The notes: a model not told the origin generated them from the sequence alone. Counted from the first letter of the stretch, positions 1 through 48,831 are shown. The stretch is 48,831 nt of DNA from Minisyncoccota bacterium (GCA_035545915.1 DASZXL010000022.1:1-48831); one strand, 5' to 3'. A program made the numbers and translations.

Positions 1-519
1 TCCACGGAAGAGCGCGGTGAATCGCGGGCGTTTCGGGACGGGTTCATAGAAAAAGTCGCGTTCGTCGACGCCTGAATACGATATGACGAGCTTTCTTCGG
101 GGCACGAGGAAGAGCCGGCTCACGTAGCGACATTGCGCTTCGCTCTCGAGGAGGACCTTGGACGAGAAATGGAATGAAAGAAGATCGATGATGTACGAGC
201 GGATTGCTTTCGCGCCGAGGAATCCGTATTCGCGGCGGGACACGACGTTCGCCTCCCACTGCGACGATACGGCATTGAATATGATCGGTTGTTTGATCGC
301 AAAACGGGCGCGAATAGCGAGGAGCGGAGAGGGGTAACCGACGATGATCGTGTCGTCTGGGCGCGCTTCGCGCTTAAGGCGCTCGATCAGGCTCTTGTAT
401 GAAAAAGCATCCTTCTTTTCGGCGATCTCAAGAACCTCATGATCGAGCTCGCGGAGGCCTTGTATCAGGTGAGTATCCTGCGTATACAGGTTTTCGGTAT
501 TAAGGTAGAGGAATCTCAT
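1..519 (-). CDS. Glycosyltransferase, GT-B fold (GT4/GT1-like), N-terminal part; 3' end runs off the left window edge
   Basis: Absent from the supplied ORF track because it is edge-truncated. Manual minus-strand translation from the ATG at 519-517 gives MRFLYLNTENLYTQDTHLIQGLRELDHEVLEIAEKKD...KLVISYSGVDERDFFYEPVPKRPRFTALFRG, with no stop through position 1. The layout resembles the N-terminal Rossmann half of GT4 enzymes. It is divergent from the methyltransferase at 582. Confidence 0.55.
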   Translation of the reverse strand, partial: MRFLYLNTENLYTQDTHLIQGLRELDHEVLEIAEKKDAFSYKSLIERLKREARPDDTIIVGYPSPLLAIRARFAIKQPIIFNAVSSQWEANVVSRREYGFLGAKAIRSYIIDLLSFHFSSKVLLESEAQCRYVSRLFLVPRRKLVISYSGVDERDFFYEPVPKRPRFTALFRG

Positions 520-530
520 TCGTGGCTTTA

Positions 531-536
531 AATATA
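531..536 (-). promoter_or_regulatory. -10-like box TATATT, 11 nt upstream of the ATG at 519 (short or absent leader)
   Basis: Plus-strand aatata is TATATT on the minus strand. The gap to the start codon has no SD-like purine run. Confidence 0.35.
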
Positions 537-567
537 GCATCAAATCTGCTACCATTCTCTCATCTCG

Positions 568-573
568 TATTAT
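568..573 (+). promoter_or_regulatory. -10-like box TATTAT, 8 nt upstream of the ATG at 582 (candidate leaderless mRNA)
   Basis: The sequence reads cgTATTATctctagccATG, with no SD in the gap. Confidence 0.4.
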
Positions 574-581
574 CTCTAGCC

Positions 582-1202
582 ATGAAATCATATTCCATCA
601 TCCGCGACGGGGAATACAAGAATTTGGCCGAAGTCACGCTCGATGGTGCTGTTCTCGACCTTGGAGGCAATATCGGGTCCGAATACCACACGCTCATAAA
701 GGGTACGCATAACTTCACGACGGTGAACATCGATCCCTCTCATGGATGCGATCTCGTTTTCGATATCCAAGAGAAATTTCCGCTCGAGACGGGGTCGTTC
801 GACGCGGTGCTATCGATGAACGTCTTCGAGCATATTTACGGGTTCCATAATGCGTTCTCGGAATCGTCACGCGTTTTGAAGCCGGGCGGCACATTGGTAT
901 TCGCCGTGCCGTTCATGCATCACATACACGGCTGTCCGGACGATTATATGCGCTATACCAAATCTACGCTCGAGAAACTGCTCCTCGAGAACGGCTTCAA
1001 GCGCATGGACATACGCGAAATAGGGCAGGGCGTCTGTTCGCTCGTGTATCAATCGATGTCGGGAGCTCTGCCGGTATTTCTCAAACCTTTTCTCAAAGGA
1101 ATTGCTGTTTCGGTGGATCGCTTCTTTTGGAATATCGCCCCGCGCTATCGCGCTATGGCTGAAAGGATACCGCTCGGCTATTTTGTCGTAGCTCATAAAT
1201 AA
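582..1202 (+). CDS. Class I SAM-dependent methyltransferase (Methyltransf_11-like)
   Basis: The track ORF 522..1202 starts at a GTG. The first ATG is at 582 (MKSYSIIRDGEYK) and follows a -10 box, so it is preferred. Motifs: VLDLGGN (SAM motif I), FDAVLSMNVFEHI, LKPGGTLVFAVPF. Confidence 0.8.
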   Translation: MKSYSIIRDGEYKNLAEVTLDGAVLDLGGNIGSEYHTLIKGTHNFTTVNIDPSHGCDLVFDIQEKFPLETGSFDAVLSMNVFEHIYGFHNAFSESSRVLKPGGTLVFAVPFMHHIHGCPDDYMRYTKSTLEKLLLENGFKRMDIREIGQGVCSLVYQSMSGALPVFLKPFLKGIAVSVDRFFWNIAPRYRAMAERIPLGYFVVAHK

Positions 1203-1203
1203 C

Positions 1204-2343
1204 ATGAAGCGTCGTCTCTTCCTCATATTTCACGGCAGGTTTCCGGGGGAGAAGGCCGCATCGCTTTTTGCCGCTAAAAGCGCCGAATCGTTCGCCGATG
1301 CAGGTCTTGATGTGACTATCCTCGTGCCGCGGCGTGCGGGCGTCGATAGCCAGAGCGCGTATGAATATTTCGGCGTAAAGAAGAATTTTTCTGTGGTTGA
1401 GCTCGATGCGACCGAATTGTCGTCTGTTTGGAAAAAGATATCGTTCTGGTTGAGCTATCGTTCCTTCGCAAAAAGCGTAAAGGCGTATATCGTCGCGCAT
1501 GCCGGTCCCGATGATATCGTGTATTCGAATGAGACATTGCCGCTCCTCGCCGCATCGTCCGTATCTGCGAACACGTTCTATGAGATGCATGATTTTCCCG
1601 AGAGCAAGCTTGCGCTCTTCGGCAGATTTTTGAAAAAAGTACGCTGGGTCTTGGTCCACAACACATGGAAGAGGGATAAGGTCGCCGAAATGTTCGGAAT
1701 ATCTCCTGATGCGATGCTCTGCGAGCCGAACGCCGTCGATATCGCGCAGTTTGATATATCGATGTCCAAGGAAGAGGCACGGAGGGAGCTCGGTCTACCG
1801 ATGGATAAAAAGATTGCTGTTTACACGGGACATCTCTATGGTTGGAAGGGCGTCGATACGCTCGCGAAGGCCGCCGACATGCTGAGTGACGATTTTGTCG
1901 TCGTATTCGTCGGCGGCACCCCTGCCGATATGGCGGCATTCAGGGCGAAATACGGCGCCTCGAAGCGCATCATGATAACGGGACATAAAAAGCATGCGGA
2001 AATTCCGATATGGCAGAAAGCCGCCGACGTGCTCGTATTGCCGAATTCTGGTAAAGAGGCCATATCGCTCTACTACACATCTCCGATGAAGCTTTTCGAA
2101 TACATGGCGAGCCGCCGCCCGATCGTCGCCTCGGATATTCCGTCCATACGCGAGATCGTCGATGGATCGTGCGCGTCTCTCGTGCTGGCTGACGATGCCA
2201 AGGCTCTTGCCGCGGCTATCCGCGAGCTTGCGAATGATGCGGGCAAATCCGCAACGCTTTCCGCCGCCGCCTTTCAAAAGGTCAGCGACCATACATGGGA
2301 TAAACGCGCCTCCCGCATAATCGATTTCGTAGAAAAGAGATGA
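1204..2343 (+). CDS. Glycosyltransferase family 4-like (GT-B)
   Basis: 379 aa. The C-terminal signature is GKEAISLYYTSPMKLFEYMASRRPIVASDIPSIREIV (an EX7E-type motif). The gene starts 1 nt after the upstream stop and ends in an ATGA overlap with the next gene. Confidence 0.85.
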   Translation: MKRRLFLIFHGRFPGEKAASLFAAKSAESFADAGLDVTILVPRRAGVDSQSAYEYFGVKKNFSVVELDATELSSVWKKISFWLSYRSFAKSVKAYIVAHAGPDDIVYSNETLPLLAASSVSANTFYEMHDFPESKLALFGRFLKKVRWVLVHNTWKRDKVAEMFGISPDAMLCEPNAVDIAQFDISMSKEEARRELGLPMDKKIAVYTGHLYGWKGVDTLAKAADMLSDDFVVVFVGGTPADMAAFRAKYGASKRIMITGHKKHAEIPIWQKAADVLVLPNSGKEAISLYYTSPMKLFEYMASRRPIVASDIPSIREIVDGSCASLVLADDAKALAAAIRELANDAGKSATLSAAAFQKVSDHTWDKRASRIIDFVEKR

Positions 2344-3752
2344 AGAATATCTGGTCCCGCTACAAGATAGAGATAATTATATTCCTCATCGCCCTTGTCG
2401 CGCGGCTCGCTCTTTTCGGCGTCGTGTTCGCGCACAACGACGCGAATCTGCTCGATACCATTCATGGAGATGACGGCTACTACGAATTGTCTCAGGGTAT
2501 TTTAAATGGTCATGGCATGACATGGGACGTAGCGCCGCCATTTGATCCGAATCCTTTGCGCCCGCCGGTCTGGCCCTATCTCATCGCATTCTTCGCAGGC
2601 ACATTTGGAACGTATTGGGCCGTATTCATCTTTGAAGTCATCCTTGGTGCATCGATACCCGTTCTCGCATATCGTCTCGGTGGCATGATATTCGGGCGGC
2701 GCATAGGGAAGTGGATTGCGGGCATCATGTGCGTCGAGCCGTACCTCATGCTTTTCTCCATCATCCTCTATACCGAGACGTCGTTCATGTTCTTTTTCCT
2801 TATATCCCTCATATTCCTATTCAGGTATATCGAAAAACCGACCATGCGCGGAGGGCTTTTCTTCGGTCTTACGCTCGGTATCGCGACCATGGTGAAACCG
2901 ACGGTGGAATATGCGCCGATACTCGTTCCGATAGCTCTCGCTATCATGTGGCGCGCGCGATTCAAAGGGGAAGAGGGAAGGCGCTTTTTAAAAGAATTTG
3001 TTAAGCAATCCGTCATTTTCCTCTGTGCCTTTCTCATCGTCATAGCGCCCTGGCTCTATAGGAATCACGAGACATTCGGCGTCTGGGGCATGAGCGCCCA
3101 GCCCGCTTTCAATCTCTATGTGTATCTCGTGCCGACAATCCTTGCTATCGATAAGGGGACGAATTTTCAGACCGAATATCAGTCATTCGTAAAGGCTAGC
3201 GGCTTTGACGAGAATTCGATCACACTTGCCAATGGAGAGATCTATAAGTCCCGCGCGTTTGATGTGATACGTGATCATAAGGTCGCGCTCGTGAAGTCGG
3301 CCCTTATTACAGCTGTTACATTCTTTACCCACGACGGAATGCTCACGTTCCTCGGCTATTCGGGCGTATCGATACCGAATGTCGTATCGAAGCCCGCGAT
3401 ACAGCTCCTCGCGCACCCGATCGAACTTGCCAGGACGATGTGGGCATATGCGACGAGTCCCGCAGTTCTTATCATCCTTATGCGCCTATTCTGGATCGTC
3501 GTAACGCTCTTCTTCGTATTCGGAGCATACCGATATATCCGGAGGGAAGGGGCGAAGTCCGCAGCCATTATGGCGCTCCTCGTCATACTCTATTTTGCGG
3601 CTACGACGGCGATCAACGGCTTCGGCGTGAATGCCCGATTCAGGATGCCGGTCGACGCTCTTATCCTCGGCTTCGCATTGTTTGGACTTTTCTCTTTAAA
3701 AAGTCATAATACTCGAACTGAAATCGCCCCTGAAATCGCTCGCGCCCGATGA
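2340..3752 (+). CDS. Polytopic GT-C membrane glycosyltransferase (ArnT/PMT_2-like, GT39/GT83-type)
   Basis: 470 aa with many hydrophobic helices. The first-loop motif HGDDGYYELSQGILNGHG is typical of ArnT/PMT-like enzymes. ATGA start/stop overlaps occur at both ends (2340-2343 and 3749-3752). Confidence 0.65.
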   Translation: MKNIWSRYKIEIIIFLIALVARLALFGVVFAHNDANLLDTIHGDDGYYELSQGILNGHGMTWDVAPPFDPNPLRPPVWPYLIAFFAGTFGTYWAVFIFEVILGASIPVLAYRLGGMIFGRRIGKWIAGIMCVEPYLMLFSIILYTETSFMFFFLISLIFLFRYIEKPTMRGGLFFGLTLGIATMVKPTVEYAPILVPIALAIMWRARFKGEEGRRFLKEFVKQSVIFLCAFLIVIAPWLYRNHETFGVWGMSAQPAFNLYVYLVPTILAIDKGTNFQTEYQSFVKASGFDENSITLANGEIYKSRAFDVIRDHKVALVKSALITAVTFFTHDGMLTFLGYSGVSIPNVVSKPAIQLLAHPIELARTMWAYATSPAVLIILMRLFWIVVTLFFVFGAYRYIRREGAKSAAIMALLVILYFAATTAINGFGVNARFRMPVDALILGFALFGLFSLKSHNTRTEIAPEIARAR

Positions 3753-5317
3753 AGCTTTCTATCGTAATCCCTGTATATAACGAGGATAAGACGCTCGAAG
3801 AGATCCTTTCGCGCTCTCTTGCGGTAGCTATACCTGGCTGGACGACCGAGATCGTTGTCGTCGACGATGCATCGACTGACCGCACGTCAGCTATTTTGAA
3901 GGGGCACGGCTCGAAGATAAAAGCCGTGAGGCTCGATACGAATTCCGGCAAGGGCACGGCAGTCATGCGCGGCCTCTCTGAAGCGACGGGCGACTATATC
4001 GTCATACAGGACGCCGATCTCGAATATCATCCGAAGGAGATCCCGTCTCTCGTAGCTTTGATAGGAGAGCAGGGCGCTGGCTCCAAAGGCGCCGTCGTCT
4101 ACGGCTCTCGCAATCTCTATCACGAGAAGCGCGAAGGCTTCATATTCCAGCGTCTCGGCGTTTGGATCATAACCAAGATCATCAATACGCTCTATGGCGC
4201 CAAGCTCACTGACGTATGGACGTGCTACAAGCTTTTCCCGGCGGACGCTAAAAAGCATTTCGTGCCAGGGCGATTCGAAGCAGAGCTTCTCTTCACCGCG
4301 GCTCTCTTGCGCGACGGATACGATATAAAAGAAGGTCCTATATCGCATGCCCCGCGTTCAGCCGCGGAAGGGAAGAAGATTCGCTATCGCGACGGCTTTC
4401 GTGCCATCCAGCTCCTCCTCGCCGACAGGCTCGGCAACCTGAAGAAGCCCGAGATCCACATGACGGGCGATCATTCGCGCATAATCTGTTGTCCTTTCTG
4501 CAAGGCGGATCTCCTCAGGACCGAAGCCGGTCTCATATGCAAAAAGCATGGCCATTTTATGGTCGATGAGGCACAGCGGCCGATCCTCATCGAAAAAGAG
4601 GTCTACGAGCGCAATACCGACCAGCATGAATCGGGCGTGAACTGGCTCAAGTCGTTTTTCAAGCAGTGGCCGAAGTTCTATTATGCCCTCTGGCATTATG
4701 CTTGCCCGGTCATGATGCTCGTGAACGGCCCGCGCATGATACTCGACAGGGTAGAGGAGGGGGCGATCGTCATCGATGTCGGCTCTGGCCCTGAGCGCCT
4801 CGGCAAGGAATTCCTCAATGTCGATGTATTTCCGTTCCCCGAAGTAGACATTGTCTCAGACGCGACTCAGTTGCCGTTTAAAAACGATTCTATCGACGGG
4901 GCGGTGTCTGAATCCCTTTTCGAGCATGTGCCTGATGCCCACAAAGTCGCTCGCGAGATGGTCCGCGTCGTGAAGCCGGGCGGTTACATATATGTCTCCG
5001 CTCCGTTCATGCATCCGTATCACGCGTCGCCTGACGATTTCAATCGCTGGACGGTATCGGGGCTCAAGCACATGTTCTCTGACCTCGAGATCGTCGAGGC
5101 GGGCGTGAGGTCAGGTCCGTGGTCGACGTTCCTCATGTTCCTCGCATACTGGCTCGGCGTCATATTCTCGTTCGGCTCCCGCAAGGCCGCGCCGTTCCTC
5201 GCGCACATATTCATGCTCGTACTCGGGCCCCTGAAATACCTCGACTATATCTTCGTCTATATGCCCGGGTCGGACGCTGTCGCGACGCATCTCTATATAC
5301 TGGGAAGGAAGAAATAG
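3749..5317 (+). CDS. Multidomain fusion: polyprenyl-phosphate GT2 (GtrB/DPM1/ArnC-like) + Trm112-like Cys motif + class I SAM methyltransferase + C-terminal transmembrane segments
   Basis: N-terminus: MKLSIVIPVYNEDKTLEEIL, VVVDDASTDRT, IVIQDADLEYHP (the GT2 DXD region). Middle: CCPFCKADLLRTEAGLICKKHGH. C-terminal half: VIDVGSGPERLG, FKNDSIDGAVSESLFEHVPD, VKPGGYIYVSAPF. Tail: hydrophobic WSTFLMFLAYWLGVIFSF...FMLVLGPL. Confidence 0.75.
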   Translation: MKLSIVIPVYNEDKTLEEILSRSLAVAIPGWTTEIVVVDDASTDRTSAILKGHGSKIKAVRLDTNSGKGTAVMRGLSEATGDYIVIQDADLEYHPKEIPSLVALIGEQGAGSKGAVVYGSRNLYHEKREGFIFQRLGVWIITKIINTLYGAKLTDVWTCYKLFPADAKKHFVPGRFEAELLFTAALLRDGYDIKEGPISHAPRSAAEGKKIRYRDGFRAIQLLLADRLGNLKKPEIHMTGDHSRIICCPFCKADLLRTEAGLICKKHGHFMVDEAQRPILIEKEVYERNTDQHESGVNWLKSFFKQWPKFYYALWHYACPVMMLVNGPRMILDRVEEGAIVIDVGSGPERLGKEFLNVDVFPFPEVDIVSDATQLPFKNDSIDGAVSESLFEHVPDAHKVAREMVRVVKPGGYIYVSAPFMHPYHASPDDFNRWTVSGLKHMFSDLEIVEAGVRSGPWSTFLMFLAYWLGVIFSFGSRKAAPFLAHIFMLVLGPLKYLDYIFVYMPGSDAVATHLYILGRKK

Positions 5318-5343
5318 AAAATCGCCAGAAGGCGATTTTTTTT
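5318..5343. terminator. Bidirectional rho-independent terminator between convergent genes
   Basis: The hairpin is aaaatcgcc-agaa-ggcgatttt, flanked by an A-run on the left and a T-run on the right. Confidence 0.7.
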
Positions 5344-5347
5344 GACA

Positions 5348-6151
5348 TTACTTACCCGAATTCGTATCGGGGCTCGTCGCGGTGCCGGCGAGTATGCCGC
5401 CGTCGACCATGAGCTCGGAGCCGGTCGTATAACTCGATTCGTCGGATGCGAGGAAGAGGACGGCCTTGGCGACCTCTTCAGGAGTGCCGAAGCGCTTCAT
5501 CGGTATGTCAGCCGCGTACTTTTTGTGATTCTCCTCGAATGCCTTGCCCTCGCCGAGCATGCTCTTCCACATCGCCGTCATGATAGACGCAGGATGGACC
5601 GAATTGGCGCGAATAGGGTAGCCCTTAGCTGCGCAGTAGAGCGCGACTGATTTCGTATGGTTTCGGATGGCCGCCTTGGTCGACGCATATGCCGCGGCAA
5701 ACGGAACGCCGACGATCCCAGAGCGGGACGATATGTTCACGATCGATCCGCCGTTCTCTTTCATGAGCGGTATGGCGTATTTGCTGCCGAGGAATACGCT
5801 GTCGAGGTTGATGGCGTGTATCTTTCTCCAGTCATCGAGCGTCGCGTTCTCAGGATCTTGGGCGCCTTTGCCGAGGATGCCGGCATTGTTGACGAGGATG
5901 TTGAGGCGACCGAATTTTTTCTGGATAAGCGCCGCCGCTTCTTTCCACGAATCCTCATTCGATACGTCGAGGCGGATGTACGTGCCGCTGAGAATTGCTG
6001 CTTCCTCGGCGCCCTTCTCGTCGTTCACGTCCGCGATGACGATGTCCGCGCCTTCGCGCGAGAGGAGCGACGCTATGGCGAGCCCGATACCGTCGGCTCC
6101 GCCCGTGACCAATGCGACTTTACCCACGACCCTTCCGTTTAGATTATTCAT
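5348..6151 (-). CDS. Short-chain dehydrogenase/reductase (SDR, FabG/glucose-1-dehydrogenase-like)
   Basis: 267 aa. Motifs: GKVALVTGGADGIGLA (TGxxxGxG), NNAGI, and YASTKAA (catalytic YxxxK). Confidence 0.85.
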   Translation of the reverse strand: MNNLNGRVVGKVALVTGGADGIGLAIASLLSREGADIVIADVNDEKGAEEAAILSGTYIRLDVSNEDSWKEAAALIQKKFGRLNILVNNAGILGKGAQDPENATLDDWRKIHAINLDSVFLGSKYAIPLMKENGGSIVNISSRSGIVGVPFAAAYASTKAAIRNHTKSVALYCAAKGYPIRANSVHPASIMTAMWKSMLGEGKAFEENHKKYAADIPMKRFGTPEEVAKAVLFLASDESSYTTGSELMVDGGILAGTATSPDTNSGK

Positions 6152-6172
6152 ATAGGTATCTTATTACGCAGA

Positions 6173-6178
6173 ATTATA
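6173..6178 (-). promoter_or_regulatory. -10 box TATAAT for the SDR gene
   Basis: The minus strand reads ttttttgtgTATAATtctgcgtaataagatacctatATG. There are 21 nt between the box and the start codon. Confidence 0.4.
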
Positions 6179-6184
6179 CACAAA

Positions 6185-6211
6185 AAAGACGAAGGGGGTA
6201 CCTTCGTCTTT
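6185..6211 (-). terminator. Rho-independent terminator (minus strand)
   Basis: The stem gacgaagg/ccttcgtc has a 5-nt loop and is followed on the minus strand by a tttttt run. It lies 19 nt downstream of the small-ORF stop. Confidence 0.6.
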
Positions 6212-6229
6212 GGTGGCCGATGAGCTCGA

Positions 6230-6337
6230 TCAGAGCTTGAAATCGCCGAGACCGAGTTTGCAATGCTGGTTGATCACGAGGCGTTTGCATGCCTCATAGA
6301 GGTCTGGGAATCTTTGGCAGAATTCAGTGATATTCAA
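6230..6337 (-). CDS. Candidate 35-aa Cys-containing peptide, below the ORF-track size cutoff
   Basis: A TTG start at 6337-6335 is preceded by GAAAGGA with a 5-nt spacer. Translation: (M)NITEFCQRFPDLYEACKRLVINQHCKLGLGDFKL, stop TGA. A terminator hairpin follows. The frame stays open upstream (alternative GTG at 6388, TTG at 6409), so the start is uncertain. Confidence 0.3.
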   Translation of the reverse strand: MNITEFCQRFPDLYEACKRLVINQHCKLGLGDFKL

Positions 6338-6414
6338 TCGGGTCCTTTCGTTGTGGTTTTTGAGGTTTAAAGTACAGGGGTTTGGCACTCTTTCTACATT
6401 AAAAACCAAGAAAG

Positions 6415-7338
6415 TTAATAGGTGCGAAGCTCGCTATAGGTATTGTCGAAGTAGGTCGTTTTGCCGGCATAGTATGACCAATCCATCGGACCTTTTTTGG
6501 CGATGATATGGGGGATATTCCCGTGCCATGCGGCGAACGCGCCGAAACTCGAATCAGACCCTATGATTGCGTCTGTGTAGGAGAGGAGGAAGAGATCGAC
6601 GACCGAATTCTCCTTGGATACGTATATGTTTAGGTCGGCGAATTTCGAAGGATCGATTGGTCCGTCAGACGCGATCACGAATGCCGTCTTCGCGTCGACG
6701 AGGCCGTTCTCGTCTATGTATTCCTCCGCGATCTCGCGGAAGAGTTCCTGCGACACGAGGTATTTGCCGCCCTTGAACGTCGCATAGTCGCTCTGGCGTA
6801 TGTGAAGGCCGATGATCCGGTCGTAGCTCTTGCGGAGAGGCGCCATGATGGTATCAACTCGCTGGAGAATCTGATCAGTTGGTTTGAATGCCGCACGGAG
6901 CGCGTCCGCGTGCTTCGCGAAGCCCGCAGGGTTCCTAAAGAGCCAGCCTGTCGTATAGAGGCGCGCGCAGGCGTCATATCGCGCGGGCAATGCCTCTGAT
7001 GGCGGCAAAAGAACTATCTTATTCTCTGAATTCTCGGACGAATACACAGAGCGGGCGCACAGTTTTTTGGCGAGAGCCGCATAGAGAGCGTATTTGAACC
7101 TCTGATTACGCGATATCCAGCTGCTTCGTCTCCTTGGTTTCAAAAAGAAGAGCGACCGGAGCTTGGTTATCGCACCTTCGTCCTTCAGAAATCTAAAGAA
7201 GCGGTGATATTCGTAGAATGAAGGGTTTCGGACGGGGACGTTCGCGTCTATGCCGTAGGCAAGCACGCTCGCGTAATTCCAGAGCTGGTTCGCGAGTTCG
7301 CCGCCGCCGTGCTTCAGGATGACGATGCGCTTGATCAT
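6415..7338 (-). CDS. GT11-like glycosyltransferase (alpha-1,2-fucosyltransferase family-like)
   Basis: 307 aa. RIVILKHGGGELANQLWNYA resembles the GT11 GGLGNQMFQYA motif. GLHIRQSDY resembles HVRRGDY. DLFLLSYTDAIIGSDSSFGAFAAW resembles the C-terminal GT11 motif. Confidence 0.55.
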   Translation of the reverse strand: MIKRIVILKHGGGELANQLWNYASVLAYGIDANVPVRNPSFYEYHRFFRFLKDEGAITKLRSLFFLKPRRRSSWISRNQRFKYALYAALAKKLCARSVYSSENSENKIVLLPPSEALPARYDACARLYTTGWLFRNPAGFAKHADALRAAFKPTDQILQRVDTIMAPLRKSYDRIIGLHIRQSDYATFKGGKYLVSQELFREIAEEYIDENGLVDAKTAFVIASDGPIDPSKFADLNIYVSKENSVVDLFLLSYTDAIIGSDSSFGAFAAWHGNIPHIIAKKGPMDWSYYAGKTTYFDNTYSELRTY

Positions 7339-8066
7339 GATCGTATCTTTTCGATGATGTCTCTTTGGCGCTCGACGGGGAAGAAGAATCGGTTCTCGGA
7401 CGAGCCGTCGTAGGGCTGCTCGGCATAGCCGCGCTCCTTGAGGAGGGACAGGAGGAATGCCGCGTTCGGGCCTTTGACCTCTATGAAGAGGATGGGACGA
7501 AGCGACGCGAGCGTCTTTTCAGCACCCTTGAATACCGAGAGTTCGTGGCCTTCGGTATCGCATTTGATGAGATCGAGCCTGGCGATGCCGCGCGTGGCGA
7601 CGAATGCGTCGACGGTGTCTACATGCACGCTCTCCGTTTCAGAGGCGCTCTCGCTCGGCTCGAATGACGCCATCTGGGTATATCGGCCGATGGTGCTCAC
7701 GGGTATGGCGAGCTCTTTGTCTCCCGCCGCGTCAGAGAAGGCGATATTCTGGGGAATGATATCAGATACCTTGCTCGCGACGCCGCGGAGGACGCCGAAC
7801 ATGCGACTCTGCGGCTCGAAAGCGAATACTTTTCCCGCGCCGCAGACCTTGGCGAAGAAATAGCTCAGTTCGCCGCGGTTGGCGCCGATGTCGAATACGA
7901 CCGAGTCTTTGCCGAGGGCTTTCGCGAGCGGCGCGAGCTCTTTCTCGGCGAGGCTATAGTTTCTATCCCATCGGCCGACCCAGCGCTTTCCCTGAAGATA
8001 CTGGAAAGGGCCGAAGGGCGTGAGTTTCTCAACGACTTTCGATTTAATGCGGCTGAGGGCGATCAT
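7335..8066 (-). CDS. FkbM-family SAM-dependent methyltransferase
   Basis: 243 aa. Motifs: VFDIGANRGELSYFFA and IDLIKCDTEGHELSVFKGAEKTL (the FkbM signature). ATGA overlaps occur at both ends. Confidence 0.8.
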   Translation of the reverse strand: MIALSRIKSKVVEKLTPFGPFQYLQGKRWVGRWDRNYSLAEKELAPLAKALGKDSVVFDIGANRGELSYFFAKVCGAGKVFAFEPQSRMFGVLRGVASKVSDIIPQNIAFSDAAGDKELAIPVSTIGRYTQMASFEPSESASETESVHVDTVDAFVATRGIARLDLIKCDTEGHELSVFKGAEKTLASLRPILFIEVKGPNAAFLLSLLKERGYAEQPYDGSSENRFFFPVERQRDIIEKIRS

Positions 8067-8830
8067 GCGTTTATGAAATGATAGAGTCCGGTGCCGAAGC
8101 CTTTCTTCGGGTCGTACGCAGACTCGACGTTCCTGCCGTATATGTACCTCTCCTCCGCGAGCTCGAGTTCCTTGAAGAGTCCCATGACGCGCGCGCGGGT
8201 GAATGCGCGATGGGCATTGAAGTAGGTCTTATCCTCCGCGTCGACAGGCACGGATATATAGAGCGAGCCTCCGCGGGCGAGCACGCGCGACAATTCCGCC
8301 GATGCCTTCTCGGTGCCGAATTGGTCGAGGGGGTCACCGTAGCGTCCGAGGCCGATATGTTCGATGACGCAAATGGATGAGAGCGAGGATATCTCGCCGT
8401 CTTTGAACGGCAGCCTTGTGATATCGCCTTCGATGAACGAAAGCCCTGGAAGGGAGATCGACAGCGGACGGATGTCGATCATAGTCGTCGGCGTGAACTG
8501 AGATATGATGCCGACCATGAGCGCCTGCGAGGCTATGTCGTAATGGCGGGCAGGCTTCGCTTCGAAGACTTTCTTGGCGCACCAGCATCCTTGGATGAAA
8601 TAGACGGGATCGATCTCATGAGAGTCGGTCTTGTCGTGTATCCGGGGGAAGAGATCCGCGGTCGAGAGCTTGTACGCAGAATTCCGCGCGAGCTTCTGGT
8701 ATTTCCGATAATCAGAAAGGTATGACGCGAGATTCTTCGCGCGAGCGGAGAGCGAAGGCTTTATGCGGAATGCGCGCGCCGCGACGACGGCGTATTTCAG
8801 TATCGATATGGATTTAAGCTTCTCTTTCAT
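8063..8830 (-). CDS. Class I SAM-dependent methyltransferase (DUF268-like)
   Basis: 255 aa. Motifs: CVIEHIGLGRYGDPLD and LARGGSLYISVPV. Confidence 0.65.
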   Translation of the reverse strand: MKEKLKSISILKYAVVAARAFRIKPSLSARAKNLASYLSDYRKYQKLARNSAYKLSTADLFPRIHDKTDSHEIDPVYFIQGCWCAKKVFEAKPARHYDIASQALMVGIISQFTPTTMIDIRPLSISLPGLSFIEGDITRLPFKDGEISSLSSICVIEHIGLGRYGDPLDQFGTEKASAELSRVLARGGSLYISVPVDAEDKTYFNAHRAFTRARVMGLFKELELAEERYIYGRNVESAYDPKKGFGTGLYHFINA

Positions 8831-9678
8831 CGGATTTCTACGAAAGGCGTCTTAGTCGGGAACATGCATTTGAACATGACGTACCAAAGGGGAGAGAGGA
8901 TGCGGAGCTTGTTGGTCGCTATAGAGAACAGCCTCACTTTATATGCAGCTATGCTCCTCGTGGGCATTATAACCTCTTGCTCGGCCCTGTATTTTGCGTT
9001 CTGCGAGCTGATCTGACCCGGGCGGATCCTGAATCGCGTCGTATATTCGCGTACCGAATCGAGTGGGGCATGCTTCGCGAACTGGATACCGAGCCAATAA
9101 TCGCCGGCAGAGCGGAGAGTCGTCGGGATCGGCGCGACCTTCTTCCAGAGGCTCGCGCGCCAGAATGTGCTCTCTTGCTCGACGAAATAACTCTCTCTGC
9201 CGTATATGCCTTTGGCGAGCCAGTCTTGATAATAACTTTTGAACACGCCTTTGCGGAGTTCCGCGCCTGTATCGTCGATGAAGCCGCAGATGCCTTTGGC
9301 CCACATGCTCTCGGGATTGTTCGCGAACCAATCAGCTATCTTCTGGAGCGCGCTGTCTGGATAGTAGAGATCGTCGCCGCCGATCCAGGCGAAGATGTCG
9401 CCGGTTGCCTGCGCGAATCCGTTATTGATGGCAGCGTACATGCCTTGGTTCTGTTGATGTATGTACCTGAGCTCGAATGAGCGGCAGCTCGCTTTTATCT
9501 CTCCTTTGGCGAGCTTTTCCTTTATATCGATGATGATCTTCTCGCTCGAATCGGCCGATCCATCATTCACGAGCGTGTATTCGACGTCGAAATCGCCGCG
9601 CTGGGCGAGCACGCTTTCGATGGTCTCGCGGATGTACCGCTCCATGTTATAGACCGGCGTGACGACGGATATCTTCAT
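8827..9678 (-). CDS. Glycosyltransferase family 2
   Basis: 283 aa. Motifs: MKISVVTPVYNMERYIRETIESVLAQ, LVNDGSADSS, GGDDLYYP. Confidence 0.85.
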   Translation of the reverse strand: MKISVVTPVYNMERYIRETIESVLAQRGDFDVEYTLVNDGSADSSEKIIIDIKEKLAKGEIKASCRSFELRYIHQQNQGMYAAINNGFAQATGDIFAWIGGDDLYYPDSALQKIADWFANNPESMWAKGICGFIDDTGAELRKGVFKSYYQDWLAKGIYGRESYFVEQESTFWRASLWKKVAPIPTTLRSAGDYWLGIQFAKHAPLDSVREYTTRFRIRPGQISSQNAKYRAEQEVIMPTRSIAAYKVRLFSIATNKLRILSPLWYVMFKCMFPTKTPFVEIR

Positions 9679-9679
9679 G

Positions 9680-10534
9680 TCAGCCGATTATATATTTTTC
9701 GGGCATATTGTCATATCTCTCGTTCTGTTTCGTCTGTCGCCACATGTACATCGGGGCAAAGAAGACATGGCTCCTGCCGAACGTCTCTGCGACCTCGAAA
9801 TTGAAATCGCGGTCCGCTCCGCGGCCCATGAATGACGGCCAGACGCGGTCGGCGAGTTTCCTGAAGCGAACCTTGTCGATAACTTCTCTTTTGAAGAGAG
9901 ACGAATTGCCTGATGCCGGATATGGGTCGAGAGCGCCGAAGAATGCCTTGTTCAAAATCCGCGCCGTCTTGATGCTCCATGGGATATATGCGGCGAGAGA
10001 GCCGAGGATCTTGTACGCGACGCCTTTGGTCCTCCGCGCGAGGCGCGCGAGTTCATCAGGTCCCATCATGCCCGGGCGGTCTTTGAGGTATGCGTCGATG
10101 TCGAAACGCTTGCCAAGATATTTCTCATCGAACGACTGCCAGTCGAACGTTACGTGCATCGAATCATGCTTGATGAGGAGGTCGTACTGCGCCTCGATGC
10201 GGTTCGCGAACGATGCGTCGTCGGCGTCTTGGAACGTGATGTACGCGCCGCGAGCTTTCTCGAATCCATAATTCCTCGCCGAATATCCTGCGTTTATGTT
10301 CCTGCCGCGCGAATTGACGCGATTCGGGTCATTGAAGGGAAGGGCGTAGTACGAGATGCGCGGGTCTTCCTTTGCCAAAGCGAGGACGACGGACCTCGTA
10401 TCGTCAGCGCTGTTATCGTCGATGACGATGATCTCGAGCTCTCTCCATGTTTGGCTCGCGATCGATCGTATGGCGGTGCCGATGGTCGTGGCTGAATTAT
10501 GGGCGGGGATGATGACTGATATGAGAGGTTTCAT
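9680..10534 (-). CDS. Glycosyltransferase family 2
   Basis: 284 aa. Motifs: ISVIIPAHNSATTIGTAIRSIASQ, IIVIDDNSADDT, ITFQDADD. Confidence 0.85.
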   Translation of the reverse strand: MKPLISVIIPAHNSATTIGTAIRSIASQTWRELEIIVIDDNSADDTRSVVLALAKEDPRISYYALPFNDPNRVNSRGRNINAGYSARNYGFEKARGAYITFQDADDASFANRIEAQYDLLIKHDSMHVTFDWQSFDEKYLGKRFDIDAYLKDRPGMMGPDELARLARRTKGVAYKILGSLAAYIPWSIKTARILNKAFFGALDPYPASGNSSLFKREVIDKVRFRKLADRVWPSFMGRGADRDFNFEVAETFGRSHVFFAPMYMWRQTKQNERYDNMPEKYIIG

Positions 10535-11694
10535 GCCTTCAATATGGTATCGAGGAATAGGGCGTACGTGCGAGAGAATTCAGGTTTGCTATAGAAGGCG
10601 CGGATGAAAGACCAGGCTTTCCGAGCCATAGCCTCGACATCGTTATCGGAGAGAGCGGCGAATTCGAGCGCGGCAGAGCGGATCTTCTCGACGGTCGGCT
10701 CTGATATGAGGGTTGCCGGCGCTCTCTCGTCTATGCCGGTCTCCGGCGTGATTATCGGATAGAGCCCGGCATGAACTGCCTGGACGGCGGCCCCTGACGT
10801 TCCTTCAGAGCATGACATGTACATAAGGGCTCCGCACATATCGGTTATCTGAGAAAAAGGCACACCGTTCACGCTCATGTTTCCTGCCTGATCTATCTTC
10901 GGTCGGCCGTGGAGGGTCACGTTAGGGAGGGAGAGCTCGCTCTTGTAGGCTTCCATGAAGTCCTTTTCGGCCGCGACGGGACCGACGATATGGAGATGAA
11001 GGTCCGGCGTCGTTGCGAATGCCTCGAGTACCATGTCGAGTCCTTTATGGACCGCTCCGCCTCCGCCGAACCAGAGGAATGATTTTTTCGCCGTGGCGAA
11101 ATTCTTGTTCGCCGGGAAATCGAACGTCTTCGACACCGACTCGTGGATAGGGAATATGTCTTTGCCGAAGCGCGCATAGGTGGCGTAGACGGTATCGTTG
11201 CCGAAACCTTCCATATAGGCGGCGAATCGAGGATTCGTAGACGGCGACTCGGTTCTCTGGGCTTTCAATTCGATGCCGCGGCGCGATTTGAGATTCGCGA
11301 GCCTTTTCTGTTCGGCGTTGTTCTGGAATTCGCCGTATGAAGACACGACGTGCATGACTTTCTTGCAATCAGACGGAAGGAGCGGCGCGAGACGCTCGAG
11401 CCTTTTTTGGGTGTCGATGCAGATCTTATATTTTTTCTTGGGGATGAACGCTTCGTCGTTCCACTGGATTATATCGACGGCATAGCCTCGCTCTGCGAGA
11501 AGGCGGGCGATCTCGGCGCATTCCCAGTAGTTCGCGTGCGGATCCATGTGACTTTCCTTCGGGGTCTGAGTGAAAGGCGAGACGAGGTACGATAGCAGGG
11601 CGTCGCCCTTCTTTTTACCTCTGGCCGGCATATGGGCCGTGCCGCGTATCTTATTCGAGAGCTTGTTTATGTATGCGCGGTACGTGCTAGGCAT
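10531..11694 (-). CDS. Glycosyltransferase, GT-B fold (GT4-like)
   Basis: 387 aa. The C-terminal half contains FLWFGGGGAVHKGLDMVLEAF, LHIVGP and SCSEGTSGAAVQAVHAGLYPIITPETG. Confidence 0.65.
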   Translation of the reverse strand: MPSTYRAYINKLSNKIRGTAHMPARGKKKGDALLSYLVSPFTQTPKESHMDPHANYWECAEIARLLAERGYAVDIIQWNDEAFIPKKKYKICIDTQKRLERLAPLLPSDCKKVMHVVSSYGEFQNNAEQKRLANLKSRRGIELKAQRTESPSTNPRFAAYMEGFGNDTVYATYARFGKDIFPIHESVSKTFDFPANKNFATAKKSFLWFGGGGAVHKGLDMVLEAFATTPDLHLHIVGPVAAEKDFMEAYKSELSLPNVTLHGRPKIDQAGNMSVNGVPFSQITDMCGALMYMSCSEGTSGAAVQAVHAGLYPIITPETGIDERAPATLISEPTVEKIRSAALEFAALSDNDVEAMARKAWSFIRAFYSKPEFSRTYALFLDTILKA

Positions 11695-13495
11695 GGAGGT
11701 GATTTTTATTATGCGTATTAAACCACATAAGAAGGCATACGAGCGACCAGAGCTTGCCGCCGTTCTCGCCGGTCTTGTAGAAGTCGGCCGAGACGCGCAG
11801 GGAGGCGTTTCGATCGAGAAATCTCCATGCGGGATTGCCTTCGGCGAAGAGCGAATCGACGAGCGCTTTCATTTTAGGCTGGGCAAGCCACGTACCAACG
11901 GGCGCGCCGAAACCCTGTTTCCTGCGGTCGACGAATTCGCGGGGAAATACCTCGGCGAGGATGTCTTTCAGTATGATCTTGTTCTTGGATTTCGAGAGCT
12001 TGAACGAAGTAGGGAGGCTGTAGACGAATTCCGCGAGCGCGGTATCGAGGAAGGGCGACCTGACTTCGAGCGAATGCATCATGCTCGTGCGATCTATCTT
12101 GGCGAAGAGCTGTCCGGGTAGGTATATCTTGAGATCGAAGGCGTTTATCTTGCCGATAGGATCGGATATGCCTGCGGTCGCGAGTTTTTCAGATGCCGCT
12201 GACGCTCTCTGCGTCACGCCGCTCGCTCGCGATTTAAGAAGCGCCCGCCGCTCGCTCGCGCCAAAAATAGTCGTCGCCTTGCGGTACGTCCTAAATGGAT
12301 TCAAGAACCATCGCGACGGTTTCCAGCGTGGTGTGTGCCAGTGCTTCTGATACCAGCCGTAACCCATAAAAAGCTCATCAGCGCCGTCGCCCGTGAGCGC
12401 AACCTTAACCTTGCTCGCGGCAAGCCCCGATATGAGGTGCTGAGGGAAATTCGACGTGTCTCCGTGAGGCTCGTCCATATACGCAACGATCTTCTCGAGC
12501 TCGTCAGCGAGGTCGGCGTTCACACGGAGGGGATAGTGGTCCGTGCCGATCTTTTTCGACGCTTCGAGTGCGAACGCTGATTCGTCTTTGGTGCCTTCGT
12601 ATCCGACCGAGAACGTCTTTACGGGAGTCTTCGAATATTTCTGGGCGTAGAGCGTGACGATAGTCGAATCCACGCCGCCTGAAAGGAGCGAGCCGATCTC
12701 GACGTCAGCCACCATCCTCTTCTTCACCGCGGCATCCAAGAGCTCTTTGAGCTTCGCCTTGGCGTCTTCGTATGAGATATCGATCTTCTTCTTTTCCAGG
12801 TCCCAATATCGCCAGGTCTCTATCGAGCCGTCCTTCACGATACCTGCGTGGGCAGGCGGCAGCATGTGTATATTGGAATATATCGTGCGATATGAAGGCA
12901 CGTACATGAGGCGCAGATAATCGTCGAGCGCCGCGGGATCGACGATCCCCTTCACGAGGCCGCTCGCGAATATCGATTTGATCTCGGATGCGGCGACGAA
13001 GAGCGGCGCTTTCCCGGTTCTTTCGATCGACGCATAGTAGAGCGGCTTCTTGCCGAATTGGTCGCGCGCGACGAAGAGCTCTTTCTTCACGTCGTCCCAT
13101 ATCGCGAATGCGAACATACCGTCGATATGCTGTACGCAGTCGCGGCCGTATTCCGCGTAGGCTTTCAATATGACTTCGGTGTCAGACTGGGAAGAGAATC
13201 GATGTCCGCGCTTTTCGAGTTCGGCGCACAGGCCTTTATATCCGTATATCTCGCCGTTGAATACGATCGTAAGAGGATTCGTATTGTCTCGCATCGGCTG
13301 ATGGCCGGCGGGGGAGAGATCGACGATGGAGAGCCGCGTCTGGCCGACGACTGCGCCCGCATCCTCGGCAGAACCGAGCCTCTCGAATCCCTTATCGTCA
13401 GGGCCGCGCTGTGCGAGGCATAAAAGCATCGCGCCGACCTGCGCGTCAGATATGTCTTTAGTCTTTTGTCCTGCTATGGCTATGATGCCGCACAT
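11687..13495 (-). CDS. asnB: Asparagine synthase (glutamine-hydrolysing) family amidotransferase
   Basis: 602 aa. MCGIIAI provides the N-terminal Cys nucleophile of the GATase-2 domain. LSGGVDST is the PP-loop. It lies inside the glycan operon. Confidence 0.85.
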   Translation of the reverse strand: MCGIIAIAGQKTKDISDAQVGAMLLCLAQRGPDDKGFERLGSAEDAGAVVGQTRLSIVDLSPAGHQPMRDNTNPLTIVFNGEIYGYKGLCAELEKRGHRFSSQSDTEVILKAYAEYGRDCVQHIDGMFAFAIWDDVKKELFVARDQFGKKPLYYASIERTGKAPLFVAASEIKSIFASGLVKGIVDPAALDDYLRLMYVPSYRTIYSNIHMLPPAHAGIVKDGSIETWRYWDLEKKKIDISYEDAKAKLKELLDAAVKKRMVADVEIGSLLSGGVDSTIVTLYAQKYSKTPVKTFSVGYEGTKDESAFALEASKKIGTDHYPLRVNADLADELEKIVAYMDEPHGDTSNFPQHLISGLAASKVKVALTGDGADELFMGYGWYQKHWHTPRWKPSRWFLNPFRTYRKATTIFGASERRALLKSRASGVTQRASAASEKLATAGISDPIGKINAFDLKIYLPGQLFAKIDRTSMMHSLEVRSPFLDTALAEFVYSLPTSFKLSKSKNKIILKDILAEVFPREFVDRRKQGFGAPVGTWLAQPKMKALVDSLFAEGNPAWRFLDRNASLRVSADFYKTGENGGKLWSLVCLLMWFNTHNKNHLHA

Positions 13496-13496
13496 A

Positions 13497-14591
13497 CTAT
13501 GATCGCCTGGATATGAAGCAGGCTTCCTTCGAGTATATCTGTCGCTCGAATACCTCGTAGCCGGCTTCGGCGAGCATACGCTCGGCGGCCTTCAGAGACA
13601 AGATCTTACGATCGATGCGCGTCATGAGGGCGTTCTTCACGTTCGGACGGATTTTTTTGAGCGCTTCGCGCGTCTTCGCGTCGCTCGCGAGCATATCAGG
13701 GTAGACCTCAATGCCGAAATGATCGTATCGGTCGATGAATCCCTTGATATCAGGCTTGTTCGGCCTACCCATGGTCCATCCCGCTATCCTGAATATCTTT
13801 CGATAGAGGCGGCGGAGGAAATTATTCGATGTATGCGCCGCGAGCCAGTCTACGAGCCTTCGTAGCGGATCGAGCGCGTTCGTCTGCTCGCCGATGATGG
13901 TCCAGTCTTTCTTCAATATCGGCAGTTGCCATTCGTTATTCTCGCGGGCATATCGATGGACGAAGAGCTTCTGATCTGGATTTCGATAGGGAAGGCAGTC
14001 GATCATGAACATGAAAGACGAATCAATGACATGGATCTCCGCGGCCTTCTCTATAATCTCTGTATAGTCGAATACCGTCGCGGCTTTTGAGGGGTCGGGA
14101 ACGAATACCTCGAGGTCGCGATTGACGAGATGGCGTTTGATGGCGTATCCGCGCGACGTGTCTTCGTGAAGGAAGGCGTAGGGCTTTTTGGGAGCGTTCT
14201 TCTCGGAGAACGCGCGCTCTACCGCGCGGTCACGTTCGACATGGAATGCGCTCCAGGTCTTGTCGAGGCCGACTCCTGCCATCGTATAGAACTGCTTCTG
14301 CAGATGTACCCCCGAATTCTTGTCCAGGCGGTCGAAGCCGATGATCATAGATTCGCCGTATTCGCGTCCCGGTCCGGCATTCTCCGCTATATATGCGCGG
14401 GCGACTTTCTCGTCTCCCTTGAGAATAGCGACGTTCGGCAGGTCGCGGTACATGAAGGCCGTCGACGCATAGTTATGGGGCAGGCAGAAGAGGCCGACCT
14501 TGGCGTACCGTGCCGCATAGTCGCGGACGATGCCGTGGCACATGAAATGGTCGCCAAGGCCGAAATTGTGGAGGACGATGACGCTTCGCAT
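13497..14591 (-). CDS. Hypothetical protein, first gene of the 8-gene glycan operon; weak GT9-like N-terminus
   Basis: 364 aa. The N-terminus VIVLHNFGLGDHFMCHGIVRDYAARY resembles the xxGxGD start of heptosyltransferase-type GT-B proteins. I do not recognise the C-terminal ~120 aa. Confidence 0.6.
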   Translation of the reverse strand: MRSVIVLHNFGLGDHFMCHGIVRDYAARYAKVGLFCLPHNYASTAFMYRDLPNVAILKGDEKVARAYIAENAGPGREYGESMIIGFDRLDKNSGVHLQKQFYTMAGVGLDKTWSAFHVERDRAVERAFSEKNAPKKPYAFLHEDTSRGYAIKRHLVNRDLEVFVPDPSKAATVFDYTEIIEKAAEIHVIDSSFMFMIDCLPYRNPDQKLFVHRYARENNEWQLPILKKDWTIIGEQTNALDPLRRLVDWLAAHTSNNFLRRLYRKIFRIAGWTMGRPNKPDIKGFIDRYDHFGIEVYPDMLASDAKTREALKKIRPNVKNALMTRIDRKILSLKAAERMLAEAGYEVFERQIYSKEACFISRRS

Positions 14592-14600
14592 GGTGTCCGC

Positions 14601-14606
14601 AGTATA
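14601..14606 (-). promoter_or_regulatory. -10-like box TATACT, 9 nt upstream of the ATG at 14591 (candidate leaderless operon start)
   Basis: The minus strand reads gcTATACTgcggacaccATG. Confidence 0.4.
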
Positions 14607-14655
14607 GCATTTCGCATCGCGGGCGACGTATGGCGGATTACAGGAAAAGTGCTAC

Positions 14656-14661
14656 TATAAT
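14656..14661 (+). promoter_or_regulatory. -10 box TATAAT, 9 nt upstream of the ATG at 14671 (candidate leaderless)
   Basis: The sequence reads gctacTATAATcgtacttttATG. Confidence 0.45.
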
Positions 14662-14670
14662 CGTACTTTT

Positions 14671-15702
14671 ATGAAAGCAGCAATCCTCGAGACCATAAAC
14701 GGTCCTCTTATCATCGACGATATCGAGCTCACCGACCTCGCGTTCGGACAGGTGCTCGTCAAGATATTGGTCTCCGGCCTCTGTGGCTCTCAGCTTCAGG
14801 AGATCGCTGGCAATAAAGGCAATGCCAAATTCGTGCCCCATCTCCTCGGCCACGAAGGCTGCGGCATTGTCGAGAAAGTCGGTCCCGGCGTGACCAAGGT
14901 AAAACCGGGCGACAAGGTCATCATGCACTGGAGGAAAGGCGAAGGCATCGAGGCCGATTTCCCGACATATATATGGAAGGGCAAGCCGATGCGAAGCGGC
15001 AAGGTGACCACGCTCTCCGAATATTCGGTCGTGTCGGAGAACAGGGTGACCCCTGTTCCTCAGGATACTCCTGAGGAACTCTGCGCCCTTCTCGGCTGCA
15101 GCCTTTCGACCGCTCTCGGTCTCATCGACAATGAATCTGAGCTGAAGCTCGGCGAGAGCTTTATGACCATGGGTGTGGGCGGTCTCGGCGTCAACCTCAT
15201 CAAGGCCGCCAAGCTCGCGGGCGCGCATCCGATCATCGCCGTCGACATCCATGACCACAAGAAAGACACGGCCCTCGAGGTCGGCGCGGACCTTTACATA
15301 AACGCGGCTACTCAGTCGATCAAAGACGAGCTCGGCAAGCTTGGCCTCAAAGACGTCCATGTCATTGTCGACTGCACGGGTAGCAAGAAGGCGATCGAGG
15401 ATTCCATGCAGCTCCTCTCGGGTATCGGCCGCTTCGTCATGCTCGGCCATCCGAAGCCCGGCGAGTCGATCGAGATCAAGAACGCTAATCATTTCTTCGA
15501 AGGTGAGGGCAAATCCATGCGCGCGACGCAGGGCGGCAGGTTCCACCCGACGCGCGATATCCCGCGCTACGTGAGTCTCCATAAGAGCGGCAAGCTCAAC
15601 ATCGACAAGATCATCACTCATCGCCTCAAGCTCAATCAGATAAACGAAGCCATCGACCTCGTCAGGAAGGGCGGCGCGAGCCGCATATTGATAGAGATGT
15701 AA
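14671..15702 (+). CDS. Zn-dependent medium-chain (MDR) alcohol dehydrogenase family protein
   Basis: 343 aa. Motifs: [35 protein letters not shown], and the Rossmann motif GVGGLGVN. The structural-Zn Cys cluster appears to be absent. Confidence 0.85.
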
Positions 15703-15715
15703 CTCTGGCCCTGTC

Positions 15716-16669
15716 ATGAAGTCGAACCTCCTTCACGCATTCAAGACCATGACCTCGATCCGCGTCGCGGAAGAGGAGATCGCGAAATATTACCTCGAGA
15801 ACAAGGTAATGAGCTTCGTCCATTTCTACGTGGGCCAAGAAGCTGTCGCTGTGGGCGTCTGTGACGCATTGGCACCCGAAGATCGCGTCATGGGCAACCA
15901 TCGATCGCATGGCCACTATCTAGCCAAAGGCGGCGACTTGAAGGCTATGGTCTGCGAGCTCCTCGGCAAGGCCGAGGGCTGTTGCAAAGGAAAGGGCGGC
16001 TCGATGCACATGATAGACAAGTCGGTGAATTTCATCGGTTCGACGCCGATACTCGGCTCCGTCGTGCCGCTCGCGAACGGCAGTGCATTCGAGCAGCGAT
16101 ATTCAAAGGCCAAGGGCCTCACCGCGGCATTCTTCGGCGATGGTGCGTTTGAAGAAGGTGTTGTGTATGAGACGCTCAACCTGGCGGCCCTTTTCAAAAA
16201 TCCGCTTCTTCTCGTCGTCGAAAACAATCTCCACTCGGTCAATTCCAAGCTCCGCGACAGGCGATCTGCTGAACATAATGTCGAGAATATCGTCACAGGT
16301 TTCGGCGTTAAATATCTGAAGGCCGACGGTCTCGACTATGAAGACGTCCTCGCGAAGGCTTCTGAAGCTGTAACGTACATTCGCGCGGGCAAAGGTCCTG
16401 TCGTTTTGGAATGTGTGACGTTTCGCCACATGGCTCACAGCGCGCCGATCTTCGACGAGAACTATCGCGAGGAGGACGTGCTCGAGAAGCGCGTCGAAAA
16501 GGACTCGGTCAAAAAAGTGCGCGCCGCTCTGGTAAAGCAGGGCGTCGCCGAAGCCGAGCTCGCTAAGATCGAAACGGACGCCCGCGCGCATGCGATCGAC
16601 TGCATCAAATACGCGGCGACCGCTCCGTATCCGGCCAAGGAGACTCTTTATACCGACGTATTCGCATAA
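15716..16669 (+). CDS. ThDP-dependent 2-oxoacid/acetoin dehydrogenase E1 component, alpha subunit-like
   Basis: 317 aa. The ThDP motif GDG-26 residues-NN is present (FFGDGAFEEGVVYETLNLAALFKNPLLLVVENN). FRHMAHS corresponds to the YRxxGHS region. Confidence 0.8.
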   Translation: MKSNLLHAFKTMTSIRVAEEEIAKYYLENKVMSFVHFYVGQEAVAVGVCDALAPEDRVMGNHRSHGHYLAKGGDLKAMVCELLGKAEGCCKGKGGSMHMIDKSVNFIGSTPILGSVVPLANGSAFEQRYSKAKGLTAAFFGDGAFEEGVVYETLNLAALFKNPLLLVVENNLHSVNSKLRDRRSAEHNVENIVTGFGVKYLKADGLDYEDVLAKASEAVTYIRAGKGPVVLECVTFRHMAHSAPIFDENYREEDVLEKRVEKDSVKKVRAALVKQGVAEAELAKIETDARAHAIDCIKYAATAPYPAKETLYTDVFA

Positions 16670-16673
16670 ACCT

Positions 16674-17714
16674 ATGGCTGAACGCATCATTAAATATACC
16701 GAGGCTCTGAAGGAAGCGACAGACCAGATGATGGAGGTCGATCCGAGGGTCTGCGTGCTCGGCCTCGGCGTATCGTATAAAAACGGCGCCGACGGCACGA
16801 CGGCGGGGCTCAAGGCGAAATATCCCGACCGCGTCCTCGACGTGCCGGTGTCCGAGGCGGGTATCACGGGCATGGCCGTCGGCGCGGCCATCGCCGGCAT
16901 CCATCCGATCGTCCATCACGGACGCCTCGAATTCGCCATCCTTGGCGCGGACGCCATGTTCACGCAGGCGGCGAAATGGAATTACATGTTTGGCGGCGGC
17001 AATCCGGTTCCCGTCGTGTTCCGCATCAACATCGGCCGTCAGTGGGGCAATGGTCCTCAGCACACGCAGGCCTTCTATTCGCTCTTCGGCAACACCGTCG
17101 GTCTCAAGGTCGTCATTCCGTCGTCGCCGCGCATGGCGAAAGGCCTCCTCGTCTCCGCGCTCCGCGACAAGAATCCCGTCGTCATCCTCGAGCCGCGCTG
17201 GCTTTTCAATATAAAACAGGATGTCCCGACGGAGATATTCGCTGAGCCTCTCGATAAGGCGCAGGTCGTCGCGAAGGGAAATGATGTCACGATCGTTTCG
17301 TACGGCGATGGACTTCTCGCTGCGCGCGAGGCTCTCGATATCATCGGCGACAAGGCATCTGTCGAGCTTGTCGACCTTGTGAGTATCAATCCGATCGATT
17401 ATCCGACTGTGCTTACCTCTATAAAAAAGACCGGACGCCTCATCACCATCGACACGACCAACGAAGCATTCAACATCGGTTCCGAAATCATCGCCGCTGT
17501 AGGGAAGGACCAGTCGATCAAGCTCAAGACCGCGCCTGTCACGCTATCATGCCCGAACGTGCCGATCCCGACGTCGACAGCCCTCACCAAATCCGTATAT
17601 CCGACCAAGGTAGATGTCGCGAATGCCGTGCTCAAGCTTCTCGGCAAAGGGGAAGTAGGTACGAAGCTCTCGTTCGAAGGGCTCCATATCGCGCCAGGCA
17701 TCACGCTTATTTAA
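16674..17714 (+). CDS. ThDP-dependent dehydrogenase E1 component, beta subunit-like (transketolase-like Pyr + C-terminal domains)
   Basis: The track ORF starts at 16590 and overlaps the alpha subunit. The ATG at 16674 (MAERIIKYTEALKEA) lies 4 nt after the alpha stop and is preferred. Motif: VLDVPVSEAGITGMAVGAAIAGIHPIV. Confidence 0.8.
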   Translation: MAERIIKYTEALKEATDQMMEVDPRVCVLGLGVSYKNGADGTTAGLKAKYPDRVLDVPVSEAGITGMAVGAAIAGIHPIVHHGRLEFAILGADAMFTQAAKWNYMFGGGNPVPVVFRINIGRQWGNGPQHTQAFYSLFGNTVGLKVVIPSSPRMAKGLLVSALRDKNPVVILEPRWLFNIKQDVPTEIFAEPLDKAQVVAKGNDVTIVSYGDGLLAAREALDIIGDKASVELVDLVSINPIDYPTVLTSIKKTGRLITIDTTNEAFNIGSEIIAAVGKDQSIKLKTAPVTLSCPNVPIPTSTALTKSVYPTKVDVANAVLKLLGKGEVGTKLSFEGLHIAPGITLI

Positions 17715-18249
17715 CCGCCTTCACGAGATAGTGGTGCGGCTTCAGTTCGTTCCTGCCGAAATGGATGATCTCGGCGGATGAGAATCCCTTGAAAAGCTCG
17801 CCGAGGCCCTGGCGGGTGAAGCGCCAATAGTCGCCGTACTCTTCGCCGTGAAGTTCGGCAGAAAAGGGGGTTGATATAAACGCACGACCCTCTGGGGCGA
17901 GGACGCGGTGGATCTCCGCAGCAGCCCTAAAAGGATCCTTCACGTGTTCGAGAACCTCAAAACAAAATATGGCGTCGAACTCTCCGTCCTTGAACGGCGT
18001 GGCGAGGATGTCGCCGCGCACGTCAGCTTTGCCCATCTGATCCATAGTCGTCACATCTCTGAAATTATCCTTAGCCCACGATCCGTAGGCCGAACCGATG
18101 TCGAGTATCTTACCCGAGAGGTCTTTCGGGATATGCGCATAGAGTTCCGGCCTGTCGCCATTCTTGCCGTAGGTATATTCGGTCATGTCGACTTTATAGA
18201 GTCGGTGACCCGTCAGCTTGAATATGATGTTGTTGATGAAAAGCTTCAT
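17707..18249 (-). CDS. Class I SAM-dependent methyltransferase
   Basis: 180 aa. Motifs: ILDIGSAYGSW, FDAIFCFEVLEHVKDP, LAPEGRAFISTPF. Its 3' end overlaps the convergent E1-beta gene by 8 nt. Confidence 0.8.
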   Translation of the reverse strand: MKLFINNIIFKLTGHRLYKVDMTEYTYGKNGDRPELYAHIPKDLSGKILDIGSAYGSWAKDNFRDVTTMDQMGKADVRGDILATPFKDGEFDAIFCFEVLEHVKDPFRAAAEIHRVLAPEGRAFISTPFSAELHGEEYGDYWRFTRQGLGELFKGFSSAEIIHFGRNELKPHHYLVKAVK

Positions 18250-18264
18250 CGGTGATGCGCGCCG

Positions 18265-19524
18265 CTATTTCGTCTTAGCCGTCTTGTATTTGAGCGCCAC
18301 GGCGAGCTTGCCCGGATGCTTGCCGTTATAGACGATCGACTGAGGATTCTCCGCCGCGTCGATGATTTCGAAATTGATACCCTGCTTCATGTCGAAATTC
18401 TCGACGCCAGGGCGGTGGAGGCGGGTATCGATGTAGTACATGCCGACGTTAAGCAGGTTCGGCGGCACTTTGACCGATGTCTTATATTTTCCTGGTTCGA
18501 AATCGCCGACACTTGCTGTTGTATCTGACTCAGAAGAGAAGAGGAGAATGTCTCCTTCCGCATAGAATATGACCGATGGCGTCATTTTGACGGGGGAGGA
18601 GATCTCGTAGTCCATCTCTATGGTGAAACCTTCGTTCACCGTCATGCGCGTGGCCGGCTGGCCTGCGGCATTCATGATGCTGACCTTGGTCACCTGCGCT
18701 TTTTTGCCAGGCTCGAGAGGGAATTCGTTCATCGAGCTCATCTCGGCGCTGTTGAGATAGCGAGTGATAACCCTCTCGGTCTCGTCGAACATCTTCACCT
18801 GGCCCTTTTCGATGAGGACAGTCTTCTTGCAGAGGCGCTTCACGGCCGACAGATTGTGGCTCACAAAGAGGATCGTGCGGCCCTGCTTGCGGGTCACCTC
18901 TTCCATCTTGCCCATGCATTTCTTCTGGAATTCGGCGTCGCCTACGGCGAGCACTTCGTCTACGAGGAGTATGTCCGGCTCCATATGCGATGCGACGGAG
19001 AAGGCAAGGCGCACGTACATGCCCGATGAATAGTATTTGACCGGCGTATCGAGAAATTTCTCTATCTCGGCGAATTCGACGATGGAGTCGAAGTTGTCCG
19101 CGATCTCTTTTTTAGTCATGCCGAGGATGGCGCCGTTCAGGAATATGTTCTCGCGGCCCGTTAATTCAGGATGGAAGCCGGTGCCGATCTCGAGGAGGGA
19201 CGCGACGCGGCCGCGCATCTTGATCTCGCCGGTCGTCGGCGGGGTGATGCCGGTCAATATTTTAAGGAGCGTCGATTTGCCTGCGCCGTTTCGGCCGATG
19301 ATGCCGATGATCTCGCCTTGTTCGACGTTAAAGCTCACGTCCCGAAGCGCCCAGAAGTCCTCGCGGGTCTTTATGCCGGCGACCCGCTTGGCTTTATCCT
19401 TGGCGAAGCTGAAGGGTCTCCTCATGACGTTCATGAGGACGTCGCGGAGCGCGATGTAGCCGCCCTGCCCATGCCGGATGTCGTATCTCTTGCCGATGCC
19501 TTTTACTTCGATGATAGGTTCCAT
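18265..19524 (-). CDS. wzt: Polysaccharide/teichoic-type ABC exporter ATP-binding protein (Wzt/TagH-like) with a ~170 aa C-terminal extension
   Basis: 419 aa. Walker A is GIIGRNGAGKSTLLK, the signature is YSSGMYVRLAF and Walker B is ILLVDEVLAVGD. The C-terminus (from about VITRYLNS) looks beta-rich, like the Wzt C-terminal glycan-binding domain. Confidence 0.8.
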   Translation of the reverse strand: MEPIIEVKGIGKRYDIRHGQGGYIALRDVLMNVMRRPFSFAKDKAKRVAGIKTREDFWALRDVSFNVEQGEIIGIIGRNGAGKSTLLKILTGITPPTTGEIKMRGRVASLLEIGTGFHPELTGRENIFLNGAILGMTKKEIADNFDSIVEFAEIEKFLDTPVKYYSSGMYVRLAFSVASHMEPDILLVDEVLAVGDAEFQKKCMGKMEEVTRKQGRTILFVSHNLSAVKRLCKKTVLIEKGQVKMFDETERVITRYLNSAEMSSMNEFPLEPGKKAQVTKVSIMNAAGQPATRMTVNEGFTIEMDYEISSPVKMTPSVIFYAEGDILLFSSESDTTASVGDFEPGKYKTSVKVPPNLLNVGMYYIDTRLHRPGVENFDMKQGINFEIIDAAENPQSIVYNGKHPGKLAVALKYKTAKTK

Positions 19525-19533
19525 ATGCGTGGT

Positions 19534-20376
19534 TTAGAGTATGTCGGCGAAATAGCGCTCGACCTTCTTGAAATAGATCGTGCCGATGATGAGGACGACG
19601 AGGCAGACCGAAAACGACAGGCCGAGGAGCGTCCAGTTGACCGGCGTCGTGCCGAGGAGCGCCGCCCGCGCCGACTGAATAACGCCCGTCATCGGGTTGA
19701 GGGCGAGGAGCCACGAAAATTTGCCCGCGATCGACGCAGGATATATGACGGGCGTGAGGAAGAGGAGTATCTGGATGAAGAACGGTAGCGCGTGGCGGAC
19801 GTCGCGGTATTTGACGTTCACCGCGGCAAGGAAGAGGCCGCCGCCGACGGATGCCATGAATGCGATAGCGAGGAGCACTGGCAGGAGCCAGAGTCCGGCG
19901 AAATGAGGCACGAATCCGTAATAGAGCATGAGGCCGACGAGTACGATCGCCGCGACCCCGAAGTCGACGAGCTTGGTGATCACGCCGCTTATCGGCAGGA
20001 TGAGGCGAGGGAAGTAGACCTTGGTTATGATCGGCTGGTTCGATATGAGGGTATTCGACGTCTCGGTGAGCGCGCCCGAGAAGAACTGCCAGAAGAGGAG
20101 GCCGACATAGACGAATATGGGATACGGCACCCCGTCGGAAGGCACCTGCGCAAGCTGGCCGAAGAACACGCTGAACACTACCATCGTGATGAGCGGCTGG
20201 AGGAGTGCCCAGAGGACGCCGATGAGTGTTTGTTTATAGCGGACTTTGAGGTCGCGCCAGGTAAAGAAATAGAGGAGCTCGCGATATCGCCAGAGCTCCC
20301 TCATGTCCTCCCATGAAAAGGTCTTCTTCGGGCGGATGATGGTCGTGGGGGCAGTCATACCGGTGCAGTCTATCAT
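19534..20376 (-). CDS. wzm: ABC-2 type polysaccharide exporter permease (Wzm/TagG-like)
   Basis: 280 aa with 6 hydrophobic segments. Motif: WRYRELLYFFTWRDLKVRYKQTLIGVLWALLQPL. Confidence 0.8.
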   Translation of the reverse strand: MIDCTGMTAPTTIIRPKKTFSWEDMRELWRYRELLYFFTWRDLKVRYKQTLIGVLWALLQPLITMVVFSVFFGQLAQVPSDGVPYPIFVYVGLLFWQFFSGALTETSNTLISNQPIITKVYFPRLILPISGVITKLVDFGVAAIVLVGLMLYYGFVPHFAGLWLLPVLLAIAFMASVGGGLFLAAVNVKYRDVRHALPFFIQILLFLTPVIYPASIAGKFSWLLALNPMTGVIQSARAALLGTTPVNWTLLGLSFSVCLVVLIIGTIYFKKVERYFADIL

Positions 20377-20439
20377 TTTTATGCGCTGTTTGTAATCGTT
20401 GGCCGGCGGAAAACGTTACAAATAGGCCGTGCCCTGTGA

Positions 20440-20445
20440 TATATT
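20440..20445 (+). promoter_or_regulatory. -10-like box TATATT, 7 nt upstream of the ATG at 20453 (candidate leaderless)
   Basis: The sequence reads gtgaTATATTtgaatccATG. A possible -35 TTACAA lies 18 nt upstream. Confidence 0.4.
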
Positions 20446-20452
20446 TGAATCC

Positions 20453-22630
20453 ATGACGCTCAACACCATATTGAAACGAACGGCCGTCGCTAGTGTCTTC
20501 GCGGTATTTATCATCCCTTTCATCGTACCCGGCAACATGTTCTTCCCGTTCATCACGGGCAAGGGCTTCCTGTTTAGGGCGTTCGTCGAGATAGGCTTCG
20601 CGGCATGGCTCCTTCTGTCGCTTCGCGACGCCTCGGCGCGGCCTCGTAAGTCATGGATGCTCTGGGCGTTCGTCGCGTTCGTCGGCGTGATCGGAATAGC
20701 CGACATATTCGGCGTGAATCCGTGGAAGAGCTTCTGGTCTAATTTCGAGCGTATGGAAGGCTATATCACCATCCTCCACCTCTTCCTCTATTTCATCGTC
20801 GCTTCGGCAGTCCTTTCGACGGAAAAACTCTGGAAGCGATTCCTCGAATGGTCGGTATGGTCGAGCTTCGCCATGACGCTCTATGGATTCGCCCAGCTCG
20901 GCGGCGTGTTCCAGATCAATCAGGGCGGCGTCCGCGTCGACGGTACGTTCGGCAATGCGACGTATCTCGCCATATATATGGTGTTCAATATCTTCTTCGC
21001 GCTCATTCTCGTGAACCGCGATAAGGCGATATGGAAGAGGGTATCGTACGGCATCATCGCTTTCTTGAATTTCATCATCCTCTACCACACGGCTACCCGA
21101 GGATCGATCCTCGGTCTTCTGGGCGGGCTTTTGCTCTCGGGTATTCTGATCGCCGCCTTCGACAAAGGTGAAAAGAAGCTTCGTATCGTGGCTGCATCGA
21201 TCGTGGGAGCGGTGGTTCTCCTCGTCATCGGATTCATCGGCATCCGCCACACGTCATTCGTCACGGAGAGCCCGGTCCTCTCGCGCTTCGCGTCGATATC
21301 GTGGGCAGATACGCAGACGCAGGCTCGCGCATATATATGGCCGATGGCTATCGAAGGCTGGAAGGAGAGGCCGGTATTCGGCTGGGGCCAGGAGAATTTC
21401 AACTACATATTCAACAAGGATTACGATCCGCGCATGTATGCGCAGGAGCAGTGGTTCGATCATGCCCATAATTCGGTCCTTGACTGGCTCGTTGCGGGCG
21501 GGGTGCTCGGCCTTCTCGCGTATCTGTGGCTCTTCGGCGCGGCGATATGGCTCCTCTGGAAGAAGTCTGCCGATATTTCGTTTACGGAGAAAGCCTTGTT
21601 CACCGGCCTCGGCGCGGCGTATTTCTTTCATAACCTCTTCGTATTCGACAATATCGTGAGCTATATATTGTTCGGGTCGGTTCTCGCCTTTATCCATTTC
21701 AAGGCGACGAGGCTCGAAAAGCCGATCGGCGGCGATGCGCAGGAGATCGAGACTGACGACGTGAAGATGGCCGGCCCCATTGTCCTCGTCGCGCTCGCAT
21801 TCGCTCTCTGGTTCTTCAACTGGCGCGGATACGAGACGAATATCTACCTCATAGACGCGCTTCGAGCGTCTTCGGTATCGCCGGTGCAGGGGCAGGCCGC
21901 TCTCGACGCATTCGTCCGCGCGGCGTCATACGATACGCTCGGCAGGCCTGAATTAGTCGAGAGGGTGGTGACCGCCGTACCCGCGATGAATAACAACGCC
22001 GTCTCTCTCGATGTGCGTCAGAAGTTCGCCGAGTTCGCCAAGGGTCTCGTCGATACGCAGATCCAGCGCTCGCCGGGCGATGCCCGTTACGAGACGTTCG
22101 CCGGCACGTTCTATGCCTCGTACGGCCAGACAGCCGATGCTGAGAAACATTTTGTCGCCGCGGCCGAGCTCTCGCCGAAGAAGCAGACCATCCTCTTTCA
22201 GGTCGGTAGCTTCTATCTGTCGTCCAAGCAGTCCGACAAGGCCATAGCCGCATTCAAGACCGCGTATGATCTTGATCATTCGTACGCTGATGCGGCGCGA
22301 TACTACGCTATGTCGCTCGTCTATGCCGGTCGCGAGACCGATGCACGGGCCGTTCTCCAGGGCGCGGGCCTCGATTCCTCCATGGCCGACGATGATTTCC
22401 TTCGCGCATATATCGATAGCGGCAATTGGGCCAAGGCTATCGCTCTCTTGAAGGCGCGCATCGTCGCGAATCCTAAGGATACGTCGAGCATGCAGAATCT
22501 CGCAGGCGTCTATTATCAGTCGGGCAATAAGGCCATGGCCGTCCTTATGTTCAGGCAAATAGAGGCTGTCGATCCGAGTCTCAAGCCGCAGATCGATCAA
22601 TATATTCAGGCTATTCAGAACGGCCAGTAA
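20453..22630 (+). CDS. O-antigen ligase/polymerase-family (Wzy_C/WaaL-like) membrane protein with C-terminal TPR repeats
   Basis: The track ORF starts at a GTG (20429); the ATG at 20453 is preferred. Motifs: YHTATRGSILGLLGG, GWGQENFNYIF and WFDHAHNSVLDWLVAGGVLGLL (the WaaL-type H-x-H-N region). The C-terminal ~250 aa are TPR-like (e.g. AEKHFVAAAELSPKK, AIAAFKTAYDLDHSYADA). Confidence 0.75.
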   Translation: MTLNTILKRTAVASVFAVFIIPFIVPGNMFFPFITGKGFLFRAFVEIGFAAWLLLSLRDASARPRKSWMLWAFVAFVGVIGIADIFGVNPWKSFWSNFERMEGYITILHLFLYFIVASAVLSTEKLWKRFLEWSVWSSFAMTLYGFAQLGGVFQINQGGVRVDGTFGNATYLAIYMVFNIFFALILVNRDKAIWKRVSYGIIAFLNFIILYHTATRGSILGLLGGLLLSGILIAAFDKGEKKLRIVAASIVGAVVLLVIGFIGIRHTSFVTESPVLSRFASISWADTQTQARAYIWPMAIEGWKERPVFGWGQENFNYIFNKDYDPRMYAQEQWFDHAHNSVLDWLVAGGVLGLLAYLWLFGAAIWLLWKKSADISFTEKALFTGLGAAYFFHNLFVFDNIVSYILFGSVLAFIHFKATRLEKPIGGDAQEIETDDVKMAGPIVLVALAFALWFFNWRGYETNIYLIDALRASSVSPVQGQAALDAFVRAASYDTLGRPELVERVVTAVPAMNNNAVSLDVRQKFAEFAKGLVDTQIQRSPGDARYETFAGTFYASYGQTADAEKHFVAAAELSPKKQTILFQVGSFYLSSKQSDKAIAAFKTAYDLDHSYADAARYYAMSLVYAGRETDARAVLQGAGLDSSMADDDFLRAYIDSGNWAKAIALLKARIVANPKDTSSMQNLAGVYYQSGNKAMAVLMFRQIEAVDPSLKPQIDQYIQAIQNGQ

Positions 22631-22654
22631 TTCGAGCGCCGCGCACACACGATC

Positions 22655-23716
22655 GTGAAGATATCAGAGAACATTCCTCTCGCTCCATATACAACCTTTA
22701 ACGTCGGCGGTTCGGCGCGATATTTCGCCGTAACGCGGAGCGAAGCTGAGATACAGGAAGCGATCGCTTTCGCTCACGAAAAGGGCCTGTCGCTCTTCGT
22801 TTTGGGCGGCGGGTCGAATATCGTCGTCTCTGACGCCGGTTTTGGCGGGCTCGTGTTGAAAATGGAGATGAAGGGCGCTTCGCATGAGGTTCGTGATGGC
22901 TGTGTCTACGTCACAGCGTGGGCGGGTGAGTCATGGGACGATCTTGTAGCGAAGAGCGTCGAGTGGGGAGCGTGGGGTCTCGAGAATCTCTCTGCTATAC
23001 CGGGCACGGTGGGCGCCGCGCCAGTCCAGAATATCGGCGCGTACGGCACGGAGGCGATGGATGTCATCGAATCGGTTTCGGTCATCGACCGCGAGACCGG
23101 CGCGGCGCGCGTCCTCAGCAACCGCGAATGCGGATTCTCCTATCGCGACAGCGTATTCAAGACCGATGCGGGCAAGAAATGGATCATCATATCCGTCACG
23201 TTTAAGCTTTCGGCGACGCCGAAGCCGAATCTCTCATATAAAGACCTTAAGGAATATTTTTCTGCTACGCTCGCCGCAGTGGTTGCGGTCTCTCAATCCG
23301 ATATTCGCGATGCGGTGACAAAGATCCGCGCAGGAAAATTCCCTGATATGTCCAAAGTCGGGACGGCGGGATCGTTCTGGAAGAATCCGATCATATCGCG
23401 CGATGCATACGATGCTCTGGCGGCGCGCTTTCCAGGCATCCCGTCTTTTCCGGCCGATGCGCCCGCAGGCACGCGCGAGGTCTCTTCAGATGATGCTCGC
23501 GTCAAAATCCCTTTGGCCTGGATACTTGATAAAGTCTGCGATCTCAAAGGATATTCAACGGATAATGTCGGACTCTTTAAAAATCAACCCCTTGTCGTTG
23601 TCGCTTATACGGATGCCACTGCCGCCGAGATCCGCGTCTTTGAAGAGAGCGTGCGTCTCATCGTGAAAAAGAAGACGGGAATAGATATGGAGCCGGAAGT
23701 GGGTTTTGTGGCGTAG
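22655..23716 (+). CDS. murB: UDP-N-acetylenolpyruvoylglucosamine reductase
   Basis: 353 aa with a GTG start. Motifs: NIPLAPYTTFNVGGSARYF, FVLGGGSNIV, AIPGTVGAAPVQNIGAYG. Confidence 0.85.
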   Translation: MKISENIPLAPYTTFNVGGSARYFAVTRSEAEIQEAIAFAHEKGLSLFVLGGGSNIVVSDAGFGGLVLKMEMKGASHEVRDGCVYVTAWAGESWDDLVAKSVEWGAWGLENLSAIPGTVGAAPVQNIGAYGTEAMDVIESVSVIDRETGAARVLSNRECGFSYRDSVFKTDAGKKWIIISVTFKLSATPKPNLSYKDLKEYFSATLAAVVAVSQSDIRDAVTKIRAGKFPDMSKVGTAGSFWKNPIISRDAYDALAARFPGIPSFPADAPAGTREVSSDDARVKIPLAWILDKVCDLKGYSTDNVGLFKNQPLVVVAYTDATAAEIRVFEESVRLIVKKKTGIDMEPEVGFVA

Positions 23717-23742
23717 GGGGTCTCAAAGAGGTCCTAATATGC

Positions 23743-23748
23743 TAGAAT
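23743..23748 (+). promoter_or_regulatory. -10-like box TAGAAT, 8 nt upstream of the secA ATG (candidate leaderless)
   Basis: The sequence reads gcTAGAATagcgccctATG. Confidence 0.4.
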
Positions 23749-23756
23749 AGCGCCCT

Positions 23757-26321
23757 ATGGCATCTTTCCTTACGAAGCTGTTCGGAGACCGGAATACGAA
23801 CGATTTGAAGCCTTTTTTGACATTAGTGCCCCAGATAAACGCTCTCGAGGAGAGCTTCAAGACCCTTTCCGACGCGGATCTGAAGGCTAAGACCGCCTCG
23901 TTCAAAGAGCGCCTTGCCCTAGGGGAGACCGAGGACGATATATTGCCAGAGGCCTTCGCGGCGGTCCGCGAAGCGGCCCGCCGCACCCTCGGCCAGCGCC
24001 ATTTCGACGTACAGCTCGTCGGCGGCGCCATTTTACATAGATCGGGCATCGCGGAGATGCGCACCGGCGAAGGCAAGACTCTCGTTGCCACGCTCCCGGC
24101 GTATCTCAACGCGCTTTCGGGCCATGGCGTCCATGTCGTCACGGTGAACGACTATCTGTCGCGCCGCGATGCCGCATGGATGGGGCAGGTCTACGATTTT
24201 CTCGGCCTTACCTGCGCCGTCATCAATCATGAGGCGTCGTATCTGTACGACCCTGCGCATAGGAGCGCGCCTACGCCGTTCGATGCGCCGGCAGGAACCG
24301 ATGAAGCGGATAAAAAGCGCGACGAGACCGGCGCGTTCAAGGTCGCCCACGAATTCCTCAGGCCATGCTCGCGCAAGGAAGCCTATGCCGCGGATATCAC
24401 GTACGGCACGAATCAGGAATTCGGTTTCGATTATCTGCGCGACAATCTCGAGTATTCGCCCGAGAATCTCCGCCAGCGCGAATGGAACTACGCGGTCGTC
24501 GACGAAGTCGACTCCATTCTCATCGACGAGGCACGAACGCCGCTCATTATATCGTCGGCGACGGCGGAATCAGAGGATCTCTACAAGACGTTCGCGCAGA
24601 TCGCGACGAATCTCGTCAAAGACGTCGATTTCAAAGTCGACGAGAAGCGCAAGGCGATCCAGCTCACCGACGAGGGCATCACCAAGGCCGAAAAGCTCCT
24701 CGGTATCGACAATATATATACTGACCGGGGCGTGAAATATGTCCATCACCTCGAGACCGCCATACGCGCCAAGGCTTTGTTCCATAAGGATAAGGAATAC
24801 GTCGTCAATTCAGGCCAAGTCGTGATCGTCGATGAGTTCACCGGCCGTCTCCAGCCCGGTCGTCGCTGGTCAGAAGGCCTTCATCAGGCTATCGAGGCGA
24901 AAGAGGGCGCGACCATCCAGAAGGAGACGCGCACCTATGCGTCCATCACGTATCAGAATTTTTTCAGGCTCTATAAAAAGCTTTCGGGTATGACGGGAAC
25001 CGCCATCACGTCGCGCGAAGAATTCTTCAAGGTCTACGGGCTCAATACCATAGCTGTTCCGACCAATAAACCGGTATCTCGCATCGACAGGAACGATCAG
25101 ATATTCCAGACCGAGACCGGCAAATTCAAGGCCATCGCCCGCAAAGTCAAAGAGGTGAATCAGAAGGGCCAGCCCGTCCTCATCGGCACCGTCTCGATCG
25201 AGAAGAATGAGCTCCTCTCCGACTATCTGCGTCGCGAAGGCGTGAAGCACGAGGTCCTGAACGCCAAGAACCACGAGAGGGAAGGCGAAATCATCGCGCA
25301 GGCGGGCAGGATCGGCGCGGTGACGATTGCCACTAACATGGCGGGCCGCGGCGTCGACATAAAATTAGGCGGCGCGCTCGCGTCCAAAGACGATGCCGAG
25401 AAAGTCCGTACCGCCGGCGGTCTTTTCGTACTCGGTACCGAGCGCCACGAGGCGCGTCGTATCGACAATCAGCTCCGCGGCCGTTCAGGCCGCCAAGGCG
25501 ATCAGGGCGAGACGCAGTTTTTTGTATCGCTCGAAGACAGCCTCATGCGCGTATTCGCGACGGATATGGTGAAAAGGATGATGGGCCGCTTCGGCATAGC
25601 CGAGGATGAGCCGATAGAGAACGGCATGATCACGCGTTCGCTCGAGACCGCGCAGACGAGGATAGAAGGCTTCAATTTCGACGCCCGAAAACACGTCCTC
25701 GAATACGACGACGTGATGAATCTCCATCGAAAGACCATATACGATCGCCGCAGGAAGATGCTTGTAGGCGCGGACGATACCGTCATCGCCGAATTGAACG
25801 CTCTCATCGACGAATCGTCGGAAGAGGGCGCGAAGATCGCCGCCGATATCAAAGCGAAGCGCTCCGCTATGGGCGATCAGGCATTCGCTGCGGTTCTGAG
25901 GAGGCTCTTCCTCCAGTCGATCGACATGTTCTGGGTCGAGCACCTCGAAGCCATGGAATATCTCCGTTCCTCGGTGAACCTCCGCGCATACGGCCAGCGC
26001 GATCCGCTCATCGAATATAAACGCGAGGGTCTCGCACTCTTTAAATCTATGCAGATGTCGATCAATGCCCAGCTCGTCAATCTTTTGCAGGGCATCGGCG
26101 CGCCGGGCGCGACGACATCCGTCGATATGAAGCCCCTCAATACCGTCGAAAGCGATGCTAAGGGCATTCTCGGCAATAGCGCCGCGAACGCGGCGGGAGC
26201 GGCTGACAAAATGGGCCGAAACGACAAAATAGTTATCACCAAGGGCTCTGAGGAAAAAGAGGTAAAATATAAGAAGCTCGATTCATACCTTAAGGACGGC
26301 TGGGTGGAGAAGAAATCTTAG
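23757..26321 (+). CDS. secA: Preprotein translocase ATPase SecA
   Basis: 854 aa. Motifs: RHFDVQLVGGAILHRSGIAEMRTGEGKTLVATLPAYLNAL, VDEVDSILIDEARTPLIIS, TNMAGRGVDIKLGG, RIDNQLRGRSGRQGD. Confidence 0.95.
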   Translation: MASFLTKLFGDRNTNDLKPFLTLVPQINALEESFKTLSDADLKAKTASFKERLALGETEDDILPEAFAAVREAARRTLGQRHFDVQLVGGAILHRSGIAEMRTGEGKTLVATLPAYLNALSGHGVHVVTVNDYLSRRDAAWMGQVYDFLGLTCAVINHEASYLYDPAHRSAPTPFDAPAGTDEADKKRDETGAFKVAHEFLRPCSRKEAYAADITYGTNQEFGFDYLRDNLEYSPENLRQREWNYAVVDEVDSILIDEARTPLIISSATAESEDLYKTFAQIATNLVKDVDFKVDEKRKAIQLTDEGITKAEKLLGIDNIYTDRGVKYVHHLETAIRAKALFHKDKEYVVNSGQVVIVDEFTGRLQPGRRWSEGLHQAIEAKEGATIQKETRTYASITYQNFFRLYKKLSGMTGTAITSREEFFKVYGLNTIAVPTNKPVSRIDRNDQIFQTETGKFKAIARKVKEVNQKGQPVLIGTVSIEKNELLSDYLRREGVKHEVLNAKNHEREGEIIAQAGRIGAVTIATNMAGRGVDIKLGGALASKDDAEKVRTAGGLFVLGTERHEARRIDNQLRGRSGRQGDQGETQFFVSLEDSLMRVFATDMVKRMMGRFGIAEDEPIENGMITRSLETAQTRIEGFNFDARKHVLEYDDVMNLHRKTIYDRRRKMLVGADDTVIAELNALIDESSEEGAKIAADIKAKRSAMGDQAFAAVLRRLFLQSIDMFWVEHLEAMEYLRSSVNLRAYGQRDPLIEYKREGLALFKSMQMSINAQLVNLLQGIGAPGATTSVDMKPLNTVESDAKGILGNSAANAAGAADKMGRNDKIVITKGSEEKEVKYKKLDSYLKDGWVEKKS

Positions 26322-26333
26322 ATCGAGTTCCCT

Positions 26334-26900
26334 ATGCTTGAAGTAATACTCGCTCAGTATGGTCTTATAGCCGTCTTCATCGGCACCTTCTTCGAAGGCG
26401 AGCTCGTGGTCATCGCCGCGGGCGTGCTCGCATCGCTCCAATTCCTGCCTCTTTCGGCGGTACTCGTCGTCGCATTTCTCGCGACCTTTCTCGGCGACCA
26501 GCTCTTCTTCTTCCTCGGCAGGCATAAAGGGACCGCCTTCCTCGAGAAGCGCGGCAGGAGGCATTGGAGGAGGCGCGCCGAGAAGGTCCACGATCTCATC
26601 CACAACCATCAAAACAAGATCCTCTTCGGCTACCGATTCCTCTATGGCCTGCGCATACCGACTTTGTTCGCTTTGGGCACGAGCGAGCTCCCGACCAAGA
26701 AATTCGTGCTCCTTAACCTCGCGAACTCGATACTCTGGACCGCGCTCTTCGTTCTCGGCGGCTATTTCTTCGGCGACGTCTTCATCTCGTATTTCGATAA
26801 GGCCAAATTCTATTCGCAGGAGATCGTCATAGGCGCGATCGTATTCGCCCTCATCATCTGGGTCGGTTCATGGCTCAAGAATAGGGAAGAATACAATTAG
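26334..26900 (+). CDS. DedA/SNARE-associated family membrane protein
   Basis: 188 aa. Motifs: YGLIAVFIGTFFEGE and FGYRFLYGLRIPT. Confidence 0.75.
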   Translation: MLEVILAQYGLIAVFIGTFFEGELVVIAAGVLASLQFLPLSAVLVVAFLATFLGDQLFFFLGRHKGTAFLEKRGRRHWRRRAEKVHDLIHNHQNKILFGYRFLYGLRIPTLFALGTSELPTKKFVLLNLANSILWTALFVLGGYFFGDVFISYFDKAKFYSQEIVIGAIVFALIIWVGSWLKNREEYN

Positions 26901-26912
26901 ATCGAGCGGAGC

Positions 26913-28442
26913 CTACGCCGCGAGATTCTTTCCCGTCATGCCGGCGGGCTTTTTTATACCGAGGAGAGCGAGTATCGTCGGCGCGATGTCGGCGAGGCCG
27001 CCCGATATCCTATTTTTCGAGGCAAACGATATCTCCGCGCTCGTCAGGATAGCGGGCACGGGATTGATGGTGTGAGCGGTATGCTTCTCGCCGGTCTCTG
27101 GATCGATATTCACTTCGGCATTGCCGTGATCGGCGGTGACGAAGGCGATGCCTCCGCGTTTCACTAGGGCTTCCACGACGCGTTTCAGCTGCGTATCGAC
27201 GGTTTCCACGGCTTTCACGATGGCGGACACGTTCGCAGTGTGGCCCACCATGTCCGGATTGGCGAAATTGATGAAGATAAAGTTCGTGCCGGCCTCTATC
27301 TGCTCGATGGCCTTGCCAGCGATCGCTTCTGCTCGCATCTCGGGTGCCTCGTCGTGCGTCTTCACGTCCTTTCGGCTATCGAGCATGATGTGCTTCTCGC
27401 CCGGGTATGGCGATTCTACGCCACCATTCAAAAAATAGGTAGCGTGAGGGAATTTCTCCGTCTCTGCTATATGAGCCTGAATCATGCCCGCCGACGACAC
27501 CTCTTTTGCGATGGTCGTCTCGATGGAGCGCGGCGGGAAGGCGACTTCGCAATCGAACGTCTTGTCATATTCGGTGAGAGTAGCAAAGGCGAGGTTCATA
27601 TCGGCCGCTCGTTCCAGGAATTTCTTGGATATCATGCGGGCACGATCCGAGCGGAAGTTCGTGAACAATACGGCGTCGTTCGCCTTGATCTGATAGCTCT
27701 TGCCCTCCTTATCGAGGAAGATCACTGGTTTGAGGTGCTCGTCGAGGACGCCTGCGGCGTGAAGCGAAGCTACGACTTCGGAAGGGGAATAGCCCGCTTC
27801 GCTCTGCATACCCTTGCCCTCGAACAATGCATCTTCGGCCTTTTTGACTCGATCCCAGTTATTGTCTCGGTCCATAGCGTAAAAACGGCCGGTAGCGGTA
27901 GCGATAAATCCGACGCCGATTTTTTCCAAATCGGATTCAAGTTCGCGCAGGAATTGGGCCGAGCTCTGCGGCGCCGTGTCGCGGCCGTCGGTGTATGCAT
28001 GAATGGCAACTTTGCGGATACCGGCCTCCTTGGCCGCCTTTACGAAGGCGACGAGATGGTCCTGGTGCGCATGCACGCCGCCGTTTCCGAGGAGACCTTT
28101 GACATGAAGCGTCGAATCATTCTTTTTCACATGGTCAAAAAGCTTTACGAATGCGGGAATATGATCAAACTCCCCGGTCTCGATAGATTTCGCTATGCGT
28201 ACGAGGTCGGTGTCGACGATCGCGCCCGCGCCGATCGTCGTGTGGCCGATCTCGCTATTTCCCATCTGGCCGTGGGGCAATCCGACATGAAGCCCCGATG
28301 CCTCGAGGAGGGTATGCGGATATTCGCGCCACATCTTGTCGAAGAAAGGCTTTTTGGCGGCGGCTACGGCATTGTCTTTCGCGTCTTCGCGATAGCCCCA
28401 GCCGTCGAGGATTATGAGAGCGGTCTGCGTGTAGGTTTTCAT
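26913..28442 (-). CDS. gpmI: 2,3-bisphosphoglycerate-independent phosphoglycerate mutase
   Basis: 509 aa. Motifs: ALIILDGWGYRE, GNSEIGHTTIGAG, TADHGNAE. Confidence 0.92.
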   Translation of the reverse strand: MKTYTQTALIILDGWGYREDAKDNAVAAAKKPFFDKMWREYPHTLLEASGLHVGLPHGQMGNSEIGHTTIGAGAIVDTDLVRIAKSIETGEFDHIPAFVKLFDHVKKNDSTLHVKGLLGNGGVHAHQDHLVAFVKAAKEAGIRKVAIHAYTDGRDTAPQSSAQFLRELESDLEKIGVGFIATATGRFYAMDRDNNWDRVKKAEDALFEGKGMQSEAGYSPSEVVASLHAAGVLDEHLKPVIFLDKEGKSYQIKANDAVLFTNFRSDRARMISKKFLERAADMNLAFATLTEYDKTFDCEVAFPPRSIETTIAKEVSSAGMIQAHIAETEKFPHATYFLNGGVESPYPGEKHIMLDSRKDVKTHDEAPEMRAEAIAGKAIEQIEAGTNFIFINFANPDMVGHTANVSAIVKAVETVDTQLKRVVEALVKRGGIAFVTADHGNAEVNIDPETGEKHTAHTINPVPAILTSAEISFASKNRISGGLADIAPTILALLGIKKPAGMTGKNLAA

Positions 28443-28468
28443 ATTCTGGCGCGATTTCGTGAGGCTTC

Positions 28469-28474
28469 ATTGTA
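28469..28474 (-). promoter_or_regulatory. -10-like box TACAAT upstream of gpmI
   Basis: The minus strand reads ttttgTACAATgaagcc..., 26 nt from the ATG at 28442. Confidence 0.3.
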
Positions 28475-28498
28475 CAAAAGTTATGCACCGGAGCTGCC

Positions 28499-28527
28499 TT
28501 GACGGGTGCTCGGGCGAGTTGTAGGGT
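28499..28527 (+). promoter_or_regulatory. Candidate sigma70-type promoter TTGACG-17-TAGGGT
   Basis: The -35 is TTGACG at 28499-28504 and the weak -10 is TAGGGT at 28522-27. It would give a ~55 nt leader with an SD for the 28587 ORF. Confidence 0.25.
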
Positions 28528-28586
28528 ATTTGAGGCTCTGTTCTCGTTACATTCAAATAAAAACTCAAAACAAAGGAGATTCGGTT

Positions 28587-29030
28587 ATGCCACGTATGTT
28601 TGATGAAAGAATGCTTGATTCCATCGAGCGCCGTTCCCGGGATAATGTCGGCCGCAGGCAGACAGCCCGCGTTTATATCGATCCGTACATCATGCGCCGG
28701 TTCATGAATCAGTCGGAGATCGAGGCGGAAGAAGCTCGGACGTTTAGCAGCCGGTTCAAGCGCGCCGACGACGTCTTGTCGGAGACGGGTCACGACTTCC
28801 GCGATGGGATCGATTCGTGCGACTGTGACTGCGCAGCCTCGGGCAAGATCTGCATCCGTTGTTGCACGAGTCGCGATCTCATCGGCGTCCCTCCGAACCT
28901 GTCGGAACACATCGAAGTCACGAATCGTCGGCCGAAGGCGGTCGGAGGCCGGATCCTTGATCAGGTTTTCGATCTCCTTATGCCCTATGAAGTCGCTTGT
29001 CTCCTCGGTTTCGCCCTTGCTGAGGAATAG
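28587..29030 (+). CDS. Hypothetical Cys-cluster protein (147 aa), orphan
   Basis: The ATG at 28587 is preceded by AAAGGAG with an 8-nt spacer; the track start at 28506 is rejected. It contains DSCDCDCAASGKICIRCC (6 Cys within 16 residues) and has its own terminator. No family recognised. Confidence 0.55.
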   Translation: MPRMFDERMLDSIERRSRDNVGRRQTARVYIDPYIMRRFMNQSEIEAEEARTFSSRFKRADDVLSETGHDFRDGIDSCDCDCAASGKICIRCCTSRDLIGVPPNLSEHIEVTNRRPKAVGGRILDQVFDLLMPYEVACLLGFALAEE

Positions 29031-29043
29031 CTACCCCTAAACA

Positions 29044-29078
29044 AAGCCGCCCCCTGGATTCCATGGGCGGCTTTTTTT
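29044..29078. terminator. Rho-independent terminator (T-run on the plus strand; may also serve convergent eno)
   Basis: The stem gccgccc/gggcggc has an inner tgg/cca stem and is followed by ttttttt. Confidence 0.65.
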
Positions 29079-29095
29079 CTGGAAACGTCCGCGAC

Positions 29096-30409
<1,314 letters not shown>

Positions 30410-30427
30410 TTAATCGGATAGGTGAAT

Positions 30428-30444
30428 AGTATACATGGTATACT
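30428..30444. promoter_or_regulatory. Inverted repeat AGTATAC-ATG-GTATACT supplying a TATACT -10 box on each strand
   Basis: On the plus strand, TATACT at 30439-30444 lies 6 nt upstream of the ATG at 30451. On the minus strand, TATACT (plus 30428-30433) lies 33 nt upstream of the eno ATG at 30394. Confidence 0.45.
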
Positions 30445-30450
30445 TTTTTC

Positions 30451-30780
30451 ATGAAGACTATCCTTCGCGTCATAATCGTGGCCTTGGCTATCATGGCCTT
30501 GCCTCACTTCGTGGCAGGCATATCGGTCGACGGCATATATCCGGCCCTTATCGCGGCGGTCATATTCGGCCTCTTGAATCTCGTCGTCAAGCCGATAATA
30601 AATATCGTCACTCTGCCGATCAATGTCATTACGCTCGGCCTCTTCGGACTCATCGTGAACGGCCTCCTGTTCTGGTTCGTCGGGTCATTCGTGGCAGGAT
30701 TCGGCATCGCGACGTTCACGGCGGCCCTCGTCGGCTCGCTCATCCTCGCCGCAGTGAACTGGATTGCGCACCTCTTTTAG
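30451..30780 (+). CDS. Small 4-TM membrane protein, DUF360 / phage_holin_4_2-like
   Basis: 109 aa. Motifs: GLLNLVVKPIINIVTLPINVITLGLFGLIVNGLLFW. Confidence 0.65.
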   Translation: MKTILRVIIVALAIMALPHFVAGISVDGIYPALIAAVIFGLLNLVVKPIINIVTLPINVITLGLFGLIVNGLLFWFVGSFVAGFGIATFTAALVGSLILAAVNWIAHLF

Positions 30781-30796
30781 GGTAAGGTAAGGGCCT

Positions 30797-31768
30797 ATGG
30801 CATTCGTAGACGAAGCGGAATTTCACGTAAAGGCGGGTAAGGGCGGCGACGGCGTCGAGCGCTGGCTCCATGAGAAGGGCAAGGAATTCATGGGTCCCGC
30901 CGGCGGAAACGGCGGCAAGGGCGGCGACGTATACGTCGAAGGCGTCCGCGATATCGGCATCCTGAACTCGTATAGGAACGTCAAGCTCTTCGAAGCCGAG
31001 GACGGTAAGAACGGCGACAAGAAGGGTATGGAGGGTCGGGCAGGCGAGGATCTCATCCTCAAATTGCCGGTCGGCTCTGTCGTATATAACAAAGACACAG
31101 AGCAATCGCTCGAGCTTTTGCGCGAAGGAGAGCGCGTGCTCATTTTGAAAGGCGGTCGCTACGGCCTCGGCAACGAGCATTTCAAGGGTTCGACCAATCA
31201 GCGTCCGCTTCAGACGACCGACGGGCGCGTAGGCGAGGAGGCTGATTTCCATGTCGTCTTGAAGCTCATCGTCGACGCCGGCTTCGTCGGCTTCCCGAAT
31301 GCGGGCAAGTCGTCTCTTTTGAATGCGCTTACCAACGCGAAATCGAAGGTTGCGGCATATCAATTCACCACGCTCGAGCCGTCGCTCGGCGATATGTACG
31401 GATTCATCCTCGCCGACATTCCGGGCCTCATCGAAGGCGCGTCGGAAGGCAAGGGCCTGGGCGATAAATTCCTCCGCCACATATCCCGCACCAAAATGGT
31501 GCTCCACTGCATATCGCTCGAGAACGAAGACATCGTCACCGCATACAAGGCCATTCGCGCGGAGCTCGAAAACTATTCGGACGACCTCGCGGCAAAGAAA
31601 GAGATCATCATTTTGACAAAGACCGACCTCGTCGACGAAAAGACGCTCGCGAAAAAGGTGAAAGAGGCCCAGAAACTGAATCCGAACGTGCTCTACGTAT
31701 CGGTCATAGACGACGAGCAGGTGAAGGCGCTGAACGATGCCCTTGTGAAGATCCTCCGCGGGATGTAA
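30797..31768 (+). CDS. obg: GTPase Obg/CgtA (no long C-terminal domain)
   Basis: 323 aa. The Gly-rich Obg fold reads FVDEAEFHVKAGKGGDGV...GGNGGKGGDVYV. G1 is GFPNAGKSSLLNAL, G3 is DIPGLIEGA and G4 is TKTD. Confidence 0.9.
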   Translation: MAFVDEAEFHVKAGKGGDGVERWLHEKGKEFMGPAGGNGGKGGDVYVEGVRDIGILNSYRNVKLFEAEDGKNGDKKGMEGRAGEDLILKLPVGSVVYNKDTEQSLELLREGERVLILKGGRYGLGNEHFKGSTNQRPLQTTDGRVGEEADFHVVLKLIVDAGFVGFPNAGKSSLLNALTNAKSKVAAYQFTTLEPSLGDMYGFILADIPGLIEGASEGKGLGDKFLRHISRTKMVLHCISLENEDIVTAYKAIRAELENYSDDLAAKKEIIILTKTDLVDEKTLAKKVKEAQKLNPNVLYVSVIDDEQVKALNDALVKILRGM

Positions 31769-31776
31769 GGCTGGGA

Positions 31777-31782
31777 TATACT
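31777..31782 (+). promoter_or_regulatory. -10 box TATACT, 7 nt upstream of the gatB ATG (candidate leaderless)
   Basis: The sequence reads gggaTATACTtagaccaATG. Confidence 0.4.
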
Positions 31783-31789
31783 TAGACCA

Positions 31790-33235
31790 ATGAAGACCTA
31801 TATACCTACTATCGGCCTCGAGATCCACGCGGAATTGAAGACGGCGACGAAAATGTTCTGCGATTCGAAGAATGATCCGTTCAACAGCGCGCCGAATACG
31901 AATGTCTGCCCGATCTGCATGGGGCATCCCGGAACGCTTCCGGTCATAAACAAAAAGGCCGTCGAGAGCGTCCTTCGCGTCGGCGTCGCTTTGGGCGCAG
32001 AGCTCGCCGATTTCACCGAATTCGACCGCAAGAACTATTTCTATCCCGACATACCGAAGGGATATCAGCTATCGCAGTATAAATATCCGCTCGTAAAAGG
32101 CGGCAAGCTCGGTCCTGTAGAGATCACGCGCGTGCATCTGGAGGAAGACACCGCATCGTCGGGCCATGACGAGGGCGACTATTCATTGGTCGATTTCAAC
32201 CGCGCCGGCGTTCCACTCATGGAGCTCGTCACGGAGCCCGTCATCCATTCTCCTGAGGAAGCGGGAAATTTCGGCCGCGAGCTTCAGCTCCTCCTCCGCA
32301 CGCTCGGCGTTTCGGAAGCCAATATGGAAAAAGGCGAGATGCGCGTCGAAGCGAACATTTCTATCGCGACGCCGGAAGACACTGCGGCCCGAAAATTCGG
32401 CACCAAGGTCGAGGTGAAGAACCTGAACTCATTCAAGGCGGCTGAGAAGGCGATCGCATACGAAGTGGCGCGCCATGCCGAGGTCCTCGAAGCAGGAGGG
32501 AAGATCGAACAGGAGACCCGCGGCTGGGACGACAACAAAGGTAAGACCTTCAGTCAGCGCAAAAAGGAAGACTCGCACGATTATCGATATTTCCCTGATC
32601 CGGACCTGCCGAAGCTCAAGATATCAGAGATACCTGAATTTTCGCTGAAGAATTTGAAGGATACGATGCCTGAATTGCCGTGGGAGATGCGCGAGCGATA
32701 CGTCGCCTTGGGACTCAAGCCTACGGATATACATATATATGTATCGTCGCCCCTCGTCGGTTCGTTCTTCGAGGCTTCGACCGTCGATTTTGGCAAGAAA
32801 GAGGCCATTTTGACGGCGTCTAACTATATTTGCACGGACATCCTCGGTCTCATAAAGAAGAAGTTCGGCGAAGGACAGGAAAGCCGCATATCGACCTTGC
32901 CGTTCGGTCCGAAAGAATTCGGAAAGCTCGTCGGAATGATCGATTCGAAGGCGGTTTCCTCGCGCGGAGCGAAGGATATCCTCGCCGTCATGTTCGAGAA
33001 GGGCGGGGACCCTGAGACGATCGCGTCCGTGGGAGGCTTGGCCCAGAAATCCGATGAGGGCGCGGTGAAAAAGATCGCTGAAGAAGTCATCGCAGAAAAT
33101 CCGACCGTTGCCGAGGAATTCAGAAAGGGAAAGCAGGCGTCTCTCCAGTTCCTCATCGGTCAGGGCATGAAGAAGTCGAAGGGCTCCGCGAATCCGGAGG
33201 TTTTGAAGAGCGCGCTTCTCTCGCTCCTCTCGTAA
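31790..33235 (+). CDS. gatB: Asp-tRNA(Asn)/Glu-tRNA(Gln) amidotransferase subunit B
   Basis: 481 aa. Motifs: PTIGLEIHAELKTATKMFC, VCPICMGHPGTLP, EANISI, DYRYFPDPDLP. Confidence 0.92.
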   Translation: MKTYIPTIGLEIHAELKTATKMFCDSKNDPFNSAPNTNVCPICMGHPGTLPVINKKAVESVLRVGVALGAELADFTEFDRKNYFYPDIPKGYQLSQYKYPLVKGGKLGPVEITRVHLEEDTASSGHDEGDYSLVDFNRAGVPLMELVTEPVIHSPEEAGNFGRELQLLLRTLGVSEANMEKGEMRVEANISIATPEDTAARKFGTKVEVKNLNSFKAAEKAIAYEVARHAEVLEAGGKIEQETRGWDDNKGKTFSQRKKEDSHDYRYFPDPDLPKLKISEIPEFSLKNLKDTMPELPWEMRERYVALGLKPTDIHIYVSSPLVGSFFEASTVDFGKKEAILTASNYICTDILGLIKKKFGEGQESRISTLPFGPKEFGKLVGMIDSKAVSSRGAKDILAVMFEKGGDPETIASVGGLAQKSDEGAVKKIAEEVIAENPTVAEEFRKGKQASLQFLIGQGMKKSKGSANPEVLKSALLSLLS

Positions 33236-33254
33236 GCGAACGTATCCGATACAC

Positions 33255-33764
33255 ATGACCAATCTTCTTATCACCATCGCTGTCGCGTTCGCGGCGATCG
33301 TCGGAGGCGTCGCTCTGCGTGAGCGGCCCGTCGACCGGCCGGCGAATAAAAATGCGACGTCGACCTCTGTCGCGGACGGGGCATATCGCCATGCGCAGGT
33401 CTCGATAGGAGGCGAAACGTTCGATGCGCTCGTCGCGGATACGGATGCGCTCCGCGATCTCGGTCTGGGAGGCAGGAAAGGGCTCGATCATGATAAAGCC
33501 ATGCTTTTTATATTCGATACGCCCGATTATCTCGGCTTTTGGATGAAAGATATGCTCTTCTCCATCGATATGCTGTGGCTCGATGCCGACATGCGCGTCG
33601 TTTCTCTTGAAGAGGACGTCTCTCCGAAGACGTATCCGAAGGCATTCTTCCCGGAGAAGCCGGCGCGGTACGTCGTCGAATTCTCCGCGGGGACTTTGGA
33701 TGCGCTTCACGTGAATGTGGGCGACAGGGCGTCCCTGCGGCTCGACGCCCTCGGTGGGAAATAA
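33255..33764 (+). CDS. DUF192 (COG1430) domain protein with an N-terminal TM/signal anchor
   Basis: 169 aa. Motifs: GLGGRKGLDHDKAMLFIFD, FWMKDMLFSIDMLWLD, ARYVVEFSAG. Confidence 0.7.
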   Translation: MTNLLITIAVAFAAIVGGVALRERPVDRPANKNATSTSVADGAYRHAQVSIGGETFDALVADTDALRDLGLGGRKGLDHDKAMLFIFDTPDYLGFWMKDMLFSIDMLWLDADMRVVSLEEDVSPKTYPKAFFPEKPARYVVEFSAGTLDALHVNVGDRASLRLDALGGK

Positions 33765-34006
33765 TCCTCTCTGGGATTTTTCGGTGGGAAACCGCTCGGA
33801 TTTCTTCGATTTTTCTTTATTTTTATTTTTTTCTTGTTCGGTCCCTCCCGATATTTTAAGGGCAGCTTAAGGACAATGCTTTAAAATCGCACCTATCTAA
33901 GCGCTCTTACAGGTGTCCTTTAATCGTTGCTTTGACATGCAGGATATTTGCTGTTCTTGGGCGCAGTCCACAGCTTGCAGGCGTTCTTTTCATCTATCCG
34001 CTCGTG

Positions 34007-34012
34007 TAAAAT
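34007..34012 (+). promoter_or_regulatory. -10-like box TAAAAT upstream of nrdA
   Basis: The sequence reads ctcgtgTAAAATaaatc, 55 nt upstream of the ATG at 34068. The -35 is poor. Confidence 0.25.
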
Positions 34013-34067
34013 AAATCAGCGCTAAATTTTTTATCAACCAATCCCTCGCATTCACCAGCCTTCCGTC

Positions 34068-36929
34068 ATGAATATCTTCATCACCAAGAGAGACGGCACG
34101 AAGCATCTCTTCAATGCCGACAAGATCAACCGATCGATCGAGCGCGCCGCTACCGGACTCGGCGATCCGATATCGATGGTGACTCAGATCGCGACCGACA
34201 CGCGCCTCACGATGTATGACGGCATGACGACCGAGGAATTGGACAAGGCCACCATCAACGCGGCCATCCAGAACATCCAGTACGACACCGATTTCGACAA
34301 AGTCGCGACGCGCCTCCTCCTCAAGACCGTATATAAGAAGGTCTTGGGCGACTATGATACCGAGAATCCGGCGGAATTGGCTGAAAAGCATCGGAAGGGC
34401 TTCGTAGATTACGTGAAAAGGGGCGTGGCGGAGAACAGGCTCCATCCCGACATGATCGCGAAATACGATCTCGAAAAGCTCGCCGCCGCTCTCGATATAT
34501 CCCGCGATGACCTCTTCCTCTATTCCGGTCTCGACGGTCTCGTGAATCGCTATTCGATCAAGGACCTCCGCCAGCAGACGACCGAGACTCCTCAGTATCT
34601 TTTTATGCGCGTTGCGATGGGACTCGCATACAATGAATCGAATCCGACCGAATGGGCGATCAAATTCTACGACAAGATGTCGCGCCATGAATTCATCGCC
34701 GGCGGATCGACGAACGTCGCCGCGGGAACGAATCGCCCCGCGCTCTCGAACTGCTTCCTTCTCGAGATGCATGACAACATGGAGCATATCGCCAAATCCG
34801 TCGCCGACGTCATGCTCCTCTCAAAAGCCGCAGGAGGAATCGGTTTGTCGGTCACCAAACTCCGTGCCGCCGGAGCGCCGCTCAAATCGAATTACGGCGG
34901 AACCTCGACGGGCCCGACGCCTTTCGCCAAGATCATCGATACCGCTATCCGCGCCATCCAGCGCGGCGGCAAGAAAAAGGGCGCCCTCTGCTTCTACATG
35001 GAGAACTGGCACCTCGATTTTCCCGATTTCATCGATTGGAAGCACAATGCCGGCGACGACTATCTCCGCATGAGGACTGCTAATACGGCGGCTTATTTGA
35101 GCGACGAATTCATGAAGCGCGTCATTTCCGGCCAGGATTGGTACATGTTCGACCCGGCTGAAACCGCCGATCTGAACGAACTCTACGGCGCCGCATTCTC
35201 CGCTAAATACAAAGAGTATTGCGCCAAGGCAGAAAGGGGAGAGCTCCGCCTGTTCAAAAAAGTCCCTGCGTCCGAGCAGTGGCGCCAGATCCTTACGTCG
35301 CTTCAGTCGACGTCCCACCCGTGGATCACGTGGAAGGACCCGATCAACCTCCGCGCTTTGAATAACAATACGGGTACGATCCACATGTCGAACCTCTGCA
35401 CGGAGATCTGCCTCCCTCAGGATAAAGATAACGTCGCCGTCTGTAACTTGATCTCGGTCAACCTCGCCGTTCACGTATCGAACAAGGAAGTGAACTGGTC
35501 CAAGCTCGAAGAGTCCGTTCGTCTCGCCGTCCGCCAGCTCGACAACCTCGTCGATATCAACAAGCTTCCGATCGCCGAAGCGATCAGGTCCGATAAAGAG
35601 AACCGCGCTATCGGCCTCGGCGTCATGGGCCTCGCCGACGTATTCGAGAAGCTCGGCCTCGCATACGATTCCGAACATGCATGGGATTTCTCCGATCGCA
35701 TCTTCGAATTCGTCTCGTATATGGCGATCGACGAATCGACGAACCTCGCCCAGACGCGCGGCGCATATCCGAACTTCCAGGGCTCGCGCTGGTCGCAGGG
35801 CATGGTTCCTGTCGACACCATTCGCGCCCTCGAAGAAGACCGCGGCCGCCCGGTCACCGTATCGAAAGAGTCTCGCCATAAGGGCCTCAACTGGAATCTC
35901 CTCCGAGAGAAGGTGAAGAGGGGAATGCGAAATGCGACCCTCATGGCCGTCGCTCCGAATGCGAACATCGGTCTCGTCGCCGGCACGACGCCGGGTATGG
36001 ACCCTCGCTTCGCTCAGGTATTCTCTCGAAATAAGATTTCGGGCAAATACATGGACATCAACCAAAACCTGGTCAAAGATCTCAAGAACATGGGCATCTG
36101 GGAGAAGGTTCGCGGCCAGATCATCGAAAGCCAGGGCGATATCGGCAACATCGATGGCATCCCTCAGCATATAAAGGATGTATATAAGACCTCGTTCACC
36201 ACGTCGCCTCATGCATTCATCGAAGTCGCCGCTCGCGCCCAGAAGTGGATCGACCAGGCTATATCGCGAAATATGTACCTCGAGACCCGCGATGTCGAGG
36301 AGACGATGAAGATCTACACCGCCGCATGGGAGAAGGGCGTGAAGACCACGTATTACCTCCACATGAAGCCGCGCCACACGGCAGAGCAGTCGACGACGCG
36401 CGTCAACAAGGCCGAAATCATGGGCAAGAAGGGATTTGCGGCTGTCGCATCGACGCTCTCTACTTCCGTCGCAGACAAAAAAGCTCCATTCGAGGCGCCT
36501 CTCCAGAAGTCCCTCGAGATCGTCGAGCCCGCGCCTCTGCGCGCCGCTGAGCCTGCCATTGTTATGGCTCCGCCTGCTCCGAAGGCCGCCGTCTCATGGA
36601 ATATGCCGAAGGCATCCGTGCCGACGCAGCCTGTCGTCGCCCCTGTATCATTCGCCGCTCCTAAACAGGTTTCGTTCGCCGCGGCCCCTGTCGCTCCAAA
36701 ACCCGTAGAGGCTGTGGCCGAGGTCGCCTCAGAGACGCCGGCATCCGCGCGCGACGCTCGCGGCGGTTATCAGTCGCTCTCCGATCTCGCGGGCGCCGTA
36801 GGGGGAGCCGCACCGGCCGACAAGGATTCCTCGGAAAAACCGGGAGCGTCTTTCAAAGTTATGAACGGCAGGAGGATCTTTGCTTCTTCCGACCCTTCGG
36901 AGGATAATATCTGCGACTCCTGCCAGTAG
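34068..36929 (+). CDS. nrdA: Class I ribonucleoside-diphosphate reductase alpha subunit with one N-terminal ATP-cone and a long low-complexity C-terminal tail
   Basis: 953 aa. The ATP-cone is MNIFITKRDGTKHLFNADKINRSIERA. The active site is SNLCTEICLP and the radical-transfer YY lies in KTTYYLH. A ~180 aa Ala/Pro/Val-rich tail follows and ends in DNICDSCQ. Confidence 0.92.
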   Translation: MNIFITKRDGTKHLFNADKINRSIERAATGLGDPISMVTQIATDTRLTMYDGMTTEELDKATINAAIQNIQYDTDFDKVATRLLLKTVYKKVLGDYDTENPAELAEKHRKGFVDYVKRGVAENRLHPDMIAKYDLEKLAAALDISRDDLFLYSGLDGLVNRYSIKDLRQQTTETPQYLFMRVAMGLAYNESNPTEWAIKFYDKMSRHEFIAGGSTNVAAGTNRPALSNCFLLEMHDNMEHIAKSVADVMLLSKAAGGIGLSVTKLRAAGAPLKSNYGGTSTGPTPFAKIIDTAIRAIQRGGKKKGALCFYMENWHLDFPDFIDWKHNAGDDYLRMRTANTAAYLSDEFMKRVISGQDWYMFDPAETADLNELYGAAFSAKYKEYCAKAERGELRLFKKVPASEQWRQILTSLQSTSHPWITWKDPINLRALNNNTGTIHMSNLCTEICLPQDKDNVAVCNLISVNLAVHVSNKEVNWSKLEESVRLAVRQLDNLVDINKLPIAEAIRSDKENRAIGLGVMGLADVFEKLGLAYDSEHAWDFSDRIFEFVSYMAIDESTNLAQTRGAYPNFQGSRWSQGMVPVDTIRALEEDRGRPVTVSKESRHKGLNWNLLREKVKRGMRNATLMAVAPNANIGLVAGTTPGMDPRFAQVFSRNKISGKYMDINQNLVKDLKNMGIWEKVRGQIIESQGDIGNIDGIPQHIKDVYKTSFTTSPHAFIEVAARAQKWIDQAISRNMYLETRDVEETMKIYTAAWEKGVKTTYYLHMKPRHTAEQSTTRVNKAEIMGKKGFAAVASTLSTSVADKKAPFEAPLQKSLEIVEPAPLRAAEPAIVMAPPAPKAAVSWNMPKASVPTQPVVAPVSFAAPKQVSFAAAPVAPKPVEAVAEVASETPASARDARGGYQSLSDLAGAVGGAAPADKDSSEKPGASFKVMNGRRIFASSDPSEDNICDSCQ

Positions 36930-36969
36930 TCGATACCGCTTAACAGGACAACTATTTTCAACAAACCGC

Positions 36970-37956
36970 ATGGCACTCATCGGAAAGGCATCTCCGGAAG
37001 ACGTTAACCTACATCCGCTCCGCTACAAGTGGGCGTACGAGCTCTATAATCAGGCGGTCAGGAACACGTGGTTCCCGCACGAGATCGCCCTCAAAGAAGA
37101 CCTCGACGACTGGGCGAAAATGACCGAGGACGAACGACATGCCGTCAAATTCCTCATGGCGTTCTTCAACCCGGCGGAACTCATCGTGAACCGCTCCATC
37201 GCTCTCGGCGTCTATCCATACCTTAAATCGCCGGAATGCCATCTCTATCTCGCGAAGCAGATGTGGGAGGAGGCGAATCATTGCGTTGCGTTCGAATACG
37301 TACTCGAAACCTTCCCGTTCGATAGGGAGAAGATATACAACGTCCACCTCGAGGTGCCTTCGATGCAGGCCAAAGAAGCCTTCATCACGAAATACATGAA
37401 GCGCATGATGGACGATACGATCGATATCGATTCACCTGACGGCAAGAAGGACTTCATCCGAAACCTCGTCGCGACCAACATCGTGATGGAAGGCATCTGG
37501 TTCTATTCGGGTTTCATGGTTGCGCTTTCATTCCGCCAGAGGAATCAGCTCCGAAACTTCGGCTCGATGATCAATTGGGTCATTCGCGACGAATCGCTCC
37601 ACCTTAAATTCGGTATGAATCTCGTACATAACATCCTCGAGGAGAATGCGGAGCTTTTGACCGAGGAATTCGCGACCGAGATCAGGGACATCATCATCGA
37701 AGGCGTGAACTTGGAGGTCAATTACAACAAAGACCTCTTCCCGAACGGCATTCTTGGTCTCAACGCCGATTATGTGAATCAGTACGTGATGTACGTCTGC
37801 GACCGACGTCTCGAAGAGCTCGGCCTGCCGAAATACTACAACGCTACCAATCCTGCGAAATGGATGGCGACGTCGACCGACGTATTCGAGCTCGTTAACT
37901 TCTTCGAAGCCCAGAATACGAGCTACGAAGTGGACTCCGGCCACGGCAAGAAATAG
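36970..37956 (+). CDS. nrdB: Ribonucleotide reductase beta subunit, class Ic (R2c-like) signature
   Basis: The ATG at 36970 (MALIGKASPED) is preferred over the track start at 36880, which overlaps nrdA. Ligand motifs: FFNPAELIV (Glu where class Ia has Asp), WEEANHCVAFEY (ExxH followed by Phe at the radical-Tyr position), VMEGIWFYSGF, IRDESLHLKFG. Confidence 0.88.
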   Translation: MALIGKASPEDVNLHPLRYKWAYELYNQAVRNTWFPHEIALKEDLDDWAKMTEDERHAVKFLMAFFNPAELIVNRSIALGVYPYLKSPECHLYLAKQMWEEANHCVAFEYVLETFPFDREKIYNVHLEVPSMQAKEAFITKYMKRMMDDTIDIDSPDGKKDFIRNLVATNIVMEGIWFYSGFMVALSFRQRNQLRNFGSMINWVIRDESLHLKFGMNLVHNILEENAELLTEEFATEIRDIIIEGVNLEVNYNKDLFPNGILGLNADYVNQYVMYVCDRRLEELGLPKYYNATNPAKWMATSTDVFELVNFFEAQNTSYEVDSGHGKK

Positions 37957-37969
37957 GGCCCGGGGCTTA

Positions 37970-37998
37970 TTGACTTATAGCATTAAATATGCTATACT
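37970..37998 (+). promoter_or_regulatory. Sigma70-type promoter TTGACT-17-TATACT
   Basis: The -35 is at 37970-37975 and the -10 at 37993-37998. It predicts a ~100 nt leader for the ORF at 38104. Confidence 0.6.
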
Positions 37999-38103
37999 TG
38001 ACCTGTAAGCTCTTTGAAGCGCCGTAACATCAATTTCACACGACGCTGCGTTCGAGATAATCGGCATTACGCCGAACCCCGAACGCGAACAATAGAAGGA
38101 ACC

Positions 38104-38526
38104 ATGAGTCCAACCATGACCTTTATGGCTGAAGGAGAACTCTCAGCGTCTCTCGATGACCTCATCGAGAAAGGCAAGTACTGGATGGTCCATATGATGA
38201 TCCAGGAGCGGCTGGCAAGCAAGCGTCTGATCGTCTCCGGCACGCGGCCGAGACTTTTCGATCTCGGCAAGCGTTCGCCCAAGGAAGCGGCCAAGATCAT
38301 CATGACCGAAGGCTATATCCCGGGCACGATCGGAGACCTCGTCTATTTCGGGAGGAACAATCCTTTCGCGTGGATGTGCCGATCAGTCGTGGCGCCGGGA
38401 ACCGTGCACAGCAATATGTCTCCCTATATCGTCTCGTTCAGGCTCGCTCCCTGGAAGCGAATGCTCGATCTGGGCTCCTATCATCGGGAATTCGAGAAAG
38501 GCGTGTATCTCGGCGTGAAGCCCTGA
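38104..38526 (+). CDS. Hypothetical protein (140 aa), orphan
   Basis: The ATG at 38104 is preceded by GAAGGAA with a short 3-4 nt spacer. The track TTG start at 38014 is rejected. It has its own promoter and terminator. No family recognised. Confidence 0.5.
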   Translation: MSPTMTFMAEGELSASLDDLIEKGKYWMVHMMIQERLASKRLIVSGTRPRLFDLGKRSPKEAAKIIMTEGYIPGTIGDLVYFGRNNPFAWMCRSVVAPGTVHSNMSPYIVSFRLAPWKRMLDLGSYHREFEKGVYLGVKP

Positions 38527-38546
38527 CCCGCCGATCGCTCCCTCGT

Positions 38547-38580
38547 AAGCCGCATCTTCATCGATGCGGTTTTCTTTTTG
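38547..38580 (+). terminator. Rho-independent terminator
   Basis: The stem ccgcatc/gatgcgg has a 6-nt loop and is followed by ttttcttttt. Confidence 0.65.
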
Positions 38581-38610
38581 AAAAGAAAGATCCCGCCTGT
38601 AGGCGGGATC
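38581..38610 (-). terminator. Rho-independent terminator of rnpB (minus strand)
   Basis: The stem gatcccgcc/ggcgggatc has a 4-nt loop and is followed on the minus strand by tttcttttc. Confidence 0.65.
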
Positions 38611-38611
38611 C

Positions 38612-38895
38612 TCCGTGCTGCTGTACCTATAAGCCGAATTTTGTTATCGACGGCCATTTATCTGGGACCGATGTCGCCACCGGCCTCGAGCGGCTCTCCG
38701 TCTTGCGACGGCGCGGCCTTGCACATAGGTAAGAATTTTGCCGTTTCACCCCGGCTTGCGCCGGACTCGTCTCTGTTCTCATCTCTCGGATTACTCCGGA
38801 CGGGCGTTACCCGCTACCGTGCTCCGTCTTTCAACGGATGTGTTCGGACTTTCCTCCCGATGGCCGAAGCCATCGAGCGGCCGTCCGGTACAGGC
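38612..38895 (-). ncRNA. rnpB: RNase P RNA (bacterial), unusually compact; ends +/-10 nt
   Basis: The minus strand carries GGAGGAAAGTCCGAACAC (38857-38845 region, the P4 5' strand with a bulged U) and ACAAAATTCGGCTTAT (38644-38631, the P4 3' strand). Other elements seen:
- P1: CTGTACC/GGTACAG.
- P2: GACGGCC/GGCCGTC.
- P3: hairpin with a UUCG loop.
- P8-like GCGGGTAACGCCCG and P9-like CCGGAGTAATCCGA.
- AACAGAGA and AGATAAATG.
- Two GCAA tetraloop hairpins.
It has its own promoter and terminator. Confidence 0.85.
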
Positions 38896-38901
38896 CTCTC
38901 G

Positions 38902-38930
38902 TTTATACACCGATTATCGATAAAAGCCAA
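38902..38930 (-). promoter_or_regulatory. Promoter of rnpB: TTGGCT-17-TATAAA
   Basis: The -35 is plus-strand agccaa at 38925-38930 and the -10 is plus-strand tttata at 38902-38907. The predicted TSS (~38895) coincides with the start of P1. Confidence 0.55.
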
Positions 38931-38942
38931 GACCGCGAGGCG

Positions 38943-38971
38943 TTGTAGGGCATGGGACGATTTTATATAAT
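38943..38971 (+). promoter_or_regulatory. Candidate promoter TTGTAG-17-TATAAT for the gene at 39031
   Basis: The -35 is at 38943-38948 and the -10 at 38966-38971. It is divergent from the rnpB promoter. Confidence 0.45.
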
Positions 38972-39030
38972 GGATTCCGCAACGTAAGTTTTCGAAAGCA
39001 TTATTCGCGACCTTTTTTAGAGACCAAACC

Positions 39031-41361
39031 ATGACACCGACCGCCTCATCGAAGCTCGACAGGATAGCGTTCTACGCTCTCCAGGCGACGCTTTTCCTCG
39101 CACCCGTCTTTTTTATCCCTTCGATGTCCGTCCCGCTCCAGACGGGCAAGTCGGCGGTCCTTCTTATCGGCATAACGATAGCCGTCGCGGTCTGGCTCAT
39201 CGCTCGACTGAAGGACGGCGCGTTCTCATGGCCTAAGACCTGGCTCTATGCCGGCGCGGGCATCCTCGGTCTCGTATACGCGGTGTCGGCCCTCGCTTCG
39301 GCCAACCAGGCCGCATCGCTCTCGGGACAGGGCTTTGAATTGGGCACGCTCGCTTTCTTCCTTCCGTCGCTTGTCCTTTTTATGCTCATCCCGATCGTGA
39401 CTAAGACGGAGAAGCAGGTCTTCTATTCGTACGTGACGCTCTTCATAGCGTTCCTCGTCGCAGGCCTCTTCCACGTCATCCGCTTCGCGGGCGGCGCCGG
39501 CACCCTCTCGTTCGGCCTCTTCACCGACGTCACGGCGAACTTCATCGGCAAATGGAACGACGTCGGCATATTCTTCGGTCTGGGCGCGATCCTCTCCCTC
39601 ATTACGCTCGAAAGGACTCCGCTTTCGAGGCTCCTTAAGACGATCGTCTATATCGTCTTCGTCCTCTCGCTCGTCATGCTCGTCGTGGTCAACTTCTCGC
39701 CGGTCTGGATCGCGCTCGCCGTCCTCTCGCTCGTATTCTTCATATACGAGCTCTCCTACGGCAAGCGCTCTGACGGCGCGACCCGAGGCAATCTCGGCAC
39801 CCGCATCCCGTATCATACCCTCATCACGCTCGTCGTCGCCGCCATATTCCTATTCTTCGGCGGCAGGATGAGCTCTCTCATAGCGAATACGCTCGGCACG
39901 TCTCAGGTCGAGGTCCGTCCTTCCTGGTCTGCCACGCTCGACATCACCAAGGCGGCGCTCAAGGATAATCCGATACTTGGCGCCGGCCCGAACCGCTTCG
40001 CGACCGAATGGCTTATGAACAAGCCTGCCGGCATCAATAGCACGCTCTTCTGGAATACGGACTTCGCCTACGGCATCGGCTTCATACCGAGCCTCGCAAC
40101 GACGACGGGTCTCCTCGGCATACTTGCGGCGCTATTCTTCGTAGGCACGTTCGCGTGGACGGCCGTCAGGGCCTTGCTCAAGGAGGGCTCATCGCCTTTC
40201 TCCCGCTATCTCGTGCTCTCGTCCCTGTTCGCGTCCGCATATCTCTGGATATTCGCCGCGATTTACGTCCCTTCGAACGCTATCTGGATACTGACCCTCG
40301 GCGTTTCAGGCCTCTTCGTCGCTTCGCTTCGAGAGGATAAGGCTCTCGGTACGAGGCATATATCGATCGTGAATCGCCCGGCCGCTTCGTTCGTATCGGT
40401 TCTCGTGTCGGTGATCGCTCTCATCGGCGCGGTATCGTTCGGCTATTTCGTCGCGGTAAAGACGGTCGCCAATATCTATTACCAGAAAGGCGTCGTCGCT
40501 CTCAATGCGACGAGCGACCTCGATAAAGGGGAGGCGGACGTCCTGAACGCGATATCGCTCTCGCCGACGCCTCTCTATTATCAGTCGCTCTCCGAGATCT
40601 ATCTCGCCCGCCTCAATAATCTCTTCAACGACACCAAGATCACTCAGACCGATGCCCAGACCAAGTTCCAGAGCCTTATAGGCACGGCTATCCAGGCGGC
40701 GCAGGCGGCGGTCGCGGCTGATCCGACGGATTATAAGAACTATATGACGCTCGGCCGCGTATTCGAGTCTGTGGTGCCGCTCAATATCGAGGGCGCATAC
40801 GATAGCGCCAAGAAGGCCTACGATCAGGCGCTCGCCCTCAACCCTCAGAGCCCTGAGATACGCCTCGTCATGGCCCGTCTCGAGGTCGCTAAGAAGGACA
40901 ATGAGGCGGCGAAGGCCGACATCGCTGAGGCATTGAAGCTCAAGAGCGATTATGCCGACGCTATATACCTCCTCTCTCAGATCCAGATCTCCGAGAACGA
41001 TGTGGACGAGGCGATCAAATCCGTCTCGGCTGTGGCGACGCTCTCGCCGTCGGATCCGGGCATATTCTTCCAGCTCGGCCTCCTCTATTACAGCAAGAAG
41101 GACTATCCGAACTCGGTCCTCGCTCTCGAGCGCGCCGTGTCGCTTAATTCTCAGTACGCCAACGCGAAATACTTCCTCGGTCTCGCATACTACCTCACCG
41201 GTAGCAAAGATAAGTCGCTTTCGGAATTCCAGGAGCTTTCCGTATCGAATCCTGATAGCCAAGAGGTGAAGGACGCTCTCGCGGCCCTTGCCGCAGGCAA
41301 GTCGCCGGTCCCGGCCCCATCGTCGGCGGTGAATAAGCCTTTGCCTGTTAAAGAGCAATAA
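39031..41361 (+). CDS. Polytopic membrane protein with C-terminal TPR repeats; divergent WaaL/Wzy_C-like paralogue lacking the H-x-H-N motif
   Basis: 776 aa with the same architecture as 20453..22630. ILGAGPNRFATEW aligns with GWGQENFNYIF. The region aligned to DHAHNSVLDWLVAGG reads DFAYGIGFIPSLATTTG. Clear TPRs are present (AKKAYDQALALNPQSPE, AIKSVSAVATLSPSDP, ALERAVSLNSQYANAKYFLGLAYY). Confidence 0.55.
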   Translation: MTPTASSKLDRIAFYALQATLFLAPVFFIPSMSVPLQTGKSAVLLIGITIAVAVWLIARLKDGAFSWPKTWLYAGAGILGLVYAVSALASANQAASLSGQGFELGTLAFFLPSLVLFMLIPIVTKTEKQVFYSYVTLFIAFLVAGLFHVIRFAGGAGTLSFGLFTDVTANFIGKWNDVGIFFGLGAILSLITLERTPLSRLLKTIVYIVFVLSLVMLVVVNFSPVWIALAVLSLVFFIYELSYGKRSDGATRGNLGTRIPYHTLITLVVAAIFLFFGGRMSSLIANTLGTSQVEVRPSWSATLDITKAALKDNPILGAGPNRFATEWLMNKPAGINSTLFWNTDFAYGIGFIPSLATTTGLLGILAALFFVGTFAWTAVRALLKEGSSPFSRYLVLSSLFASAYLWIFAAIYVPSNAIWILTLGVSGLFVASLREDKALGTRHISIVNRPAASFVSVLVSVIALIGAVSFGYFVAVKTVANIYYQKGVVALNATSDLDKGEADVLNAISLSPTPLYYQSLSEIYLARLNNLFNDTKITQTDAQTKFQSLIGTAIQAAQAAVAADPTDYKNYMTLGRVFESVVPLNIEGAYDSAKKAYDQALALNPQSPEIRLVMARLEVAKKDNEAAKADIAEALKLKSDYADAIYLLSQIQISENDVDEAIKSVSAVATLSPSDPGIFFQLGLLYYSKKDYPNSVLALERAVSLNSQYANAKYFLGLAYYLTGSKDKSLSEFQELSVSNPDSQEVKDALAALAAGKSPVPAPSSAVNKPLPVKEQ

Positions 41362-41367
41362 GGACCT

Positions 41368-41391
41368 GCCGCGCGCCCTCGGGCGCGCGGC
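41368..41391 (+). terminator. GC-only hairpin between the TPR gene and murJ (attenuator/processing site or weak terminator; no U-tract)
   Basis: The stem gccgcgcgc/gcgcgcggc has 9-10 bp and ends 6 nt before the murJ ATG. Confidence 0.3.
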
Positions 41392-41397
41392 CCCGTT

Positions 41398-43089
41398 ATG
41401 GTAAAGCGCATCCTCTCATTCGTCGGTCGCGAGATAAGCGGTCTCCATGAGGCCGCGTATCTCCTTGCCGGGTCCGCGGCGGCGTCCCTCGCATTCGCTC
41501 TCGTCCGCGACAGGCTCTTGGCCCATATATTGGGCGCATCGCCGGCACTCGACGTCTACTATGCGGCTTTCCGCGTGCCGGACTTCATATTCGTCGCGGT
41601 TGCGTCATTGGTATCGACGTCGATACTCGTGCCGTTCTTGATCGAGAGCAGGGAAAAAGAGGCGGGCGGAATGGCAGGGGAGCTCCGATACTCCATCCAG
41701 AGCCTTTTCTCGGCATTTTTCGTTCTCATCGTCATCGTGTGCTCGGTCGCATTCTTCCTCATGCCGTGGCTCGATCGTACGCTCTTTCCGAAGCTCTTCG
41801 AAGCAGGGCTCGGCGACACGCTCGTGACGACGTCGCGGCTCCTCCTTCTGTCGCCGGTGCTTCTGGGCTTCTCGTCGTTCTTCGCGTCCATAACTCAGAT
41901 CCAGAACAGGTTCATGGTGTATGCCGTGTCATACCCTCTCTACAACGTGGGCATCATCGCCGGCATCCTGTTTCTCCTGCCGAATATGGGCGTGTCGGGA
42001 CTGGCCGTAGGCGTCATATTCGGCGCGCTTCTCCTGTCCCTGACCCAGATACCTCTCGTCATCAAAGACGGACTCTTTCCGCGCTTCACGCTCCGATTCG
42101 ACTGGGCCAAGGTCAAGCGCGTCGCGGCATTGTCCGTGCCGCGCACGATCACGCTGTCGTCCCAGCAATTGACGAATCTCGGCCTGGTCTCGTTCGCGTC
42201 GTTTCTGGGCGCCGGTTCGATATCGATATTCAACTTGGCATTGAATCTTCAGTCGGTGCCGCTTTCCATCATCGGAGCGAGCTATTCGTCCGCGGCATTT
42301 CCCGTCTTGGCGAAGCTCATGGCGCAGAAAGAGAGGGAAGCGTTCGTAGGGAAGATGATATCGGCCGCCAAGCACGTCATATTCTGGTCTATACCGATCA
42401 CGATCCTGTTCATCGTCCTACGCGCACAGATCGTGCGCGTGGTTTTAGGCACGGGCCAATTCACGTGGTCTGACACGCGGCTCACGGCGGCTGCGCTGGC
42501 GCTCTTCGTCATATCGTCGTTCGGCCAGAGCCTCATGCTCCTCTTCGTCCGTTCGTTCTATGCCGAAGGGAAGACGGCCAAACCTTTGGTCATCAATGTC
42601 ATATCGATGGTCGTCACCGTCGGCCTCGGCTTCGGTCTGGTCAAGCTCTATCATGCGGCGCCGTCGTTCGCGTATTTCGTTCAATCCCTCCTCCGTACCG
42701 ACGGCACCTCCGATTCCTCGGTCCTGATGCTGCCTCTCGCATTCTCGATCGGCGCGCTTCTCAACCTGTGGCTCCACTGGCGATCGTTCTCCCGCGAATT
42801 TCCCGGATTCACCAAGCCCGTCATGACGACGATGTGGCATTCGATCGGCGCATCAGTTATCGGCGGCTATGCGGCATATCTGTCGCTCGGATTCTTCGAC
42901 GGCATATTCGGCCTTACGACCCTCCTCGGCGTATTCCTTCAGGGACTCTGCGCCGGTCTCATCGGCATCATAGCGATCGTCCTTGTCCTCAAGGCCATGA
43001 AGTCGCCCGAGATGAAGGACATTCACGAGGCCGTCGCCAACAAAGTCTGGCGCGTGGATAAGGCGAGTTTGGACAAGCTACCTTCATAG
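41398..43089 (+). CDS. murJ: Lipid II flippase MurJ (MviN family)
   Basis: 563 aa with ~14 TM segments. N-terminal motif: LVRDRLLAHILGASPALDVYYAAFRVPDFIF. Confidence 0.85.
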   Translation: MVKRILSFVGREISGLHEAAYLLAGSAAASLAFALVRDRLLAHILGASPALDVYYAAFRVPDFIFVAVASLVSTSILVPFLIESREKEAGGMAGELRYSIQSLFSAFFVLIVIVCSVAFFLMPWLDRTLFPKLFEAGLGDTLVTTSRLLLLSPVLLGFSSFFASITQIQNRFMVYAVSYPLYNVGIIAGILFLLPNMGVSGLAVGVIFGALLLSLTQIPLVIKDGLFPRFTLRFDWAKVKRVAALSVPRTITLSSQQLTNLGLVSFASFLGAGSISIFNLALNLQSVPLSIIGASYSSAAFPVLAKLMAQKEREAFVGKMISAAKHVIFWSIPITILFIVLRAQIVRVVLGTGQFTWSDTRLTAAALALFVISSFGQSLMLLFVRSFYAEGKTAKPLVINVISMVVTVGLGFGLVKLYHAAPSFAYFVQSLLRTDGTSDSSVLMLPLAFSIGALLNLWLHWRSFSREFPGFTKPVMTTMWHSIGASVIGGYAAYLSLGFFDGIFGLTTLLGVFLQGLCAGLIGIIAIVLVLKAMKSPEMKDIHEAVANKVWRVDKASLDKLPS

Positions 43090-43151
43090 GAGGTCTCAAA
43101 TACGGCCTCAATTAGCGTTTTAAGGCCAAATGTGGTACTTTAAGGCCCTCT

Positions 43152-44993
43152 ATGGATATCTCCCGCATCCGCAATTTCTCCATAATCGCCCATATAGATC
43201 ACGGCAAGTCGACGCTTGCCGACCGTTTGCTCGAGATCACGGGTACGATCGAGAAGCGCAAGATGCAGGAGCAGGTGCTTGACTCGATGGAACTCGAGCG
43301 CGAGCGCGGCATCACGATCAAGATGCAGCCGGTGCGCATGAAGTTCTCTATTCCCGCGGGAGAATCGGGCGCGGGAGATTACGTCATGAATCTCATCGAT
43401 ACGCCGGGGCATATCGACTTTTCGTACGAAGTATCCCGCGCGCTCAAGGCCGTCGAAGGCTCGATCCTCCTCGTCGATGCGACGCAGGGCGTCCAGGCGC
43501 AGACCTTGACCACGCTCAACATGGCGCGCGAATCGGGGCTCGTCATCGTGCCTGTCGTCTCGAAGATAGACTCTCCCCTCGCTCGAACGGATGAGGTCAA
43601 GGTAGAGATCGCCCAGCTTTTGAATATCGATCTCGATTCTATCCTCGGCGTGTCGGGCAAGACGGGCGAGGGCGTGCCGGAGCTTCTGAAAGAGCTCGTG
43701 AAGCGTGTCCCTGCGCCGAAAACGGAATTGAATTCGGGCCAGGGTGCTGCAAAAGACTTCCGCTCCATCGTCTTCGATTTCCAGTATTCGAACCACCGAG
43801 GCGTGACCGTGTACACGCGCGTCATGGACGGCTCGGTCAAAAAAGGCGATACGCTTCGCTTCCGCGTCGCGGACGAGACGTTCATAGCGAACGAAGTGGG
43901 TATTTTCTCGCCGGATGAGACGCCGCGCGACGCGCTTTCGGCCGGCGAGATCGGCTACATCGTCACGGGTGTCAAAGAGCCGGGTATCGCATCGGTCGGC
44001 GATACCATCACGCTCGATAAAAGTACGCTCGCGCCGCTTTCCGGATACATGAAGCCGTCGCCCGTCGTCTGGGCGTCTATATATCCCGAGAGTCAGGACG
44101 ATCTGACCATGCTTCGGCAGGCGTTGGGCCGCCTTTCGCTTTCCGACTCGGCATTTACGTATGAAGAAGAGTCTTCGGGCACCTTAGGCCGCGGTTTCAG
44201 GTGCGGATTCCTCGGCATGCTCCATTTGGAGATCATCACGGAGCGATTGAGGCGCGAATTCAGCCTTAATCTGGTCGTCACGACGCCGTCCATCACCTAT
44301 GAGGTCACGTTCAGGAACGGCAAGAAGGATATCATCTATTCTCCGCCGCTTTTTCCTGACGAAGGCGAGATAGTCCGCATCGAAGAGCCCTGGGTGGAGC
44401 TCAAGATCATCACGCCGAACGACTATATCGGGGCTTTGACGCAGACCATATTCGAGCACGAAGGCTCGTGCGATCACATGGATACGTGGGGACCGCAGAA
44501 CGGAAACAGGACGGTCATGACCGTTAACATGCCTTTGCGCGAGCTCATGAGGAACTTCTTCGACAGCGTGAAATCGGTGACTGCCGGTTACGCGTCCATC
44601 TCGTATAAACAGCAGGGCATGAAGGTCGCCGACGTGCAGCGTCTTGATATTTTGATCGGCGAGGAAGTCGTTCCCGCATTCACCCGCATCGTCGCGACCG
44701 GCAAGGCATATGAGGAGGCTGAAGCCGCCGTCACCAAGCTGGAAGAGATATTGCCGAAGCAGATGTTTGTGACCAAGATCCAGGGCAAGGCAGGCGGACG
44801 CATATTAGCGTCGCGCCAGAAGGCGGCTCTCAAAAAGACCGTTACCGCGCATCTCTCGGGCGGCGATATCTCGCGCAAGAAAAAGCTCTGGAATATCCAA
44901 AAAGAGGGCAAAAAGCGCATGATGGAGCGCGGCCAGGGAGATATAAATATCCCGCAGGAAGTCTTCGTCAAAATGATGAGGATGGGGGAATAG
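43152..44993 (+). CDS. lepA: Elongation factor 4 (LepA)
   Basis: 613 aa. Motifs: IRNFSIIAHIDHGKSTLADRLLE, LIDTPGHIDFSYEVSR, SKID, FRCGFLGMLHLEII. Confidence 0.95.
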   Translation: MDISRIRNFSIIAHIDHGKSTLADRLLEITGTIEKRKMQEQVLDSMELERERGITIKMQPVRMKFSIPAGESGAGDYVMNLIDTPGHIDFSYEVSRALKAVEGSILLVDATQGVQAQTLTTLNMARESGLVIVPVVSKIDSPLARTDEVKVEIAQLLNIDLDSILGVSGKTGEGVPELLKELVKRVPAPKTELNSGQGAAKDFRSIVFDFQYSNHRGVTVYTRVMDGSVKKGDTLRFRVADETFIANEVGIFSPDETPRDALSAGEIGYIVTGVKEPGIASVGDTITLDKSTLAPLSGYMKPSPVVWASIYPESQDDLTMLRQALGRLSLSDSAFTYEEESSGTLGRGFRCGFLGMLHLEIITERLRREFSLNLVVTTPSITYEVTFRNGKKDIIYSPPLFPDEGEIVRIEEPWVELKIITPNDYIGALTQTIFEHEGSCDHMDTWGPQNGNRTVMTVNMPLRELMRNFFDSVKSVTAGYASISYKQQGMKVADVQRLDILIGEEVVPAFTRIVATGKAYEEAEAAVTKLEEILPKQMFVTKIQGKAGGRILASRQKAALKKTVTAHLSGGDISRKKKLWNIQKEGKKRMMERGQGDINIPQEVFVKMMRMGE

Positions 44994-45014
44994 GGCGGTG
45001 CCGGCAAGGCTCGG

Positions 45015-45042
45015 TTGACGAGGGTTTAAATGCGTGTAGATT
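45015..45042 (+). promoter_or_regulatory. Candidate promoter TTGACG-16-TAGATT
   Basis: The -35 is at 45015-45020 and the -10 at 45037-45042. It gives a ~30 nt C-rich leader without an SD for the ORF at 45080. Confidence 0.35.
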
Positions 45043-45079
45043 TGGTATCAAACCCCTCAACCTCAACCCTGTTCCTCAT

Positions 45080-45586
45080 ATGCACGATATCCGCAATACC
45101 CTCGAGGCGCTTCAAAGGCGCCTCGATCACCATGAAAAGCACGTCATCCTCGTCGGCGAAGCCCTGACAGCCCTGAAGGAGAGCGGCTCCAGCCTTCCCA
45201 ACGCCGTCGTCTTCGAAGTCCACTGTCAAAAGGACAGTCCCAATAACTGGGCTTTGAGAGAGGACGGCGAAGACCTCTCTCTGACCATAGGACGGGCGAC
45301 GCAGGCCCTTGTCTCTGCGAGGAAGCTCCCCGCGGGCGCTCGCTGCGTCTTTGAGCTCTTTCTCCGGATCGGCGATTTCCGGGTCGCCGTCCTTCCGGAG
45401 GACGCTCGAGATCTCGTCCGCGCCCTCTGCCCGGAGCTATCGGTGGGCGGCGAGATTGATTTCGATCTCGATCGCCGGCTCAAAGACGGCGTCGCTCCCA
45501 TGGTCTTCGGACCCGGCGTGGAGCCGCCGGGCTGGTATCAGTGGAAACACTTTCCGGTCTTGGCCAATAGTCACTGGAAGAGCTGA
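45080..45586 (+). CDS. Hypothetical protein (168 aa), orphan
   Basis: A long ORF with codon style like its neighbours, followed by a strong terminator. No family recognised. Confidence 0.5.
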   Translation: MHDIRNTLEALQRRLDHHEKHVILVGEALTALKESGSSLPNAVVFEVHCQKDSPNNWALREDGEDLSLTIGRATQALVSARKLPAGARCVFELFLRIGDFRVAVLPEDARDLVRALCPELSVGGEIDFDLDRRLKDGVAPMVFGPGVEPPGWYQWKHFPVLANSHWKS

Positions 45587-45596
45587 TACAGAAGAA

Positions 45597-45626
45597 CGCC
45601 CCGCGCACGTACGTGCGCGGGGCTTT
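45597..45626. terminator. Rho-independent terminator (11-bp GC-rich stem)
   Basis: The stem gccccgcgcac-gtac-gtgcgcggggc is followed by tttt. Confidence 0.7.
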
Positions 45627-45648
45627 TGTATCGAGGCGAGAGATCGGT

Positions 45649-45759
45649 TTATCCGTAAATAGAGGGGATCGATATGAGGATCATGGAGATCACGATAAGG
45701 ACCACCAGGGTGCCCCAGGCTATATTGAGAGCCTTGCGGTGCTTCGGGTTGAGTAACAT
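45649..45759 (-). CDS. Candidate 36-aa single-TM micropeptide, below the ORF-track cutoff
   Basis: Minus-strand ATG at 45759. Translation: MLLNPKHRKALNIAWGTLVVLIVISMILISIPSIYG, stop TAA at 45651-45649. A TATACT -10 box lies 7 nt upstream of the ATG. The layout is a basic N-terminus followed by a ~20-residue hydrophobic helix. Confidence 0.35.
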   Translation of the reverse strand: MLLNPKHRKALNIAWGTLVVLIVISMILISIPSIYG

Positions 45760-45761
45760 GA

Positions 45762-45767
45762 TATAAA
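45762..45767 (+). promoter_or_regulatory. -10-like box TATAAA, 9 nt upstream of the ATG at 45777 (candidate leaderless)
   Basis: The sequence reads catgaTATAAAgtatacaccATG. Confidence 0.35.
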
Positions 45768-45772
45768 GTATA
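45767..45772 (-). promoter_or_regulatory. -10 box TATACT, 7 nt upstream of the minus-strand ATG at 45759
   Basis: The minus strand reads ggtgTATACTttatatcATG. It overlaps the plus-strand -10 by 1 nt. Confidence 0.35.
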
Positions 45773-45776
45773 CACC

Positions 45777-46154
45777 ATGAGGGAATTCCAGGAACGCCGG
45801 CGCATAAAGAAGCTTCTCCATTCGCGCTATGCCATCGCCGGTCTCGCTATCATCTGTCTATTTTTGTGCCGTGGCGTATGGAACGTATACGCTAAATACG
45901 AGAAGAGCCGCGATATATCGGTCCGTATGGACAGCGAACTCGCGTCTCTCCAGGCTCGCGAAGACAGCCTTAAGGGCCAGATCGACTCGCTCGATACTCC
46001 CGAGGGCCGCGAACGCGAGATCCGCGACCGGTTCGGCGTCGTGAAAGAGGGAGAAAAGGTCGTCGTTCTCGTAAATCAGGCCTCGGATACGGAGCAGGCG
46101 GCCGCTGTCGCCCAAACCGGCTTCTGGTCATGGCTTACGAGCCTTTTCAGATGA
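45777..46154 (+). CDS. ftsB: Septum formation initiator (FtsB/DivIC family)
   Basis: 125 aa. It has an N-terminal TM segment (YAIAGLAIICLFL), a coiled coil (LASLQAREDSLKGQIDSL) and the C-terminal motif REREIRDRFGVVKEGEKVVVL. Confidence 0.75.
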   Translation: MREFQERRRIKKLLHSRYAIAGLAIICLFLCRGVWNVYAKYEKSRDISVRMDSELASLQAREDSLKGQIDSLDTPEGREREIRDRFGVVKEGEKVVVLVNQASDTEQAAAVAQTGFWSWLTSLFR

Positions 46155-46157
46155 TGC

Positions 46158-46163
46158 TATAAT
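46158..46163 (+). promoter_or_regulatory. -10 box TATAAT, 8 nt upstream of the ATG at 46172 (candidate leaderless)
   Basis: The sequence reads gatgcTATAATcaaagcctATG. Confidence 0.4.
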
Positions 46164-46171
46164 CAAAGCCT

Positions 46172-46408
46172 ATGAAAAAAGTAGAGATATATTCGACCCC
46201 CGTCTGTACGTACTGCGCCGCCGCCAAGGATTTCTTCAAGAAGAACAACGTAGAATATACGGAATATAACGTAGCCGCCGATCAGGCCAAAAGGGCGGAG
46301 ATGCTCGAGAAGTCGGGCCAGATGGGCGTGCCGGTCATCGATGTAGGCGGCGACATCGTCGTAGGATATGACGAGAAGGTCCTGAGACAGCTCCTCGCGA
46401 TAGCATAA
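46172..46408 (+). CDS. Glutaredoxin-like protein (Grx/NrdH-type thioredoxin fold)
   Basis: 78 aa. Motifs: VEIYSTPVCTYCAAAKDFF (CxxC) and GVPVIDVGGDIVVGYD. Confidence 0.85.
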   Translation: MKKVEIYSTPVCTYCAAAKDFFKKNNVEYTEYNVAADQAKRAEMLEKSGQMGVPVIDVGGDIVVGYDEKVLRQLLAIA

Positions 46409-46426
46409 GAGGTCGGGAAAAGATTT

Positions 46427-46457
46427 AGCCGCGCGACCTTTGGTCGCGCGGCTTTTC
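46427..46457 (+). terminator. Rho-independent terminator
   Basis: The stem agccgcgcgacc/ggtcgcgcggct has a 3-nt loop and is followed by tttt. Confidence 0.7.
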
Positions 46458-46463
46458 CTATGC

Positions 46464-46469
46464 TATAGT
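46464..46469 (+). promoter_or_regulatory. -10-like box TATAGT, 8 nt upstream of tRNA-Arg position +1
   Basis: The sequence reads tgcTATAGTcctctcacGCCTTCG. The predicted TSS falls within 0-2 nt of the mature tRNA 5' end. Confidence 0.35.
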
Positions 46470-46477
46470 CCTCTCAC

Positions 46478-46549
46478 GCCTTCGTAGTTCAATGGATAGA
46501 ATAGCTCACTCCTAACGAGTAGATCCAGGTTCGATTCCTGGCGAGGGCA
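46478..46549 (+). tRNA. tRNA-Arg (anticodon CCU)
   Basis: Manual cloverleaf:
- Acceptor: GCCTTCG/CGAGGGC (one G-U pair).
- D arm: GTTC..GAAT.
- Anticodon stem: GCTCA/CGAGT, with an A31-C39 mismatch.
- Anticodon loop: CT-CCT-AA.
- T arm: CCAGG-TTCGATT-CCTGG.
- Discriminator: A.
CCA is not encoded. Confidence 0.85.
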
Positions 46550-46575
46550 CAGCGATTTTAAAGGCTTCTAAACCC

Positions 46576-46603
46576 TTGTTTTCAGGTCTTTTTTGAGTAT
46601 ACT
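46576..46603 (+). promoter_or_regulatory. Promoter TTGTTT-16-TATACT; the -10 lies 7 nt upstream of the ATG at 46611 (candidate leaderless)
   Basis: The -35 is at 46576-46581 and the -10 at 46598-46603, followed by agtccctATG. Confidence 0.5.
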
Positions 46604-46610
46604 AGTCCCT

Positions 46611-46859
46611 ATGACCCCCGAAGAACGAGATCTTCTCCAAAGAACCTACGAGCTCGCCGAAGAGAATTCCGATATCCTTCGAAAGATCAACCGGTCCCAG
46701 AGGGCGAGCACCATCGGCAAGTTCATATACTGGGGCGTCATCATCGCGCTTTCGTTCGGAGCATACTATTTCATACAGCCGTATGTAGATACGCTCAAAG
46801 GATCGATCGGCGATATCACCGGAAACAACGACGTCGTTTCCGGCTTCGGTCAGTTCTAA
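46611..46859 (+). CDS. Small membrane protein (82 aa), hypothetical
   Basis: The ATG at 46611 is preferred over the track TTG at 46593. There is one TM helix (FIYWGVIIALSFGAYYFI). It is flanked by two tRNA genes. Confidence 0.55.
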   Translation: MTPEERDLLQRTYELAEENSDILRKINRSQRASTIGKFIYWGVIIALSFGAYYFIQPYVDTLKGSIGDITGNNDVVSGFGQF

Positions 46860-46898
46860 TCGGATAGCCGTTTTGGTAGGTCGGACGAACGTTACTAT

Positions 46899-46974
46899 GC
46901 TTGGATAGCTCAGTTGGTAGAGCACTTCCCTGAAGAGGAAGGGGTCCCCAGTTCGAACCTGGGTCCAAGCACCA
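46899..46974 (+). tRNA. tRNA-Phe (anticodon GAA), CCA encoded
   Basis: Manual cloverleaf:
- Acceptor: GCTTGGA/TCCAAGC.
- D arm: GCTC-AGTTGGTA-GAGC.
- Anticodon arm: CTTCC-CTGAAGA-GGAAG.
- Variable loop: GGGTC.
- T arm: CCCAG-TTCGAAC-CTGGG.
- 3' end: A-CCA. Confidence 0.95.
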
Positions 46975-46992
46975 GATACTCGCCGCGAAGCG

Positions 46993-47029
46993 AAAAAACA
47001 GCTCAAGAAGATCTTGAGCTGTTTTTTTT
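46993..47029. terminator. Bidirectional rho-independent terminator (tRNA-Phe on plus, hsp20 on minus)
   Basis: The sequence is aaaaaa-cagctcaag-aagat-cttgagctg-tttttttt. Confidence 0.8.
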
Positions 47030-47032
47030 CAC

Positions 47033-47482
47033 CTACACCGACTTTACGCGGAGCTTGTTCTGTTTAGACTTGTCCACCTTCGGCAGTTTGATGGTGAGAA
47101 GGCCGTGACGCTCGATGGCCTCCGCCTCTTCGACTTCGATCTCCTCGGGAAGCATGATCGTTCGGGCGAACGAACCCCAGTAGAGCTCTTTATGGAAATA
47201 GTCATGATCGTGGATCTCCGCGCTCTCCTCGCGCTTGCCTTTGATGGCGACCATGTCGCGGGTGATATTGATGTCGAGATCCTCGGGACGGACGCCCGCC
47301 ACCATGGTCTTGAGCACGATCTCGTCGGGCGTCTGGTATACGTCGACGGTCAATTGGCCCTCTTCGTCTGATTCATCCAATATGCCGCGCGATTCGTCCA
47401 TCTCTTCCTCCACATCCGTCTCCTCTTCGAGCTTTACGGTGCCCGTGAGCCTCTCGAAGAACGATTTTTTTGATGGTTGCAT
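47033..47482 (-). CDS. Hsp20/alpha-crystallin family small heat-shock protein
   Basis: The ATG at 47482 (MQPSKKSFFERLTG) is preferred over the track TTG at 47533, which overlaps prsW. The alpha-crystallin domain reads LTVDVYQTPDEIVLKTMVAGV...GSFARTIMLPEEIEVEEAEAIERHGLLTIKLPK. Confidence 0.85.
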   Translation of the reverse strand: MQPSKKSFFERLTGTVKLEEETDVEEEMDESRGILDESDEEGQLTVDVYQTPDEIVLKTMVAGVRPEDLDINITRDMVAIKGKREESAEIHDHDYFHKELYWGSFARTIMLPEEIEVEEAEAIERHGLLTIKLPKVDKSKQNKLRVKSV

Positions 47483-47486
47483 ATAT

Positions 47487-48182
47487 TTATGTGCGGAGTC
47501 TTTTAACCTTTTCGAAGAGGAGGAGCACTCCAAGAGCGGCGGCCCAGACGCATCCGAAGACGAAGAATGTCTTGCTTCCGTTGTCGTATATTATAAACAT
47601 GTTGAAGACCGTGTGCAATGCGACGGCGAGTCCGAGACCGAGGACTCGCCATATGTTCTGAGCGATGCGGCCCTTATAGAATTCTCGCGCTATGGAATAG
47701 CCTAAAATAGCCGACGAAACGACGTGAAGGAGGCTCGCGCCGACGAATCGCATATTGCCCGCGATTGCTCCGCGGACGATGTCGCCGTCCATGAGAGGAT
47801 TCAGGATGAAGAGCGCATTCTCGAGGGCGGCAAAGCCGAGCGCGACCGTGATCATGTATTCTAGGGCGTCGATCGGCTCGTCGAAGTCGCGGGTGCGGAG
47901 TGCGAAGAGCCATGCCGCGCCGAGCTTCAGGCATTCTTCGATGACGGCCCAGACGAAGAGCGTCGACGTCGATAGGCCGTAATGGGCATAGACGGCTTTT
48001 TCGGGGAAATAGGCCAAGGGCACCATAGCCATGCCGCCCAAGAATGCGCCCAATATCCGCGTGCGCGGCTCGGGATGGAGCTTGTCTTCCTGTATCCAGA
48101 ACCAGAGCCAGAGGAGCGCGGGAACTATCCCGCCCAAGGCGGCATATGCGAAGCTCGGCAGATTGGTAGCTATATCGGCCAT
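47487..48182 (-). CDS. prsW: PrsW-family intramembrane metalloprotease
   Basis: 231 aa, polytopic. Motifs: VIEECLKLGA (EExxK), ALGFAALENALF (FAxxEN), LLHVVSSAILGY. Confidence 0.75.
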   Translation of the reverse strand: MADIATNLPSFAYAALGGIVPALLWLWFWIQEDKLHPEPRTRILGAFLGGMAMVPLAYFPEKAVYAHYGLSTSTLFVWAVIEECLKLGAAWLFALRTRDFDEPIDALEYMITVALGFAALENALFILNPLMDGDIVRGAIAGNMRFVGASLLHVVSSAILGYSIAREFYKGRIAQNIWRVLGLGLAVALHTVFNMFIIYDNGSKTFFVFGCVWAAALGVLLLFEKVKRLRT

Positions 48183-48831
48183 GTCTCTATTATAAGAGGT
48201 TTTTTATCCGTTATCGGCATATCGGACCAGATCTCCTCGGTAACGAAGGGCGCGAACGGGTGGAGGGCTTTCAGGCTATCGGCCAGAATGTGGAGGAGAA
48301 GCTGCTTCCTGGATTTCTTGTCGGTGTCAGAGCCTTTCGAGAATACCTCTTTCGATCGCTCCACTATGATATCCGCGAATTCGTGCCAGACATACGCATA
48401 GATCTTCTCGGCGACGAGATAGAATTTGAGCTCGTCCATCTCCTTTGAGGCCTCTTTGAGGATATCGCGGAATTCGCCCATGAGCTTCGCATCGTCCGCG
48501 CTCCATAGAGAGAAGTCTTTCTCGACGCTCTCTTTTTCTGTAGACGAAAGAACGAAGCGGGCGATATTCCAGAGCTTGTTCGCGAAATTCTTGTAGGCGC
48601 GGATCTTGTCCTCGGACATCTTGGTATCCGAGCCGGGGCCTATGCCGACGATGAGCGACATGCGTACGGCGTCGGTGCCGTATTTCGTCGCCATATCGAG
48701 AGGATCGATGATATTGCCGAGGGACTTCGACATCTTGCGTCCCTGAGCGTCCCGAACAAGGCCATGGAGGTACACGGTTTTGAATGGTATGTCTCCGACG
48801 AGATATGTCGACATGAGTATCATGCGCGCTA
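48170..48831 (-). CDS. valS: Valyl-tRNA synthetase, C-terminal part; 5' end lies beyond the right window edge
   Basis: Motifs: TVYLHGLVRDAQGRKMSKSLGNIIDP (KMSKS), YGTDAVRMSL, FANKLWNIARFV (anticodon-binding domain). The frame is open to the window edge. The protein ends right after the anticodon-binding domain, with no coiled-coil tail. Confidence 0.8.
   Translation of the reverse strand, partial: ARMILMSTYLVGDIPFKTVYLHGLVRDAQGRKMSKSLGNIIDPLDMATKYGTDAVRMSLIVGIGPGSDTKMSEDKIRAYKNFANKLWNIARFVLSSTEKESVEKDFSLWSADDAKLMGEFRDILKEASKEMDELKFYLVAEKIYAYVWHEFADIIVERSKEVFSKGSDTDKKSRKQLLLHILADSLKALHPFAPFVTEEIWSDMPITDKKPLIIETWPI

Follow-up and report, generated by a model that had tools for sequence, protein, structure and literature searches.

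A methylation-rich gene cluster of a Paceibacteria bacterium as the probable greater part of one allele of a hypervariable surface-glycan island

The window analysed here, the whole stretch of 48,831 nucleotides, belongs to an ultra-small bacterium of the Paceibacteria (CPR/Patescibacteria). Its GT4 gene at 1204 has more than 539 relatives among GTDB genomes, placed almost throughout in the Patescibacteria/Paceibacteria, with a top identity of 69%. The genes at positions 1-22630 are predicted to serve the synthesis, methylation, export and attachment of a surface sugar polymer, and are listed here with the conserved genes that follow them.

1..519, minus strand: divergent GT4-type glycosyltransferase, N-terminal 173 codons, continuing past the left window end
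582..1202, plus: SAM methyltransferase (Methyltransf_11, 44 bits; also Methyltransf_23)
1204..2343, plus: GT4 glycosyltransferase, the conserved left "frame" gene (Glycos_transf_1, E 1.6e-21)
2340..3752, plus: polytopic GT-C glycosyltransferase, PMT_2/ArnT-like (PMT_2, 47.6 bits)
3749..5317, plus: fusion of an N-terminal GT2 (Glycos_transf_2, E 8e-31) and a C-terminal SAM methyltransferase (Methyltransf_11, 47 bits)
5348..6151, minus: classical short-chain dehydrogenase, SDR (adh_short_C2, E 4e-65)
6415..7338, minus: putative fucosyltransferase-type GT-B glycosyltransferase, GT11-like (motif, homologues, predicted fold)
7335..8066, minus: FkbM-family SAM methyltransferase (Methyltransf_21, 72 bits; TCAT overlap at either end)
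8063..8830, minus: DUF268/Methyltransf_11 SAM methyltransferase (47 and 23.8 bits)
8827..9678, minus: GT2 glycosyltransferase (Glycos_transf_2, E 6e-25)
9680..10534, minus: GT2 glycosyltransferase (Glycos_transf_2, E 4e-26)
10531..11694, minus: probable GT4-like GT-B glycosyltransferase, a weak call (Glycos_transf_1, E about 2e-4 to 3e-4, below gathering)
11687..13495, minus: AsnB-type glutamine amidotransferase (Asn_synthase, E 3e-86; GATase_7)
13497..14591, minus: uncharacterised family with a putative GT9 (heptosyltransferase)-like GT-B core (predicted fold)
14671..15702, plus: Zn-dependent medium-chain alcohol dehydrogenase, Zn-ADH (ADH_N, ADH_zinc_N)
15716..16669, plus: ThDP-dependent E1 alpha-like subunit (E1_dh, E 3e-61)
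16674..17714, plus: E1 beta-like subunit (Transket_pyr, Transketolase_C)
17707..18249, minus: small SAM methyltransferase, last in the wzm-wzt-methyltransferase unit (Methyltransf_23, 57 bits; Methyltransf_11, 56 bits)
18265..19524, minus: Wzt, ABC transporter ATPase with C-terminal glycan-binding domain (ABC_tran, 84.5 bits; Wzt_C, 36.6 bits against a cut-off of 30.4)
19534..20376, minus: Wzm, ABC-2 permease (ABC2_membrane, 65.9 bits; at least five hydrophobic segments)
20429..22630, plus: polytopic Wzy_C (WaaL/PglL-family) transferase with C-terminal TPR domain (Wzy_C, 87.5 bits; TPR)
22655..26900, plus: murB, secA and a DedA/VTT-family membrane protein (Pfam and synteny; context outside the island)

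These genes are tightly packed and, by ORF coordinates, form five transcription units of alternating orientation. The ATGA/TCAT overlaps at 2340, 3749, 7335, 8063, 8827 and 10531 and the 8-nt overlap at 11687-11694, all listed in a sequence-only reading of this DNA, are exact. Where that reading counted at least eight glycosyltransferase domains, nine glycosyltransferase genes are present; seven have Pfam matches, two of them sub-threshold, and the GT11-like (6415-7338) and GT9-like (13497-14591) genes, missed by HMMs, were recognised by predicted fold only. The five methyltransferase domains it named each score above the Pfam gathering threshold, and those at 582, 3749 (C-terminus), 8063 and 17707 are paralogous. 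The dense methylation capacity it described holds up and is seen again in relatives, at 4-5 methyltransferase domains per ~20 kb. HMM searches also bear out its AsnB, ThDP E1/dehydrogenase and Wzm/Wzt calls and agree that the window holds neither a nucleotide-sugar gene nor an initiating phosphoglycosyltransferase. Across 2.89 Mb (the window plus related loci), WecA gave no match and WcaJ matched a single locus, L057.

At the left end, the glycan content proposed for 1-22630 holds, but the locus begins further left, since the divergent GT4 gene crosses the window end. An ATG at 519 opens its reading frame, and its Glyco_transf_4 match is weak; full-length orthologues match Glycos_transf_1 (E 3e-20 in L026, 3e-17 in L016), and the gene lies beside the frame GT4 gene in 16 of 81 relatives. 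The adjoining methyltransferase ORF is open from a GTG at 522, the Logan gene call begins at 582, and ATG 582 is the likely start. The GT-C protein has nine hydrophobic segments and an ATGA overlap at either end of its gene, which adjoins the GT4 gene in 29 of 81 relatives; it is predicted to work outside the membrane with a lipid-phosphate-sugar donor, and no flippase for such a donor was found in the locus. By sequence, the GT2 part of the adjacent fusion appears to resemble polyprenyl-phosphate-sugar synthases, its best NCBIfam matches (AglJ, ArnC, PgfS, Dol-P-hexose transferase and PpgS) all falling under the cut-offs. Hydropathy predicts no membrane segment in the fusion, which adjoins the GT-C gene in relatives at 56-80% identity. 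Precursor supply and initiation had been suspected left of position 1; in relatives this flank does hold extra GT4s, methyltransferases, an NDP-sugar epimerase/dehydratase and a UDP-sugar dehydrogenase (ugd)-like gene, whereas an initiating transferase was not found there. The L016 locus has an inositol-monophosphatase-family gene in its left flank and a UDP-sugar dehydrogenase-like ORF in its island.

The SDR at 5348, earlier included among the glycan genes, is indeed a classical SDR by HMM, but its membership in the glycan system is improbable. It scores above the cut-off of the NCBIfam glucose 1-dehydrogenase subfamily (FabG/glucose-dehydrogenase type) and does not belong to the extended NDP-sugar SDRs; it has no syntenic orthologue among related loci and is probably a passenger. 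The neighbouring 6415..7338 protein itself found no match in Pfam and NCBIfam searches. It carries an HIRQSDY motif, and some of its 329 homologues are PF01531-positive or annotated as alpha-1,2-fucosyltransferase. Its AlphaFold model (pLDDT 93.7) retrieved AtFUT1 in Foldseek (E 7e-9), together with POFUT1, FUT8 and NodZ, which points to a fucosyltransferase-type GT-B fold and supports the original GT11-like call. Orthologues of the DUF268 methyltransferase adjoin this gene in 16 relatives (58-76% identity), and the GT4-like gene at 10531 adjoins AsnB in relatives (32-64%).

The AsnB protein scores above the TIGR01536 cut-off, and is predicted to amidate a glycan carboxylate, for example that of a uronic acid. 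The following gene (13497..14591) gave no match in Pfam, NCBIfam or PDB sequence searches, and all 285 homologues are labelled "hypothetical", some being fused to HAD phosphatase domains. Its model (pLDDT 85.5) has a GT-B core at about residues 1-235 followed by a C-terminal alpha/beta domain, and retrieved WaaF (1psw, E 4e-5) and TibC in Foldseek, suggesting a GT9-like glycosyltransferase that the sequence-only reading had not listed. This gene stands head to head with the Zn-ADH gene in at least 10 relatives, usually with the E1 genes next; Zn-ADH orthologues adjoin E1 genes at 62-69% identity. A longer minus-strand ORF (14638-15717) was rejected as a gene, having no family match, in favour of the plus-strand Zn-ADH. 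The E1 alpha-like protein scores 300 bits against PDH_E1_alph_y, below its 394-bit cut-off, and, judging from sequence, E1 beta most likely starts at ATG 16674, not at 16590 where the ORF opens. Pfam searches found no E2 or E3 dehydrogenase-complex genes in the window. The cassette also resembles an acetoin/butanediol module. E1 alpha/beta-like pairs put pyruvate-derived two-carbon branches on deoxysugars (PMC4802897).

Export by an ABC transporter, as earlier proposed, fits the presence of Wzm and of a Wzt carrying a Wzt_C domain; Wzt identity in relatives is 42-77%. In published work, a Wzt carbohydrate-binding module reads the terminal modification (PMC11127046). One methyltransferase or more probably ends the chain with a cap rather than decorating the polymer along its length; the best candidate is that at 17707, directly downstream of wzt by ORF coordinates. 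The Wzy_C+TPR enzyme is predicted to be a terminal ligase or O-oligosaccharyltransferase. Its family profile aligns with solved WaaL (7TPG) across the catalytic loop (E 1.9e-6), with an Arg and a His conserved. The earlier label "WaaL-like" is right only as to membership of the Wzy_C family; an LPS ligase is unlikely here because lipid A/LPS genes are missing from published Parcubacteria genomes, though these hold many glycosyltransferases (PMC5220378). Among 80 relatives, its downstream neighbours include SecA in 56 and MurB in 28, whereas only 14-15 have Wzm/Wzt upstream of it. Within the window, a further polytopic TPR protein is encoded directly upstream of murJ.

HMM support for the glycosyltransferase and methyltransferase calls and conserved linkage in related genomes had been set beforehand as tests of the locus, and the claim survives both: HMMs back the methyltransferase calls and most glycosyltransferase calls, and the genes are linked, not scattered. 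Linkage is kept in many related MAGs, the conserved blocks being GT4/GT-C/GT2-methyltransferase, GT11-like/FkbM/DUF268, GT2/GT4/AsnB, GT9-like/ADH/E1 and Wzm/Wzt/Wzy_C. The island is bounded by the GT4 gene at 1204 and by the Wzy_C+TPR-murB-secA backbone, of which Wzy_C+TPR is the right frame gene. Between the two frame genes, content varies among relatives, export route included: some islands hold Wzx, FkbM, MBOAT, UbiA and PMT_2, others Wzx, TagF-like, CMP-transferase and NeuB genes, so that a Wzx flippase, or NeuB with TagF-like genes, takes the place of Wzm/Wzt. This difference in frame-to-frame content therefore indicates the behaviour of an O-antigen-type variable island. We take positions 1-22630 to be the larger part of a single allele of such an island, which is hypervariable and whose left edge lies beyond the window; this reading, together with the pathway set out next, has a probability of roughly 60%.

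From these gene families we infer a pathway that begins with a polyprenol-phosphate-linked primer, which an initiating enzyme from another part of the genome would make; both primer and lipid carrier are assumed because the window has no initiating transferase and the WecA/WcaJ searches were near-empty. Soluble GT4, GT2, fucosyltransferase-like and GT9-like transferases would extend the primer in the cytoplasm, while the paralogous methyltransferases and the FkbM enzyme would modify its sugars and the AsnB-type enzyme would yield an amidated carboxylate, probably a uronic acid. The E1 alpha/beta pair and Zn-ADH, linked to the GT9-like transferase, would supply an unusual sugar that may carry a pyruvate-derived two-carbon branch, later reduced, by analogy with AviB1/B2, Plm8/9 and YerE/F. 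A terminal methyl cap, perhaps added by the 17707 enzyme, would stop chain growth and be bound by the Wzt C-terminal domain, and Wzm/Wzt would export the lipid-linked chain. Outside the membrane, the GT-C enzyme may attach side-chain sugars using a donor from the GT2-methyltransferase fusion, before the Wzy_C+TPR enzyme would hand the finished glycan to its acceptor. The polymer is accordingly predicted, from gene content, to be heavily methylated and amidated.

The cluster could instead be a mosaic of independent functions gathered by chance in a small genome (a GT-C glycosylation module, an ABC-exported polymer, an acetoin-type ADH/E1 operon, a housekeeping asparagine synthetase and the SDR), which we consider improbable. 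The five alternating transcription units and the non-syntenic SDR are consistent with such a mosaic, and AsnB, whose score exceeds the equivalog cut-off for asparagine synthase, may be a housekeeping enzyme. Block order is also reshuffled among relatives, and the GT4/GT-C/GT2-methyltransferase block occurs in some without nearby Wzm/Wzt. However, glycan loci typically undergo modular shuffling, AsnB consistently adjoins the GT4-like gene, the head-to-head ADH/E1 and GT9-like arrangement lies inside glycan clusters, and E2/E3 components are absent from the window. Even less probable is a Wzy_C+TPR protein acting as a Wzy-type polymerase or in an unrelated envelope role, the glycan being released or kept unligated as a lipid-linked capsule or exopolysaccharide. 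Pfam Wzy_C is common to ligases and polymerases, the 7TPG entry is titled "polymerase/ligase", and relatives with an upstream Wzx flippase would require a polymerase; yet ABC-transporter-dependent pathways work without one, and retention of this gene at 33-73% identity in a fixed place, regardless of island content and export route, is what one expects of an oligosaccharyltransferase or ligase with relaxed specificity, not of a repeat-unit-specific polymerase.

A secreted or surface protein is, by analogy, tentatively the single most likely acceptor, because the gene set is closest to Gram-positive S-layer glycan (slg) clusters, those of Paenibacillus and Geobacillus; lipid A-core is unlikely, since no lipid A genes are present in the published genomes of Parcubacteria. 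The slg clusters combine wzm, wzt, a glycosyltransferase-methyltransferase enzyme forming a 2-O-methyl cap, a Wzy_C O-oligosaccharyltransferase and an asparagine synthase homologue, and TPR motifs occur in the protein-targeting enzymes WsfB and PglL (PMC2943079), which argues against a non-protein acceptor. Ligation by the same machinery to a membrane glycolipid, lipid II or peptidoglycan is less likely than not, but comes close to protein in probability. It is favoured by the murB linkage of the Wzy_C+TPR gene, the TPR protein 5' of murJ, the profile match to WaaL as a lipid-acceptor ligase, the conserved GT4, GT-C and GT2 arrangement, the inositol-monophosphatase-family gene of L016, and the search of the window, in which neither an S-layer nor a pilin nor any further acceptor gene was found. 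An LCP-family ligase is absent, though this reading needs none, and no Wzy_C enzyme is known to ligate onto peptidoglycan. CPR bacteria are thought to lack their own lipid synthesis, the fatty-acid pathway being reported absent from Parcubacteria (PMC5220378), which constrains glycolipid anchors and excludes none. Were the acceptor not a protein, the 1204-5317 trio would take the parts of PimA/B, the GT-C mannosyltransferases and Ppm1, and the pathway would yield a lipoglycan or a secondary cell-wall polymer, functioning like teichoic acids or actinobacterial LM/LAM.

The surface-glycan island at 1–22630 has 21 genes, grouped into five transcription units that alternate in orientation, as established from the ORF listing and a scan of all plausible window genes against Pfam, with selected genes also compared with NCBIfam. 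The gene order is set out below, with MT denoting a methyltransferase and GT a glycosyltransferase.

Genes of the surface-glycan island by transcription unit
Left edge: 1–519, minus strand, GT4; the gene continues past the window end
Unit A: 582–1202, plus strand, MT
Unit A: 1204–2343, plus strand, GT4
Unit A: 2340–3752, plus strand, GT-C (PMT_2)
Unit A: 3749–5317, plus strand, fusion of GT2 and MT
Unit B: 13497–14591, minus strand, GT9-like
Unit B: 11687–13495, minus strand, AsnB
Unit B: 10531–11694, minus strand, weak GT4
Unit B: 9680–10534, minus strand, GT2
Unit B: 8827–9678, minus strand, GT2
Unit B: 8063–8830, minus strand, DUF268 MT
Unit B: 7335–8066, minus strand, FkbM MT
Unit B: 6415–7338, minus strand, GT11-like
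Unit B: 5348–6151, minus strand, SDR, beyond a 264-nt gap
Unit C: 14671–15702, plus strand, Zn-ADH
Unit C: 15716–16669, plus strand, E1 alpha
Unit C: 16674–17714, plus strand, E1 beta (start probably 16674)
Unit D: 19534–20376, minus strand, Wzm
Unit D: 18265–19524, minus strand, Wzt
Unit D: 17707–18249, minus strand, MT
Unit E: 20429–22630, plus strand, Wzy_C+TPR, with murB, secA and a DedA/VTT gene next

Nine GT genes are present in the window if the truncated one at its left edge, a GT4, is counted. Five MT domains had been recognized from the sequence alone, and every one scores above its Pfam gathering threshold; four of the five are paralogues, with 30–36% identity. The ATGA overlaps described at 2340, 3749, 7335, 8063, 8827 and 10531 and the 8-nt overlap at 11687 proved exact. 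Overall, the finding of the sequence-only reading was confirmed with small coordinate corrections, and its interpretation is supported. One minus-strand ORF (14638–15717, 359 aa) was rejected as a gene, having no family match and lying antisense to the well-supported plus-strand Zn-ADH; it is a shadow ORF liable to be miscalled. The SDR was likewise rejected as a nucleotide-sugar enzyme, since it is of the classical rather than the extended type (FabG/glucose-1-dehydrogenase) and lacks synteny in relatives, no syntenic orthologue being found among the related loci. It is probably a passenger gene in the island.

The adjacent Wzm and Wzt genes at 18265–20376 (ABC2_membrane, 65.9 bits; ABC_tran, 84.5 bits; Pfam) and the Wzt_C domain at residues 274–388 of Wzt (36.6 bits against a cut-off of 30.4) define, at the level of sequence, an ABC-transporter-dependent export route. 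No Polysacc_synt match indicative of a Wzx flippase occurs in 1–22630, the only one in the window being MurJ at 41398. The initial view of the locus as ABC-transporter-dependent is thus supported. In this route, the Wzt ATPase recognizes a terminal modification of the chain (PMC11127046). The small MT of 180 residues at 17707–18249 would be the best candidate for the chain-terminating cap enzyme, a predicted activity, because it lies directly after wzt, as do E. coli wbdD and Geobacillus wsaE. The gene order in E. coli O8/O9a is wzm-wzt-wbdD. The remaining MTs would decorate sugars.

Further genes point to additional sugar modifications. AsnB would amidate a uronic acid, a proposal supported by a ugd-like gene in the island of a related locus (L016) and by the asparagine synthase homologue in the S-layer glycan (slg) cluster of Paenibacillus alvei. 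The E1 alpha/beta pair and the ADH would build a sugar with a pyruvate-derived two-carbon branch, subsequently reduced, which the linked GT9-like enzyme would then transfer; precedent for two-carbon branching is provided by Plm8/9, AviB1/B2 and YerE (PMC4802897). E1 alpha reaches 300 bits against the 394-bit cut-off of PDH_E1_alph_y (NCBIfam), and no E2 or E3 gene was found in the window with Pfam, so that assignment to a pyruvate dehydrogenase complex is not supported. Additionally, the GT-C enzyme at 2340–3752 (PMT_2, 47.6 bits; nine hydrophobic segments) is coupled to the GT2 domain of the 3749 fusion, whose top NCBIfam matches are AglJ, ArnC, PgfS and a Dol-P-hexose transferase at 52–77 bits against cut-offs of 325–529, and which has no membrane segment. 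This ranking nearest to polyprenyl-phosphate-sugar synthases, together with the coupling to GT-C, suggests from sequence that side chains may be added extracytoplasmically. No dedicated flippase of the GtrA or MATE type was found in 1–22630; a DedA/VTT protein is encoded at 26334–26900.

Two of the glycosyltransferase families had no usable annotation. Single-sequence and profile searches with the proteins at 6415–7338 and 13497–14591 returned nothing usable from Pfam (E up to 10), NCBIfam or PDB, and fold comparison was the only informative approach. The 6415–7338 protein has 329 homologues, some of which are PF01531 (GT11)-positive at 45–67% identity and one of which, at 67%, is named alpha-1,2-fucosyltransferase. 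It carries the motif HIRQSDY, the motif sought for GT11 being of the HxRRxD type. Its AlphaFold model (pLDDT 93.7) matched AtFUT1 in Foldseek (E 7e-9) as well as POFUT1, FUT8 and NodZ, and the fold resembles GT37, GT65 and GT23 fucosyltransferases. On the strength of homologues, motif and fold, the label GT11-like that it had been given is fair at the superfamily level, while the protein itself matches no Pfam or NCBIfam family. For the 13497–14591 protein, 285 homologues were found, all named hypothetical and sharing a core of about 235 residues; in Foldseek, its model (pLDDT 85.5) is nearest to WaaF and TibC, both heptosyltransferases of GT9 (E 4e-5, probability 1.0, TM-score only 0.39). In some homologues of this GT9-like family, such as P0205 and P0232, the protein also includes fused phosphatase domains of the HAD type (PF13419, PF00702, PF08645 and PF13242), which recalls, by analogy, the sugar-phosphate phosphatases of GmhB type in heptose pathways.

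Conservation of the locus was examined by tblastn of the window proteins against 168 related loci. In GTDB species genomes, more than 539 relatives of the GT4 at 1204 were found (best identity 69%), almost all of them under the labels Patescibacteria, Paceibacterota or Parcubacteria, and the relatives of Wzy_C+TPR show the same taxonomic picture. The window is therefore assigned to a Paceibacteria (CPR) bacterium, one absent from that collection. A few loci with clear relatives of either the GT4 or the Wzy_C+TPR gene (L062, L065, L075 and L106) belong to MAGs labelled Gammaproteobacteria, Woesearchaeota or Nitrospira, reflecting either mis-binned contigs or horizontal gene transfer. The same blocks recur among the 168 loci and the genes are not scattered: a minus-strand GT4 divergent from GT4–GT-C–GT2/MT; GT11-like–FkbM–DUF268 MT–GT2; GT2–GT4-like–AsnB; GT9-like divergent from ADH–E1 alpha–E1 beta, in at least 10 loci; and Wzy_C+TPR divergent from Wzm–Wzt. 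One locus, L082, contains a nearly complete gene set inside 20 kb.

Of 80 relatives of Wzy_C+TPR (33–73% identity), 56 have SecA downstream and 28 have MurB there, and only 14–15 have Wzm/Wzt upstream. The region upstream of Wzy_C+TPR in L097 and L110, which lack Wzm/Wzt, instead encodes a Wzx-type flippase, an FkbM MT, MBOAT, PMT_2, UbiA and an epimerase. Another Paceibacterota genome (L039, 11139–17929) has, at the equivalent site, Wzx, a PhyH-like dioxygenase, a TagF-like glycerophosphotransferase, a CMP-sugar cytidylyltransferase, an MT and NeuB, a gene set that implies a glycan with nonulosonic acid in a CPR bacterium. The distance from GT4 to Wzy_C+TPR is about 7 kb in some relatives and 18 kb here. 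On this comparative sequence evidence, the locus represents a single allele of a variable island, framed by the conserved GT4 and Wzy_C+TPR genes and interchangeable in its contents, as in O-antigen and capsule loci. The constancy of Wzy_C+TPR amid these interchangeable contents argues for a terminal transferase of relaxed specificity rather than a repeat-unit-specific polymerase.

Precursor supply and initiation had been placed outside the window, possibly to its left. No initiating phosphoglycosyltransferase of the WecA/WbaP type was found in the window with Pfam. In the window and the 168 related loci (2.89 Mb), tblastn with E. coli WecA, a search of weak sensitivity for distant WecA/MraY relatives, gave no match, and E. 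coli WcaJ gave a single WcaJ-like match, in L057. Leftward extension brought no gain, the sole public contig with the exact GT4 protein being a 4.8 kb Logan contig that begins at window position 7. Two relatives were more informative: in L026 and L016, the island runs 6–8 kb beyond the divergent GT4 and includes three to four further GT4s, MTs, a cupin, an NDP-sugar epimerase/dehydratase and a UDP-glucose/GDP-mannose dehydrogenase-like ORF, and no initiating phosphoglycosyltransferase was found in this stretch. Since no initiating transferase turned up in the window or in the relatives' left flanks, it may be encoded elsewhere in the genome, as the sequence-only reading had proposed. Such is the case in E. 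coli O8/O9a, where wecA sits outside the O-PS locus. The left stretch ends at a secreted lamin-tail/PKD-domain protein; this border lies at 69–1478 in L016 (lamin-tail and PKD) and at 73–702 in L026 (lamin-tail). Both may be surface proteins, and they could conceivably be targets of glycosylation.

By analogy, the closest known systems are the slg clusters of Paenibacillus alvei CCM 2051T and Geobacillus stearothermophilus NRS 2004/3a. These combine wzm/wzt, a multidomain GT-MT, a Wzy_C-domain O-oligosaccharyltransferase, the asparagine synthase homologue wsfA, a polyprenol-phosphate-glucose synthase for side chains and overlapping stop/start codons; the 2-O-methyl cap added by WsaE of G. stearothermophilus terminates chain growth, and WsfB and PglL bear a C-terminal TPR motif (PMC2943079). 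Our island shares with them a host that is probably LPS-less, wzm/wzt, a GT-MT enzyme, an asparagine synthase homologue and tightly overlapping genes, and Wzy_C with a C-terminal TPR is common to the published descriptions of WsfB/PglL and the putative island ligase. In contrast to the slg clusters, neither a WsaP/WsfP-type initiating transferase nor rml genes nor an S-layer gene lies in or beside the island, which carries five MT domains rather than one and adds the E1 alpha/beta, ADH and GT9-like module and the GT-C enzyme. The E. coli O8/O9a systems are similar in Wzm and a Wzt_C-bearing Wzt, the MT right after wzt, the logic of cap recognition (PMC11127046), an initiator outside the locus and a ligase of the WaaL 7TPG-type family. 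However, the host group of the island is reported to lack lipid A/LPS genes, its candidate terminator is a 180-residue MT without a kinase or coiled-coil "ruler", and its putative ligase, unlike WaaL, bears a TPR domain.

Individual modules recall other systems. Three-component systems (GtrA/GtrB/GtrC, ArnC/ArnT and Citrobacter GT136) resemble the island in the translational coupling of a GT2 akin to polyprenyl-phosphate-sugar synthases with a polytopic GT-C (concept in PMC11127046), whereas the island has no flippase and its GT2 is MT-fused, lacks a membrane segment and scores far under the NCBIfam cut-offs. Likewise, AviB1/AviB2, Plm8/Plm9 and YerE/YerF (yersiniose) share the split ThDP E1 alpha/beta without E2/E3, lying amid sugar genes and beside a reductase-type enzyme (PMC4802897). 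Unlike in these systems, the module has no NDP-4-keto-sugar genes (dehydratase or similar) in the window, occurs in a CPR host, and would serve a surface glycan rather than an antibiotic, its function being predicted.

The Wzy_C+TPR enzyme (Wzy_C, 87.5 bits, residues 210–366; TPR at about 540–720) would move the exported glycan onto an acceptor. Its family profile aligns with WaaL 7TPG (E 1.9e-6), to our knowledge the only solved WaaL, over the catalytic loop, where conserved RG and HN positions match up. Hydropathy and charge bias place the loop at 271–358 outside, and the later membrane segments number three or four, so that the TPR may lie on either side. We make no claim that the enzyme is a WaaL in the narrow meaning of an LPS ligase: genome analysis of Parcubacteria reported no lipid A/LPS genes (lpxC and kdsA absent), about 20 GTs and an unknown envelope structure (PMC5220378). 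Because the slg clusters are the nearest match, a protein acceptor ranks first by analogy as the single most likely option, with a probability of roughly 0.4; no gene for an S-layer protein or pilin target was recognized when the window's small ORFs were examined.

A strong alternative, somewhat less probable than protein, is a lipid or wall acceptor, to which both the linkage of Wzy_C+TPR to murB and a second polytopic TPR protein beside murJ (39031–43089) lend weight. This second protein (39031–41361, plus strand), with about 13 hydrophobic segments and a C-terminal TPR, is encoded immediately upstream of murJ (41398–43089), the gene for the lipid II flippase. It has no Wzy_C match in Pfam; its N-terminus and TPR region show weak similarity to those of the Wzy_C+TPR protein, of which it may be a paralogue acting as a transferase for glycan or cell wall. 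Close relatives also keep the order Wzy_C+TPR–murB–secA–DedA/VTT (22655–26900, plus strand), namely L090, L091, L093, L094, L095 and L097. DedA-family proteins have been implicated in undecaprenyl phosphate recycling, and the DedA/VTT neighbour would fit a link to glycan assembly. Returning to the protein acceptor, a broader and more tentative proposal is a general system of glycan attachment found throughout the class Paceibacteria, and perhaps more widely in CPR, in which a Wzy_C+TPR of relaxed specificity beside secA/murB would place the product of a hypervariable, O-antigen-like island, exported by Wzm/Wzt or Wzx, onto secreted surface proteins. Its alleles would represent unexplored sugar chemistry, the present one possibly specifying a multiply methylated, amidated glycan with an E1 alpha/beta- and ADH-derived sugar moved by the hitherto unrecognized GT9-like family.

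Several features lie elsewhere in the window. A bacterial class A RNase P RNA (38615–38896, minus strand; 138 bits) is markedly reduced, its 282 nt spanning all 367 model positions, and the ORFs listed at 38000–39000 are probably spurious. Genes for tRNA-Arg(CCT) and tRNA-Phe(GAA) were located at 46478–46550 and 46899–46974, both on the plus strand. This CPR bacterium with its small genome also encodes a class I ribonucleotide reductase at 34068–37956 (plus strand), with a large subunit that has an ATP-cone and a small subunit, whose true start is probably further downstream, given that its TTG-started ORF (36880) begins before the large-subunit gene has ended.

The envelope of CPR bacteria (Patescibacteria) is largely uncharacterised, and these organisms are thought to live attached to other cells. 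ABC export, cap recognition and Wzy_C transfer are already well known from O-antigen and S-layer glycan systems; since the pathway logic is known, the advance concerns where the system occurs and how it varies rather than a new principle. Beyond the sequence-only reading, the analysis adds the CPR origin, the structure of the island with its conserved terminal transferase, the fold-level identity of two GT families and the slg analogy. A literature search of incomplete coverage found nothing specific on such an island in CPR, a weak sign of novelty. The window and approximately 170 related loci provide a concrete, testable genetic model of a CPR surface glycan, in which a pair of conserved genes frames a hypervariable island, the export routes of the island are interchangeable, and a conserved terminal transferase is linked to secA/murB. 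Furthermore, two unannotated protein families, the GT9-like family (13497) and the GT11-like family (6415), have been brought to light, and the E1/ADH module may yield an unusual sugar. If the class-wide proposal is true, the glycan coat would form most of what varies at the surface of these episymbionts and could govern host attachment and phage susceptibility.

Follow-up and report, generated by a model that had tools for sequence, protein, structure and literature searches.

A conserved stand-alone E1 alpha/beta and dehydrogenase cassette as a candidate sugar-tailoring module in surface-glycan loci of Patescibacteria

The window analysed here, a stretch of 48,831 nucleotides from a Minisyncoccota bacterium (DASZXL010000022.1), contains a triad of genes encoding an MDR Zn-dehydrogenase and two E1-like subunits, all of which had been predicted on the plus strand with starts at 14671, 15716 and 16674 and are present according to coordinates and Pfam assignments (Table 1). 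For E1 beta, the start at 16674 was preferred to a longer ORF from 16590 because it better fits the 346-aa homologues. The spacers of 13 nt between dehydrogenase and E1 alpha and of 4 nt between E1 alpha and E1 beta match the expectation for an operon. Pfam annotation also bears out that glycan genes flank the triad on both sides, and several genes of the upstream part are syntenic in related loci (L003, L005, L012, L013 and L017). The original prediction that the operon runs on into the Wzm/Wzt/methyltransferase genes does not hold, since these lie convergently on the minus strand and hence the cassette does not form one transcript with them; the 3' ends of the E1 beta and methyltransferase genes overlap by 8 bp (17707-17714). 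Wzm and Wzt are the export system belonging to the glycan locus of the cassette, which further comprises a downstream Wzy_C/TPR protein, at least five methyltransferases and an AsnB-like amidotransferase. No NDP-sugar 4,6-dehydratase, no other dehydratase or epimerase of that family, no nucleotidyltransferase and no heptose-pathway gene was found in the window. The glycolytic genes for enolase and iPGM also lie within it.

Table 1. Features of the cassette and of the glycan locus around it.
Feature	Position	Strand	Basis
Upstream glycan part: methyltransferase, GT4, PMT_2-like, GT2-methyltransferase fusion, SDR, 307-aa unknown, FkbM and DUF268 methyltransferases, two GT2, GT4-like, AsnB-like amidotransferase	522-13495		Pfam
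U364, 364-aa protein, predicted GT-B heptosyltransferase-like	13497-14591	-	Fold match; no Pfam/NCBIfam family
Divergent intergenic region U364/dehydrogenase, 79 bp	14592-14670		Sequence read
MDR Zn-dehydrogenase, 343 aa	14671-15702	+	PF08240 + PF00107
E1 alpha-like ThDP-binding subunit, 317 aa, stand-alone type	15716-16669	+	PF00676, 207 bits
E1 beta-like subunit, 346 aa, stand-alone type	16674-17714	+	PF02779 + PF02780
Methyltransferase (convergent, context only)	17707-18249	-	Pfam
Wzt ABC ATPase with Wzt_C domain (context only)	18265-19524	-	Pfam
Wzm permease (context only)	19534-20376	-	Pfam

The triad has a divergently transcribed partner, U364, which is the fourth conserved gene of the module and was absent from the original prediction. 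Judged from its sequence, the 79-bp region between U364 and the dehydrogenase gene is probably a promoter region common to both; it contains a TATAAT at 14656-14661, which lies just 9 nt ahead of the dehydrogenase ATG and was not flagged by a consensus scan. U364 has no Pfam or NCBIfam match, its homologues carry no precomputed Pfam domain, and its family of about 285 members consists entirely of unnamed Patescibacteria proteins. The AF2 model of U364 (pLDDT 91.5) finds its top PDB match by Foldseek in the E. coli ADP-heptose heptosyltransferase II (1psw; E 4e-4, prob 1.0), followed by TibC, and on this basis U364 is predicted to be a heptosyltransferase-like glycosyltransferase with a GT-B fold like that of WaaC, WaaF and TibC, at a modest TM of only 0.41/0.45 against 1psw. 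Since the GT9 profile PF01075 is not matched, U364 is referred to as GT9-like rather than as a GT9 member. It occurs in 22 of 34 loci, mostly divergent and directly upstream of the dehydrogenase gene, and two homologues (P0205 and P0232) carry a HAD-IIIA phosphatase in the same polypeptide, the P0232 fusion being confirmed to adjoin the cassette in locus L065.

Structurally closest to the dehydrogenase in the PDB are enzymes of classes P, III and I, all primary-alcohol dehydrogenases with the Cys-His-Cys catalytic zinc site, and the best matches belong to classes P and III. The catalytic Cys and His align, whereas the structural-zinc lobe is lacking through the absence of some 25 loop residues. 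An NCBIfam search returned sub-threshold matches only, and identity to a genuine 2,3-butanediol dehydrogenase, Paracoccus BDH, is about 25%. The 'AVDI' motif following GxGxxG suggests NAD dependence, and the enzyme thus probably uses NAD.

In the E1 alpha subunit, the ThDP motif is intact as predicted (GDG, 26 residues, NN, from residue 141) and the active-site His lies in an 'AHS' that aligns to the human 'GHS'. The top family match is PDH_E1_alph_y and a 'HRSHGHYLAKGG' motif resembles AcoA, with scores under the equivalog cut-offs both for E1 alpha (300.6 against TIGR03182, cut-off 393.85) and for E1 beta (244.4 against NF006667, cut-off 321). E1 beta retains the cofactor-activating Glu ('PVSEAG') and a His ('QHTQ'), and the pair has the make-up of an E1_dh alpha and a transketolase-PYR/C beta subunit. 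Motifs typical of complex-type beta subunits (GE[ED]V; ..AAQHSQ) are absent from E1 beta: the sequence reads 'GLGV' where complex-type proteins have 'GE[ED]V', and it contains a 'GRQWGNGPQHTQ' loop that is common to other stand-alone E1 beta. Stand-alone E1 beta from other phyla likewise have the 'GRxWG...QH[ST]Q' loop and lack the two acidic residues of 'GE[ED]V', traits not seen in the E2-associated E1 beta compared. The same signature occurs in a Streptomyces pair whose neighbours are an ACP and a condensation-domain protein, and so marks the stand-alone class and not specifically sugar branching. The pair has kept the active-site His residues on which reductive acylation of lipoamide depends, so that a lipoyl partner encoded elsewhere may exist.

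The cassette had been described as an orphan, which needs to be corrected, as the triad represents a widespread conserved family among Patescibacteria. It is collinear in all 33 related loci fetched, wherever the contig permits, with E1 beta found in 32 of 34 loci and the dehydrogenase, whose subfamily shows 65-87% identity across Patescibacteria, also in 32 of 34 and each time immediately 5' of E1 alpha. Co-occurrence with glycan loci, proposed in the original prediction as a check, is observed: the relatives' cassettes lie among glycosyltransferase, methyltransferase and sugar-nucleotide genes, and this glycan synteny is maintained over the 33 related loci although the neighbourhoods are otherwise shuffled. 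A census of three genes per side in 31 loci (148 proteins) counted FkbM methyltransferases (14), GT2 (12), PfkB (11), sugar epimerases/dehydratases (8), GT4 (8) and GT9 (5), with no central-metabolism family in the top 25. Wzt is encoded within 10 kb in 13 and Wzm in 9 of 34 related loci. Downstream of E1 beta, relatives carry genes for an HldA-like kinase (16/34 loci), which comes immediately after E1 beta and in L005 overlaps it by 4 nt, and for an HldC-like adenylyltransferase (11/34). GmhA (4/34), HldD-like (8/34) and Gmd (5/34) genes occur as well, as do GT9 and GmhB-like genes near the cassette. Neither a keto-sugar-forming dehydratase that would consistently lie near the cassette nor a conserved carrier protein, acyltransferase, PEP mutase or CoA-ligase was found in the 34 loci.

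The predicted lack of E2 and E3 genes in the 48.8 kb stands, as none was detected by Pfam on most ORFs of at least 100 aa or by tblastn with E2, lipoyl-protein and LpdA references. Extending the tblastn search to the window and 33 related Patescibacteria loci (563 kb) likewise revealed no E2, lipoyl or E3 homologue, whereas in the control loci L053, L055 and L057 these queries did pick up E2, lipoyl protein and LpdA. Homologues of AcoC, AcoL, AcoX and AcoR were also not found near the cassette in these 563 kb. The phylogenetic placement against PDH and Aco sequences that had been suggested points in the same direction: in a neighbour-joining (NJ) tree of 34 Patescibacteria E1 alpha and seven references, namely proteins encoded next to an E2, a lipoyl protein or an E3 (S. 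meliloti PdhA, Paracoccus AcoA and others) together with human PDHA1, the complex-type proteins form a single group (support 0.99) and the Patescibacteria sequences a clade of their own apart from it (support 1.0).

The most likely role of the cassette is the addition of a two-carbon unit to a sugar, not a part in energy metabolism. More specifically, we consider it moderately probable that the genes at 14671-17714 tailor a sugar of a cell-surface glycan exported by Wzm/Wzt in this Patescibacteria (Paceibacterota-type) bacterium, and that they do so by carboligation of a pyruvate-derived C2 unit. The E1 pair would be an 'alpha-KADH2'-type ThDP carboligase working on its own, decarboxylating pyruvate to hydroxyethylidene-ThDP and passing the C2 unit to the carbonyl of an activated sugar instead of a lipoyl-E2, which would yield an acetyl-bearing alpha-hydroxy-ketone. 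The co-transcribed, putatively NAD-dependent dehydrogenase would then most likely reduce the methyl ketone to a 1-hydroxyethyl group, in a chemistry of the acetoin-to-butanediol type; less likely, it might oxidise a sugar hydroxyl to provide the carbonyl acceptor. The sugar-tailoring reading is weakened by a window that has no 4,6-dehydratase, nucleotidyltransferase or heptose-pathway gene, and nucleotide-sugar substrates are unusual for MDR dehydrogenases, which also counts against it. The GT9-like U364 could finally place the modified sugar on the polymer. Its heptosyltransferase-like character, together with the HldA-, HldC-, GmhB-like, GmhA and HldD-like genes of the relatives, points to an ADP-heptose-type sugar as the scaffold, which is probably not the 4-keto-6-deoxyhexose of actinomycete pathways. 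A doubtful extension would be that the four-gene module makes an undescribed sugar from an ADP-activated heptose and the C2 unit of pyruvate, either branched or chain-extended to nine carbons, with the carbonyl acceptor generated by the dehydrogenase and a 4,6-dehydratase thereby dispensable. If this is true, Patescibacteria cell surfaces would be marked across the lineage by a C2-bearing ADP-heptose sugar, for which the relatives have their own anomeric kinase, GmhB-like phosphatase and adenylyltransferase.

Other explanations have to be weighed against sugar branching. It is conceivable, if rather unlikely, that the cassette tailors the glycan by other C-C chemistry, either by linear chain extension, with the dehydrogenase oxidising a primary alcohol (heptose C-7 or hexose C-6) to the aldehyde and the E1 pair adding a C2 unit to give a nonose or octose, or by acting on a sugar phosphate before nucleotide activation, with a DXS- or transketolase-like E1 pair feeding the HldA-like kinase. 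Such chemistry would suit the primary-alcohol dehydrogenases closest in structure to the MDR enzyme, the irregular presence of keto-sugar-forming dehydratases and the observation that aldehydes are much better ThDP acceptors than ketones (PMC12247030), while the translational coupling of the kinase to E1 beta in relatives and the rarity of GmhA would favour the role at the front end of the pathway. However, chain extension of glycan sugars has no known precedent for an E1 alpha/beta pair, the documented stand-alone sugar cases all being C2 branches on ketones (PMC12247030), and the window retains dehydrogenase, E1 pair and U364 although it has neither kinase nor nucleotidyltransferase. It appears improbable that the polymer instead bears a non-sugar substituent for which the E1 pair provides either a C2 unit in activated form (acetyl or hydroxyethyl) or an alcohol or aldehyde made out of an alpha-keto acid. 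The logic would be that of a decarboxylase with a reductase, as in phosphonopyruvate decarboxylase and its reductase, or of carrier-loading natural-product E1 pairs, and both the Streptomyces pairs of the same beta signature, which lie beside a PPTase in addition to the condensation-domain protein and ACP, and the abundance of decorating enzymes in the locus are in keeping with it; the lack of conserved carrier, acyltransferase, PEP mutase and CoA-ligase genes near the cassette in the 34 loci and the glycosyltransferase-like protein as the most conserved partner argue against it.

Readings outside glycan synthesis fare worse. In fermentation, the E1 pair would serve as a pyruvate decarboxylase and the dehydrogenase would convert acetaldehyde to ethanol under regeneration of NAD+ in an obligate fermenter, the glycan context being coincidental in a small, compact genome. 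Patescibacteria are fermenters, the dehydrogenase resembles ethanol-active ADH classes and is apparently NAD-dependent, and enolase and iPGM are encoded in the same window, all of which would speak for such a pathway. Nevertheless it is very improbable given the glycan synteny without central-metabolism neighbours, the conserved divergent GT-like partner and the coupled sugar kinase of the relatives, and heterotetrameric E1 enzymes release acetaldehyde poorly. An extremely improbable explanation is a remnant or dispersed PDH or acetoin/2,3-butanediol system (AcoAB and BDH) with E2 and E3 encoded elsewhere, the latter system having been the alternative named in the original prediction. Although the PDH_E1_alph_y match, the AcoA-like motif and the catalytic His residues are compatible with it, it is disfavoured by the sub-cut-off E1 scores, by the clade outside the Paracoccus AcoA/S. 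meliloti PdhA group, by the low identity to Paracoccus BDH, by an E1 beta devoid of complex-type motifs and by the lack of AcoC, AcoL, AcoX, AcoR, E2 and E3 genes in the 563 kb searched.

Among known systems, AcoA/AcoB (Ao:DCPIP oxidoreductase) with BDH shares the two-subunit E1 fold, and its Paracoccus operon also includes an MDR dehydrogenase; moreover, Ao:DCPIP oxidoreductase carboligates onto ketones in vitro (PMC12247030). In contrast to the cassette, which falls outside the Aco/PDH tree group, Aco operons contain AcoC (E2), regulators and E3. The proposed logic of the cassette would, by analogy, be that of YerE/YerF in yersiniose A biosynthesis and of YerE-like LPS O-antigen enzymes, where a ThDP enzyme takes activated acetaldehyde from pyruvate and adds it to the nucleotide keto-sugar of a surface polysaccharide, the branch then being reduced to 1-hydroxyethyl (PMC12247030, PMC4753412). 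This likeness is a functional analogy only, without family-level homology, since YerE is a single-chain member of the decarboxylase (acetolactate-synthase-like) superfamily whereas the cassette encodes E1_dh and transketolase-PYR/C heteromers. Uncharacterised stand-alone pairs in sugar-nucleotide clusters from further phyla (Solidesulfovibrio magneticus pDMC1, Azospirillum plasmids, Nitrospina, Nannocystaceae and Deltaproteobacteria MAGs) resemble the cassette in the absence of E2/E3, in the 'GRGWG' loop of E1 beta and in their neighbours, which include kinases, nucleotidyltransferases, SIS/GmhA-like and HldE-like proteins, dehydratases and GT9/GT2. Clusters of this kind are found in S. magneticus pDMC1 (kinase, E1 alpha/beta, fucose-synthase-like, DegT, dehydratase, nucleotidyltransferase, GTs), Azospirillum (HAD-IIIA, oxidoreductase, E1 alpha/beta, DegT) and Nitrospina (SIS, HldE-like, E1 alpha/beta, dehydratases, ADH homologue). 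They share only 31-45% identity with the Patescibacteria clade, lack U364 and, except for Nitrospina with its ADH homologue, have DegT aminotransferases and radical-SAM enzymes in place of the MDR dehydrogenase.

The closest parallel in organisation is offered by the alpha-KADH2 systems, for which the analogy drawn in the original prediction, of stand-alone E1 pairs adding a C2 unit from pyruvate to keto-sugars, is confirmed in the literature: such pairs introduce the branch in aldgamycin, kibdelomycin, avilamycin, paulomycin and others, and the resulting ketone is reduced in paulomycin, trioxacarcin and avilamycin or transaminated in kibdelomycin (PMC12247030, PMC4753412). Likeness to AviB1/B2, Pau11/12, AlmDI/DII and KbDH was judged by gene organisation and published descriptions and, as a proxy, by the E1 beta loop common to other stand-alone pairs, a Streptomyces BGC pair among them. 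As in AviB1/B2, Pau11/12 and KbDH-alpha/beta, the cassette has separate E1 alpha and E1 beta genes without E2/E3 among sugar-biosynthesis and glycosyltransferase genes, next to a redox tailoring enzyme that could in principle process the new ketone. In paulomycin, where Pau11/12 act with the ketoreductase Pau7 (PMC4753412), this enzyme is an aldo-keto reductase rather than an MDR Zn-dehydrogenase. The alpha-KADH2 pairs belong to antibiotic clusters that encode a 4,6-dehydratase as the source of the keto-sugar acceptor, which has no counterpart in the window, whereas the cassette clade resides in Wzm/Wzt cell-surface glycan loci of Patescibacteria and is accompanied by the GT9-like partner and ADP-heptose-type activation genes.

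The three genes of the cassette, established by ORF listing together with profile searches, encode an MDR zinc dehydrogenase (ADH) and E1 alpha- and E1 beta-like proteins and are separated by spacers of 13 nt and 4 nt. In E1 alpha the ThDP motif (GDG, 26 residues, NN) begins at residue 141 and the active-site histidine is kept ('AHS', aligned to human 'GHS'), while E1 beta keeps the cofactor-activating glutamate ('PVSEAG') and the histidine ('QHTQ'). The gene assignments and the ThDP motif of the original prediction are thereby confirmed. Like class I/III alcohol dehydrogenases, the dehydrogenase has Cys/His/Cys as catalytic zinc ligands, and it is missing about 25 residues of the structural-zinc lobe; to judge from the 'AVDI' after its glycine-rich loop, its cofactor is more likely NAD than NADP. 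A minus-strand ORF opposite the dehydrogenase exceeds the real gene in length and was rejected as spurious antisense, a composition artefact, with Pfam backing the plus strand. A perfect TATAAT in the divergent intergenic region lies only 9 nt before the dehydrogenase ATG, so that a transcript started from it would have no leader or almost none; in a scan for consensus promoters and terminators the sites were no more numerous than in shuffled sequence, and this TATAAT went unreported.

Positions of the cassette genes and of other features in the window
Feature	Position	Strand	Length	Family or remark
Protein recurring in cassette loci	6415-7338	-	307 aa	no Pfam family
U364	13497-14591	-	364 aa	no Pfam or NCBIfam family
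Divergent intergenic region	14592-14670		79 bp	
TATAAT	14656-14661			
Spurious antisense ORF	14638-15717	-	359 aa	
MDR zinc dehydrogenase (ADH)	14671-15702	+	343 aa	PF08240 + PF00107
E1 alpha-like protein	15716-16669	+	317 aa	PF00676, 207 bits
E1 beta-like protein	16674-17714	+	346 aa	PF02779 + PF02780
Large Wzy_C protein (O-antigen ligase/polymerase-like)	20429-22630	+		C-terminal TPR array
Class I ribonucleotide reductase	34068-37956	+		large subunit (ATP-cone) + small subunit
Second large C-terminal-TPR protein	39031-41361	+		TPR matches only
tRNA-Arg(CCT)	46478-46550	+		
ORF, probably not a gene	46602-47006	-		no Pfam match
tRNA-Phe(GAA)	46899-46974	+		

Upstream of the cassette, mostly on the minus strand, lie genes for an AsnB-like amidotransferase, for glycosyltransferases of the GT4 and GT2 types and for methyltransferases of the DUF268 and FkbM types, and downstream follow a methyltransferase, Wzt with a Wzt_C domain, and Wzm. 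The cassette had been described as running into the Wzm/Wzt operon; this operon is in fact convergent on the minus strand, the two 3' ends overlapping by 8 bp. Searches of the 48.8 kb with Pfam (most ORFs of at least 100 aa) and by tblastn with E2, lipoyl-protein and LpdA references found neither E2 nor E3, so the earlier statement to this effect holds. The Wzy_C gene comes after Wzm, and from about 22.6 kb the content is housekeeping (MurB, SecA, iPGM, enolase, Obg, GatB, ribonucleotide reductase, MurJ, LepA). There, the second TPR protein has MurJ as its next gene, the two ribonucleotide reductase ORFs as called share 50 nt (36880-36929), the true start of the small subunit probably lying further downstream, and the ORF that contains tRNA-Phe, having no Pfam match, is probably not a gene.

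The original prediction called the cassette an orphan, a label that does not fit its distribution. With E1 alpha as query, thousands of matches were obtained among 5.8 billion proteins, and the best 120 of them are 64-84% identical and, where named, belong to Paceibacterota, Minisyncoccota or Patescibacteria, while the window's own E1 alpha had no exact match in any recorded contig; dehydrogenase homologues likewise reach 65-87% identity at a length of about 344 aa. Scanning a single genome for each GTDB species yielded 30 loci of 57-84% identity, below which there is a gap to at most 44%, and by record title these are Patescibacteria or plain 'bacterium' MAGs, except for one Chthoniobacteraceae and one Nanoarchaeota. 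Together with three contigs from exact-protein look-ups they form a set of 33 related loci, compared alongside the window (34 loci), in which ADH, E1 alpha and E1 beta are collinear wherever the contig allows, ADH and E1 beta each being present in 32. The cassette is thus a conserved, lineage-wide module of Patescibacteria. Homologues of E2, lipoyl proteins and E3 were absent from the 563 kb of these loci, the same queries being positive in control loci. Genes in the compared loci are simple longest-ORF calls with at least one artefact, which was traced: a 593-aa 'ADH fusion' in one relative (L003) was rejected as a gene-calling error whose N-terminus is an antisense reading of U364, antisense ORFs like that of the window having misled a public gene caller into it.

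Among the Pfam families of 148 proteins encoded within three genes on each side of the triad in 31 loci, FkbM methyltransferases (14), GT2 (12), PfkB kinases (11), other methyltransferases (9), NDP-sugar epimerase/dehydratases (8), GT4 (8), GT9 (5) and Exo_endo_phos proteins (4) were counted, and the 25 commonest families include none of central metabolism. The expectation that relatives would also carry the cassette among glycan genes is therefore borne out. The 307-aa protein upstream recurs in 13 of the 34 loci, and its homologues in relatives have only weak GT11 (fucosyltransferase-like) matches.

A fourth conserved partner of the cassette is U364, encoded divergently from the dehydrogenase and found in 22 of the 34 loci, mostly in the same divergent position; its family comprises about 285 proteins, all unnamed and all from Patescibacteria. 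An AlphaFold2 model built from 45 homologues (pLDDT 91.5) has as its best PDB match the E. coli ADP-heptose heptosyltransferase II (1psw; E 4e-4, probability 1.0, TM 0.41/0.45) and as its second the heptosyltransferase TibC; with fold-match TM scores this modest, we call the modelled protein GT9-like rather than a member of GT9. Two proteins of the family carry a fused HAD-IIIA phosphatase of the type to which GmhB belongs, and one of the two is encoded divergently from ADH, E1 alpha, E1 beta and PfkB. In relatives, sugar-activation genes often follow directly after E1 beta: a short PfkB kinase, matching HldE domain I best of all families, occurs in 16 of the 34 loci, overlapping E1 beta by 4 nt in L005, and an adenylyltransferase like HldE domain II (175 bits, the cut-off being 181.5) in 11, while some loci also have GmhA, an HldD-like epimerase, a true GT9, a cupin, Gmd or an Exo_endo_phos protein nearby. 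In relatives, then, the cassette is physically tied to ADP-heptose-type activation genes; none of the listed heptose genes lies within the window, so that for this genome a heptose scaffold is a candidate. The Exo_endo_phos protein (PF03372, about 270 aa), which may be a phosphatase in place of GmhB, often stands after the cassette (L001, L003, L007, L009, L017, L023, L033) and is absent from the window, though present in its closest relative, L007.

Context-annotated E1 references were drawn from plasmid records. Those that are E2-linked comprise S. meliloti pdhA-pdhB-E2-lpdA, Paracoccus acoABC with butanediol dehydrogenase, and pairs from Phaeobacter, Thermus, Cupriavidus and S. fungicidicus. 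Stand-alone pairs occur in Azospirillum, with a HAD-IIIA hydrolase, an oxidoreductase and a DegT aminotransferase, and on Solidesulfovibrio magneticus pDMC1, where GT2s, a radical SAM protein, NUDIX and a kinase are listed with E1 alpha/beta, followed by a fucose-synthase-like protein, DegT, a dehydratase, a nucleotidyltransferase and a PMT-like glycosyltransferase. More distant genome matches are also stand-alone: in Nitrospina the pair accompanies a SIS isomerase, an HldE-like fusion, two dehydratase/epimerases, radical-SAM enzymes and a dehydrogenase homologue, and in Deltaproteobacterial and other MAGs radical-SAM enzymes and GT9. Four such loci (L037, L042, L045 and L047, from Nitrospina, Deltaproteobacteria, Rhodocyclaceae and other MAGs) have E1 pairs beside radical-SAM/SPASM and B12-radical-SAM genes, with GT9 heptosyltransferase-like genes and an HldE-like fusion too, apparently a recurrent type of sugar cluster outside Patescibacteria that has not yet been described. 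In Nannocystaceae MAGs (L038-L040, L044, L048, L050) E1 alpha and beta are fused (about 670 aa), and a GmhA-like isomerase, an NDP-sugar dehydratase and a DegT aminotransferase lie within 10 kb. Several plasmid records were discarded as actinomycete sugar-branching references: Embleya, Streptomyces BHT-5-2, S. fungicidicus and Cupriavidus are E2-linked, Streptomyces NBC_00080 has a fused E1 in a catabolic setting, and the S. griseofuscus pair is stand-alone but adjoins NRPS/ACP genes.

For E1 alpha, a neighbour-joining tree of 57 sequences over 309 columns with 200 bootstraps, built with few references and none of the characterised AviB, Pau and KbDH sequences, resolves an E2-linked group (support 0.99), a Patescibacteria clade (1.0) and the other stand-alone proteins (0.78). 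The phylogenetic check suggested earlier thus places E1 alpha outside the PDH/Aco group. Going beyond the original prediction, the beta subunit, to judge from its motifs, bears the signature of the stand-alone class. E2-linked enzymes read GE[ED]V, with G(A)...AAQHSQ as the loop before the active-site histidine; other stand-alone enzymes GEGV, GQGV or GLDV with GRGWGxGxQHSQ; and those of Patescibacteria GLGV with GRqWGNGPQHTQ. The loop adjoins the active-site histidine, the entry point of lipoyl-lysine in complex-type enzymes, and may play a role in acceptor binding. The same 'GRGWG' loop is found in the stand-alone pair of Streptomyces griseofuscus pSGRIFU1 (L063, 10986-13032), whose neighbours (a condensation-domain protein, ACP, PPTase and type II PKS genes) suggest carrier loading rather than sugar branching; hence the signature marks the stand-alone class and not one reaction.

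The reading we lean towards, by a small measure, combines C2 addition, ketone reduction and GT9-like transfer on a probably heptose-type scaffold: the E1 pair would decarboxylate pyruvate and place the C2 unit on the carbonyl of an activated sugar, the dehydrogenase would take the methyl ketone to a 1-hydroxyethyl group, formally like acetoin to butanediol, and U364 would transfer the modified sugar. What is shown stands at the level of genes; the donor and the acceptor, the sequence of the steps and the product are inferred. The dehydrogenase might instead make an aldehyde or ketone acceptor, giving a chain-extended higher-carbon sugar, or the action might fall on a sugar-phosphate before the kinase; we think either unlikely. 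There is a slim chance that what the E1 pair provides is a substituent other than a sugar. Formation of sedoheptulose-7-P by the pair in a hydroxypyruvate-dependent reaction was set aside because it leaves the dehydrogenase without a role and because relatives outside Patescibacteria have a normal pentose-phosphate pathway, and a polyol-phosphate (teichoic-acid-like) product because U364 resembles GT9 and not TagF-type transferases.

Two further readings are disfavoured. The conserved glycan synteny speaks against fermentation by a pyruvate decarboxylase and an alcohol dehydrogenase, which we rate as improbable. A dispersed Aco/PDH system appears very improbable indeed, given the profile scores, the tree placement, the beta motifs, the absence of E2/E3 nearby and a dehydrogenase only 25% identical to true butanediol dehydrogenase. 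The proposal of a stand-alone ThDP module dedicated to glycans rather than to central metabolism withstood both refutation tests that could be run, by tree and by gene context in relatives.

Patescibacteria (CPR) are host-attached bacteria of minimal metabolism that, to our knowledge, generally have no 2-oxo-acid dehydrogenase complexes, and we know of almost nothing on their surface glycans. The ThDP pair of the cassette is often labelled 'pyruvate/acetoin dehydrogenase', which can mislead metabolic reconstructions; the data argue for a glycan-tailoring enzyme. If C2 transfer is true, E1-type sugar carboligases, so far a matter of actinomycete antibiotics, would reach the envelope polysaccharides of several phyla, a new (heptose-type) acceptor class would be predicted, and the compact conserved set of ADH, E1 alpha, E1 beta and the GT9-like protein would be available for biochemistry and usable for biocatalytic C-C bond formation on sugars.

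The sugar-branching analogy drawn in the original prediction is documented: stand-alone E1 alpha/beta pairs ('alpha-KADH2') put a pyruvate-derived acetyl branch on deoxy-keto sugars in the aldgamycin, kosinostatin, kibdelomycin (in vitro), avilamycin, paulomycin and trioxacarcin pathways, and the branch ketone is then reduced, transaminated, methylated or oxidised (PMC12247030, a review). In paulomycin the reduction falls to Pau7, an aldo-keto reductase (PMC4753412), and in LPS the same outcome has so far been credited to YerE-like enzymes of another superfamily (PMC12247030). A literature search gave nothing specific on Patescibacteria with PDH E1 and glycan, or on heptose with ThDP. E1 alpha/beta comes with an obligatory dehydrogenase in Patescibacteria and with a DegT aminotransferase in other phyla, in each case within sugar-nucleotide and glycosyltransferase clusters, a pattern that fits the logic of branching followed by processing. 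Compared with the actinomycete pairs, the cassette of Patescibacteria differs in lineage, cellular role and partner enzymes, and its acceptor is probably new as well.
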